Assembly: GCF_004010195.1 (NCBI RefSeq)
Contig: NC_057719.1
Location: 34,907,537 to 34,971,536 of the forward strand
Direction: 5' to 3'
Length of the DNA stretch: 64,000 nt
Source of the DNA: Chiloscyllium plagiosum
Lineage: Eukaryota
A program made the position numbers and the translations under genes. Of the stretch, positions 1-64,000 are shown piece after piece (position 1 is the first letter of the stretch; the number at the start of each line of letters is the position of its first letter). The notes beneath the pieces are model-generated. The model did no database searches, was not told the origin of the DNA, and saw nothing but the letters and a program-made list of their open reading frames with translations.

Positions 1-189
1 GAGTTATGACTCCACCCAGTGTAAAGTTTCGTCATTTCTCATTGACTCTAGTTTGTTAGACCTCCTTGATGCCATGCTCCATCAAGTATTACTTGTTTGG
101 TTCCTAACTTGCTGTACTGCTCTATGTACTGATGATCAGATGTAACAACATTTATTAAAAATATAATTTTATAGATATCACAACATCAT

Positions 190-1154
190 TCAACTTCTTC
201 ATATAAGACAGGATGTAGTTGTGGAGAGGTGTTTCTGTGACCAGTGGTGTTCTGCAAGGATCAGTGCTGGGACCTCTCTTGATTGTAAGATACACAAATG
301 ATTTGGATGAAAAGCTAGGTGAATTGATTAGTAAGTTTTTTTTTTGAAAATGACATTAAAACTGGGCATAGTAAGGCAGGTTGTCAAAGACTATTACAGG
401 ATATAGATCAGTTGGAAAGTTGGGCAGAGAATTGGCAGATGAAGTTTAATCTCGACATGTGTTAAGTGACACATTTTGGAAGGTCAAATGCAAGAGAAGT
501 GTAAAATAAATGGCCTTTGGAGCATTAATATGCAGGGCCATTTTACGGTGCCAAGTCCGTACCGCCCTGAAAATGGCAACACAAGTGGATAAGACAGTAA
601 AGAAGGCATGTTGCATGCTTGCCTTCACCCCTCAGGGTACCGAGTAGAAAAAGTTAGCAAGTCATGGATAAGATATTAGGTGTGTTGTGTCCAGTTCTGA
701 TTGCCACGCTATAGGAAGATTGTGGAAGATTTGGCGAGGGTGCAAAAGAGATTTACCAGGTGCCAGGAGTGGAGTGTTTTCTCTATAATAAGAGGTTGGA
801 CAAATGTGGATTGATTTTGAGAACCTTGGACACTGAGGGGTGACTTCATTTTTAAGTGTATATAGTTATGAGAGGCATGGATAGTGTAGATAATTCCACC
901 TTGGGGGGGAAAAAGACTCTTGACTATCAAATACTAGAGGGGATTGGTTTAACGTGAGAGGGAAAAGTTTAAAGGAAATGTGAGGTAAGTTTTTTTTTAA
1001 AACACATTGTGATGGGTACCTAGAGTGATCTGCCAATGGAGGTGATAGAAGCAGATATGTTAGCAATGTTTAAGATGCAAATAGGCAGACACATGGACAG
1101 GCAGAGAGCAGAGGGATATGGACCATGTGCAGGCAGATAGGATTAGGTTAGAAT
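190..1154 (+). mobile_element. CR1/HER1-type LINE, degraded RT and 3' part
   Basis: VTSGVLQGSVLGP-like RT motif near 237, CR1 C-terminal TRGH/NFFTQRV-like segments; many stops. Confidence 0.8.
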
Positions 1155-1850
1155 TGTTATGAAGATGAGTGTACTGTACCTTTTTTAAGAGTTAAAAGCT
1201 CGCAGAACTACCTGACAGCAGTGTTCTGGACAAGATATAATGTAACATGTGGTTCAGTAGCTAGGGTAGCTGGTTGCCTGGAAACGACAAAACAGATTTG
1301 AATTCGGCCCAACAGTTTAAATTATACCCCCCCAAAAAAAAACAAAATTTCAATAAGTTTGAATTTAGTATGCTGACAATCTTTAAAAGCTAATGACACA
1401 ATCCAGTGCTTTGGGGATATACAACCGGAAAAATTGAGCAGTTGGGAGGAAAACTGCCAAGCCGCCAGCATCTGCAGACTACTTGGAGAATAGCTTTCTT
1501 TAAAAGTACCTTTTTATCAATCAGTGACTTGTGAAACAGAAATCCCTAAGAGCAAAAGCAGGAAGAGAAGATTAGACACCTGGCTGGTTTTGAAAACTGA
1601 AATTTTTGGTAGATCTTAATAGGTGGGTTTTATCAGAATAGTATTATAGAAGGGAAGGTAAAAGATAGGTTAGAGGAAGGAATTGTAAATAGTTGTTAGA
1701 TAATTATTCTCTGTTATACTTTAAGAAATGAAGTTGTTTGTTTTTACTTTAAATAGTTCTTGGCCTCAAGTTTTGCAGATTACTGCACGGGGATAAGTCT
1801 TGTGTTGCTGGTTTAAATTTAAGTGCGATGGTTTACCCCATATCTTAATA
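1155..1850 (+). repeat. 5' LTR of the Gmr1-like element
   Basis: Starts TGTTATG right after the CR1 fragment and ends in a degenerate inverted terminus just before the PBS. Confidence 0.65.
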
Positions 1851-1853
1851 GTT

Positions 1854-1881
1854 TGGGAGCACATCGTCTCGGGATTTGAAC
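1854..1881 (+). promoter_or_regulatory. Primer-binding site, tRNA-Pro type (degenerate)
   Basis: TGGGAGCACATCGTCTCGGGATTTGAAC resembles TGGGGGCTCGTCCGGGATTTGAAC, the complement of the tRNA-Pro 3' end. Confidence 0.7.
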
Positions 1882-4800
1882 TGGTTTAGACAGATTTTGA
1901 GGGTACGAAAATTCCCAGCAGATTTAAACACTTGCAAGTTAGTGTCCGAGATTTTTAAATAAAATGTAGGTGAGACAATTTGTTTAATTTTGGTGACTTG
2001 TGGTTGGTTTAGATTAAAAGTGAGAAATGGCTCTGAAAATTGCTAAAGAGGTTCAGGGATTTGAAAATGATTCTCAAATTTGCCAAAAAAAGTTTAGTGG
2101 AAAGAAAAATGCCATACTTATAGCATTAGTAAAGAAATTAGAAATCGACAAGTGCAGTAGAGGTAGAAAACCTTAAATTACAATTGAGGAAAATGGAGTT
2201 AGAAGATAAACAGAGGGAGAGATTGAAAGAGAATTCGAACTTGAAGTCAGCAAAGTCAAGTTAACATGAAGGATATTAAAAGAGAAGGTAGTGATATGTA
2301 TAAGTGTCAAAATTCTGCCACATTTTGTTGAAAAAGATGTTGAAGTCGTCTTTATTTCATTTGAAAAAATTGGCCCAAGCTGCTGGAGTGGTCTGAGGGC
2401 TTATGGGTAATGCTAGTTCAGACTAAACTGGTAGGCAGAGCTAGTGACTTATTTGCTGCACTGTTAGATGAGGTGTCAAGAGATTATGAAGAGGTTAAAC
2501 AGGTTATTTTAAATGCTTATGAATCGGTACTAGAAGCATGTAGACAGCGGTTCAGAAACACAAAGAAGGAACCAGGTCAGACTTATGTTGAGTTTGAAAG
2601 AATTAAATCATTGTCATTTTGATTGATGGATGCATGCTTTGAAAATAGATAGGACCTTTTGAGGCTCTGAGATTATTCTGCTGGAGGAATTTAAAAATTC
2701 ACTTCCACAGATGGTAAGAATTCATGGAGGAACAAAGTTTAGAAAGTGAGAAGGGCAGCAGAATTAGAAAATGAGTAGATGTTGGTGCATAAGACAAGTT
2801 TCTGCTGAGAATTTCGTCCTGCAAGGGATAGAAGTTTGGAGAAGAGGATATCTTGCGCTACAAAACCAAGAGTAGAACACTGGTAAGAATTTACCACCGG
2901 ATAAAAAAGAAGCCCAAGAGGATGAAAAGGAGATGTAAGGCCTCACTTGTTTCCACTGTGGTAAAGTGGGGCACATAAAGTCACAGTGCTGGTAGTTAAA
3001 GAAAGGCACTGTGTGGGTAAAGATGCAGTTTTAAAAAAAAGCTAAGCCAGTGCCATTAGTTAAGGTAGTAGAGGAGATGCCAAGAAGAGCTGAGGAGCTG
3101 CAAGAGAGTACACAGCCTAAGCAGGGGCTGGGTATGGAGTTTAGTACCTGATCTCAGCAAAGTATTCACCTCCTGAGTAAAGTTTACTCTGAACAGAGGG
3201 AGAGGGACAAGAAGTCATAATTTTGAGAGACACAGGATCTAACCAGTCGCTGATAGTAACGGATGAGTTAATATACACTCGTTCCGATCTCCTATCAGAG
3301 AGTGTGATAATTGTTGGATAGAGGGACAGAAATTTATCGTTCCCCTATGTGAGATCAGGTTGGAGTGCCAACACAAGACTGGGGAAGTTACAGTGGGAGT
3401 GATTTGACAGCGTGTCAGTTCCAGGAATTCAATTTGTTCTTTGGATCCTTCCAAAGCATTCCCATGTGGAAGTGACACCCTTTGTTGTGGAGAAGCCCAA
3501 GGACGACCAAGGAACTGAGGAGTTAAAACAGAAATTCCTGGTATTTTCCCAGACTGTGGTAACCAAATCCCACTATCATGAGTCACTGCACAAAGCAGAA
3601 AATAAGGGAAAGATTAAAGGAGTTGAGGTTCAGTTAGTGGATACCCTGTTTGACATTTTGGTGTTAGAAAAACCTGAACAGGCAGAGGATCAGACCAAAC
3701 TCCTGAAAGACTAAGATTTGCAACAGCAAGACAAGACGATTAAAAAATATGTATGTGGATGCGTACGCCAAAAAGGAAGCAGCGAATATTTCGGAGGGTT
3801 ACTATTTGAAAGATGGAATCCTAAGATGGAAATGGAGACCATGGCAGGTTTAGTGCAGAGGAGAAATGGGCTGAAGTGCAACAGATTGTGTTCCAGGTAG
3901 CATACAGACAGGAAGTGTTATCGGTAGCACATGAATTACCTGTAGGAGGTCACTTAGGGGTATGAAAGACTCTGGCTTAGGAACAAAAACATTTTTATTG
4001 GCCTGGAATGCACAAGGATGTGGTTAACTTTTGCCATACATGTCATGCATGCTAAATGGTAGGTAAGTCACAGGCACTAATAAAACACGCACCTTTGTTG
4101 CCAGTTCTCACATTGAAGGACCTCTCATGTGGGTTATAATTGATTGTGTAGGCCTATTCCTGAGAACTAAAAGTGGGGACCAATACTTGTTAACCATAAC
4201 GGATGTGTCTACCAGATTTTCTGAGGCAATTCCATTACTGAATATCAAGGCAAAAAAGGTGGTAGAGGAGTTAAAGGTAGTAGCTTTCTTCATACGATAT
4301 GGGCTTCCCAGAGAGATTCAGTTGGACCAAGGGTTAAATTTTACTGCTAGGCTGTTTGAGGTGGTTATGGGTAGCTTAGGTACACAACACCTTTAAATCC
4401 AGTGTGTACCATCCTGAATCCCACAAGCTCCAGAAGGTGGCATCAGACCTTGAAGACCATATTGAGAGCATACTGTCAGGATTACCTGACTGATTGATTG
4501 GGATAAAGGTATCCCATTTGTATTGTTTACCATTCAAGATGCCCCAAATGAATCTATTCAGTTCAGTCCCTTCGAGTTAATATTTGGGCATAAAGTGAGA
4601 CCCTTTGAAATGAAAGAAAAATTGACAGGACCAGAGTCTGAGATGTCATACTTAGATTATGGATCGGAGGTGTGGGAGATGTAAATTGAGGAGGTGAATT
4701 AGATAAACAGCATCTAAAAAGGGCACAGTGCAGAATGAAGCAGGTAGCAGATAAAAGCACTGAGACTGATGTTTTGCTGAGGGGATGACTTGTTCGTACT

Positions 4801-6122
4801 GTTACCAGTGATAGGAGATCCCTTCCAGGCCAGGTTTAGTGGTCCCTATCAAATTGAGGAAAAAGTTGAGTCAGATGAACTATTTCGTGAAGATGCCAGA
4901 TAGGGGAAAATTAAGTATCGGCTATGCCATGTGAACATGTTGAGACCGTCTTTATACAAGAGAGAACCGAAGAAACAGGTGTTAGCTACTGTCCCGCAGA
5001 GTGAGGAATCAAATCCAAATGTGGATTTTGATGTGCCTCAAAATAGCTTTAAAAAATAAAGGAGTCCTTGAGTGGGATTGGTTCGTAAGTTATTTGAGGA
5101 GCATAGAACACAGCTGTAAGATTTGTTACTACAGTACAAGAACATATGTAAGAATCAGGTGGGGATGACTAATGCTACTGTACACTAAGTAGTCAAAGGG
5201 AATACTGTTCCGATAAAACAGCACCCCTATCTGCTTAATCCTTTCTAAGCCAGAGTGGTCCAGATGGAGGTCAAGGCCATGCTCGATGCGGATATCATTG
5301 AACCAAGCCAGAGCGAGTGGAGTTCGCCGATCAGCTTAGTTCCCCAACCAGACAGGACTCAACGATTCTAGTGAATTAGCGGAAGGTCGATGCTGTTACA
5401 AAATCGAACTCCTATCCAATTCCTAGATTGGTGCACTGTACCGAGAAAGTTGGACAAGCCAGTTACATCACCACCAAGTTGGACTTAATGCGTGGTTACT
5501 GGCATGTACCTTAGACGGCAAAACTAAATTTCTGCATTTGTAACCTAAAATGGGGTATATCAGTTCAAAGTGCCCTGTGAAGAACACACCTGCCCCATTC
5601 CAAAGACTCATGAACAGTTGTGGCTGGGTTAATAAACTGTGCAGTCTATTTGGACAATGTAGTGATCTTTAGTAAGACCTGGAAAATCACATGGTACAGT
5701 TAGCAGAACTACTACAAGAAGCAAAACTGGTGATAAATTGAAAAAACTGAATTCGCCAAAGCGGATGTTTTTGGGACATAACATGGAAAGTTGACCCCAC
5801 TGAACACAAAGACTAAGGCCTTTGAGGAATTCCCACGACTAACCTCTAAGAAAGAGGTGCTTCGTTTCTTAGGAGTCAGTGAATTCTATCGGAGGGTTCT
5901 TCCAAACTGCAGCAGTATAGTGGCACTGTTATCTGATTTGCTGAAGAATAACACAGTTTTGGTGGACAGAGGCATTCTACCATTTGAAATCAATATTAAC
6001 TATCAAACCAGTTTTAGCTACATCAAACTTTTGAAAACCTTTTTTTAAAGTTGGCAACGATGCTAGTGCCATTGGAGTTGGAGCTGCACTCGTACAAGAA
6101 GTTGAGGGTGGGATTGAACTGT

Positions 6123-7110
6123 CATCCCCCAGAACAAAGACTCGCAAAGCCTCAAATTTTGCCACTAGGGGACTTTAATCCTTTCTCACTTGTCTTCTCA
6201 TGGGGGCTCAAACCCCACTTAAACACCGCTCATATCCTAGCGCAGCGAGGAGGACTTGAACCTCAAATTAACCCACCCAGGGAACTGTCCACCTATACTG
6301 CGTAGAGGGCTCTAACCTCACTTACACACCCCTCCCCCAAGACAGCGTAGAGTACTGAAACCTGTTTATCAGCACAATTGCGGAACGGTGTCTCTCAACT
6401 GAACTAATTACCGTTCGAAGAGTCCATAGAATAGAGAGTAATCGAGCGAGGGGACTGTCTCTGGCATACAGGAATATCAGCAGGGACCAAGTTTTAAAAT
6501 CTTGTGTGTCCATCTGTCTCGACACACCGATGTTCCGGGCGACTGCTGACACAGTCTGATCGTAACTGTTCATTTGGATCCTGCCAACCTGGTCAATATT
6601 GTCGTCCCGTTCCCCCTTTAGTCAAAGCAAAATGCTCAGACATAGTATGGTTTTACCTCCTTCATCTTGATTCCAGGCTGTGGAGGAAGAGAGAACAATC
6701 GCCCATGTGCAAAGAGACATGAATTCACGGTCTTCTCTCTCAAATAGCAGGGAGGAGCATCCAGACATGGCAACGTACACATTGATTGATTGTAACGGTC
6801 ATCCAATCAGCGAGTGTCAATAACAAAGGCTAAGCTATCTGCTGTTACAATGAATGTTCTTAATCTTAACTGGTTTCACATAATAAATACTTCTCACCTT
6901 GTTAACCTGACTCTACATCTTTAAATGCTTCCAATATTGTTAAATGACTACATAATGAATGCTTTTCCACCTTGTTAATCCATTACCCTTGCCTCCAGCA
7001 CCCCATTGTTAACTGCAAGTCTCATCTGATTGGAGTCATGTTTAGCTGAACCTCTTGTTTCACAAAAACTCAAAACTTAACTCTTTACCTACCTGTTCAT
7101 ACCCTGTACA
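6123..7110 (-). mobile_element. ERV-like or other LTR element 5' end: LTR (6600-7110), PBS-like site, leader
   Basis: TGT...ACA termini; CCAAT and TATA-like boxes in U3 order; TGACCAGGTTGGCAGGATCC PBS-like sequence a few nt after the LTR; GTAAGT donor in a CpG-rich leader. Confidence 0.5.
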
Positions 7111-7129
7111 CATTCTCAAAGGAGCCTGA

Positions 7130-8462
7130 ACAAAGCTGGAATCAGTGGAAATCGAGACAAACACTCTGGATGGAGTCAGACTTGGCATGTAGGATAACAG
7201 TTGTGGCTGTGGAGGTCAGTCGTCTCACTTAAGGACATCTCTGCAGGAGTTCCAGTAAAGTGTCCTAGATCCAACCACTTTCAGTTTCCTCATCAAGGGC
7301 AGTCCCTCCATCATAAGGTCAGATGTAATCCTGATTGATTGCACAGTATTCAGCACCATTTGCAACTCCTCCACTACTGAGGCAGTCCATGTTCAAATGC
7401 AACAAAACCTCAGGTGGGGGATTCCAACACATCGGTTTAAGGTAAGGGGGGAAAAAGTTAAAAAGCGTCTGAGGGATATCCTTTCCACACAGAATGTGAT
7501 GCATATGTGGAATGGGCTGCCAGGGTAATTGGTGAAGGTAGGTACAATTATAACATTTTTAAAAGGCATCTAGAAAGGTATATAAATAGGGAGGGTTTAG
7601 AGGGATATGGGCTAAATGTTAACAAATGGATCTGGGTCAGATTGGGATGCCTGGTCACCGTGGACAAGTTGGACTAAAAGATCTATTTCCACGCTGTATG
7701 ATTGAGTCTATGGCCTGGACAATCTCCACCTTGGACTGACAAGTTGTAATTAAGTTAATGCCACGCAAATTTCAAGCAATGACTGTGTTTTGAAGAAGAG
7801 ACGATTGAACCACTAACACTTAACATTCAATATGTTACCATTACTGAATCCCCCACAACTGGTATTCTGGGGTTACTATTAATCAAACTCAACTGGACCC
7901 TCCATATAAATACAGGGGCTGGGAACACTGCAGTCAGTAACTTGCTTCCTCCAGACTCCCCAGAGACTGTCCATCATCTACAAGGCTCAGGTTAAGAGTG
8001 TGATGGAATACTCCTTACTTGCCTGAATGAGTGCAGTTCCAACAACACTCCAGAAGCTTGACTCCATCCTGGACAAAGCAGCCTGCTTGCTTAGCACCAT
8101 CTGATGCTTAACACCAGAAGTGTATACATCTACAAGATTCTCTGCAGAAAGTTGCCAAAAATCCTTTGACAAGACCTTCCAAACCCCTGACCACTTGCAT
8201 TTGGTGGTTTTCTCATGTATCTGGCCAGTGTCCTTCTAAATGCAAGTTCCCCTCCATCCCCACTGACCATCCTTACTTGGAAACATTTCACCATTCCTTC
8301 AGTTGTTGAATCAAAATCCTGGAATTTCCTCTCAAATGGAATTACCTACAACATATGGACAATAGCTGTTCAAAAAGGCAGCTCACCACCAGCTGATCAA
8401 GGGCAACTAGTAATAGGCAATAAATATTGACCAACCAGTGACAGGGGTCCCATGAGTGAATC
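7130..8462 (+). mobile_element. LINE of the CR1/L2 group, degraded RT and 3' end, interrupted by a CR1 3' fragment (~7415-7712)
   Basis: SAGVP..SVL.PT.F..FI..PSIIRS motif, TIYKAQVKSVMEYS; tail GGCAATAAAT also seen degenerate at ~27300 and ~59140. Confidence 0.65.
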
Positions 8463-8469
8463 GAAAAGG

Positions 8470-9525
8470 AAATTGTTTAACTAACTTACTGGAGTTCTTG
8501 GAGAAGCAACTTGTTCTGTGAATAAAGGGAACCAGTGAATGTGTTGTACTTGAGTAGGAGTAAAATGGGTCTTTTTCAGGCTGGCAGAATATCACAAGTG
8601 ATGTGTGCCACAGAGTTTGAAACCTCAATTCTTTGCATGTTGTTTATATAAATGATTTGGATGAAGGGATCAAACATAACGTTTGCTGATGACACATTGA
8701 TAGTGGGGAAAGCAAGTTGTGAAGAGGATATAAAGAGCCTACAAAGGCATATAGATACATTAGTTGAGTAAACAAAAACCTGGCAAATGGAGTATAATGT
8801 GGGTAAGTGAAAACTTGTCAGTTTTGATTGAAAGAATTAAAAAGCATTTTATCTAGATGGTGAGACGTTGCAGAGTTTTGTGACAGAAATCTTTGTCCCT
8901 TGTTCATGAATCGCAGAAAGTTAATATTCAGGTTCAGCAGTTAGTCAAGAAAGCTAATAGAATGTTATGTTTTATTGCAAGGGGGAATTTAATGAAGGGA
9001 GGGAGGTTATCAAAAGCATTAGTACCAGTACTCCACATGTTCTCAATGTGTTGGAAGCACACTGAGGGTGCACTAGATTAATAACTAGAATCAGTGGACT
9101 ATCTTGTGAGGGAAGGCTGGGCCTGTATTCTCTAGAGTTTGGAAAAGCCACAAGTTGAAACGTCAAACATCCTAAGAGTACTTGATCAGGTCGATGTGGA
9201 AAAGTTGTTTCCTGTTGTGGGAGAATCTCGACCTAGGGGTCATAGTTTAAAAATAAAATAGGTAAACCCTTAAGTCAATTGAAGAAAAAGGATTCTCTCA
9301 GATGGTGACTAATTGGAATTCCCTTCCTCAAAGCAGTGGATGCAGAAACTTTAAATATTTTTAAAGCAGGGGTAGATAGAGTTTTTTGATTGTCAAGTTG
9401 ATGAAAAATAATCGGTGATGCACAGGAATGTAGAGTTCAAATCAAAATTGGATCAACCGTAATTGTGTTTAATGAAGGAACATACTCTAAGGGCTGAGTG
9501 ACCTCCTCTTGTTCCTGGTTTGTAT
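8470..9525 (+). mobile_element. CR1-type LINE fragment
   Basis: FADDT at ~8682, KANRML.FIARG, SRPRGHSLK motifs. Confidence 0.75.
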
Positions 9526-9539
9526 GACATTTATCCCTA

Positions 9540-9715
9540 AAACTCTAGATGCCTTTGATGCTGTTGATATTATTTGCTTAACATTTTCGAAAATGTGCTC
9601 TATGCAAAAGGCACTGAAAAAATACTAGAAGCAAAATGTTACACAGATAATCGGCTTTTACAGTGTAACATACATTCTATAAAAACTGAAAAAATAGATA
9701 CTTCCAATTTAAAGC
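9540..9715 (+). mobile_element. Possible Ty1/copia-type RNase H remnant
   Basis: TLDAFDAVDI.. then CYTDNRLL..NIHSIKTEKIDTSNLK, similar to the copia RNase H C-terminus. Confidence 0.35.
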
Positions 9716-9749
9716 ACCACAATTTTTTTTTTTGTGAACCTGTTTTTAA

Positions 9750-10140
9750 AATCAACCTGTTCAAAGATGCAGTAAATACTCTGGAGCAGGAAGAATCTGG
9801 ATCTCTCAATCCAGCAGAAGGTATACTCCCACTGCATCACAATAGCCCTCCTTTGAAAGGTCAAGATACTTTCTAATCCAACCTGTTAAGAGATGTTATT
9901 GCACAAGGCTGGAGCAGGTCAGACATTAACCCAGGCCCGCTGGTTCAGGGGTATGGACACTATCATTGCACGACAAGGGGCTTTCTCCTTTTAAGGGTCA
10001 TCGAAAAGAAATAACTTATTTTTCCTAATCAGCCTGTTCAGAGACACTATAGCATGCCACTACAGCAGGTGGAACTTGAACCCAGGCCTCTTGGTTCAGG
10101 GTTAGGGACACTACCACTGTGCCACAACAGCTTCCTTCCT
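9750..10140 (-). repeat. Three tandem diverged copies of a tRNA-derived SINE-like unit (~130 bp)
   Basis: Best copy has A-box TGGCACAGTGG and B-box GGTTCAAGTTC on the minus strand; AACCTGTT/GAGCAGG motifs recur three times. Confidence 0.6.
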
Positions 10141-10592
10141 TAAGTGCCAAAACCTTCAGAGAACATTGACGCTTATTGGACATTGTAGATGAGACCTGGG
10201 TTCAGAGGCTGTTGTCTCCCCTCCCTAACTCCATTTTGATTTAGTGATCTCCCTCCTCTCCTACCTCTCATTTCTTTGTGTTATTACATTGCCCTTCAAT
10301 GGGCTCTGCCATATAGTGAACAGTTGGAAACACAGGTGCTGTTAATGTTGGATAATACATAAAGTTGATATAAGTGATCTGGCAATGGATCTAGCTCTTC
10401 AGGTGTGTGATAATATTGGATGTAATTTGATTAATTGGAAAACTCTCATTTAGTGGTGGAGGATAATAGGTGAAAAGTACTGAACTAACTCAGCTGGTAT
10501 TCTATCACCAAGTCACTTTTTTTACTTATACATGCATTGTACTTGATAGTGGTCCAGCTTCCTGTGAACGAACAGAACCACTGATCCTCCTG

Positions 10593-13500
10593 TTTTTTTT
10601 ATTTTATTAAACAGTACAGTATTTACAGCTGCTAATGTTTACAGATAAATAACAAATTTATAAGGGAGAGAAGCGACAAAGCCAGACCTCAAACCCCACC
10701 GTTTAACCAGTTTTTCAGGGAAATAAGGACAAACCTGAAGTCCCAGTAACACATACAAGACAATCTAATTAGATAAGAGGCAATGCATAGAATACAGACC
10801 CTCCCCCACCTCGCAACAACCCACCCGTCCCTCCCACTTACCAGCCACTCTAAGGCAGCCCGCCCATATGCCCCTTCCTCTCTCACGCTGCACCGTGTCT
10901 CATCCAGGTCTCGGTCCACCCTGACACACCTTCAGGCCACCTGTAGGAATACTGGGTGGTGGGGGTCTGGGCTGGACGCTGCCACAGGACATAGTGAGCA
11001 GGGTAGCGGTAAACGTCAGGTTCGTGGCCACTGCCCTTTGACGCCATAAAATAGCTGTGCTTGGACCTGAGGTAGTGCACCAGTTGACCGATGCTCAGGT
11101 GTGTGGTGGCATCCAGTCTGCGCTCACCCCTGCCCAGACGGAATTTCACATTGGCCCCAAGGCCCTGGAAACCTGAGCCATCTCTGGAATTTTAGTTTTG
11201 TCCCTTTTTTGAAGGAAGTTTCACAGCATGCCCTGTATGGACTGTTGCTGCACACTGTCCACCTCTTCTCCCTCACCCACTGCCCGGATACACCTTGGTG
11301 TACCCATTTGCCACCGGGGTGGTGGGGATCCCCAGTGGAGGGCTCTCTCTGCAGGAGTCCTTCCCCCTTTCTCTCTGGGATGGAGGGTGCTACATGCAGC
11401 TGTCCCCTGCAACTGCAGATTGCGGTGGTTCATAGACTCCCAGCCCAACTGCATGTATATGTATATATTAGGTGTGGTCACTTGCACTCTCTTTTTGATT
11501 TTCTAAAAATCCTTCTGTTTTTGGTTCCACTTAATTCCCCTGCTCCTGATCTTTGGGCACCCGGTATGAAGTGGGGAGGGCAGGTCTGAGGAATTTCGCA
11601 TTGGCCCCAAGGTTCCATACTTCCCCCAGGAACCTGTGCCCCACAACCTGAGCCGCCTCCGGAATTTTACGTTTGTCCCCTGTATCACGGCGGGTCTTGT
11701 GCTGACTACTACTGTATACCATTCACCTCATCCACCTCCCAGACACTCCTTGGAGTGCCCATTTACCACCAGGCGGTGGGGATTTCCATTGGAGGGATCT
11801 CTATGCAGGGGTCCTCCCCCTTTCTCTCAGGGATCTGGGGTGGAGGTGGTTGTCCCCTGCAACAGCAGATTGCGGTGGGTCACAGACTCCCTGCCCAACT
11901 TCTGTGGTGGTGTGGAGTCTATGGACCATGTATATATTGGATGTCGTCACTTGTACCCCCTTTTCGGTTTCCTTAAAGACCATCTCCTCTGTTTTTGGTT
12001 GCACTTCAATCCCATGCTCCTGATCTTTGGCACCTCGTGGGGAGGGGGTGGGTAAGTTAGGTTATCCTCCTCTTGCATCTGCTCCTGGGCCTGGCCAAAT
12101 TGGCTATAAACAGGTACAGGCAGCAGGCCATGGAGGGAGTTGTTATGGCCGACTGCCTGCCCCTTTACGCGGGTGTCCCTTGAGAAGGAGCACACGAGAT
12201 TTTCAGGGAAAGGTGGGCACCGCAGGGAGTGGAGTGCATTATTTTCCCCCTCCAACTCTATTTTGATTTAATCCCTGCCCTCCCCTTCACTGTTTGATCA
12301 CGCAGCATTGCCCATTGCTTGTCACTGGCCACTTGGGTGTTTTCTTTTTTCTGGGTGGGGGAAATTGAATAAAGATTGGTACACCTGTTGTCTTTCACTG
12401 TGTCTCACACCCATGTTGTGTGTGCGCAGGTATTGGCAGAAAGAAAAGAAAAATAAAAAAAGGGATACCAGTTCACAAACTAGCTATATAATTCAGCCAG
12501 TCCAGGAATCGGGTTTTCCCCCTTTTTAATAAAAAAAAAAGCAGAAACCAACAGCATCAGTAACACACTGACTGGCCCAGTCAGAGTCGGTTCCTTAAAC
12601 TGAGGAGGTTTTCAACCTTCTGGTTATAATACTTTTAAACAAATTACAAAACAATTTACAAAAAAAAAAGTTAACATTTACAGCTGTATACAACAGCAAT
12701 TTTATAAGGGAGAGGAGCAGCAAAGCTAGGCCCCAAACCCTACCGTTCAACCAGTTTACAGGGAGATGAGGACAAACCTTAAGTCCCAGTTTCGCATATA
12801 AGTGACAGTGACATTTGTATATAAAAGGACAATCCAATTACATTTTAAAAAAGTGCATACAATACAGACCCAGCAAGCCCCTGTCCCTCCCACCTTCCAA
12901 CCACTCCAAGGCAGCCCGCCCCTACGTACCTTCCGACTCTCACCCACCCTGATGCGCTTCCGGCCAGTGGGCTATCCTGGCACACCTTCTGGCCACCACT
13001 AGGACAGCCCGTCCCCTTCCCTGGGACGACAACGTGCAGGGTAGCCCACAAGCCTTCCGGACCTCAGCCTGCCCCATCGCACCTTCTGGCTCTCAGCTGC
13101 TCTGACACACCTTTCGACCACCTCTAGGCCAGCCCGTCCCGATTACCTCTTCTCGGGATGACAGCGCTCAGAACGGCCTACCCACCATCTGGCTCTCTGG
13201 GCAACTGGCATCAGGGTGGCCTACCCACCCTCTGGCTTTCAGGACAGCCTACCAACGTTCAGGTTCATAGGATGGCCTACCCACCCTCCGGCTCTCGAGG
13301 TGACAGCTTTCAGAACGGCCCATGAACCTCCCAGCTCACAGTAAGACCTGCCAGACCCAGGGACACAAGACAATGCAGGTGATAGACCCAAACAACACAA
13401 AACAGTTAGTTACGTAAAAACAGTCCTTTCTGGTCCACAGTCCAAATATATAGAGTCTTCAAAATATAGAATCCATTCCCAGGAATGGAGTCCACTCCAG

Positions 13501-14212
13501 TTTACGAGGTGCATTGTCCAAAATGGAGTCCACTCCAAACTGCAGGGTCCACAACCAAGGGCAGGGTCCACTCCCGAAGGCAGTAAATACACAGCACACA
13601 GGTGTTCAGTCTCCATGGAGTCCTGGCTCAGCCTTTGGAAACCAGGCCCACTCACAGGAACATAGTACAGGTGCAGTTAACTCACAGGGGTTTGATCCAC
13701 TCCTGAAGGCAAGGTCTTCACCCAAACTCCAGGATACAGCAAGTGCTCACCTCCCAGCACACACACAGGTATTCAATCTTCAGAGTCCCAGGGCTAGGCC
13801 TCTCCACAGGAACAGCTCCTCTGGTGAAATGTATGTCTTCCACAAGGGCTCAGTCCAACCGCCAAAAACAGTGAAGACACTTACACAAAAAACAAAGGAA
13901 ACTAGAGTCCAAAGGCTAAGCCCTACCACAAAATTAACATTGCTCTTTTCTCAAAAAGAAAAGAGTAACACACAGGCTGTAACCAGCCAGTGAAACAACA
14001 ATCCCCTAATGAGAACTGAGTTACACCTGAAACACATTATGTGCATCAGGAGTTTAACAATCAGTCCTCATTAAAGGAACGCCAGTTCAGGAATCAGGTT
14101 TCCCCCTCCCAAAAAAAAGGAAGCAGAAACCAACAGTAACATACTGACTATAGCACCAGCCTGCACAGAGTCAGTTCCCTAAACTGAGGAGATTCTAAAT
14201 CTTCTGGTTATA
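10593..14212 (-). mobile_element. Two head-to-tail copies of an unclassified non-coding element (A1-B1-A2-B2 repeat layout) inside an LTR-like sequence
   Basis: 14081-14212 resembles 12496-12628; 12629-12870 resembles 10593-10800; AATAAA and A-tract at the 10593 end on the minus strand; internal minisatellite-like repeats 12960-13860. Confidence 0.6.
10948..12460 (+). mobile_element. Tx1-clade non-LTR retrotransposon ORF2 C-terminus and 3' UTR, 5'-truncated, with internal duplication
   Basis: GDPQWRAL..LGWRVLHAAVPCN.RLRWF.DSQPNC..CG.VESMDHVYIGC..ECI..PSNSILI*; AATAAA near 12368; A-rich tail. Confidence 0.8.
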
Positions 14213-15196
14213 TTGGTCAGATAGAGCTTTCCTGATTGTCCTAGGTTAACAGCCCCAGTTGGCAACTCATTCTGTGAGGTCCACCTAGTTGACCTTGTTT
14301 ACAAATACCATGGGTGAACTGATGTTGGGGGATAAAACCTTCAAATGTATGTGTTGTTAACGCTTCCAGATTTTTAAAAAAATGAAAAAGGAAACAAAGA
14401 CTTGCATTCAGGAGCTCTTATGGTGCAGAGATCATGTCTCTTAACAAAATCAGAAATTGCTGGTGCATCTTGGCTGATCTGGCAATGTCTTTGGGGAAAA
14501 GCAGAGTTAATGTTTCGAGTCTGGTGTTTCATCATCCGACCTGATAGCTGCTAGGAAAAAGTGGTATTTCTCCTGAAGGTTGGGGGTTGGTGGGACGTGA
14601 GTGGATAGGTGGAGATTGAGCCAGAGAGAGATATGAAAGGGTCACGCGAACGAGAGTTATTGATAATAGGCAATGACAAAAAAACAAGCTGAATAAGTGA
14701 TCATGAGATGAAAGTAGGGGTAGGCTGTGTTGAAAGCAAGTATGTAACATGATAATAAGCCTGAGAGTGGGTACGAATAGAATTAGAATTAGGTTTTATT
14801 GTCTTGTGTACTCAAGTACAGGAAATGAAAAATATACAATGTCGCCACACGCAGTGCCATCTTAGATAAAAAGTACCTAGTTACAAATCTTAGGTACTAA
14901 AATAGATTAAGTACAAAATTAGAGAAATAAAAAAAAACTAAAAGCTCTACATTACAGTTCTTCACACTATAAATGAGGAAAATAAAGAAATAAAGTTAAA
15001 AGAATAACACTACAGTCCTTCCATAGCCTGCAGTCACTCCACACTGGAGGGTTTCCACCAGGCTGTGCTGAACTAACCAGGGTCACAGCCTGCTGACTGC
15101 CATCTGTGACAGGCTGACCTCACCGGGCCTCAATTCCCCCAGTTCAGGGCCCCAGCCGCCAACAGCCGGCTGTCCTGCTCCACTCTCCCACCATTG

Positions 15197-15411
15197 AGGA
15201 GAAAGTGAGGTCTGCAGATCCTGGAGATCAGAGCTGAAAATGTGTTGCTGGAAAAGCGCAGCAGATCAGGCAGCATCCAGGGAACAGGAGAATCGACGTT
15301 TCGGGCATAAGCCCTTCTTCAGGAACCATTCCTGAAGAAGGGCTTATGCCCAAAACGTCGATTCTCCTGTTCCCTGGATGCTGCCTGACCTGCTGCGCTT
15401 TTCCAGCAACA
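15197..15411. mobile_element. Penelope-derived fold-back element with 16-bp TSD
   Basis: Arms 15241-15325 and 15329-15413 are near-perfect reverse complements; CACTCTCCCACCATTG at 15181-15196 and 15412-15427. Confidence 0.8.
15295..15322 (-). ncRNA. Minimal type I hammerhead ribozyme motif
   Basis: CUGAAGA-A-GGGC(UUAU)GCCC-GAAAC-GUC. Confidence 0.6.
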
Positions 15412-15446
15412 CACTCTCCCACCATTGTCTGGCCTATTCTGCTCTG

Positions 15447-15580
15447 GGAGAAAGTGAGGACTGCAGATGCTGGAGATCAGAGCTGAAAATGTGTTGCTGG
15501 AAAAGCGCAACAGGTCAGGCAGCATCCAAGGAGCAGGAGAATCGACGTTTCGGGTATGAGCCCTTCTTCAGGAATGAGGC
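15447..15580 (-). mobile_element. Second copy of the same Penelope-derived terminal repeat, hammerhead core at 15544-15571
   Basis: Near-identical to 15197-15325. Confidence 0.75.
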
Positions 15581-15969
15581 TCTGGCCTGCCAACTGCTGG
15601 CCATCCCACACTTCTCGAGCCTCCTATAGTATGGTCGTCTCCTCTGCACTGGGCCCAGTGAGTATCCCACTCCAGGCTCTCAGGTACTACAGTAGGTTTG
15701 GCTATGTTTAAAAAAAAACCCCATGTCACGACAGGACTGTGTATGGAGAGGTGAGTTTTTAAAAAAAAAGTTACTGAACTCTGATGTTGAGTCCTAGAAA
15801 CTGCAGGGTCCCCAAAAAATGAAATCCGTTCTTTGAACTTGTGCTGCGGCTTGCTGAAATACTGCAGCAGGCCTGCAATAGAAATGTTGAGAATGGAGGA
15901 GTGAACTCTGAGTTGGAGAGGAAATGGTCCAGGGGTGCAGGTTTGCTCACTGAGCTGTAGGTTTGATAT

Positions 15970-16009
15970 CCAGACGTTTCATTACCTGGCTAGGTAACAT
16001 CATCAGTGG
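15970..16009 (-). ncRNA. Minimal type I hammerhead ribozyme motif
   Basis: CCA-CUGAUGA-U-GUUACCU(AGCC)AGGUAAU-GAAAC-GUC-UGG; stems I and II can pair, palindromic ACGU stem III. Confidence 0.7.
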
Positions 16010-16565
16010 CGACCTCCAAGTGAACTGAAGCTGATGTCTCCTGCTTTCTATTTATATCTTTCTCCTAGATGGGGTTCCTGGGGTTTGTGGTGATGTCATT
16101 TCCTGTTCGTTTTCTGAGGGGTTGATGGATGGCATCGAGATCTATGTGTTTGTTTATGGCGTTGTGGTTGGAGTGCCAGGCCTCTAGGAATTCTCTGGCA
16201 TGTCTTTGCTTAGCCTGTCCCAGGATAGATGTGTTGACCCAGTCGAAATGGTGGTTTTTTTCATCCATGTGTAGGGCTATGACTCTCTCCCTCGTAGCCC
16301 TATACACAGATGAAAAAAAAACACCATTTCGACTGGGACAACACATCAATGCTGGGACAGGCTAAGCAAAGACATGCCAGAGAATTCCTAGAGGCCTGGC
16401 ACTCCAACCACAACGTCATAAACAAACACATAGATCTAGATGCCATCTTTCAACCCCTCAGAAAACGAACAGGAAATGACAGCACTACAAACCCCAGGAA
16501 CCCCATCCAGGAGAAAGATATAAATAGAAAGCAGGAGACAACAGCTTCACTTCACTTGGAGGTCG

Positions 16566-16605
16566 CCACTGATGATGTTACCTAGCCAGGTAATGAAATG
16601 TCTGG
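16566..16605 (+). ncRNA. Hammerhead motif, mirror copy with a C>T change in stem III
   Basis: CCA-CTGATGA-T-GTTACCTAGCCAGGTAAT-GAAAT-GTC-TGG. Confidence 0.55.
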
Positions 16606-18004
16606 ATATCAAACCTACAGCTCAGTGAGCAAACCTACACCCTACACCCTAAACTTCAACCAGAGTTACAAACCTTGTAGGAAATGGTCCGTTTGGAATG
16701 CTGACAACTGAGGTCTGGAAAAATGTCTGGTCTGATCATAGCATCCAGTTTGAGGTTATAGGAATGACAGCTTATGAACTTTTGAATGTGAAGGCTGGTG
16801 GGAATGTAAGTGAGGCCGGGGAAAGTTATTGTTATGGAAGGGCAGATGGGGGCAATGTTAGAAGCTTAGGAGATGGTTGGACACAGCTAAGGGTGCTATC
16901 AACAACATGGAAGTATCTCTACCTCTGGGCCAGAAGATCTGGGTTCAAGTCCCACCTGCTCCATACATGTGTCTGAACAGGTTGAAAAAAAATTGTAAGC
17001 TGGTTTCTTGGAGTACTGCTGTGGCACAGTGACAATGTCTTGACATTGAGCCAGAAGTTTCAGATTCAAATACCACCTGCCCCAGATATATGTAAAATTG
17101 TGTATGAACAGATTTTCTTTTTAAAAAGAAAGAGGTTGAGGATTTGTAATAAAGCCCTTGTAAATCTTTGAAAGTCTTTTCTCCCTAGTTCAAGATATGG
17201 ATATTGGTCTGTTAAACAACCTTCCTGTTCTTTTATTGTACACCCCTAATATTGAAGTATGGAATACCGTGTACCTATCCTGCAACCTTTTAATAACTAA
17301 CATATGGATACCCAGATCTGAGCTGCACACCTTTAAATTATAGCCTTTGTTTTGTAGTGTTTCTCCATGTTCTTTCTACTTAAATGCAGTGCTTCATAAC
17401 TTATGTGATTAGGGAATAAATAAAGCTGGGCATCATAAAAAAAAAGCAGGCTCTTGCAAAGAAATACTATGGTATTTTTATGTCCATTTCAGAGGACATG
17501 CAGGGAGGCATTTTAACAACTCAGCTGGTACAGAAGTGTCAGCATAGATTGAACCTTCAACTTGCTGAAGTACACACTAAATCTATGAGCTTCTCCTCAC
17601 TCTAGGATGAACTGCTATCAATCATTGCGGTTCTCTTTCAGGTGACTCAGCAGGCCAATCATGGATCCATAGGTCTTTTGATTACCCTTTTGAAGGAATT
17701 TTTGAATGCTCCCATCAAGCCAATGTTTTTACTTGAGTGGACTGTGGTCATTCGCCTTTCAGCTGCAGTTGTCAGGAAAATCAATGAAGAAATAAAATAG
17801 AAAGTACCACTAAAAGCAATTTTGTAATTTGATAACTTTCTTTGTGGAGGTGCATTATAATAATCAAGTTACGCACCTTATGTTAATCTTCAGGTGGTTT
17901 AGTTGATCCAGATTTGAGCTAAATAACTTACATTGTGTAGTTGAGCTTGGATAATTATTTATGTGATGTATTGAAAATATCCTGCCTATGTTCCTGTAAT
18001 ACAG

Positions 18005-18122
18005 GCAGAGGAAACCAATGAAAGGAGAACTTCCTCGTCCTATGTCAGGAAGCTGTGCAGCTTGTCTGAATGGTATCATGTACATTTTCGGAGGATATGA
18101 TGACCTAGGATATAGTAATGAA
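18005..18122 (+). CDS. klhdc1: Kelch domain-containing protein 1, first exon seen (probably exon 3)
   Basis: cag|..|gtatgt; QRKPMKGELPRPMSGSCAACLNGIMYIFGGYDDLGYSNE. Confidence 0.93.
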
Positions 18123-19421
18123 GTATGTTATGTTTTTCAAATGTTTTTATTCAATTTATCCTGTTTTATGCCTAACTTTGCCAAATGTGTTATCTTTAGT
18201 CAACAGCACAGCACCCACACAAAGTATCAATAAATAATGAAAATCAGGTTTAATGTTTCTTCTCATTGTTACTTTTAGGTTTGAAGATAATGCTGTAACC
18301 CCGAGCACTGATTTTTATTTGAGCGGTATTGTAGAATAGATTGTAAATTTGATATTACATCGACCTTCCTTTCTTCCCTTTGTCTCAATTTGTTGTCCGG
18401 TCCTTCCTCTTTTAAATGTGTTGAACCATGCTCATATACTTTAACCAACCCTTGGCAGAAATGTAGTACTTCTCTAAATGTTCTTCATCTGTGAATCTGT
18501 TAACCAATGCCAACAGGCTTCATAACTATGATCTAGATGTCCATATATACGTACTTTCTATTAGTGACCCCCTGGGATACTGTTCAGCAGTAGGACCTCT
18601 TGTAAATTACTTTTCTCCCCTGACCAACATTTCTGATACCAGTTGTGATGATTATGCTACTTTTACTGAAAATTTACTAATTCTGTTGTAAACCAGGGAT
18701 CAACTCTCCAATGATTCCAATCTGTATTTGTCAGAATTGTATCAGATTGCTTATTTTACATAAAAATGTTTTAAAAGAATTAGTGCTGCAAAAAATGTTT
18801 ACTAAGAATTTAATAAAATGTAACCAGGAGTTGTGAACTGATTTCTGTAAATTTGAGTTTAGAGAAACAGTCTTTTAACTTTGTTTTTGTTTTATTGATT
18901 TTTGTCCCATATTTTTAACCCAAAATTGTATTAGACAGTAAGGTTAAAGCCTGCAGCTGAGTAACTCATCTGACTTGCTCTTTTCATTTGTTGGGACAGG
19001 CTTAACCCATAATTCCCATTGTATGCAACGAAGATGGGAATTTAATTAATTTGATCAAATGCATGCTGAAAAGCTACCTTTTAATTTAAAAAAATGTTCT
19101 TACTTATGATTGAGTTAAATCATAACTATTTTTAAGTGGGAGTCCAAAACGATCTAAGAATATGGTACAAGTAATTTAAGAATGAGGTGAGGAGAGATTT
19201 ATTCACCCAGAGAATGGTGAGCATGTAGAATTCACTACCACAACGTAGTCTGGGCCAATATTTTGTGATTTGAAGGAGGAGTTGGAAAACACTGGGACTA
19301 ATGGGATTGAAGAATACAGGAGAAAAACAGGAATAGGCTTGTTCATCATGAATGGCAGAGCATGCTTGAAGAACAAAATGGTTTACTCCTGCTCCTATTT
19401 TCAATGTTTCTATTTGAAAAG

Positions 19422-19627
19422 TTAAAAATCACACAACACCAGGTTATAGTCCAACAGGTTTAATTGGAAGCACTAGCTTTCAGAACGCCACTCCTTCATC
19501 AGGTGATTGTGAAGGAGCAGCGCTCCGAAAGCTAGTGCTTCCAATTAAACCTGTTGGACTATAACCTGGTGTTGTGTGATTTTTAACTTTGTACACCCCA
19601 GTCCAACCCCGGCATCTCAAAATCATG
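19422..19627. mobile_element. Short fold-back element with hammerhead motif and 13-bp TSD
   Basis: Inverted arms ~19418-19499 and ~19510-19590; TCTATTTGAAAAG at 19409-19421 and 19628-19640. Confidence 0.8.
19471..19505 (-). ncRNA. Minimal type I hammerhead ribozyme motif (third family)
   Basis: CAC-CUGAUGA-A-GGAG(UGGCG)UUCU-GAAAGCUA-GUG; palindromic AGCU stem III. Confidence 0.6.
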
Positions 19628-19734
19628 TCTATTTGAAAAGACCATCATAATGTACACCATAACAAGCATCTGTTGCACCTGTAATAGTTAGGAGAGTTGT
19701 ATATGACCTTTTTCATTTCCAAAACTGTTTTCAG

Positions 19735-20346
19735 TACCACATTCTACACAGGGTTCATTGAAAGTACCCTGAGCAGCTGCATCACTGCCTGGTTCAGGAA
19801 TTATACCGTCTCATCGTAAGAACCTACAACGGATAGTGAGGACAGCTGAGAAGATCATCGTGGTCTCTCTTCCCTCCATTACAGATATTTACACCACACA
19901 CTCCATCTCCAAGGCCAACAGCATTGTGGATGACCCCAACATCCTTAATTCAAATTCTTCTTCCTCCTGCCATGTGGCAGAAGATACCGGAGCATTCAGT
20001 CTCTCACGGCTAGACTGTGCAATAGTTTCTTTCCCCAAGCCATCAGACTCCTTAACACTGTATGATCACACTCAATTCTATTTGCAATTTTCAGACAACT
20101 TTTTGAATTGCTGCTAAAATAATGTTTTATTAAGATCATTCATTGTTACATTGTAGTTTGTCCACCACTGTGCCTTTTGTCTGTCTTACATGTTTTGCAT
20201 TTTCTATGCACTTAATGCTGCCCTGTATATGACTGTACTCTCATGTCATCTGTGTTCATATAGCACCCTGGTCCTGGAGGAACGCTGTCTTGTTTTTATT
20301 GTACCAGCTGTATATGGTAAAATGACAAATAAAGCTACTCTACTCT
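19735..20346 (+). mobile_element. Rex1/Babar-type LINE 3' fragment
   Basis: FY.G.IESTLSSCITAWF..LQRIVRTAEKII.VSLPSITDIY..NSFFPQAIRLLN; AATAAA then (CTACT)n tail. Confidence 0.75.
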
Positions 20347-20389
20347 AAGATCATTTTTCTTATCTTTTCATAACTAAAAGCAATTAGTT

Positions 20390-21388
20390 TTCCATCGAAG
20401 ACCACAGTTTTCCCTCCCCCTTGATCAACAGTGCCCTTAACTGCATCCTCCATTTCCTGCATCTCTGCCCTCAAACAAACCCACCCCCCCAACCGCAACA
20501 AGGATAGACTCCCCGCGGTCCCACTAATTTCCAAGTCCAACACATCATCCTCCACCTGTTGCACTGTGATCCCACCACAAAAATTATATTTTCGCAGGGA
20601 CCGTTCCCTCTGCGACTCCCTCGTTAGGTTCACACGCCTCTTCCACACCTGGCACATTCCTCTGCAGCCAGAGGAGCTGCAAAACCTGCCCATGCACCTC
20701 CCCTCTCACCTCTGTCCAAGGCCCCAAGGAATCATTCCAAATCTGGCAGAGATTCACTTGCATTTCCTCTAATATGTTTTATTGCATCTTTGCTCCCGAT
20801 ATGGTCTTCTGTACGTTGGAGAGGTCGAGCGTAAACACAGGAACCAATTTAGGGAACATTTATGGTCCATAATCTCCAATCAATCCCACCTTCTGGTTGC
20901 CAGCCATTTCAACACCCTCTTCAACTCACCTGACAACATGTCCATCCCAGACCTCCTCCACCATCAAAATAAGACCATACACAAACTGGAGGAAGAACAC
21001 CTCATCTTCTGCCTCGGGAGTTTACAACCATACAGGCTTAACATAGAATTCACCAGCTTCCAAATTTCTTCATCCTCCCACCTCATCCCAGGCCCAGCCA
21101 TCCTTCTCCATCCCACCCCTTAACCTGACCCAACCTGTCCATCTTCCTTCCCACCTATTCGCTCCACCCTTACCACTGACCAATCCATCTACCTCATTCC
21201 TGCAACCACCCATCGCCAAATCTTTCCCCCACCCCCACCCACCTCCCTCTATTTATTTCTCAGCTCCCTTCCCCAATCCTGATGAAAGGTTTCAACCTGT
21301 AACATTGACTCCCCTTCTCCTTTGATGCTGCTTGACCTGCTGGCTTTTTCCAGCTCCACTCTGACTCTCCAGTTTTCACTTTTTCCAC
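20390..21388 (+). mobile_element. Penelope-like element 3' part (degraded GIY-YIG endonuclease and terminal repeat)
   Basis: YC..CSRYGLLYVGE.ERK..FREHL..VASHFN..KLEEEHLIFCLGSLQP..LNIEF; mutated hammerhead at 21279-21306. Confidence 0.8.
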
Positions 21389-21655
21389 TATTTCTCACCA
21401 ACCAGCTAGGCAGTTGATCTGTTCAAAGTTTTCTCTCTAATTCTGAATATCCCATAGTTAACCAGCTTGCCCATCTTGGAATTACACTGAAATGATTCCA
21501 TGTTGTCAAACGAGAAAGAAAATGAGTGTTTTGATGAATAATTTGTTAAAATATTCTTTTGTAAAAAGATGAGAGTTAAATTACTCCTTTCTATTTGGAA
21601 TAACATTTACTACTACAATTACACGATCATTAATTTTTTAAAATATTTTAAACAG

Positions 21656-21774
21656 CTGTATTGTGTTAATTTGCAAGTGAAAGATGAAATATTTACTTGG
21701 AAGAAACTCAATAATTACCAAGGAAATCCTCCTACTCCAAGAGACAAACTTTCCTGCTGGGTATATAAAGACAA
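21656..21774 (+). CDS. klhdc1: KLHDC1 exon (probably 4)
   Basis: cag|..|gtgagt; LYCVNLQVKDEIFTWKKLNNYQGNPPTPRDKLSCWVYKD. Confidence 0.94.
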
Positions 21775-22085
21775 GTGAGTTACTAAACTTTGTATTGCAT
21801 AACAATGTTCCAATCTTTCTAATTAAGGTTACCTTTTAGAAATCACAATATGGAATTTATAGTCCTAAATGTCCCAAATTGTATATGAATAAATGTTTGT
21901 GAAATAAATATTGGTCAGAGCATTGAGAAAGCTCTGTATCTCGGGCACCTGTGCCCTCACCCCCCCCCTCCAGCCATGGTTGACGCGAGAAAACGGCTTG
22001 CCGGTGCTGATTCCGAGCCAGAAGCCGAGAATTCCTGAACCCAAACCATTGAAAGGGAGGCCGTGACGTACGTAGTATTAACTCA

Positions 22086-22490
22086 GAGGCTCAGTGGTTA
22101 GCACCGCTGCCTTACAGTGCCAGGGACCTGGGTTCGATTCCAGCCTCAGGCATCTGTGTGGGTGGAGTTTGCGCATTCTCCCCGTGTCTGCGTGGGTTTC
22201 CTCCGGGTGCTCCGGTGTCCTCCCACAGTCCCAAAATGTGCAGGTTAGGGTGGGTTGGCCATGCTAAATTGTTGTGTAGTGTCCGGGGATGTGCAGGTTA
22301 GGGTTATGTAATTTTGGGTCGACTGGCCATGCTAGGTTGTCCCATAATGTCCAGGGATGTGCAGGTTAGGTGCATTAGTCAGGGGTAAATGTCGAGTAAT
22401 GGGGATTGGGTCTGGGTGGGATACCCTTTGGAGGGTCGGTGTGGACTTGTTGGGCTGAAGGGCCTGTTTCCACACTGTAGGGATTCTAAG
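22086..22490 (+). mobile_element. HE1-type tRNA-derived V-SINE with internal tandem duplications
   Basis: A/B boxes, V-domain TTCTCCCCGTGTCTGCGTGGGTTTCCTCCGGGTGCTCC, CR1-like tail. Confidence 0.85.
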
Positions 22491-22545
22491 AGGGTTTGGA
22501 TGGACCCTCAGTGTAATGTCACAACAAATTGACACCATCTTCAAC

Positions 22546-22905
22546 GTTTGTGTAAAGATTTGTAGCTCAGGTGCCAGTTGTCGTGGCTGTGGGTATGGTC
22601 GCTGAGCTGGGAAGTTGATTTGCAGACGTTTCATCACAGGACAGCCAGAGAATCTCTAGAAGCTTGGCACTCAGCCACAGACTCCATCAACAAGCACATT
22701 GACCTAGACCCAATATACGGGCCGCTTCAACAAACAACTGGAACCGGCAACAACAGGCAGCAGAAACGGAACCAAATAAATTCCAGAAGACACAGTATAG
22801 CAGCACTTCACGGGAGGCTCCAAAGCACTGAAGATGTCACCTAGACAGCAGACAAAACATCTGCAAATTACCTTCCCAGCTCAGCGAACATACTCACAAT
22901 CACAA
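22546..22905 (+). mobile_element. Penelope-like fragment with inverted 5' segment and degenerate TSD
   Basis: TARESLEAWHSATDSINKHIDLDPIY; decayed hammerhead 22825-22864; GACACCATCTTCAAC / GACATCATCTCCTAC flanks. Confidence 0.75.
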
Positions 22906-23341
22906 GACATCATCTCCTACTATATGGTACATCCTCAGTACTGCAAAAACTGGCAGTCAAGTTTGTGTTAATTTATGTCTCTGGAATGAAGTGAGGCTTG
23001 AACCCACAGCCGACTTAATTGGGCAAAGGTGCTACTGAATTGCAGGTGACAGGGCAAAGGACAGCTAATTTTGTATCAGAATTTTACCCGCTGAACAACT
23101 GTTATACCATTTTGTTCCTCCAGCTATTAAAGTTATAATGTACAATACGTTTGCTGGACTAATTTTTATAATGTTCATGTTGAACTTTTCACTAATTTAC
23201 CAGGGAGTTCTTAGTCACTTTCAGAAACTTCTGAAGTTATTTGTAGCTTGAATGGAACTTCATAGTATTGTAATAATGAGCTACTATTGTAAATTAAAAT
23301 TAGCAATTGTTGTTGTATTAAAAAAAACTAATTTCTGACAG

Positions 23342-23420
23342 GTTGATTTTTTTTGGCGGCTATGGATGCAAGAAAATCAGTGAATTAAATGATTCATTTG
23401 ACGTGAATGAAGCATCCTGG
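23342..23420 (+). CDS. klhdc1: KLHDC1 exon (probably 5)
   Basis: cag|..|gtaaga; LIFFGGYGCKKISELNDSFDVNEASW. Confidence 0.94.
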
Positions 23421-24429
23421 GTAAGATACTGTCCTTTCTAATTACAACTTTATCTATCTAGTTTTTCATATCCATTTCTGCACCATTTATTACCCAATAG
23501 AAATTCTGTGACTGGTGATACTGTTTTAATCACATATTTAGCTGAAAATGTCTTACATGTAATACAGGTAAATGTTCTTAAGATATACATTTTCTTAAAC
23601 ATCTATGACCATTTTGATGCAAAGCCTTCAAGTCTTTTTACAAAAAGATTTGGATTTCTTCAATGTAGCACACCTTCATGCAGGTTGATTGCATCCAGTT
23701 TATTGTCCAGCAGTTGTAAGTGGTACTTTGACTTCATCAGAGTGTCCAGGGATAGCATGTGGCAGGCACTATCCAATTTCTTCTTGAAGCTATCATCCAA
23801 TCTAATGTACAGCACAACTTACCTTGTTGCTGCTGAGTGCTAATAAGGAGTGGACTGAAGCAATGCAGGACTTGGGCCTGGCACCACATGTTGAGCTGCA
23901 GCTGTTTGGAACTTTTTTACCAGACTCCAATGTAAATCCTTTTCACAGTGTTATAACTACCTCATTTCTAACTCATTCTCAGACACTCTAAGTAACGCTA
24001 CTGCTTCCCTTTTAATTCTCTTTTCTACAACAACACTGTTTTTTAACTGCGTAAGATTTGTACCTAGGTACAATGGCTCCATTAAATGTCAGCCATTGTG
24101 AAAACTTTTCACTATACTCCTGTATTGCTTTATTGGAGTACGTGACAATAAAGAATATTCTGTTCTATTCTATTGTTGTTTATTTGTTGTCATTGTGTTT
24201 AAAAATTTGAAACCTCCCCACAGCATTTATTTACAGCATGGCGTGAGTGACTTGAGAGGGGAAGCTAGCACTTGAGACCCAGTTTAGAAATAAGGGCTTC
24301 CCAGACTGAGGTAAAGAGGATTGTTAAATAACATTGTTAATCATGGGAAGTTTTTTTCCTTGGAGAGCTTTGGGCTTGGGTCATTGTCTCATTCTACTTT
24401 GAATATACTCAGAGTGTTGATCTGTAAGG

Positions 24430-26240
24430 GAGTCCAGAGAAGTCCAAACAAGTTCAGAGAACTGTGGATGACCAGAGGTATTCAAAATATGATGAGAAAG
24501 AGAAAAAAGGCTTTCAGCAGGTATAAGGGGAACAAATCAGCAGAGGCATTAGTGGAGTACAGAAAGTGGAGAGTGGAGTTAAGTAAACAGCTAGGAAAGC
24601 AAAGAGGAGATATGAGAAAGCTCTGGCTGGTAAAAGTAAGGAAAATCCCAAGGTATTTTCAGTTTCTTAATGGGAAGAGGATAACAAGGGCAAGAGTATG
24701 TCCCTTTAAGGACCAAGGGAGCAGGCTGTGGGTGGAGCTAAAGGACACTGGTAGAATGTTGAATTAGTACTTCATATCCATCCTCACCCAAGGGAATGAG
24801 GATGAAGCTATGGAACCCACTGGAAGAGACTAAAGGATGGTTGAGCAAATTGACGTAGGAAAGAACAAGATAATCCAGGTATTGGCAGGCTAAAAAGTGA
24901 ACACATCTCTAGATGAATTGTCCTTCACTGCTGTGGGAGGCAAGGGAGGAGATTGTAGGCACTGACCTAAATATTTAATTCCTGTCTGACCACAGGGGTT
25001 GTGCCAGAGGACCGGAGAACTTCTAATGTGGTTCTGATATTTAAGAAGGGTTGTGGAGAGAGGCCAGAGAACTACAGACCAAATGAGTCTCACGTCAGTC
25101 GTAGAGTAACAATTGGAAAAAATTCTAAATGAGAGCATCTGTCTCCATCTGGAAAGGCAAGGCTTGATCAGGAAGAGTCAGCGTGGTTTCGTCAATAGAA
25201 AGTCATGACTAACAAATTGGATTGAATTTTCTGAAGAGCTGACCAGATCTATAGAAGAGGATAGTGCAGTTGATGTAGTTTGTAGGGATTTCATTAAAGC
25301 CTTTCACAAGATGCCACTTAGAAGGTTCATCGAGAAAGCAAATGCACATTGGATAAAGGGTAATTTGATAGTGAATTCAAAATTGGCTCATCTGTAGGAG
25401 AAAGAGGGTGATGACAGAAGATTTTAGTGACAGGAAGCCAGTAGCATACCATGAGGATCTGTGCTGGGTCCCCTATTAATCATTTTTATATACTTGACAT
25501 AGATGACTGTGTGTGGGAGGTTGGATAAGTAAATTTGTGGATGATGTAAAGATTGATAGGGTGGTTAACAGTGAAGTTGACTGTCTTGGGCTACAACAAG
25601 ATAAAAACGGCATTGTCAAATTGGCAGATAAGTGGCATAAGGAATTCAACCCTGAAAAGTTGATACACTTTGGAGTATTTTGAAAAGGAAGTATTCAGGA
25701 ATGGTATGACACTAGGAAGTTCTGTAGAATAAAGATATCTTGGAGTGTTTGTCCATAAACATTTGAAGGTGGAAGGGAATGTTAGTAGGGTGGTGAAAAA
25801 GGTACATGGGACTCTTGCCTTTATCAATCAAGGCATAGATTACAAAGGCAGGGAAGTCATGTTGGAGTTGTGTAGAACTTTGCTGAGATCAGAGCTACGA
25901 GTAGTGTGCACTTTTGGTCACCATTTTACAGGAAGAATGTGGTTAAACTTGAAGGACTGCTAAGGAGATTCACCAGGATGCTACCTGGGATGGAAACTTT
26001 AAGTTATGAGGATATGTTGGATGGACTTGGGAAGTTTTTGTTGGATTAGAAGAGACTAAGGGGTGATCTGATTTGAGGTTTACAAGGGGCATAGACAGAC
26101 TGGAGAGCACTTGGCATGTAATAACATTCAAGGCTTTAGGCCAAGTGGTGCTAAATGGGATTAGTTGGAAGGTCAGGTGTTTCTCACATGTCAGTGCAGA
26201 CTTGATGGGCCGAAGGACCTTTTAGTACTGTGTGATTCTG
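24430..26240 (+). mobile_element. CR1-type LINE ORF2 fragment, degraded
   Basis: ELWMTRGIQ, NYRP.SLTSV, SQRGFV, VDVV..DF.KAF.K, 3' GGGCCGAAGG tail. Confidence 0.8.
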
Positions 26241-27700
26241 AGGCCAAGGTTATGAGGGCAAGGAGGAAAGTGGAGTTAATGCCAGAATCAATTTAGCCAT
26301 GATCTTGAATGGTGGAGGAGTTGAATGCCCCACTTTGTTTTAGAAAATGATCTAATGAATGTTCAGATTTTGCAAACTGCTGATCTTGCTTTGAAAAGCT
26401 TCTCATTGCTATTAGCCATTGTTGCTCAATGCATAATGTATTGTGGCTATAACATTGTTGCCATTGTCATATCTGTGGCTAGGTAGTGTTCTACTGGACA
26501 ATATTCTTATAAGTACATGGAAAATGCCTGAATCAGAACCAAGAGTGTCTTAAACAGTTCACAATCTGTGCTACATTTCCGCCAAACATTGTTTGACAGA
26601 ATCATTTGCGAGTTGTTTGTGATCTGAATAGATTCTACAGTGTACTTGAAAGATAATAAATGATCTGGTTATCATTGCTGACTTAAAACTCCAGGTCTTT
26701 TGAATATTTTGTTTATGGATTGTAAATCATCTGAATTGGTCCTTGTTACCATTCCATCTTCCTGTCCAGCTGATTTTTATGCTGTATGAAACAAAGCTTT
26801 TCTTTAGAGCACCAGTTGCTTCTACTGTCCAAAACTTGCTATTGGTATTAGATGTGTCCATAAGAGGTTTATTTCTTGTAAAATTTCAACACTGATAGTT
26901 GTTAGTATAATATAGTGAATTTATCCCCTTTAATATTAGACTGATTCACTTTACACAGCAAGGTGTTTCCAATTAAATTGATCAGCATACAGTGACAAGA
27001 GACCGCTACTGCACATGAAAAGGAAGAAATTTCCTTCCTAATGAACTTTAGTCAACAGAGGATAAAACCTCCGAAGCTAGTTCCTGTTACTTGTAGTCTG
27101 TGAAGAGAATTTGCCTGTTAATGGATTAGTAGGGCATATTTTGCTATAACGGTGCAAAGAATTCTCTTTGGTGTAGGTACAACCTATCTCTATAATTTGT
27201 AGAAATTCTGGAATTCCCCTCCCTAACTGCATTACGGGGGTATCTACACCAAATAGACTGTCGTAGGTTCAAGGCAGCTCACCATCACCTTACCAAGGGC
27301 GATTACTGAGAGCTAATAAATGCTGTCCAGCCAGCAAAGCCCACGAGTTATGATCCAAATCAACAGAAAGAATAAATGCTTCATAAACTGCAAATGAGAG
27401 AGTGCGGGAAACTCAGCTTCATAAAACAGCATGAGAGGGAGCAGGTACAGCAACTGCAGAAACACTGCAAAATTGTGTTCAGGGATAGTACTTCCTGGAA
27501 CAGTGTATCCGGCAGTGGACAGCTCACAGCTAGCTGAGCCTGGGGTTCTGTCTATCTGTCAATTTGAGATTATAAAAGAAAGCTGATGTTGCAGGGAAAC
27601 AGATGAGTGATTGTATGTCAGTATTTTGTTTAGTTGTCTTCCAAAACAATGATAACTTATTTGTAATTGTAAGATTTTACTTAGTGTTGGTAATTTTTTT

Positions 27701-28014
27701 TAGATTAGATTACTTATAGTGTGGAAACAGGCCCTTTGGCCCAACAAGTCCACACCGACCCGCCACCCACCCAGACCCATTCCCCTACATTTATCCCTTC
27801 ACCTAACACCATGGGCAATTTAGCATGACCAATTCACCTAACCCGCACATTTTTATTTTGGACTGTGGGAGGAAACAAGAGCACCTGGAGGAAACCCACA
27901 CAAACACGGGGAGAAGGTGCAAACTCCACACAGTCAGTCGCCGAGGCAGGAATTGAACCTGGGTCTCTGGCGCTGTGAGGCAACAGTGCTAACCACTGTG
28001 CCACCGTGCCGCCC
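27701..28014 (-). mobile_element. HE1-type V-SINE, full length
   Basis: GGGCGGCACGGTGGCACAGTGGTTAGCAC head, V domain, (AATCT)n tail. Confidence 0.9.
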
Positions 28015-28079
28015 TGAAATAAAACTATTGAATGTGTAAGGGTTATTAATTTTAAATTAACACAAAATAAAGACATCAA

Positions 28080-29090
28080 GGGGGTGAAATACTGCAGCAG
28101 CAGAATGTGGAGGCTTCTAAATGCAGCTATCATCCAGGATAAACATCTGCCATGTCTGGCCGCAAGAACTATGGCTTAGAGGTTATGAGCTGGAGGCTGA
28201 GCTACAGACACTGAAAGGTCATGGAGGGAGAAAATTACTTATATGTTTTGTTCCAGAAGGGAGTCACACCCCTTAGTCTTTTGATTTGGTCAATAATCAG
28301 GGACAGGAAGTCTCTGACTTCAAATGGGACAGTTTAGAGGAATGAAATGGTGGGAGTGCAGGAGCCTTAGCCCTTGCAATTGTCCAACAGACTTAAGGTT
28401 CTTGCTCTCTGTATGGATGAAAGCAGGGGTGGCAGAGTAAATTAGCAAACTGTCCATGGCACCATTGTACAGGAAGTCATTCAAATAGGAGCAGTGATTA
28501 GAAACGTAAATGGTCGTATGGAACTACATATTCAGAGGAATACATGTTATACATTAGAATATAAATGTTTCTGAGGAGTCTGAATCCATTGGTTTTAGTG
28601 AGAGCTTAATTTAAACACATTCTTAAATCTCAGCATTAATTGCTGGCCCCCTATACTAGTACAATGAATTCTCACCCAGTCAGCCTTTAATCAATATATC
28701 TATCATGTTCCCTCATTCCTTTAGGTTTTAAGCATCCTGTTGGACCTGATAACAATTGACATAAGTTTCTGCCTGATGAAGGGCTTTTGCCTGAAACGTC
28801 GATTTTCCTGCTTCTCGGATGCTGCCTGACCTGCTGTGTTTTTCCAGCACCACTCTAATCTTGACTCTGATCTCCAGCATCTGCAGTCCTCACTTTCGCC
28901 TATAGGTTTCTGCAGCTGAGTGTGAATGTCCAGGTGGCTATGCTGCCTGCCCGAAGCCAAGATATGGGATATCTTTTCAGGCTGGAGAGGAACTTACACT
29001 GGAAGGTAGAGGAATCAGTGTTTGTAGTCTGGATAGAGATTAAAAGACATGGGTAGAACTGGGAAAAAAAAGATTTTTCTGAGAGAGTGT
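28080..29090 (+). mobile_element. CR1 ORF1 (esterase-type) fragments
   Basis: LWLR..ELEAELQTL, LQLSNR.KVL, SRWLCCLP.A..LERNL.W motifs, interrupted. Confidence 0.5.
28773..28901 (+). mobile_element. Penelope-derived terminal repeat starting at a hammerhead core (28773-28800)
   Basis: CTGATGA-A-GGGC(TTTT)GCCT-GAAAC-GTC; flanks ATAAGTTTCTGC / ATAGGTTTCTGC. Confidence 0.75.
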
Positions 29091-29245
29091 GAGAGTAATA
29101 GTGATTTACATATAGAACATTGAATGGTCCATTTACAGATATGCTTTTAATGCTATTCACAAAATAATTTTGGATGAAGACCTGAAATTTATAACAATGT
29201 TTGATATCTTTGTCATATTTGATTTGGAGGTTTTTTTTCTTTCAG

Positions 29246-29329
29246 GAAGAAGAGATGTTCTGGGGGTGGAATTATGACATCCATGTCTTTGACCCCAACT
29301 TAAACATCTGGTACCAGCCAACAACTAGA
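29246..29329 (+). CDS. klhdc1: KLHDC1 exon (probably 6)
   Basis: ttttctttcag|..|gtaagt; EEEMFWGWNYDIHVFDPNLNIWYQPTTR. Confidence 0.94.
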
Positions 29330-29989
29330 GTAAGTTGAAATTTGTAGGATAACCACTTTGTTATCCCAGATTTTATGTTGCATGATTGATAAGTAAATTC
29401 AAAGTTTAAAATGATTGTAAAAGCTATGGTTAAGTATGTATTACCTTGCTTTACAGTTGTAATATTGATCTTCGAAGTTGTGTACAGTTGTAAAAGTGCA
29501 TGCATGAAGGGGTCCTTTATATCTACTTTATCCTTTTTGCATGATGAGCTACATTTCAATATTTTGTTCATTCATTCTTACTCAGTCAAGGGAATGCTGA
29601 ATGAAGATCGGAAAGATGTGCTTTAGCACAAAATTAAGCAAAATAAAAAGCAATGTCAAAGGAATAAATAGTTGCTTTTTGCAAAAAAAATGAATAAAAA
29701 TGATAATGAATAAAACCAAGTCACAGAGCTATTGATAAAATTGTTTTTATCTTTTTGCTTAACAAGCAGAGCCAGGAAGACAGACTAGCCCTCCCCAGGT
29801 TTGTCAATTTTTACAATTGAGTAATTGGAGAAGCTGTGAAAGCAGCAAAACAATTTTTCTCATTCTACCCTGCCTGAACTTCTATCTGCCCCCATAAGAC
29901 GCTTCCTGTTGTTATTCTTACATTTGGCAATTGTCATTTAGTGGGCCAATGCCTGTACAGGAAAGTGAGAGAGAGAAAGAGTACAGCCA

Positions 29990-30688
29990 AAGATGAAGGA
30001 GAATGCAACTTGGTTGTGAAAATAAAGAGACCTTGGAGTGCAGGTTCATAGTTCCTTGACAGTTGAGTTGCAGAGAGATAGGATAATGAAGAAGGCGTTT
30101 GGTATGCTTTTCTTTATTGGTCAGGTCATGTTGCGGCTGTACAGGACATTGGTTAGGCCACTTTTGGAATATTGTGTGCAATTCTGGTCGTCTTCCTATT
30201 GGAAGGATGTTGTGAAACTTGAAAAGGTTCAGAAAAAATTTACAAGGATGTTGCCAGGGTTGGAGGATTTGAGCTATAGGGAGCAGTTGAATAGCCGAGG
30301 GCTGTTTTCTCTGGAGCATCAGAGGCTGAGAGGTGACATTTTAGAGGTTTATAAAGTCATAAGGAGCACGGCTAGGATAAATAGACAAAGTCTTTTCCCT
30401 GGGGTGGGTGAGTCCAGAACTAGAGGGCATAAGTTTAGAGTGAGCGGGGAAAGATATAAAAGAGACTTAAGAAGTAACTTTTTCACGCAGAGGGTGATAC
30501 GTGTATGGAAGTGGTGGAGTCTAGTACAATTGCAACATTTAAAAGGCATCTGGATGGGTATATGAATAGGAAGGGTTTGGAGGGCTGGCAGGTGGGACTA
30601 GATTGGATTGGGATATCTGGTCAGCATGGACAAGTTGGAACAAAGGGTCTGTTTCTGTGGTGTACATCTCTATGACTGTATGACTTTA
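29990..30688 (+). mobile_element. CR1/HER1 LINE 3' end
   Basis: LYRTLVRPLLEYCVQFWS..RLRGD..TRGHKF; (CTATGACT)-like tail. Confidence 0.9.
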
Positions 30689-31550
30689 AAACAAAGCATG
30701 ACATTTCACTTTCACATGGTTTGTTCCTGCTGCAATCACATGATGGGCTACCTGGCAAACTCCTCAGTAGCAAGCACAGGATAGTAATGGCTTCTATATG
30801 GAGGACAGAAGCTCTGTGCAGATCTGTCACTTCCAGTTAGTGATACTTTGATCTGTGAGTCTGCAGGCCTCCGAGAGCCTTAGCAGACTAGCTTCTGGTA
30901 CATGGACCTTATGCTGGACAACTCACTTTTAGACTCTAGTTATCAAAATTCTTTTGTTTAAGTACCCCTCTTTTCAAATGAATAGTAATCATGGAACCTC
31001 CCCATCTAAATTATAATACACATATGTCCAGGTTTTGAGTATCATGTTGTATCACGGTGCCCTTCCTTTTATTTTCAAACCTTTTTAAACCCCCCTGCCA
31101 CCATGAACAAAATGGAATGTATCTGGCATCCGTTATCAGATTGTTTATTAGTGATCTTTCTATCGCTCTCAGCAATTATTCTTGTGTGCCCTTGGCTCTC
31201 AGGTGAGGCAGTCAGTCAGCACTGCCCAGGTAAGCTCCTTACTTTGCTATTGCCTCCAGCTTTGCTATTGTATACAACTTGACTATTTTTCAAACTCTTT
31301 GAAACATCTCCTGGAACAGACTGATATATAAAGTAGAGTTTCTCAATCACTTGCATGTGTTTTAAATGGTTTTGTCCCAAAGCTGTTTTCCTCAGATTAG
31401 CCCTCATTCTGAAGATGAGTTTTGCTTCACAGATATGGCGACACAATTTTACCCTCATGCACTAATTTTAGTAAAATATGCTTTATTATTTAGTTTTTAT
31501 AAAAATATTTACTGTGACTTTGACATACTTGAATGTGTACTGTTTTATAG

Positions 31551-31631
31551 GGAATGCCTCCTCGCCCTCGAGCAGCACATGCATGTGCCACATTGGGAAA
31601 TAAAGGATTTTTATTTGGAGGAAGAATACTG
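31551..31631 (+). CDS. klhdc1: KLHDC1 exon (probably 7)
   Basis: tag|..|gtgagt; GMPPRPRAAHACATLGNKGFLFGGRIL. Confidence 0.94.
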
Positions 31632-33368
31632 GTGAGTTGTGTATCTATTCTTCTAACAGAAAAACAATGTTAAAAATACTGATGCCTTTATTAAGCCTAA
31701 ATCACAGATACAGTATAGTGAAAGGTGATTTTTTTATGAAGCAAAATTGTACAGGTATATGTTTATCATAAATAGTCAGAATTTGTATTTGGTAATATTT
31801 AGTATATGTACATTTCAAAAGGTCTTGTTGATAGGTAGCAATGATCTTTTTTTTCTCTTGGCAAAATAGTACTGTACCATGGAGGTTTTTTTTTAATTTG
31901 TTCATGGAATATGAGTGTCACTGACTAGGCCAGCATTTATTGCCCATTCTTAATTTGGAGGGTAGTTAAGAGTCAACTACATTGTTGTTAGTCTGTAGTC
32001 ATATGAAGCCAAACCAGATGACGGTGACAGATTTCACTCCCAAGCATTGTGTGCATGAGTTTCACTGAGCTTCATTAAATAAAAACAAAGCAAAATATGA
32101 TTTATCAAGTCAGATCTCCATCTGACCTTTGAGATCTGACTTGTCCAGTAATATCAATTGGAATCAACTCTGAAAACTTCTTCCAGTTGTACCAATGGCA
32201 TGAAACCCCTTGCTGCTAACCTCAAAAATCTCTTCTACAAATTATGTAAGATCATTTGTCCCTATGTCTGATAGATCCTGGAGATGAGATTTTAACTTAT
32301 TCAAAATTCACCCAATTGCACAGTGTTAAATTCAGACCTTGGATATTCTCCCAAACTGTTTGAAACCCTGTGATTGAGTGATTGTAAGCCCAACCTCTTC
32401 GCCCAGTGTTCCTGGATTCCATACCTTCCCCATTCTAAAGATCCAAAACTTCAAAGCTACTCAACAGTTTTCAAGACATGCCTAAAGGGAAAGGAAAATT
32501 TCGAAAATCCAATGTAATAACTCAAAGCACAGAAATGCTCAATAGGTTTGTGTTCTTTGGAGGAAAAAGGGATAAAGGGCAAAGGTGAATTGATTACTAT
32601 GTCTTTACCACTACTTTCCTCACAGGATCATTCATTTAATCAACTTAATCATTGCTAATAAATTACTTGTGGCTCTATTAAGTTCTTTGGTATGTTTATT
32701 AGCCATCATTTATTAATTCATTTCTGTACTTCATTTGATATGCTTGTGATTGCCTGTATATAAATTTATTCACTGATGTTTGCTGGTCCGCTAACTTATT
32801 TGAATTTGCTTGGTATAGTAGCTATGTCTTAAATCATTGTTGCTGAAGTTTCGATTTATGGCACCCATTGTAGTTTGCTAAGCCAATAATTTCTAGATAG
32901 CTACAACATTAAATTCACAGAATTATTTTGTTATCTGTGGGACCTGATGCATGTGGTCGGTGTTGATTTCTTTAGGTTCAAATTCCCTGTTATGCATCAT
33001 CAAAAATACATTTCACTAATTTTTACTATTACTCTTTTAATCACTATTGTAAATACTTGTGTTATATATTTTTTATTTTGTAGACTATTTAAAAACACAA
33101 CATATGGGACTCCCAGTGTGTAACCTGACAGGAACTTGAGTAATAAAATTGAAAAACTGTATGTCAGCATATAATTCTGGAGCAAGAATGTCACCATTTC
33201 TTAATTGATTTCTCTTCACACGGATCCAATATAGATCCATTTATATTGTCTCATATGTATGTTGAGTATTGCCACGGTAGATAAGTTGAGATTTCTTTAA
33301 AAGTGTGGACAAACCACAAATTAGATACTTCTGTTGATGTGTAAAATATATCATTGCTTGATTTCCAG

Positions 33369-33427
33369 GAAACGAGAATTAATGATTTGCACTGCTTGAA
33401 CTTAGATACATGGACTTGGTCAGGAGA
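33369..33427 (+). CDS. klhdc1: KLHDC1 exon (probably 8)
   Basis: cag|..|gtaagt; ETRINDLHCLNLDTWTWSG. Confidence 0.94.
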
Positions 33428-33699
33428 GTAAGTAGTTTAGTTTTCTATATAAATATGTAGATTATGTATAAGCAGTAGTCCACCTTTTCCCTTGATTAAT
33501 GTTTCTCCTAGTAACTTGTTAATGTTGAAATTCTGTGGACCTTCTATTTGGAAACCTTCTCATCATTGTCTGACAGGGAAGAACTACTAGTTTTTATATA
33601 GAACCCTTAGCATAAAACATCTCTGAAGTGCTTTATGGAGGCATTATAAAGCAAAATTTGATGGCCAGCCATATTCGGCAGTGCTAGGATAAATGGCCA

Positions 33700-34760
33700 A
33701 TAATCAGAGTCAGAGAACTGTACAGCATGGAAACAGAACTTCAGTCCAACTCATTCAAGCTGACCAGATTTCCTAAATTAATCTAGATCAATTTGCCAGT
33801 ATTTGGCCCGTATCCCTCTAAAGACTTCTGATTCATGTAATCATCTAGATGCCTTTTAAATATTGTAATTGTACAGCCTCCACCATTTCCTCTCGCATCT
33901 CATTCCCTAAATGCATCACCCTCTGCATGAAAACATTGCCACTTGGGTCCCTTTTAAATCTTTCCCCTCTCTCCTTAAACCTATGCCCTCTAGTTTTGGA
34001 CTTCCCCACCCTGAGGAAAAGAACTTCCCTATTTACCCTATCCATGCCCCTCATGATTTTATAAACCTCTATAAAGTCATCCCTCAGCCTTTGATGCTTC
34101 AGGGAAAATAGCCCCAGCCTGTTCAGCCTCTCCTTATAGCTCAAATCCTCCAACCCTGGCAACAACCTTGTAAATTATTTCTGAACCCTTTCAAGTTTCA
34201 AAACATCCTTCCTATAGCAGGGAGACCAGAATTGCACACAGTAGTCCGAAAGTGGCCCACCCAATGTCCTGCAACATGACCTCCCAACTCCTATACTTAT
34301 TGCACTGACCAATAAAGGCAAACATACCAAATGTCCTCTTCACTATCCTATCTACCTTGGACTCTACTTTCCAGAACAATGAACCTCTCCAGGGTCTCTT
34401 TGTTCAGCAGCGGTCCCTAGGATGTTACCATGAAGTGCATAAGCCCTGCCCTGAATTGCCTTTCCAAAATGCAGCACCTCACATTTATATAAATTAAACT
34501 CCATTTCCCAGTCCTCAACCCATTGGCCCATCTGACCAAGATGTGGTTGCGCTCAGAGGTAGCCTTCATCACTGTCCACTGCACCTCCAATTTTGGTGTC
34601 ATGTGCAAACTTCCTAACCATTCCTGCTACGTTCATATCTAACCCATTTATATAAATGATGAAAAGCGGTGGACCTAGCACCAATCCTTGCAGCACCCTG
34701 CTGGTTACTGGCCTCCAATCTGGAAACCAACCCTCCACCACCACCTTCTTTCTTCCATCT
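33700..34760 (-). mobile_element. CR1/HER1 LINE 3' part
   Basis: WRPVTS.VLQG.VLGP, KFAHDTKIGG, MLPGLEDLSYKERLNRLGLFSL. Confidence 0.9.
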
Positions 34761-34929
34761 TGGTCAAAAATAGGTTACCTTTGGTCAAAGAGGTGAATGT
34801 AAGTAGTGTCATGAGCAGGGTAAGCACAAAAAGGATGTTCCTGAAAGCGGAAACGGTACTGAGCTGGATGATTGGCCATGATCACATTGAAGGGCCAAAT
34901 GGCCTGCATGAGATCCTATTTTCTATGTC

Positions 34930-35330
34930 ACAAAGGAGAGAAGAGAGATGAAGAGGAAATTCTGTGGTTTGGGGTTTTGGCAGTTGCTAATACTGGAGCA
35001 CTTGGTCAGAGATACTGAAGAGAAGCACAACTTGAAAGATTATGGGTTTGGAGGAATTTACAGATGGAGTGGGTGAGACACTGGAAAGATTTGAAAATGA
35101 GAATTTCAAAATTGATTGTTGCTTATTTATAAATTGATACAAGTCAATGAGCATAGGGTTAATTAGTGAACAGGACTTGTACAAGTTGGCACATAGACAG
35201 TAGACTTTGGATGACCTAAGATTAATGGAGGGTATTGGGATTGAATTGGGATGGTCAGATCTGCAGGTAACAAAAGCATGGATGAGGAACGCAGGAATGG
35301 AGTCAGGAAATGTTATAAAGATAGATATAG
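34930..35330 (-). mobile_element. L2-type LINE 3' fragment, old
   Basis: LIHAFVTCR.D motif (L2 pattern LIHAFVTSRLDY). Confidence 0.5.
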
Positions 35331-36800
35331 GCTGCCTGAGAGATGATAGAGCTGTGATTGGAGACTTATCCATGTATTTTATTCAGCTCCTTTACTCTTA
35401 GTCATGATTTTTTTTAAAACTTAGTAATCTCCTTTTTGAACATCTTTTACTGTCATTCAATTTATCATTTTGTCCAACCAGTTAGTCTTGGTTAAATCAA
35501 CTTTGTTCCGACTGAAATGAAGTAGTTTTAGATCCAACAACTTCATCTTGGATTCTCCTGAATTAGTTTCATTTCCAGCAGACAATCACCAGAGGAAAAA
35601 TTTGACTAGTTGATAATTCAGGATAGAATCAGTAAATACTTACACGTAAACTAATAAATGATGGTCAGTTTAAAAGACACGTTATGTTTGATTTAACTGA
35701 ATTTATATGACAGAGAGTTTAAACAATATAGACATATGTGCAGATTTTCAAAAAATGTTTGAAATGTTGCCATAGAAATCACAGGTGTTTGGTGTAAAAT
35801 TGGATTAAACGACCTTTTGAGCCTCTTCCACCATTGAATCGCAATGGCAGATCTGGCTCATGAAATTAAAGAAAATGCTCTTACATTGGTAAGAGATAAA
35901 TGGAAGCAATAAGTGCAGAAGTGTAACTGAATGCTTCTCAGATTTGAGTGATGGAATCCTCATTTCTATTTTTATAAATGTTTGAATTGAGACACAAGCA
36001 AACCAATTAGGGGTCATGCCAAACTGAGGAAAATTTAGTGAAAATTTTGATTAGTGGAGTAGGTACATAAGTAGTTCAGTGCAGAAGAGCATGAATTTTG
36101 TTACATTTTGATGGAAAATATAATAATAATGAATAAATAATTATCAAATTCTAAAACTTTTAACTGAAAGTTATTAATTGACTTCATGAAGATTATTTCT
36201 CACGTAAAAACTTTTCATAAAGGTTACATGCTTCCAAGTACTGAGTTTCACTGGACAAACTTCTTCAAAACCACAAAATCTCGCTAAAGATTGCTTGCTT
36301 TTAATTAGTGAAGATGCTTCAAAATGTATAATTTTGTTTTATCAGTTTGAGATCTGAAGTGTATATTGTTTCCTGTACTATTTCCAGTACTGTACTTGAA
36401 TGAATAAGAGTTTAGTGTTCACCATCTGGCACACTGTCCAAGAACCTTTGTGCATTAAATTATATTTTAATTCAGAGGAATGATGACTTTGGAAGGGATC
36501 TTCTACATTTGGCTTTCAGAAAAGTGTTTGGGGTGAGCCGCAGTCAAAATAGTTGCTGTAGTGAGAAAACATGCACAGTTATTGGAACATAATCTATCTC
36601 CTTTTTAAAAAAAAATAAATTAAGATTCATAAATCACAGCAAATGTCACGTCTTTCGTAAAGATGAATAAAATTTCATCATTTGTACAAGGTAAATGCAT
36701 GTTTAATACTTTGGTAAGACACTCATTTGTGTGGTTTTTGAATAAGAAGCAGATAGATATAAAATTACTGTTTTTTTCCTACCCTGTATCTTACCTTTAG

Positions 36801-36913
36801 AATTACCATTAAAGGAGTACGTCCACAGGGTCGTTCATGGCACACTCTGACTCCTGTGACAGATGATCAGCTTTTCCTTTTTGGAGGATTAAGTGCAGAA
36901 AGTCAACCTCTTA
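36801..36913 (+). CDS. klhdc1: KLHDC1 exon (probably 9)
   Basis: tag|..|gtaagt; ITIKGVRPQGRSWHTLTPVTDDQLFLFGGLSAESQPL. Confidence 0.95.
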
Positions 36914-37599
36914 GTAAGTATGCACATTTGTTTTCCTTTGTACAGAAGATATAACTATAGCCACACCCTTTTTTCTTGGAAAAGTGTTGTTGGCTACATT
37001 TCTTTTTCTCCATTTTCATTTTCTCTTTTAAGCTACACTTCTATTGCAGTGACAGCCCAACCAAGTCTAAAATCCCCTTAAGTCTTTTTCCCTCTCCCTG
37101 CAATCCCTGATATATCCCCAACCCTCATTCTCCCCTCTCCATGATCCTACTTTCCACAGTGCTGATAGCTCCTCTTTTTCCTCTCTGCCTACTTTGTAAT
37201 GTCTTAGTTCTGTACTCAAACTTTGTTCCACAGTTATCCTTGATCTCCCAACTCTTAACTTTGGGGCTCAGACCAATCTACTCTCAGTTGTTCGTAGATG
37301 GTATTGCTTATTTTATGTGGATGCATCATAAATTGGGGAGGGTTACAGCACTGCTCGGAAAATATATTGTACTGAAATACCCTCGGCCATTCATTCCTGG
37401 AGAACTTTGGACAACCCTGTCAGTCCATCATTTTGAAGCTTAGAGCATTGAGATGGATTAGAGAGACTGCTGATGATTTGTGACAAGAAATGTAAGGAGC
37501 CCTCTTAACGTGATTTTAAAAAGCATATTGCATGTTTGTGCAAAACAAGTGTCTGTTATTAATATTCTTGGATAAATAATAAAGCTTGTACTTAGATAT

Positions 37600-38720
37600 A
37601 CAGCATAGAAACAGGCCTTTTGGCCCAACCATTTGATATACATTTTATTCAAGTCTCCTTTCTTATTTAAAATTATAGTCATAACCATTTAGTCCTTTCT
37701 TCTTCATGCTTGCCTAGTTTTCCCTTGAATGCTTCAATACTATTTGCTTAAAACACCACCTGTTGTCACGAGTTCTACATTGTTACCACCCTTGATGAAT
37801 TCCGTATTGGATTTCTTAATGATTATCTTGTATTGACAAGTGGAAATATTCTCTCTGTATCCACTCCATCAAACCATTCATCATTTTTAAAAACCTCTCA
37901 ATCTTTTCCTAAGAAGGAACAAAAGTATCCCACTCAGCCCTTTGAGCCTGCTCTGCCATTTAATAAGATCGTGGCTGATCCAATCTTAACCTCCAGCCTA
38001 TATTACTGTATACTGTCAGTAATCTTTAATCCCATTAGAAATAAAGAATCTATTTACCTCCCCTGAGCAAGGGAATTCTAGAGACTGTCAACATTCTGAG
38101 AGAAAACAAAATCTTTATCTCTGTCCAAATGGGTGACAACTTACTTTTAAACTGTGACCCTCCAGTTCCAGATTCTTCCATAGGAGAAAACATCCTTTGC
38201 AGTCAAATCCCCTCAGGATGTTATATGTTTCAATTAAATTCCCTCTCTTCTAAATTTCAGAGGATACAAGGGTAGACTATCGAGCCTTTCCTCAAGGAGG
38301 TCCACTCATTCAGATATTAGTCTGGTAAACCTGCTCTGAACTGCTTCCAACAGATTAACGTGCTTCCATTAGTACATTGATCACTGCAGATGTGGTCTCA
38401 CCAATGTCCTTTAAAACTGAAGTGTAACCCCTCTATTTTTGCATTCAGTTTCCCTCATAATAAAACCTAACATTCCACTAGCTTTCCTGATTACTTGCTG
38501 TACCTGCGCACTAACCTTCTGTGATTCATGCATTAAGACACCCACATTTCTCTGTACCTCAGAGGTCTACAACTTGTCACCATATGGATAATCACTTTTT
38601 TAATCTTTGGTTCAGATGCCCAATCTTTCGATCTTTTCCAGATATGCATACCCAATCATTTACTTGTAAATCTTCATTATATCTATATATGGTGACCAGA
38701 ACTGTATGAAATAAGGGAAG
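37600..38720 (-). mobile_element. Old CR1-type fragments
   Basis: Reverse complement of CR1 ORF2 C-terminal and 3' tail motifs. Confidence 0.6.
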
Positions 38721-40271
38721 TCCTCACTTAAAGTAATGGTTGCCTTCATGAAAATCACAACTTTGTGAAACATTCTTAATTGAAGCATTTTTTTTCCCAT
38801 GGGGATCAATATTAAAGCAGTAAGTTACATTTCTATGGACATGTTTGCTTGAGGGTAAAAAAATATACAGGTTGAAACATCATATTGCACATGTGTAAAT
38901 TGCATATTCCAGCTGAAGTAACTTTCAAAGTAAACTAAATCACTAAATATAAAAGTAACACTGCCATTCGGTACTTATGGATTTTTCCCAGCAAACCACA
39001 AATTGTAGGCATTTAGAAAAGTACACCATTTCAATCAGGAACAAAGTAACCTTTAAAAAGCAAAGAAATATGGTGTAACCTATTTACCAGTAATGTGAAA
39101 ATTAAATTCGCCTGAAGTTTTAATCGAGTAAGTTTCATCTTGTGGCAGAAATTGGTCAGAACTGCCTACTAGCGAAGAGAGGTTATTGACAGGAGCAAGG
39201 GCAGAGGGGCTGATTGTGAAAGGAAAAACATCGGCAATTTTTTTGAGAACAGGCATGCTACACTCTAAGGCAATAAGAAATAATATTGAACTGAAATTCA
39301 ACATTTTTCCAAGAGGTGACCAGGTTGTAGATGAGGGCAGTGCATTTGACGTAGTCTACTTGGATATCAGCAAGGCTTTTGAGAAGGTCCTGCTTCGGAG
39401 ACCGATAGCAAAGGTAAGAACCCATGGGATCTGAGGAAATTTGGCTAATTGGATGCAAAATTGCTGAGTAGCTGGAAGCAGAGGTGATTGTTGAGGTTGA
39501 TTTTGTGACTGGAAGTCTGTGTCCAGTGAGTTTCTGTAGGGTCATTTTGGGCCTTTACTATTTGTGGTATAAAAGATTTAGACCAGAATGTACGAGAGTT
39601 GATCAGTAAATTCTCAAAGTAGGAAAATTGATAGGGCAGTAAATAGGAACCAGCCTTAGGTTACAGGAGGATATAGACAATCTGATCATATGGACTGATC
39701 AGTCGCAAATAGAATTCAATCCAGGTAAGTGTGAGGTGATGTACTTGGGCAGGACAGACATGGCAAGGGAATACATGATGAACAGTAGGACCCTAGGAAG
39801 CGCTGAGGATCAGAGGGACCTTGTGCTTGTCCACTTGTCATTTAAGGTAGCAGGACAGGTAGATAAAATGGTTAAGGAGGCACATGGGATTCTTATCTTC
39901 ATTAGCTGAGACATAGAGTTTAAGATCAAGGGGGTGTTGCTGAAAACTGCATAGAGTATTGTGTGCTGTTCTATAATGTGGATTCCAGGAAGGATTTGAT
40001 AGTGAGTTTTAATTGTGAAGAGAATTGGATAGACTGGGATTAGTTTCCTTAGAACAGAGGAGACTGATGGAGGAAACGTGGTTGAGCTATATAAAGTTAT
40101 GAGGCTTAGACAAAGTATATAGGAAGGAATCTTTTCCCTTTGGTGGAGAGGTCCAATAACCAGGGGACATAGATTTAAGGTAAAGTGCAAGACATTTAGA
40201 GGGGATGTGAGAAAACTTATTTTCAGTCAAATGGTGATGGAAATCTGGAACACACTAAGGGTAATGCAAAT

Positions 40272-40558
40272 GGCATGATGGCTCAGTAGTTAGCACTGTT
40301 ATTTCACAGCACCAGGGACCTGGGTCCGATTCCATCGTTGTGCAACTGTATGGTGTTTACACATTTTCCCTTTGTCTGCATGGGTTTCTTCCAAGTGCTC
40401 TGGTTTCCTCCCACAGTCCAAAGATGTGCAGTTTTGGTGGATTGGCCATGGGAAATGCAGGATAACAGGAATAGGGTAGGGTGTGGGCCTGAGTGGGATA
40501 CTCTTCAGAGGGCCAATATGGACATGATGGAATCTTCCACACTGAAGATTCTATTCTA
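40272..40558 (+). mobile_element. HE1-type SINE, diverged
   Basis: A/B box and V-domain similarity to the other copies. Confidence 0.75.
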
Positions 40559-40620
40559 GAAGCAGAAACTCTCATAACATTTAAGTATTTAGATGTGCAC
40601 TTGTGATGCCAAGATAAAGT

Positions 40621-40947
40621 GGGCAGCACGGTGGCACAGTGGTTAGCACTGTTGCCTCATAGCAGCAGGGTCCCAGGTTCAATTCCAGCCTTGGACAACT
40701 GTCTGTGTGGAGTTTGCACATTCTCCCCTTGTCTATGTGGGTTTCCTCCGGGTGCTCCGGTTTCCTCCCACAGTCCAAAAGTGTGCAGGTTAGGTGAATT
40801 GGCCATGCTAAATTGCCCATAGTGTTAGATGAAGGGGTAAATGTAGGGGAATGGGTCTGGGTGGGTTGCACTTCGGCGGTCGGTGTGGACTTGTTGGGCC
40901 GAAGGGCCTGTTTCCACACTGTAAGTAATCTAAGTAGTCTAATCTAA
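40621..40947 (+). mobile_element. HE1-type V-SINE, full length
   Basis: tRNA-like head, V domain, GGGCCGAAGGGCCTGTTTCC and (AATCT)n tail. Confidence 0.9.
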
Positions 40948-42324
40948 ACAAGGCTATTGGCTAAGGGCTGGAAAATGGGTTTGGAATAGTTAGGTGGATG
41001 TTTTTGACTAGTGCAGACTTGATGCAGACAATCCCCTCTCCTCCATCTCTGGACTTGACCGGAGCCTTTCCCTGACCGCCAGACCTTCCACACACCCTGA
41101 ACCTACCCTCAGCAGCTCCATCACTTGCCTGGCCCTCTTGTCTCCCACCTGGTACCTTACATACCTGTCAACCTATCTACCTGATACTCTACTTATTTAG
41201 CTTATATGGCACTGTAAACTCTCACCTAAAGCATGTACTTACCCTTTCACAGGAGCTGACAAAGTTAATGTCTGTGATGCTCGACTTTTAAATCACAGAA
41301 TATGGTAACTGGTTGGTGTAGTTTGTCTTCTCCTGACTGTACTGCAGTACAAGGAGTTTCTCAGAATGAAATTATAACTTCATGTTTCTGAAAAAGCCCC
41401 AATCAGAATCTCCTGTTAGAAATGCACAACTCTCTCATCATCTAAAAAAGGAGCAAAATGTCAATAATCATGTGATTACCATTCCTCAGACAATCCAGCC
41501 CAAAGCTAATGTAAACATGTACATGTTAGGAAACTTACTAGCATTAAGCTAATTACCTTTTATATGTTATTAAAATTTTTACAATGTATGAAGAAAATTA
41601 GAAATCTCATTCAGAAATTCAAATGAAGTATGAGAAAAAAATCTCTTTGGAGAGTAGCATTTATTACTGTGTTGTCAGTTGCTGCATGATTTTCTGTTTA
41701 AGAATAAGACTGAAAATTATATGGATTTATGAACCATTAGATAAACAGTATTTGAAATGTAGTGGACCAGTTCTGGAATGATGGGATCTATAGAAAGCAG
41801 CTGATCGGCATTTAATAGAGTAGGTAAAATGGTTCTGATATTTAGGTTTGTTCAGTTTTCCATGAGTCAGCCACATGCTTTCTAGAGTTTTACATTGAGC
41901 TTGGTTGCCTTCTTTGCTAGAAAATGGACCCCCACAGAACAATTAGTCAGTGGAGAGAGCAACTTCTAGATAGGCAAGAGTTATTTCTGTACTATGAAAT
42001 GGCACTCATGAAGTAATGGTTTATTAGGTTTTTATGTATGAAACTTTTTTGTATTTAATAACAAGTTGCTGATTTGTATTTTGTAAACACCACCTGATTT
42101 GAGCAATTCAGTTGATTTTACAGTTGTGTGTTAGTTGGTAGCTGTCTTTGCCCTAGGATATGGGATTTCAGGACTAGGGGTGACATTTTTAAGGTGAGAG
42201 GAGAAAGAATTAAAAAAGACCATGAGGGGCAATTTTTTTATACAGGGTGGTTCGCATGTGGAATGGACTTCCTGAGGAAGTGATGGATCTGGGTATAATT
42301 ACAATGTTTAAAAGAGGCAATACA

Positions 42325-42638
42325 AGATTAAATTAGATTACTTATAGTGTGGAAACAGGCCCTTTAGCCCAACAAGTCCACACCGATGCGCAACCCACCC
42401 AGACCCATTCCCCTACATTTACCCCTGCCCCTAACACTATGGGCAATTTAATATGGCCAATTCACCTAACCTGCACATTTTTGGACTGTGGGAGAAAACC
42501 GGAGCACCCGGAGGAAACACATGCAGACACGGGGAGAATGTGCAAACTCCACACAGTCAGTCGCCTGAGGTGGGAATTGAACCTGGGTCCCTGGCGCTGT
42601 GAGACAGCAGTGCTAGCCACTTTGCCACTGTGCCGCCC
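42325..42638 (-). mobile_element. HE1-type V-SINE
   Basis: Same family as 27701-28014. Confidence 0.88.
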
Positions 42639-43735
42639 ACACATTTAACTTAAAGATGTTTAACTTAACCTTCTAAGAGAATATATCTGTCGATTTTAGT
42701 GCAACATATGATGTCCAGCACATTCAACTGACCATTCAACCCATCCAATCCAGTCACCATTTATCCTTCAGTCAAACCTTCTCTCATTCTTCCTTACCTA
42801 GCTTATTCGTGTAACCATGTAATCCCTTCTACCTTGTATGCAAATGTAGCTTTCCTGAAAACTGTTCTTTTCATCCTTTTCCTGATGAGTATAAACTTGC
42901 ACCGTTGCACATTATTTATGATTGAATGGTCTGATCAGAAACTGATTATATGTACTACACAGATGTACACGCATACACACCCCCACTCTGCAGCCATAAC
43001 ATCCTTGTTGTGGAGGAAGACCCATCTCCTGCAGCTGTCCCCTATTCGTATTCCAACTTCAGTCCATGCAGCACCAGAGCTTTGGTAGTTGGCACTGCCA
43101 GGATTGTGTAGGTGGGCCCATGAAGGAGGCCTGATGGATCCTGGGGTGAGTAATTCACAGGTATTGGGCCTGGAGCCTTTCTCCACCTGAGGGAGGGATG
43201 AGTAGGAAGAAAGGAGGAGTGCTGTTGTCTTGGGGAAATCCCCAGTGGTGTACGCTGCCCTCCAAAGATGGTAAGATAGTACCCTTCATACCTTCATGCT
43301 GTTTTTGATAAGTGTTGGTCACTCTTGCCTGACTGTCCATGCAAACCATTTTATGGTGTACGTAGGATAATACTAGGATCAGTGATCTTTCAACAAGCTT
43401 AATTGAATTGTAATTGTTTATGTGCAGTGTGCTGACACTGATTTTTGCAGCCGCTTACCCTCCATCATATTCAGCAGCTTGTTCTAAGGTGAGCTTGTGG
43501 ATAGGTGGGAAGGTGGTGGACACAACACCATTGTGTGCTCCTCTACCAAAGGTACACCTGAAGAAGAATAAATATTCAACCCTTTAATTGTATGTAAAAT
43601 ATAATTCTCAGTTGAACAATAACCATTGCACCGGAATGTAGGTAATCTATCATTATTCCAGTTACAGTTATAAATTATTAATAGCAGTGATGACTTCAGC
43701 TTTAAGTCAGAAGTAACGCTCCTTATTTCTTCCAG

Positions 43736-43808
43736 GTGATGCATGGATTTACAATGTTGGAGCTGCAGAATGGAGGCAATTAGAACACTGCCCTAGAAAT
43801 AGACCAAG
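43736..43808 (+). CDS. klhdc1: KLHDC1 exon (probably 10)
   Basis: ttcttccag|..|gtaaaa; DAWIYNVGAAEWRQLEHCPRNRP. Confidence 0.93.
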
Positions 43809-46800
43809 GTAAAAACAAGCCGCTTAGAGTTTCTACTGAAGAATATAACATTGTTTATACTGCACATAAACAATATTCAGTATCTTCTATTATTTAATAA
43901 GATTTTCTCGGATTTAGCCATATTTCAATATTTAGGCAGTGGACAGGTACAAGACGACAATGAAGGTAACATTTATGTCAATTTATATATATGTTGTAAC
44001 AAGTGGGCAATTTTATTTATATCCTCAATCATCTGCAGAATCTCTAACACTAAAGGTGCACTGACCAGTTCTAAATTGTTTGAAGTACAGAATCAGTTTT
44101 TAAATAAGAATTATAATAATTTAACTGTAACCTAATTTGGGAAAAAAGCCTAATTAAAAAATAAATTAATTTGGAAAAGAAACTATAGAGATACTGCTAA
44201 TATAAAACAACAAATCTAATTAGAGTACTAATATGTGATGCTGCACTATTTAACTTGCACCTGCAATTATCTGCAAGTTCATAATTTCTGTGTCATTTTA
44301 GAATTCGGTGAAAAATGGCTTGTTACTTCCCCACAGGGAAGAATTGAAAATAGGAAGGTTTTTACCTCCACCTGCACTTACAACAATTACAGAAGTCTGT
44401 TCCAGACTATATTGTCCTATTTTGGAAAAAATCAGTTACTAGGTGCTGAGGTAGGTGATGCAAGAAAACCAAATGTATATACTCCTAAGAATTATGCTCA
44501 ACATTTGCTTCAGAATCCTGTTTCATTAATATTATTAATTAAACTGCAAGTTTAAAAAGCTTCCTTAGCAGAAACATAATTACTTGAAATAGTTGAGGAA
44601 AAAGTGCAACAAAGATAATTTTTAAACCGTAAAATATGTCAAATGATAGATGCATCCAACTCCGATAGGTCAGAAAAAACTATCTTTTCTGGAACTGAAA
44701 AAATACAGGATTAGTCTAAATTTGTGGTTTTCTAAATTTATGGATGGTTTATAAAGAATAAGGGGAGATGATCAGTGCCCCTTTCAGGTGCTAGACTAAT
44801 GTCAGATATTCTTTTAAAGAAAATAAGGCAAGAGCAAAAGTAAAATGAACATGTTCAATTTAAATCAATTTAGCTTCAGGCTTTTTTCAATGAATTAATT
44901 TTGATTTAATTTCACTTTCTTTAATCCAACTTTTTTTCATTTGAGATTAATCAGTTAACCACTATTTTGACTAACTCACTTGCAGCATTTATCAGATTCC
45001 TTGCTGTGATACTGTGATTGGGTGTCTGGACACAGTCTGTATTTTCTTCTGTGTGTCTCACACTGAAGTCCATCTCATACTTGTGTGAAGAAATAGTGAG
45101 CAAATGCTTCCCACAGAAGAAAAGAAATCTGAATGAGATTCGTTATCCAACTATGATTGCATGCTTTACAAATTTTTCATGGTAACATTGGTTGAGCCTT
45201 AGAACAAGCTGCTGAATTTCCCTTTGTTAGAAGCCATGCATGATTGATTTTTGACTGAATTCGTGGAATAAATAGAGGAATTTCTGCAAAATTTGCATTT
45301 TGTTTTGACTAGACGGTTATTTTTGTTTCCGTTATCCATTTACTAATCCATTAATCTGTTGTTTCTAATTTTAAAACACTTAATCTGAGGATAAAAAAAT
45401 TGAAGCATATTTCTCGCATCAGAAACAACTTTCCTAAAGTAGAGAAATTTGAAGTAATGCAAATTTCCTCTTTATACAAGGAATTCAACATTTAGTCATA
45501 ATCCCTAAATGTCCAAACAGCATCTGTTTATTTTGTTTAGAAAATCAATATGGGAAAAGTTATCATTGCATTAAAAATATTGTTTTTAAGAAGTATTAAT
45601 TTGCATTAATTTAGAAATATATTTATTTTGGTGTTAAATGCGAGAGATAATGCTATTTGACCTTTTTACGTCATTGGAACAAAAGAAATGTAGCATTTCT
45701 CCCAGTACTGCTTTTACATTTCCCTCCCATCTGCCAACTACAGTTCAGATTAGACTGCATGAGCTGCTTTAGTACTGAAGAAGATGATATAGTTTTGTAG
45801 TTGGTCATGTATATAGTGAAACATTTTTGTCAACGTTTGCTACATGATAATGTTAAATGAAATTTCAGATTATAATGTTTTTCAATGCTAAAAATCAGTT
45901 AACTTAGCAACCAGTTACAAATCTACTTCATCTTTGAGTTAGGAGCAGCAAAAGTGATTGAGGAGATTTTCACGATATTACTAGAAACATTTGAAGGAAC
46001 CAAAGTTACTACATGTTATTTTAATATATTAATATATCGCAAATACTTATAAAACATATATAAATTAAATAATGATCAGGGCATGAGTTTGAAGCTGAAT
46101 GCCTTCACAATAATTCCTTAATCTTGATGAAAATTTTTGATTCCTGTTTTACTTTTATATAACGACCTGAATAATCTATTAATGGGAGAATGACTGTTTC
46201 TGTACAATCATCCACTAGTAAGCTTATATGAATAGGTATCTTGAAATGTTCAATTTCTGAGAATACCATTTCATTTTAGCAGTTAATTATGTATCATCTT
46301 AACAAAAGCACATTCTCCCATTTTCCAATCAGAGGAATTTATTTATGCAGAATGATATAGTAGATTAAGAACATGTCAAAAACATCCAAATGCTTAATAC
46401 TGGTGCAAAATGCATGCTTTAAATTAATTTGCGAGTATGAAAGAAAAGCCTGATTTTGCCCTGAAAAATTTGCATTAAATAGTTGTTTGCAGATTGGGTG
46501 CTTAAATTAGAGCAGTACTTGATGAACTGTACATATTTCTGCAGTATGATTTTTGTATCTTTATAAACGTTGATACAGGGTGTTGTTTGCTTTGATAGTT
46601 TTAATAATTACTTTTGTATGTACTGTACTGTTGAGTATTTTTACATTGTGGTTTGGCTTTTATTAAAAATTCCCGTCTTATTATATGAATGAATAATTGC
46701 AACGTTCTGTAATAGAATTTATACTAGGTACAGCAGTGACATTTTGCACCGTTTTAGATTAGCAGCTACCAAGCGTAATAGAGCACTGTTACAGTCTGTA

Positions 46801-47173
46801 CAAAAAAAAACATCAGGTTGCAAGCTAGGATTTCAACAAGCTCGAGTCAGGAAAGTCTACTCCAGTTCTACGATGAAGCAGACCAGGCAGGAGTTTACCA
46901 GCAGCAAGTCATGAGACAAAGGTTTTGATGAGGTGAGGAAAGCAAAGGCAGATGCAGAGTGCAGGGCAAGGAAATGTAGACTGCTTCGTAGATCACTACA
47001 AGGTGGGAAAAATTATAATAGTAAATATGTGTAGTTAATGTAGGGTGATTGTTGTAGCAGATCAGTTAAGTGCACTGCATGCTTTCGGATTATATTACAT
47101 GGTTATATTGCTTAGATTACTTTACATTGCCAGATTATCAGAAAAAATGAATTGTACAGGCTTCACTAGATCT

Positions 47174-47337
47174 TATAAAAACCAAAAGAACTGCGGATGC
47201 TGGAAATCAGATCAAAAACAAAATTGCTGGAAAAGCTCAGCAGATCTGGCAGCATCTATGGAGAGGAATAAGAATTAATGTTTCAGGTCCAGTGATCCTT
47301 CCTCAGAACTGAGCATTTCCAGCAATTTCTGTTTTTG
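47174..47337 (-). mobile_element. Penelope-derived short element with inverted end, decayed hammerhead and 11-bp TSD
   Basis: AGUU-CUGAGGA-AGGAUC(ACUG)GACCU-GAAACAUU-AAUU; TCACTAGATCT / TCACTTGATCT flanks. Confidence 0.65.
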
Positions 47338-49204
47338 TCACTTGATCTAGTTGAATATAGAAAGTTTCATATTGCTAGATTTAGTTTGTAATAAGAAAGG
47401 AATGTCGTAAATGTATCTTTCCCTTTTTAGAATCCTTAATTTAAAGCTTTATGTAAATATCAAAAATGTGTTTGAAAACAGTTGTTTTGGGAGTAAAGGT
47501 GTTAAAACTTGAATCTATTATATTATATATCCTCAGAATGCCAAATTCAGCTTTAGAATATTTAAAGTTGGACAATCATGTCACATGATTCAGACGGACG
47601 GGATTTTATTCTGTTTTACGTTACAACTGGAAAAATAGCCTGATTCGGTAGAACTACATTATTTGCTGATTCCTCACAAATTAAGGGCATGTTTTGTACT
47701 ATGATGGGGCAAATTTATATAAAATATCCTATAAAGGATTTTCCTTTCCACATAATTATTCTCATGTACAATTTGCTATTTTTGCTTTCCAGTTAAGAAG
47801 TATTGTTGTAGTAATGAATCAGTTCTTACTGGTTTTGCCATTTATCCTCGCCTTTGTAAATGTTTATTCTAAATCAGGTTTAAAATTTAGAATCTATTAG
47901 AAAGATCCTTTTGTTACAGCCGAGTTTGTTTTCTCCACTGTGATTCGTATAATAAAAACAGTTAAATTTCTGGGCAATATTGAAGAACCAAAACCTTTCA
48001 GTTCAGTAAAGTCATCCAATCTTGAAATAATGACATTTTTTTCCATATAAAAACAGCAGAATTTAGACAGGTACTGAACGTAGAACCTCCTTTTCTTAGT
48101 CTGTTTGTCATAATGGCATCATGTCTAAAGAGTTAACACGAGTTACCTTTTCGGAGAATTAAGTCTGCATCTACTTCACATGCTCACATGGAATTGATAA
48201 AAATCGCCTACAAGAACTTCCCAAGAATGCAAGTGTGGTCCACCAACTGATATTTGGTGCTAATATCTGAAGTGGTGTTGCTGTGTTGGATCTAATGTAC
48301 CAGTTCTAACAATACACAGTATTGGTTGGAGGCTATGGTTATAATCTCAAATTTTAAGGAACTTGCAGGAAAATAAACTTCTATTTGTAAGAGTAGTGTT
48401 GGTAACAGTTGCAGCCCAGTGTTACAAAGAGAACCGTGAAGAAAATGAATATGTGGGATCTATCATTAAAATTCTGAAACATATGTTCAGTTTTTCTGTT
48501 AAAACAACTCTCCGAAGCTATATTGTTAGGGAATAATTTGTTTTTTGAAAAAAGAAAATTACTGTTCCCGAATTTAATTTATTATTTTCTCCCTAATCTT
48601 CTGAAGTTCTAAGCTATCTAAATATTTCATTCTTTCAACAATATCAGCCTAGGCTGTAAAGGGTGTCTTAGGGAAGTTAGATCATGCCCTCATCCAAATC
48701 CACACACTGTTTTTCAGTGACTAAATGGTGACCAAAAGTGAAAACTGAGGCTGATTAATTTCACTCCCTAGGCAAGTGCTGAGGCCAGCTGGAGCACATT
48801 TGGTGTACCTATTAGAATTTTTAAAAAAACCTGATAGAGATATTCTGAGTTATAAATAAGCTCATTTTAATTTTGATCTTGTAAACTGATTTGCCTACTA
48901 CATTTATTCAAAGTGAGCATTACCATATTATCAAAATGGAATTTTGAAGGTCCTTATCGAGGTAAATGGGAACATGAGAGGCCATCAGGCTGCTTATAAA
49001 TTTAATTATTATGTACCACTTCAGTTATTACTTCTGTTGGTGTTCTGCAGGAAGCCTGTGTCTGAAAATTATTTTGGGTATGGTGGGTTAGAATACATTG
49101 AGAGAAATAGTTTAGATTCTAATTATTTTTCCTCTTCCCAAAGCTTCTTCTGTATGGCATGTTGTAATACCATTCTAATGGTGGACAGAATTTCTGCATT
49201 TACT

Positions 49205-49735
49205 CAGAGTCATACGGCACAGAAATAGACCAATTTGTCCATGCTGACCAAGTTTACCAAATTAAACTAGTCCTACTTGCCTGCATTTGACCCATCTCAC
49301 TCTAAACCTTTTCTATTCATGTACTTATCCAAATGCCTTTTAAATGTTGTAACTATACCTGAATCTACCATTGCTCCAGACAGCTCATTGCACAAACGAA
49401 CCGCGCTCTCTGAAAAAGTTGCGGCTCAGGTCCCTTTTAGATCCTCTCACCTTAAAAATATGCCCCATACTTTTGAACTTATCCATCCGAGGGAAAAGAT
49501 GTTTGTTATCCACCTTCCCAAAGTCCGTCAGCATTTTATAAACCTCTAAGATCACCCCTCAACTTCTATGCTTGTGAAAAAGATCCAAGCCTATCCTTTT
49601 AACTCACTCTCCAGGTACAGCAATACTGTGGTAAATCTTTTCTGAACCCTTTCCAATTTAATAATATCCTTCCTGTAACAGAGTAACCAGAACTGTACAC
49701 AGTACTCCAAAAATGGCCTCAACAACGTCCTCAAT
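49205..49735 (-). mobile_element. CR1 LINE 3' end
   Basis: RTLLRPFLEYCVQFW..IIKLERVQKRFT. Confidence 0.8.
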
Positions 49736-49949
49736 CTAATTATATCACCTTTCTGAAATATCAAAAAGTGTGAAACATTTTGATATGTCAATTTCAGGGG
49801 GAAAAATATCTTACAGCAGATATATTCATGAATACGGTTTAGTCCACTTGATTATTCACTTCATTAAAAAACTGAAAATGGTGTTACTAAATGAACATAA
49901 ACAAAAACAACTGACAAAGCTAGAAAGATGTTAAACTTTTTGATTGATC

Positions 49950-50770
49950 ATAAGATGTGGGAGCAGAAATAGGCCAATCAGCTTGAGCCATTAAATGAAA
50001 TCATGGCTGATCTGATAACCCTCAACTCCACTTTCCTGTCTTTTCTCCATAAGCATTCATTTCTTTATTGATTAAAAATTTGTCTATCTCAGCCTTGGAG
50101 ATACCACAGTTGGAGGATTGTGTGCAGTTTTGGTTTCTTTACCTAAGAAAGGATATACTTGCCACAGAGAATTCAGCAGAGTGTCACCCGGATGATAGTG
50201 GGGATGTTAGGACTGTCCTATGAGAAGAGATTGGGTTCTTTATTCACTAGAGTTTAGAAGCATGAAAGGGGAACTCTTAGACACTTCAAATTCTAACAAG
50301 GCTGGCAGGGACGATGATCCCCTTGTTGGACGTTGAGAATCAGAGATTCACGGTCTCAGGATATAGGGTAAGCCATTTTGAACTGAGATAAGGAAAACTT
50401 TCTTCTACAAAGGACAGTAACTTTGTGGAATTTTGCACTACATAAGATTGTGGGGGCCAATTCACTGAGTACATTCAAAAATAGATACATGTTTAGACCT
50501 TAAAGGCACCAAGAGGTATGAGGAGAATGTGGGAATATGGCATTGAGATGGATGATCAGCCATAATTGTATTAAATTAGCACAGCAGATTCATAGGGCCG
50601 AATGGCCTACTCCTGCTTCTAGTTTCTGTGTTCCTTTTTGCAACAAAGAATTCCACAGATTCACTATTCTCTGAGAGAAGAAATCGCTTTTCCTCATCTC
50701 TGTCTTAAATGGCTGACTGCTTATCTGAGACTATGCCTTCTGGACCTAGACTCATCCACAAGTTTGTTTC
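49950..50770. mobile_element. Nested CR1 3' fragments (+ copy ~50105-50630 inside a - copy)
   Basis: DCVQFW.PYLRKDI motif, GGGCCGAATGGCCTACTCCTGCT tail. Confidence 0.6.
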
Positions 50771-53700
50771 TTGACAACTTGACTATAACATGCTTAATAA
50801 ATAAATTTGTAACAAACATACAGGATCTGAACATTATCTGCCTAGCTATGTGTTACTTAGATAGCCTAGCTTCTTTGGGACACTGAGTGACTTCTACAGA
50901 AAGGTTTTCTCTCTCATGCCATTATAATACCAGTTGGCTTTTCTCAACATTAATTTCAGTGCTCTTAATTACTTTTTCCAAGTCACTATACTCATATGTA
51001 CTACTTCAGAGTCTTCTGGAAATTTCTTTCAGTGGCCAGAGTGCTGTTTTTTTCCACGGTCAGCATTTATTCATGTCTGCTATTTACAACAGACGCTATC
51101 AGAAATCATTTTTTTTAAATGATGGAATGTGGCACCAACTGTGGTTGAAGTTCAGGATTGTTGTGGTCAAGCAATTAAATTTGCAAACACCTCTTAAGAC
51201 CACATTTCTATTAGCTCCCAGAAACTACCATCAAGCAGATCACACTACTCTGCCATGAACATGTATGGCTTGGAATTTCGAGAAAAAAACTGAAATTAAT
51301 TTCAAACTGAATACATTTGGGCGTGTAATTCCTTTTGAGACCAAAGTGTATCTATACTCCTAGACTGTGGAAAACCTGTTTACTTCTCATTTTTGCAATA
51401 TATTTTAATTTCTTCAAATCAAAAGTCAATACAACAAACAGTTTAAACTAAGATACCCCTTTCAAAGCAGCCAAAAAAATTAAAAATCCTATCTACTTCC
51501 AGACCTGATTTAAAAAAGCTTTATTAATCAAACAAACCAATCTTAGTTGATGGCAACTTTTGGAGAAAAATAGTACATTTATCCACTCACTGGTTCTGAC
51601 TTCATTCTTTTGGTCTTAGTTACTTGTTAAAAGAAAATAATTTTGAACCAAGTGCTGGGAATTGTGTCATGTAAAGTAACATGGATTTTCTTCTACTGCA
51701 TCGCATGCAGTTTTTTGGACAAAGTACTTCTGTGCAGATCCCCAGACACACTCTAACCAATGCAGTGAGGAATATAATATGCAGCATAATAGATTTCAAA
51801 GCAAGGAATGTTATTTTTAGACTTTAATTGAGTTTTTTTTATTTGTTTTCCCAAGCACTTGGTCTCTTACCTCACTGTCACTCATGGTATCTCATTTTGT
51901 ACTGAAGGACTTGTTCTGAATTGAAATATGAATTATTTTCTCTTGTTTGTATTTGCAGTACAGGGTAAATGTTCTTTGGCCTTTCTGGTTTAATTTGCTG
52001 GTTAGAATATAGTATACTGTAGAATATTGGATTATTTATTTGTGAAGGAAAATAGCTGTAATTGTTGCATTGTGCATATTGGAACCAGAGTTGATGGCAG
52101 GTTAATATAACAGCAGCCTTTAAAGCAGAGCTTCCAAACTATGGATTGGTACTTGCACCTGAGCTGTCAGCTGAAATTGTGGAGTTGCAAGCTCCCAAGT
52201 CAACAATGGCTACTTTTGAGCGTCGACAGAATGTTAATACTCTATGGCCTCTTTTAAATAATTTTTCTAAAAGTGAATTGGCTAAATGGCTGATCCTTGA
52301 GGCTTGAATACTGTTTTGGTGGACCACTGTAAGGGTTTGAGTGGTGCAGTTCAGTGTCCTGGATTAAGAGACCTGCATTCAAGTCCCATCTCTGATCAGG
52401 GCGATTAGAAAATATCTCCTGTCCTGTATTGGTTTGGCAGCTTGTGGTGATTGTTCTGCTAGTCTGCATATTGCAAGGGATTTACTCCTTGGATAAATCC
52501 AGCAAAATAGGCTTAAATGTTGAGAATTATGGGGTCCCTCATGCTGTCTATGGCTACTAGATTGTTGTCTAGGAAGGAAGATGAGAAATGTCCAGCATGA
52601 CTATTTCCTTTCTGAAACTGCTCCAACATTTTCCTCGAGAGAGCAATAGACATTGTGTGCCATTAAAGGTGCTGCTTGTTCATTATATTTCTCAGTCATC
52701 ACAAATTCTGCTGCAACCAGAAGTTGTGGGATTCCATCTATACATTTTCCCATGTTTTTGTGGTCTATGTCTCACTCAAGCTTCTTCATGGCTTTTGAAC
52801 TACATTTCGAAATGAAAGAAGAAGATATATGCATTTTCGGACTTAGGAGTACTTGAACATGAATGTGATACTAAAGGAGTCTTTAGTTTTAGAGCTTACT
52901 TAAAATAATTAACAAAAGCTTCAGAACCTAAGGTGTGTCGACAGTCAGCTTTAACAGTTTTTGATTTTCTGTATCCATTTCCTCACCTTATTTGAGAAAA
53001 TGTCTTCAAGATCTGGTTTAAGAAACAACAAAAAGCTTAGATTCTTAATGGTCAACGAACCTTCAGACCTAATCTTCTGAGGTCAAATGTTGACTGAACT
53101 TCGTTGTCTTTTGCAGGATGCACCTGTGATGATTGCTAAATGGGCAATTTTGATTAAAGTGGTGATTTTCCTTTTTTACATCGTAACCCCCGAGAGGCTA
53201 ACTCTCTTAATATTGTAAACAGAGTGTGGACAGTTCTTCCATCTTTGATCAAAAGAACTAAAGATAGCAATTAGTGGGTTCTTTTGTGGCTGTAAGAGGA
53301 TTTATTCATTTACAATCAAACTAAAATTCCTTCAAGGTGTAAACAACTCTGATTATTTTAGACATACTGCATGTTGCTATGTGGCAGTTACTTTCTTGTT
53401 AAAACTATCAAAAAAGTTAAAGGTGAGTAACTTCTGCTCACTTCTTTAAAACACTGAACTTCCCAGTCAAAATTCAAAATGTTTCATCTCATCATGAAAG
53501 GTAATGTTCTGTCAATTTTTAAACACAACGCTAAAACTGAGAAACAGATGTGGGGAATATGTGTTCAGAATTTTGAGAATTTACCTGGGCTACAGACTTC
53601 ACATTGAGTGTTTGGAGAATGCAGAAAATTCTTGTATAAAGTGAAATGTGGAGATTAAATATTTATGTGAGAAAATTCCCATTAATATTTGACTGTTTTT

Positions 53701-53917
53701 ATTCAATCTTTTGGAAAGTTATTATTTTATGGCTGAAATGAAGAAATATTCATTATCACTGCCTGCTTCCATCTTAAAAATGCTTAAAATGTCAAAAATA
53801 ATTTGCAGGACATGAAGCAAATTAAACATTGTTTTGGATCTTGAAACATCAATGAATTAAATAGACACTTCTGTAACTATTGTACAGTAATATATTTAAT
53901 GTTGAAAAACTCTGTAG

Positions 53918-54002
53918 GTTGTGGCATACAGCCTGCCTAGGAAAGGAGCATGAAGTGATGGTGTTTGGTGGGAGCAAGGATGATTTACTTTCCTATGATT
54001 CT
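53918..54002 (+). CDS. klhdc1: KLHDC1 exon (probably 11)
   Basis: tag|..|gtaagt; LWHTACLGKEHEVMVFGGSKDDLLSYDS. Confidence 0.95.
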
Positions 54003-55729
54003 GTAAGTATGACAAAATAATGGATTTTTTCCAGATTTTTCGCTTTTAATATAATGGAGGTAAAAGGGGGAGAAAAAAATGTATACCATGGCAGTACAAA
54101 TGACTTCCAGTTGTGCAACAGCTACTGAGATACCTTAAACCCTAGGTGTTAGAATTCTGGGTGTTCCTCATTGTTGATAATTGTTTGATCCAAATTCACA
54201 ACTATATGAGTAAAAGGGAAATACTACAAATGCTGCTGATTGAAATACAAACAATGTTTGGCAAATCATACCAATATACAAGTTAGAAGCAGGAGTACAT
54301 TACTCAGCCTCTCTCAGCTGCTCTCTCATTCAATAATCCAGTTTTCCACCTACTCCCAATTACCTGTCATCATCTTGTTATCAAAATCAGCGCATGTAAT
54401 GAGAAGACAGATTATGATGTTTTAGGTGGCTACACTTTTATTAGAACTTTAATGAATGTTACATTACCTGCTGTGTATTTCCATTTTTATTTAAAATCAT
54501 CTCCTGAGGATGTATCCATTGTGGATAATTCTTGGATTAAGAAATTCAAACGAAAAAATTGACCAACCAAGAAAACTCTCTTAACGTTTTAACCATTAAA
54601 GGGATTTTAAGAAAATGTCATTGCCCTTATTTAATATACAAACTTCGAAGTTGGCTATTAAAGCTAGGTGAGACAGTTTGCGGATCGTTACAGTTTACAG
54701 TGTACCAGATTTGGAAACAATGAGCAAAATTTCTTATCCTAAGTATTACACCTCACTGGGGTAGCAAGCTGGAAACCTGCCATTCCCAGAATCATGGTGG
54801 ATAAAGACTTTACAAATGTTCGCAAAATTCCCCAAATTTACCTGTCTTTTGTAAGACCAAAGTTTACAGAAATTACACACCAGGTTCTGTACTTAACACA
54901 AATTACCATTTAATACAAATAAAGAGCTACAAGTAAACAATTATGAATCATTGACATTTAATTTTACTAATTAAAATTCTAATCCCCTTGAAAAAATGTT
55001 TGTGCACAGGAGAATTTTTATATCTGTCTATGTAGTGTGTGGAGGAAAAGATTGTGAAGGCAATTCAGTGGTCGCTGTTCACAGAATTTTCTGAGATTAG
55101 CGTCCTTGCTTGTCAGGACCTACAGCTTCTGAAGCTTTCTTCGCTAGATAGTTTTACAGAAAGCACAGGCGACTGGCTAACATTGTCTGACTTATTAAGA
55201 GCCACAGCTTACAGCAACCGAGGAGGCAAAATAATCTGATTTCCTTCAGATTTGAAGTTTTTTTTACTGCAAAGGAAAGGAAAGTTCCTTGTTTTTCAGA
55301 TGTTCAATGGCTTTTACCTAAGCATTCACACCCAGAAGCTGTTCAGTTACTTTGAAGACAATCACATTGTATTTACCTGCCAGAAGGCCATTGTCATTGA
55401 CAACTGGTTACCACTTCACAGACCAATCAGCTTTTTGTTGCTTACCAAATCTCCATGTAAACACATTCCCTCCTCCAGCTCATTTGTCGTAGCCATGCCC
55501 ATTGCTTGAACAAACTACGATGTAAATAGCACTTAAAAGGAAAATCAGGTAATTTGCTTTCAAAAAATGCAATAATCTCTTCCACAATCCTGGGTTTCTA
55601 ACACTGTCCTTTTCCCATCTCAACCCACCATAGAAAATTAAAAGATAAAAAAATACAGTTTTTACACATGCCCATTAAACTAGTTTGCCTATTTTCATTT
55701 TAAGTTGTGATAGGACCACAACTATTCAC

Positions 55730-56650
55730 ATTTTACGTTACTGATCTAAACAAAATAATTAAGGGCATTGTTGCTAAGTTTGCAGGTAACACAAAGGTAT
55801 GTGGAGGGACAGGTAGTGTTGAGGAAATGTAGAGGCAGCAGAAAGATTTGGACAGTGGGCATAGAAATGGCAGATGGAATACAGTGTGAGAAAGTGTGAA
55901 GTTATGCACTTTGGTAGGAAGAATAGAGGCACAGACTATTTTCTAAATGGGGAAAGCACAAAGGGACTTAGGAATCCTACTTCAGGATTCTCTTAAATTC
56001 ACTTGGCAGTTAGGAAGGAAAATAGAATATTAGCATTCATTTTGAGAGGGCTAGAATACAAGAGCGTTTATGTACTGCTGAGACTGTGCAATGCTCTGGT
56101 CAAACCATATTAAGAATATCGTGAGCAGTTTTTGGCCAATGAATCTAAAGAAGGATGTGCTGGAATTAGAGGGGGTCCAAAGGAGATTCACAAGAATGAT
56201 CCCAGGAATGAAAGGCTTGTCATATGAAGAGTAGTTGAGGACTCTGGGTCTGCACTTAATGAAGCTTGGTAGGATGAGGAGGGTTTCTAATTGAAACTTA
56301 CGGAATACTGAAAGGCATGGATAGAGTGGGTGTGGAGAAGATGTTCCCGCTAGTCGGAGAGATTATGATCCAAGGGCACAGCCTCAGAATGAAGGGATGA
56401 CCCTTTAGAACTGAAATAAGGAGGAAGTTTTGCAGCCAGAAGGTGGTTAACCTATGGAATTCATTGCCACAGAAGGCTTGGAGACTGAGTTATTGAATGT
56501 ATTTAAGACGAGATAGGTAGATATAGATAGAGCGTCTTGATTAGTAAGGGAATCAAGAGTTACAGAGAGAAGGCAAGGTAGAGAAATATATAAGACATGA
56601 TTCAATCAAGAATGACCTAATTCTGCTCCAATATTTTATGGTCTTATGGT
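55730..56650 (+). mobile_element. CR1-type LINE 3' part
   Basis: AKFAGNTK, KCEVMHFGRKN, VQRRFTRMIPGM. Confidence 0.8.
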
Positions 56651-56774
56651 TGCTTGAGGCTAACGTCCTAAAGTGGAAAAAGAGGTTGTAATATATTCAC
56701 TGCAAATTTCTGAACATGACATCTGTCAGAGTGAAATCTCTTCCATCTATTGTAAATATATATATATTTAATGC

Positions 56775-59170
56775 AGGCTGGACCAGCATTTATACCCCAT
56801 CTGTTGTTGTCCTTGAGAAGGTGGTGGTGAGGTGCCTTCTTGAACTACTGGAATTCATTTGTTGTAGGTAGATCCACAATGCTCTTAGGGAGAGAGTTAC
56901 AAAACTGAACCGGCGACACTGAAGGAATAGCAATAAATTTCCAAGTCAGTATGGCGGGTCGCTTGGAGAGAAATGAGCAGGTGGTGGTGTTCCCTTATAT
57001 CTGCAAAGTTTTATCATTCTAGATGGTAGTGGTTGTGCGTTTGGAAGGTACTGTCTAAGGAGCCTTGTGAATTTCCAGTGCATACTGTAGATGGTACACA
57101 CTGCTGCTGCTGAGTGTTGGTGGAGGGAGTAAGTGGACTGCTTTGTTCTGGATGGTATCCAGCTTCTCAAGTGTTGTTAGAGCTGCAGTCATCTGACCCG
57201 ATGGGGAGTATTCATCATATTTCCAATTTTTGTCTTGTAGATGGTTGACAGGCTTTGAGAAGTCAAGAGGTGTGTTATTCACCATAGGATTCCTAGCCTC
57301 TGACCAGGTCTCATAGCCATAGCATTTATATGGCATGTCCAATTCAGTTTCTGGACTGTGGGATAACCAGAAGGCTGATTGTGGGAGAATCAGTGATGGC
57401 AATGCTATTGAATATCAAGAAGAGATGGCTAGATTCTCTTCTGTTGTAGATAGTCATTGCCTGGCATTTGTGTGTTGTGAATGTTACTTGCCACTTGTTA
57501 GCCCAAAGCTGATTGTCCAAGTTGTGCTGATTTGGACATAGATCACTTCAGGATCTGAAGAGTTGTGAATGGTTCTGAAAATTGTGCATTCATCAATGAA
57601 CAGCTCTGCTGATGAAAGGATGTTCATTGATGATGTAACGGAAGATGGTTGGGCCAAGGACACGATCCTGAGGGACTCCTGCACATATCCTAGAGCTGTG
57701 ATGAATGACTTCCAACAAACACATAGAGGAAGGAATATGGACATAATGATTGAACAGCTAGTGAGAGTAGGGGAGGAATACTCACTCATTTAAAGCAAAG
57801 AGCTGATTGAGAAAAGTAAATCAGGTTATTAGCGAATTAGCAATAACCTGAACACTGACACTCAGTTTGAGTTCTCCCAGGGCCACTCATATCCTGACCT
57901 CATCACAGTCTTGGTTCAAACATGGACAAAAGAGCTGAATTCTGGAAGTGAGGTGAAAGTGGCAGCCCTTGACATCAAGAATGCATTTGACCAATGTTGC
58001 ATCAGAGAGCTCTAGCAAAACTGGAATTAATTGGGATGAGAGGACAAGCTCTCTGCTGACTGGATTCATACCTGTCAATAGGACAATGGGTTATGATGAT
58101 AGAAGTCAGTCATCTGAGCTCCAGGACATCTCAGCGAGTTTTGAGAGGATTTGTAGCTCAGGTTGAGGTTCTGGATGTTTGACACCACTTTGACTAGGAC
58201 AACACATCCATCCTAGAACAAGCCAAACAAAGACACGCTTGAGGGTTCCTAGAAGCATGGCATTCCAACCAGAACTCTATCAACAAACACATTGAGTTAG
58301 ACCACGTCAACCACCCCCTGAGAAAAAGAACAGGAAGTGACTTCACCACAGGAAATGACATCACTGACCCAAGGAAACCCAAACATATAAATAGAAAGCA
58401 GGAATTATCAGCAGTGCTTCATTTGAGGCCCACTGAAAATGTTACCTAGTAGGTGACGAAACATCTGGAAATGAACCTTCCAGCTCAGCGAGCAAACCTA
58501 CATCCAGATCCAGAACATCTCAGCAGGGGTTTGTCAGGATAGTGACCAAGGCCCAACCATTTTCATCTGTTTCATGAATGATCTTCCTGCCATCACAAGG
58601 TCAGAAGTGGGATATTCGCTGATGATTAGTGCTGAACATTGTCCATCCACTCTCCTAGATACTAAACAAGTTGATGTGCAAATGCAACAATAACTGAACA
58701 ATATCCTGGCTTGGCTGAAAAGTAGCAAGTAACATTCAAGCCACTCTAATGCCATCTCCAGTAAGAGACAATCTAATCATCATCCCATAACAGTCATGTT
58801 GCCGTAACTGAATCCCCCACTATCAACATCCTGGGAGTTATCATTGACACGTAGTAGCCGCAGTATATATTATCAGCAAGGTATATTGCAAAATTCCTCA
58901 AAGATCCTTAGATGGCATCTTCCAAGCCCACAACCACTTCCATTTAGAAGCACAAGCACATCTGTGTATGCCCCTCAGGTCTCTCACCATCCTAACTGGA
59001 AATATATTGATGTTGCTTCACTAATGTTGGGTCAAAATCCTGGAATTCTCTCCCTAACTGCACTGACAGTCTACGTACAGCACATGGACTGCAGCAGTTC
59101 AAGAAAGCAGCTGACCACGACATTGGCATGGGCAATAGTGGCCAGCCAGTGAGGTTTGTCCCATGAGTGA
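56775..59170. mobile_element. Two opposed fragments of the CR1/L2-group LINE (- ~56775-57700, + ~57880-59170)
   Basis: Same family as 7130-8462; VAALDIK.AFD motif at ~57960. Confidence 0.65.
58136..58508 (+). mobile_element. Penelope-like fragment with inverted 5' tip and 16-bp TSD
   Basis: HHFD.DNTSILEQAKQRHA..FLEAWHS; mutated hammerhead ~58430-58468; TCCAGGACATCTCAGC / TCCAGAACATCTCAGC flanks. Confidence 0.8.
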
Positions 59171-59881
59171 ATTTTTTTTTAAAATCATTTGGATTCAGAA
59201 TAGGTACACAAATCATGTAGTAAGAAAACAATGTTGTGGATTAATGCAATATTATTGCTTGCAAATTGGTTTTTAATTGTTAGAAATGGAAAACAATTTT
59301 TGTCTGGTTCACTGAAATTTTCAACCACTGACTCGCACCCTGGTTTATTTGGTCATCTAAGTTAAATAAAGAATTTTGTTTGGATTTCATCTTGGAAATC
59401 TGTGAAACAAATCAATTTGAAGCAAGTTTCTAAATAGCAAAATAATGCATCTTTAGGCTTCAAAACCAGACTTTTGTTTTTTTTTGCAATCCTATATTTT
59501 TAGTAACTTCTTCAAACAAAATTGTGTAATTATACAGACTATAACTGTAATCCAATATATTTCTGTCGCAAAAAAGAATCGTATTGGACTTGAAACATGA
59601 ACTGTGTTTCTCATTGTTAAATGTGCTAAGTTTCTCTAGCATTTTGTTTTCATTTCAAATTTTTACCATCTCCAGTATTTTACTTTCATCTCAAACTAAG
59701 CATTTAGTTTAGATAATATTTGGAGAAGTTAGAACAAATTTGAATAATCAGCTTAAATAAAAATGTAGCATTTATTTATGCTTTTATTAATATATTAGGC
59801 AATGTAGTTTTCTAAATTGTTGTTAGTGCACATCAATGGATAGTGGTGTGTTATCTGTTTTTCTGCTTTTTTTTAAACTAG

Positions 59882-59934
59882 GGTCACTGTAATGATGTGC
59901 TTATCTTTCAAACACAACCCTATTCACTTTTCAG
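59882..59934 (+). CDS. klhdc1: KLHDC1 exon (probably 12)
   Basis: tag|..|gtaaat; GHCNDVLIFQTQPYSLF. Confidence 0.94.
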
Positions 59935-61899
59935 GTAAATGTTAAAATTTCCTTTGACTTTACATTTTATTTGTAAATTTATCCGTAGTTAATGTTAACC
60001 ATTGTCTAATTTGAAAACTAGTAAATTATGGTCTTTATTGTTATTTCAAGGCATGTCAACATTGAATGTGAGAGAAGATAGCTTAGAATTTTAATTTGAA
60101 CAAACACATTGAAATGTTGACTAGTTTACTGACCTATTGTATCTAATAAAATTAAGGAAGGTAATAAGAAATTCTTGAGCGCAACAACTGTGGGTTCAAA
60201 ATTAGGACAGAATCTGGTGCTGAAGTCAGTGGATGATTTGAATAACTTCAGGCCCTAGATCTGGATAGTAGTAGTGTTGTGACTTTCTCTCTGTGGAACA
60301 ACTGATCACAGAAATTGAAATTTACAACCTTATAAACTTTTGTCCTGAGCAGTCTGAAAGCTGTTATATGTTCCTCCTCTCTTCATGACTCCTCAAAATT
60401 GGTGGGATAGATGTCGCAGACACCCTAAAATGCTTCAGCACACCTTCAGTCTGAGTTTGTTTATTGGCGATGAGATTTGTTTTTAAGATCAGCATTAGGC
60501 CCAGTCAGTGAATTTCTCACTCATCTAATTAGTGGCTTTATGTAATAGAACATGTGGATGTGATCCAGAACCTCAGCACCTGTTGGGAATCTCACACTCC
60601 ATTAATTGCAGAACTTTGTTATGCTGCTGCTAATTGATAGGGAAGATGTGAACTGGGAGGCTTAAAGATATATTGTACTTAGCAGTTTTTGTTCATCTAT
60701 TTCTGAGCTGATGATTACAATAACAGCTTGAAATTAATATTTGTTACTTCTATGGTCACTGGCAGTGGGTGCAGGGGTTTGACTCTGGATTTGCTTTCAA
60801 TATAGCTATAACAATCACTACCTGTTATGAATCAAATTCTGAAATCATTGGTCCTTTGGTAGCCATGGAGTTTCATGTTTCTGCTTATCTACTGCACTGT
60901 AGAAATTCTGGTGATGTGTGCAATCGCAGATCTGTTTGTCTATTCATTGCCTTTCTATTTACACCAAAAGGGTTATTATTTCAATGTCTAGCAGCCCATT
61001 TTAGGAGACTGCATGCAGTCACAGATATTTTCTAATCAACCTGTTGAGAAATATTATTACATGCCTCGTTCTGTACTAAGTATGTAATAAGACCAATAAA
61101 CTTTAGATCAGGAACTTGACATACAAAAATGAGTAGAAATCTGGCATTATATGTTGACTCAATTTTTTTTGACTTGAGTATGCACTTTTCACCTAAAGAT
61201 CAAGCATTACTGACTGGAGAATGCACCACTCTGTTGGAGTAAACTCAGTGTTTTGTATTGTTCTAAAATTGGTAGCTGGATTTCATTTGATCCATGCACT
61301 CTAGCTTCAGTCCAACAATGCATATTCCCTGTTTGTACTCATGAACTTAATTGTTTTGGATTCGGTTCATTTGCTTAATGTCAGCATGTGTCAGACAAGG
61401 ATTACCAGTTTGCATTTGTCAATATGTGGTCAGTTTACAGGATGAGATACTTTCTGTGGAGCTTCTAGCAATGACTGCAGTTGAAAGAGCAGGGACTCTG
61501 TTTTAAAGCAAGGTTTTCACAAGCACTTTAAGGCATAGCAAGCACAAATATCATTCTGTTTTCCCTAATGCCTATAAAGTCAGAGAGGTCTGTGAGAAGT
61601 GGCCAATGAAGTGGATTTCACAATTGCTGGAATGAAGTCCAGTGAAGTGATCAGAAGTGGTAACATTGAGGATTACACTGTGATCTTATATTTGCACAAT
61701 TATCAATGCTATTGTATTTCCCCCAGCCAAACTTACTTTGTACACCTTTCTGTGGTTTGTAATTAGACTGCATTGTAGACTTTGTATCATTTTGTTTGAT
61801 CAGCATCAAAGTTCTAGCACAAACCTTGATACGCAAACGCCAATAATTATTTCTGTGCAAAGAATGACACACACGCATGATATATATCTGAAGCATGTG

Positions 61900-63178
61900 G
61901 TCATGAGTATGGTGCTGGAAAATTACAGTAGGTCAGGCAGCATCCAAGGAACAGGGGAATTGACGTTTCAGGCATAAGCCCTTCATCAGGAATTAGGCTT
62001 GTGGGCCAGGAGGGTGCTGAGAGATAAGTGGGAGGGGGCGGTGGGGCTGGGGGAAGGTAGCTGGGAATGTGATAGGTAGATGAAGTTGGGGATGAAAGTG
62101 AAAAGTCAGAAACGAGGGTGGAGTGGTTAGGTGGGAAGGAAGATGGACAGGTCAAGAGGGCGATGCCGAGTCGGAGGCTTGGGACTGGGATAAGGTGGGG
62201 GGGGGGAAATAAGGAAACTGATAAAATCCACATCGATCCCATGTAGTTACAGGGTTCCAAGGCAGAAGATGAGGCATTCTTCCTCCAGGTGCTGGGTGAT
62301 TAGGGTTTGGCGATGGAGGAGGCCCAGGACCTGCATATCCTTGGTGGAGTGGACAGGGCAGTTGAAGTGTTCAGCCATGGGGTGGTGAGGTTGGTTGGTG
62401 TGAGTGTCCCAGAGATGTTCTCTGAAACGATCTGCAAGTAGACGTCCTGTTTCTCCGATGTAGAGGAGATCACATCGGGTACAACAGGTACAGGAGATGG
62501 CGTGTGTGGAAGTACAGGTAAATTTCATTCTGGATGTGGAAGGATTCTTTGGGGCCTTGGATGGAGGTGAGGGGGGAGGTGTGGGTAGAGGTTTTGCTCT
62601 TCTTGTGGTGGCAGGGAAAGGTGCTGGGAATTTGGTGTGGGCTGCTGGAGGGCATGGATCTGAAATGCTGATGGGGTGGGTAGGGAAATATATCGAATGT
62701 AGGTGGGGAATACCTGGCCTAAGGGAGACAGGATGGTGTCAAGGTATGCAGCGATGAGGGGCAGGAGCAGGTTCAGACAATGGTACCAACCAATTCCACT
62801 GCCCCATGGTTGAACACTTCAACTCCCCCTTCCACTCCACCAAGGGCATGGAGGTCCTGGGCCTCCTCCATTGCCAAACCCTAATCACCCAGCGCCTGGA
62901 GGAAGAATCTTCCTCTTGGGACCCTGCCATCACACAGGAACAACGTTGATTTCACCAGTTACCTCATTTCCCCTACCCCCCCCACCTTATCCCAGTCCTA
63001 GTCACCCCCTCCCATTTATCTCTCCGCACTGCCCCTCATACCCCTCTTCGGCCCACAAGCCTCATTCCTGATAAAGGGCTTTTGCCCCAAAACTTCAATT
63101 CGCCTGCTCCTTGGATGCTACCTGACCTGCATCACACTCTCGACTCTGCTCTCCAGCTGCAGTTCTCACTTTCTCCTA
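61900..63178. mobile_element. Penelope-like element in inverted arrangement (- GIY-YIG 61900-62660, + fragment 62780-63178)
   Basis: FTCTSTHAISC.CCTRCDLLYIGETGRLLADRFREHL; hammerhead core 61962-61989 (-), mutated copy 63068-63096 (+). Confidence 0.82.
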
Positions 63179-63627
63179 GTGTGAAGCATATACCTGTCTT
63201 CTAAAATTGGACAAAAAATTTAAGTGCTTTAGTATATACGTTGCAATGTCTGTTCTGCTATTTGATACATAATTCTGTTTTTATAGGAAAAGCAGCAGCA
63301 CATAATGAGAGAGAGAGAAAAATAGGAGGCAGATAGGCCAAATCATCTTGCCATTTTTAAGGGCAATCCACTTAAATACGTGAACAGGACTTTGTAAAGT
63401 AAACATGAAATGGGAATATAAGACTTGGCTCCAGATCATAGGTGAAGTTTAGTGATAGTTTGAGCAAACTGAATTATGCATCGCCCTAATGAGTGAGGAT
63501 GCATCCATAAAATCTGAAAAATGCACTGTGCCACACTGCTTTTAATTACTAAGTTTTCATGTAGATACCAGATAATCGATGTGAAGGCTTAGTTATGCTG
63601 GGTGATGCATTTTCTTTTACTTTGTAG

Positions 63628-63760
63628 GTTGTGCTTAGACTGCATTGCAAAAAATTCCACAGTTTTGCAAAATCAACTTCCATGGTTACCTCATCAATTG
63701 TTTTCTCAAGTGCAAAAGAAAATCACTTTCTGGGTTTCAGCTGGACACCAAGAGAAATAA
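63628..63760 (+). CDS. klhdc1: KLHDC1 terminal coding exon (BC-box/cullin-box region)
   Basis: tttgtag|; LCLDCIAKNSTVLQNQLPWLPHQLFSQVQKKITFWVSAGHQEK*, followed by a second TAA. Confidence 0.93.
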
Positions 63761-64000
63761 TAATGTATTTTAAACTGCAAGTTTAATTCAAGAAGGTTTG
63801 CGTACATAACATTTAATGATGTATTTCACAATATACATCATTGCAATGAGCAAATGTAATATTTGAGATGTACAAACCCAAATTGGGTTGATTATAAACG
63901 TGATTGTTGTTCTGTTGTACAATATTTTATTCAGTTTTGTAGACTAATTAACATAGCTACTATGTTAATACATTTTATATCATTCTGGAACTAGATTTGG

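Follow-up and report, generated by a model that had tools for sequence, protein, structure and literature searches.

The hammerhead motifs of the 64-kb window (the whole stretch of DNA analysed here) most probably lie in the terminal repeats of ten truncated Penelope-like element (PLE) insertions of three lineages, likely copied by reverse transcriptase (RT), where they are likely decaying, inactive passengers. All 14 motif positions given by an earlier sequence-only reading are present, exactly or a few nucleotides off; for minus-strand motifs its coordinate is the left end. A strict descriptor (intact core, stem II of at least 3 bp and palindromic 15.1-16.1) has six matches in the window (15295, 15544, 15970, 19471, 28773 and 61962), all in that list. 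In 900 Markov-shuffled windows (orders 1, 3 and 5, 300 per order), the same descriptor gave means of 0.02-0.07 and a maximum of 2. This excess, and the shared position of the motifs in homologous repeat ends, make chance matches a scarcely credible explanation, even though two of the ten matches obtained without the palindrome rule (35015 and 37470) fall outside mapped PLE insertions and an Rfam scan of the window reported no hammerhead family. That scan returned three weak miRNA-hairpin matches only, which are due to the fold-backs of the insertions. The density amounts to at least 14 motifs per 64 kb, and a partial family B motif at 22625-22637 (minus) had been overlooked.

By sequence comparison, the 14 motifs fall into ten insertions and three unrelated lineages: A with its subfamily D, B, and C. 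The count of at least four families that had been proposed is thus overstated, since the copy at 47277 (D) is homologous to A. Downstream of the cleavage site it scored 46-89 against six or seven family A copies (0/300 shuffles) and 29 against 63068 (reached by 1-2 of 300). Scores across A, B and C were 12-18, nearly all in the shuffle range (lowest count 2/300), and this cross-lineage comparison with shuffles found no consistent similarity among the three. The copies and their parts are as follows.

14445 to 14542, minus: decayed D-type copy, absent from the earlier list.
15197 to 15411, head-to-head: family A stub insertion of two arms with a 16-bp target duplication (15181-15196 and 15412-15427); the minus arm (15197-15325) is tailed and begins 3 nt upstream of C3, the plus arm (15327-15411) is tailless and begins 5 nt upstream of it.
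15295 to 15322, minus: minimal hammerhead whose core is intact, with a G-C closing pair, a stem II of 4 bp and the palindrome ACGU; the fold-back hairpin is predicted to sequester it.
15332 to 15359, plus: minimal hammerhead relic, G12>A.
15447 to 15581, minus: solo, tailed family A stub that starts 8-10 nt upstream of C3, with an uncertain target duplication of 7-8 bp; hammerhead 15544-15571 (minus) with intact core and one stem II mismatch.
15931 to 16678, head-to-head: family B (Poseidon-type) insertion with 329-nt arms, 95% complementary, a tail on the plus arm only and a 12-bp target duplication (15919-15930 and 16679-16690).
15973 to 16006, minus: family B minimal hammerhead, core intact, stem II 7 bp, stem I 3 bp; A9-U-G10.1 forms an AUG.
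15993 to 16283, minus: C-terminal GIY-YIG coding remnant, its reading continuing into the hammerhead.
16313 to 16582, plus: C-terminal GIY-YIG coding remnant.
16569 to 16602, plus: family B hammerhead, palindrome ACGT>ATGT.
19422 to 19627, head-to-head: family C stub flanked by a target duplication of 13 bp (19409-19421 and 19628-19640), the plus arm bearing a ~40-nt tail; intact hammerhead 19474-19502 (minus) with AGCU palindrome, and motif 19510-19534 (plus) with the first core bases absent.
20394 to 21362, plus: old, 5'-truncated Neptune-type copy with an ORF remnant (20394-21030; C-x3-C-x2-C linker and GIY-YIG, pyrimidine-rich UTR downstream) and a defective hammerhead (21279-21306).
22548 to 22905, head-to-head: second family B subfamily; plus arm with GIY-YIG remnant 22635-22841 and G12>A hammerhead 22828-22861, minus arm (22548-22637) with a tail and beginning inside stem II.
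28773 to 28901, plus: solo family A stub of 129 nt with tail, starting at C3 or -1, and a 12-bp target duplication with one mismatch (28761-28772 and 28902-28913); hammerhead 28773-28800 (plus), core intact.
47180 to 47338, stub on the minus strand: subfamily D stub, homologous to A, with hammerhead 47277-47306 (ACAT and U17) and a ~30-nt inverted piece at 47309-47338.
58136 to 58508, both strands: family B copy with GIY-YIG remnant 58183-58446 (plus), G8>A hammerhead 58433-58465, an inverted tail piece at the left end and a 16-bp target duplication with one mismatch.
61905 to 63178, head-to-head: family A (Neptune-type) insertion with GIY-YIG remnants 62250-62709 (minus) and 62776-62997 (plus); hammerhead 61962-61989 (minus) has an intact core and no stem I, and 63068-63096 (plus) is multiply mutated.

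The insertions carry the hallmarks of PLEs, namely 5' truncation, head-to-head inverted arms, an optional tail and target duplications. Inverted arms occur in seven of the ten, tails measure ~36-44 nt in families A, B and C, and target duplications of 12-16 bp flank five insertions; at the other five, none of at least 12 bp was found. There are two alternative 3' ends, ~40 nt apart, and the commonest 3'-side loose ends among those listed are 15447 and 15486-15491. GIY-YIG remnants stand upstream of seven of the 14 motifs (Neptune-type in A, Poseidon-type in B), so that these motifs are the ends of protein-coding elements; D is connected by homology to A. Pfam recognised none of five GIY-YIG remnants in the window, and they were identified via longer homologues. 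Together, remnants and insertion hallmarks bear out the Penelope-related origin that had been suggested from the sequence. The PLE origin of family C comes from its architecture only, because the 64-kb window contains no family C ORF and the family C pattern had no match in metagenome contigs. The description of the repeats as non-autonomous holds in the non-coding sense only, as five of the ten insertions, with those seven motifs, retain GIY-YIG coding remnants; end-only stubs carry the other seven motifs and begin at most 10 nt from the core.

A CX2-5CxxC linker upstream of GIY-YIG is present in 69 of 76 family A relatives versus 0 of 85 family B relatives, and also in the 20600-20830 remnant and in P0002. 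On this linker we assign family A to the Neptune/Nematis clade, within which Neptune and Nematis are not told apart. Family B, without the linker and with a putative ORF start at stem II, is assigned to the Penelope/Poseidon clade. Two carpet-shark proteins with RT-like and GIY-YIG motifs, P0005 and P0010, run directly into the family B motif. In all four family B motifs A9-U-G10.1 reads AUG, 28 nt before the cleavage site, and the extra base of this family is likely the U in a start codon. Read from A9, 22828 matches the 832-aa P0018 at its N-terminus (13/23 identical, 0/2000 shuffles), and so does the 22637 arm (0/2000); both arms of that insertion likely encode the ORF N-terminus. The other three family B copies scored within the shuffles (327, 1672 and 1011 of 2000), and comparison of the ends of families A, C and D with 76 Neptune-type proteins yielded no N-terminal match (best scores 28-32, without a shuffle control). 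As a general account of the extra nucleotide, a start-codon U was rejected: 0 of 11 testable U cases had an open frame of at least 60 codons from A9. Among 123 generic matches (120 metagenome loci), 53 have a stem II of at least 4 bp; their extra base is A in 34, U in 13, C in 3 and G in 3, and a same-strand PLE protein match accompanies only 3 of the 53.

The motifs are, as had been claimed, minimal type I hammerheads, and many have decayed. The conserved core (C3-A9, G12-A14, U16.1) is intact in eight of 14 and recognisably decayed in six: G12>A in 15332, 22825 and 63068, G8>A in 58430 and 63068, A13>U in 21279, and C3/G5/A6 absent from 19510. An ACGU or AGCU palindrome is kept in eight; it has become ATGT, ACAT or ACTT in 16566, 21279, 22825, 47277, 58430 and 63068, five of these six changes being single transitions at CpG. 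Eight motifs are therefore defective in core and/or palindrome, and both are intact in just six. G12>A accounts for 10-12% of DNA depth. The extra nucleotide noted after A9 is present in every motif, with one nucleotide between A9 and 10.1 (A in 10, U in 4), and pair 10.1-11.1 is G-C in seven, G-U in six and A-U in one. In family A, stem II has 4 bp and stem I a predicted 2 bp.

Covariation of the stems had also been put forward earlier. Stems differ across unrelated lineages yet still pair, which is consistent with conserved structure, whereas the within-family signal is not significant: two small alignments (6 and 4 copies) contain two double changes each, and their covariation was reached by 79/500 and 67/500 shuffles. 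The read data give marginal base frequencies only. The G·U closing pairs cited in support (UUCU, AGGUAAU) are one-sided C>U changes beside G12, so CpG decay fits several of them. Nearest-neighbour folding predicted the motif cores to be paired in their fold-back context and favoured an active dimer for no motif. Because this method cannot represent a two-site dimer and gives an unreliable energy for family C (3-nt loop, G·U pairs), we do not count folding as evidence on activity.

The claim of a large population fits the read depth, and family A stubs are very abundant, with a preferred, not fixed, 5' edge. Motif 5' ends of stubs lie between -10 and +4 of C3 in all seven listed, and family A depth at -9/-10 is at most ~2% (DNA) or 7% (RNA) of that at N7; this ratio derives from a single probe copy (85% likeness), so that diverged long copies are under-counted. 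In the window, long copies hold three of seven listed family A motifs. Genome-wide, family B copies mostly extend into the ORF, and their depth over 240 nt of ORF is 0.40-0.93 of that in the hammerhead bin.

According to studies of other PLEs, the target is nicked by the endonuclease and reverse transcription begins internally at the 'tail', and cleavage of the motif needs a second copy and probably also an element protein. The insertions in the window were likely copied by the PLEs' own reverse transcriptase. Copying would begin at the tail, ~60-100 nt downstream of the cleavage site, and continue through that site, which implies a template RNA that is uncleaved or re-ligated. In family B it would end at scattered points of the ORF. 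In family A it would mostly end at the hammerhead's front edge and so leave ~130-nt stubs, likely because the RNA template starts there, with the A of an initiator-like TCATTC at -4; the preferred 5' edge is probably the start of that RNA. The motif of a head-to-head insertion would be hidden inside a long predicted hairpin, and a functional ribozyme would thus be found not in these copies but in tandem transcripts of intact master elements. This architecture matches that described in parts of PMC4209133, PMC11167929, PMC3846280 and 10.1101/2021.04.23.441226.

The preferred edge could also reflect RT stalling or template switching at a folded or protein-bound hammerhead rather than an RNA 5' end, a reading we consider somewhat unlikely. 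Two arms do begin within the motif, that of 19510 in its core and that of 22637 in stem II, and the depth of family A drops across stem II and core. However, family B has a longer stem II (7 bp) and most of its copies run far beyond the motif, and the preferred family A edge lies just upstream of the structure, not at its 3' foot. We hold it still less likely that the family A stubs (perhaps C and D as well) are a self-propagating SINE-like family with its own internal promoter that uses PLE protein in trans. Their ends are discrete, with the 5' end at about -4 and the 3' end at either of two fixed points, the solo copy at 28773 has a target duplication, and peak summed depth of family A is 17-20x that of family B. 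Published passages on PLEs add that in a rotifer pLTR sequences were enough for integration in trans (PMC3846280) and that the Drosophila Penelope promoter lies inside the pLTR (PMC2377424). Yet stubs in the window differ in their 5' ends (-10, -5, -3, -1), they are 84-87% identical to the ORF-bearing family A copy at 61905, and 96% of RNA reads continue into unlike sequence and occur on both strands, as read-through host transcripts would. A specific version, in which family A would be a 129-nt SINE-like monomeric retrozyme with an initiator at -4, mobilised in trans by a Neptune protein, out-amplifying its master manyfold in carpet sharks and with rare head-to-tail dimers as cleavage-competent sources, seems improbable to the same degree.

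Spread as retrozymes, in which the hammerhead would cleave tandem units that are then ligated into circular RNA, is very unlikely. The cleavage site is uninterrupted in every listed copy that holds it, as it would be in copies from a ligated circle; head-to-tail joints of the 129-nt unit (15575>15447) occur in 20 and 14 contigs; and a preprint (10.64898/2026.07.22.740005) reports retrozymes in its one chondrichthyan. Against this, no motif in the window is covered by a tandem array, adjacent motif pairs inside one insertion are all inverted, and the joints are rare (depth 184 and 102 versus millions) and fall not at the cleavage site but at the -4/tail boundary. Predicted cleavage sites showed no pile-up of read ends either, among 3355 RNA reads from one single-cell poly(A) run of low power.

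Decaying passengers of truncated PLEs, the reading we prefer, agree well with known systems. Hammerheads of this kind (min-HHRs) were described in metazoan PLE pLTRs, including those of fish Xena, Poseidon and Neptune (Cervera & de la Peña 2014, PMC4209133). What is given there and what we find share a type I core without real helix III, the extra nucleotide between 9 and 10.1, G10.1-C11.1, palindromic 15.2-16.2 and a short helix I, as well as several families per genome, mostly single truncated-PLE copies and opposite-strand pairs. The suggestion that the repeats may be poorly described is thus not supported: that paper already lists the extra nucleotide, the palindrome and the solo and opposite-strand copies. 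With the design known since 2014, our main claim adds only shark examples. From introduction to methods, that paper names no sharks, and we found no description of shark PLE hammerheads in literature outside subscription journals and Repbase/Dfam. Family A stems (II 4 bp, I 2 bp predicted) are shorter than those given for Schistosoma (7-8 and 4-5 bp; PMC4209133).

Animal non-LTR retrozymes (10.64898/2026.07.22.740005; PMC7229834, in part) are likewise non-coding, with a type I hammerhead and kinship to PLE pLTRs, but are defined as tandem repeats with a hammerhead per unit (10.64898/2026.07.22.740005), whereas copies in the window are solo or inverted. If family A stubs were self-propagating, sharks would have a PLE-driven equivalent of SINEs.

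As in the portions of the work on EN+ PLEs that treat their structure (Arkhipova et al. 2013, PMC3846280; Craig et al. 2021, 10.1101/2021.04.23.441226), we see 5' truncation, an adjacent inverted copy, a 30-40 bp tail at one end, target duplication and a pLTR with the first ORF codons. Those portions also place the Cys linker in Neptune and Nematis and not in Penelope/Poseidon, the same split as between A and B; they do not state an excess of end-only stubs with a preferred hammerhead 5' edge, such as family A has. These stubs may mark both the start of the PLE template RNA and the start of reverse transcription, and would allow the internal-initiation model, shown in vitro for the Anolis Poseidon element PAc (Frangieh et al. 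2024, PMC11167929), to be tested on the scale of a genome. [quoted passage not shown] In both systems two 3' ends define the tail and no RNA reads end at the cleavage site; unlike PAc, the window copies are known from sequence alone and include no intact element. It is tempting to speculate that, with the family B core overlapping a likely start codon, cleavage would cut the coding sequence and could switch the RNA between mRNA and template.

All 14 hammerhead motifs claimed by the sequence-only reading are present in the window. We scanned the window with a strict descriptor of the minimal type I hammerhead (CUGANGA, an optional extra base, stem II of at least 3 bp, GAAA, a palindromic tetramer ending in U, and H17) and obtained six matches, every one on the earlier list; in Markov-shuffled windows (300 per order) the means were 0.023 (order 1), 0.070 (order 3) and 0.053 (order 5), with a maximum of 2. 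Dropping the palindrome rule gave ten matches, eight of them listed and two (35015 and 37470) outside the mapped insertions. The extra base is found in 14/14 motifs. All core letters are kept in 8/14 and the palindrome in 8/14, with both in 6/14; pair 10.1-11.1 is G-C in seven motifs, G-U in six and A-U in one. At 15295 alone the core and the palindrome are both intact, the closing pair is G-C and stem II is full. Many of the defects are CG-dinucleotide transitions (G12>A, C11.1>U, ACGT>ATGT or ACAT), an established outcome of methylation decay, and we read them as such. No matching family for the window motifs was present in Rfam.

At least four families had been proposed. When 12 segments downstream of the cleavage site were compared against 300 shuffles per pair, with mirror arms (the opposite inverted halves of the same insertions) standing in for 15332, 19471 and 15970, we found three groups, mutually without consistent similarity, and one diverged subfamily.

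Motifs grouped by sequence downstream of the cleavage site

15295, 15332, 15544, 21279, 28773, 61962, 63068: family A
47277: subfamily D of family A, diverged
15970, 16566, 22825, 58430: family B
19471, 19510: family C

All 14 motifs lie in ten insertions that together take up 4,566 bp (7.1% of the window); two further copies had been overlooked. Inverted arms occur in 7/10 insertions, target duplications of 12-16 bp surround the whole unit in 5/10, and four (15197, 15931, 19422 and 61905) carry an extra 3' tail of ~36-44 nt on one arm only. Because not one of the 14 listed motifs starts at the cleavage site, the templates appear to have been uncleaved or re-ligated. In the predicted folds of the fold-back loci, stem II is lost in 5/5 motif contexts and the core is paired in 4/5. 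Absent from the earlier list is a decayed D-type hammerhead end at 14445-14680 (-), whose pyrimidine-rich upstream stretch resembles a Neptune UTR; a protein match sought for this interval was not found.

The earlier reading took the stem differences to look like covariation. Differences in stem sequence between lineages are consistent with a conserved fold, a comparison of unrelated sequences rather than a statistical test. Within families the signal did not reach significance: there are two double changes in the alignment of family A (six of seven copies, 63068 being omitted for an indel) and two in that of family B (four copies), and 95-96% of cells are paired, but 79/500 and 67/500 shuffles, respectively, reach these values.

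Translated sequence upstream of the motifs has matches, at up to 84% identity, among the predicted proteins of Chiloscyllium punctatum, Hemiscyllium ocellatum and Stegostoma tigrinum, which makes a carpet shark the likely host. Three of these carpet-shark proteins (P0002, P0005 and P0010) contain RT-like and GIY-YIG-like matches, all under the Pfam curated cut-offs. RVT_1 is annotated in the full-length relatives of these proteins (830-950 aa), some of which also have a GIY-YIG annotation. Searching the window with these proteins placed GIY-YIG remnants upstream of 7/14 motifs. The family B ORF runs into the motif, with its stop codon in the stem II region, and a pyrimidine-rich UTR separates ORF and motif in family A. 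A CX2-5CxxC linker characterises Neptune and Nematis in the part of Craig et al. (10.1101/2021.04.23.441226) available to us. We find this linker in the 20600-20830 remnant, P0002 and 69/76 P0002 relatives, and it is missing from 85/85 testable P0010 relatives, so on the linker diagnostic, rather than a phylogeny, family A is Neptune-type and family B Poseidon-type. For family C the window contains no ORF, and we infer its link to Penelope-like elements (PLEs) from insertion architecture.

A weak Neptune-type protein match (E 7e-4) at 16675-16814 (-) adjoins the family B insertion at 15931, which suggests an older PLE remnant as the target of this insertion. The family B GIY-YIG remnant also matches predicted carpet-shark host isoforms (P0003, P0004, P0006 and P0011), which comprise CUE domain protein 2, a CDP-alcohol phosphatidyltransferase-like protein, WBP2-like and MAP3K7; in P0003 and P0004 it forms the C-terminal end. 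These isoforms are either exonisations or gene-model artefacts.

In 4/4 family B motifs, A9-U-G10.1 reads AUG. Read in the frame of this AUG, the 22828 copy matches the N-terminal end of P0018, a full-length relative of 832 aa (13/23 identical, 0/2000 shuffles), and in the 22637 arm the match goes on through the tail (0/2000 shuffles); the remaining three family B copies gave no N-terminal match to P0018 above shuffles. A start-codon U was rejected as a general account of the extra base: that base is A in 34/53 structured metagenome matches as well as in families A, C and D. The generic minimal-hammerhead pattern occurs in an estimated ~69,000 stored metagenome stretches; a stem II of at least 4 bp, which the pattern does not demand, was found in 53/123 sampled matches (loci L001-L120).

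Read and contig depth was followed at 85% likeness with a single probe, 15430-16300, comprising one A stub (an end-only insertion) and one B arm, in two RNA raw-read runs (3355 reads from one, 0 from the other) and two contig sets. Old copies are under-counted, and the variants, joints and loose ends given here are those listed, with a further 82, 101 and 1238, respectively, beyond the listing. Summed contig depth, which is not copy number, peaked in family A at 1.5e7 and 1.1e7 and in family B at 7.5e5 and 6.9e5, with flanks at single digits to hundreds. Because family B depth persists over eight upstream bins (0.40-0.93 of the hammerhead bin in set X2), B copies usually include ORF sequence. 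Family A depth at -9/-10, counted back from core C3, is at most 1.9% and 2.3% (DNA) and 6.9% (RNA) of that at N7, although the long A copies in the window have this upstream sequence in common. Position 15575 (-4) recurs among the listed loose ends (157 RNA reads) and joints; one of these joints connects the 129-nt A unit head to tail, in 20 and 14 contigs (depth 184 and 102), and is rare. Equally rare are contigs with a tandemly duplicated family A tail, whose joints within 15447-15481 go back 33 nt.

G12>A accounted for 10.2% and 11.6% of the depth in DNA and for 18.4% of the RNA reads, with no matched neutral control visible. Across the A cleavage region RNA retained 0.46 of its depth vs 0.32 and 0.28 for DNA, a smaller drop in RNA. 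The RNA reads cover both strands, and 96% continue into unlike sequence. No pile-up of molecule starts or ends was seen at any place in the 3355 RNA reads, which come from a fragmented single-cell poly(A) library with little power for cleavage ends.

The most likely scenario starts with an intact element whose RNA begins in the upstream terminal repeat (pLTR). In family A, TCATTC has its A at -4 and resembles an initiator. The element protein would then nick the target and begin reverse transcription internally, at either of the two tail ends. Internal initiation has been demonstrated in vitro for PAc, the Poseidon element of Anolis (PMC11167929), and in Drosophila the promoter of Penelope sits inside the pLTR, according to the accessible part of PMC2377424. 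Premature stops would leave ORF-bearing fragments, as in family B. A start at the tail nearest the RNA 5' end would yield a run-off copy of ~130 nt, a reading of the A stubs to which we give roughly even odds. The hammerhead would act only in direct tandems or with protein; in the portions of the sources available to us, activity of PLE hammerheads is low (PMC4209133) and cleavage occurred in 1/9 Xenopus dimers (Li et al., 10.64898/2026.07.22.740005).

Other repeats also populate the window. A decayed LTR-retrotransposon pol remnant includes an integrase core match (Pfam rve, E 1.4e-7, slightly below cut-off). Members of a second dispersed repeat family are 83-90% alike, some inverted; by eye the family looks like a tRNA-derived SINE, ARAGORN found no tRNA in it, and it may resemble shark HE1 SINEs. 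Repeated LINE-like RT C-terminal fragments, presumably CR1-like, include a 369-nt inverted pair. A region of higher GC contains internal duplications at 71-75% identity, possibly nested LTR-like remnants.

Other repeats in the window

3403-4835: LTR-retrotransposon pol remnant
4067-4393: integrase core match
22084-22490, 27700-28014, 40272-40934, 42145-42640: second dispersed repeat family
30021-30677, 33708-34404, 49219-49731, 7408-7698: LINE-like RT fragments
30142-30510 and 33903-34271: inverted pair
10653-14212: region of higher GC
11271-11561/11726-12034, 10653-10948/12697-13004, 12496-12628/14081-14212: duplicated pairs in 10653-14212

The motifs are a real feature of the window, and their design is known: every structural feature listed in the sequence-only reading is already described in the part of Cervera & de la Peña (PMC4209133) available to us, and the suggestion that these derivatives may be poorly described is not supported. 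In the literature searched we found no description of shark PLE hammerheads; motifs from sharks or other fishes may be among those in the supplements of PMC4209133. The accessible part of Li et al. (10.64898/2026.07.22.740005) reports pLTR-derived tandem retrozymes, one chondrichthyan among them. Inverted arms, a one-sided tail and target duplication, as seen here, make up the same insertion pattern as that published for EN+ PLEs, in the portion of that literature available to us.
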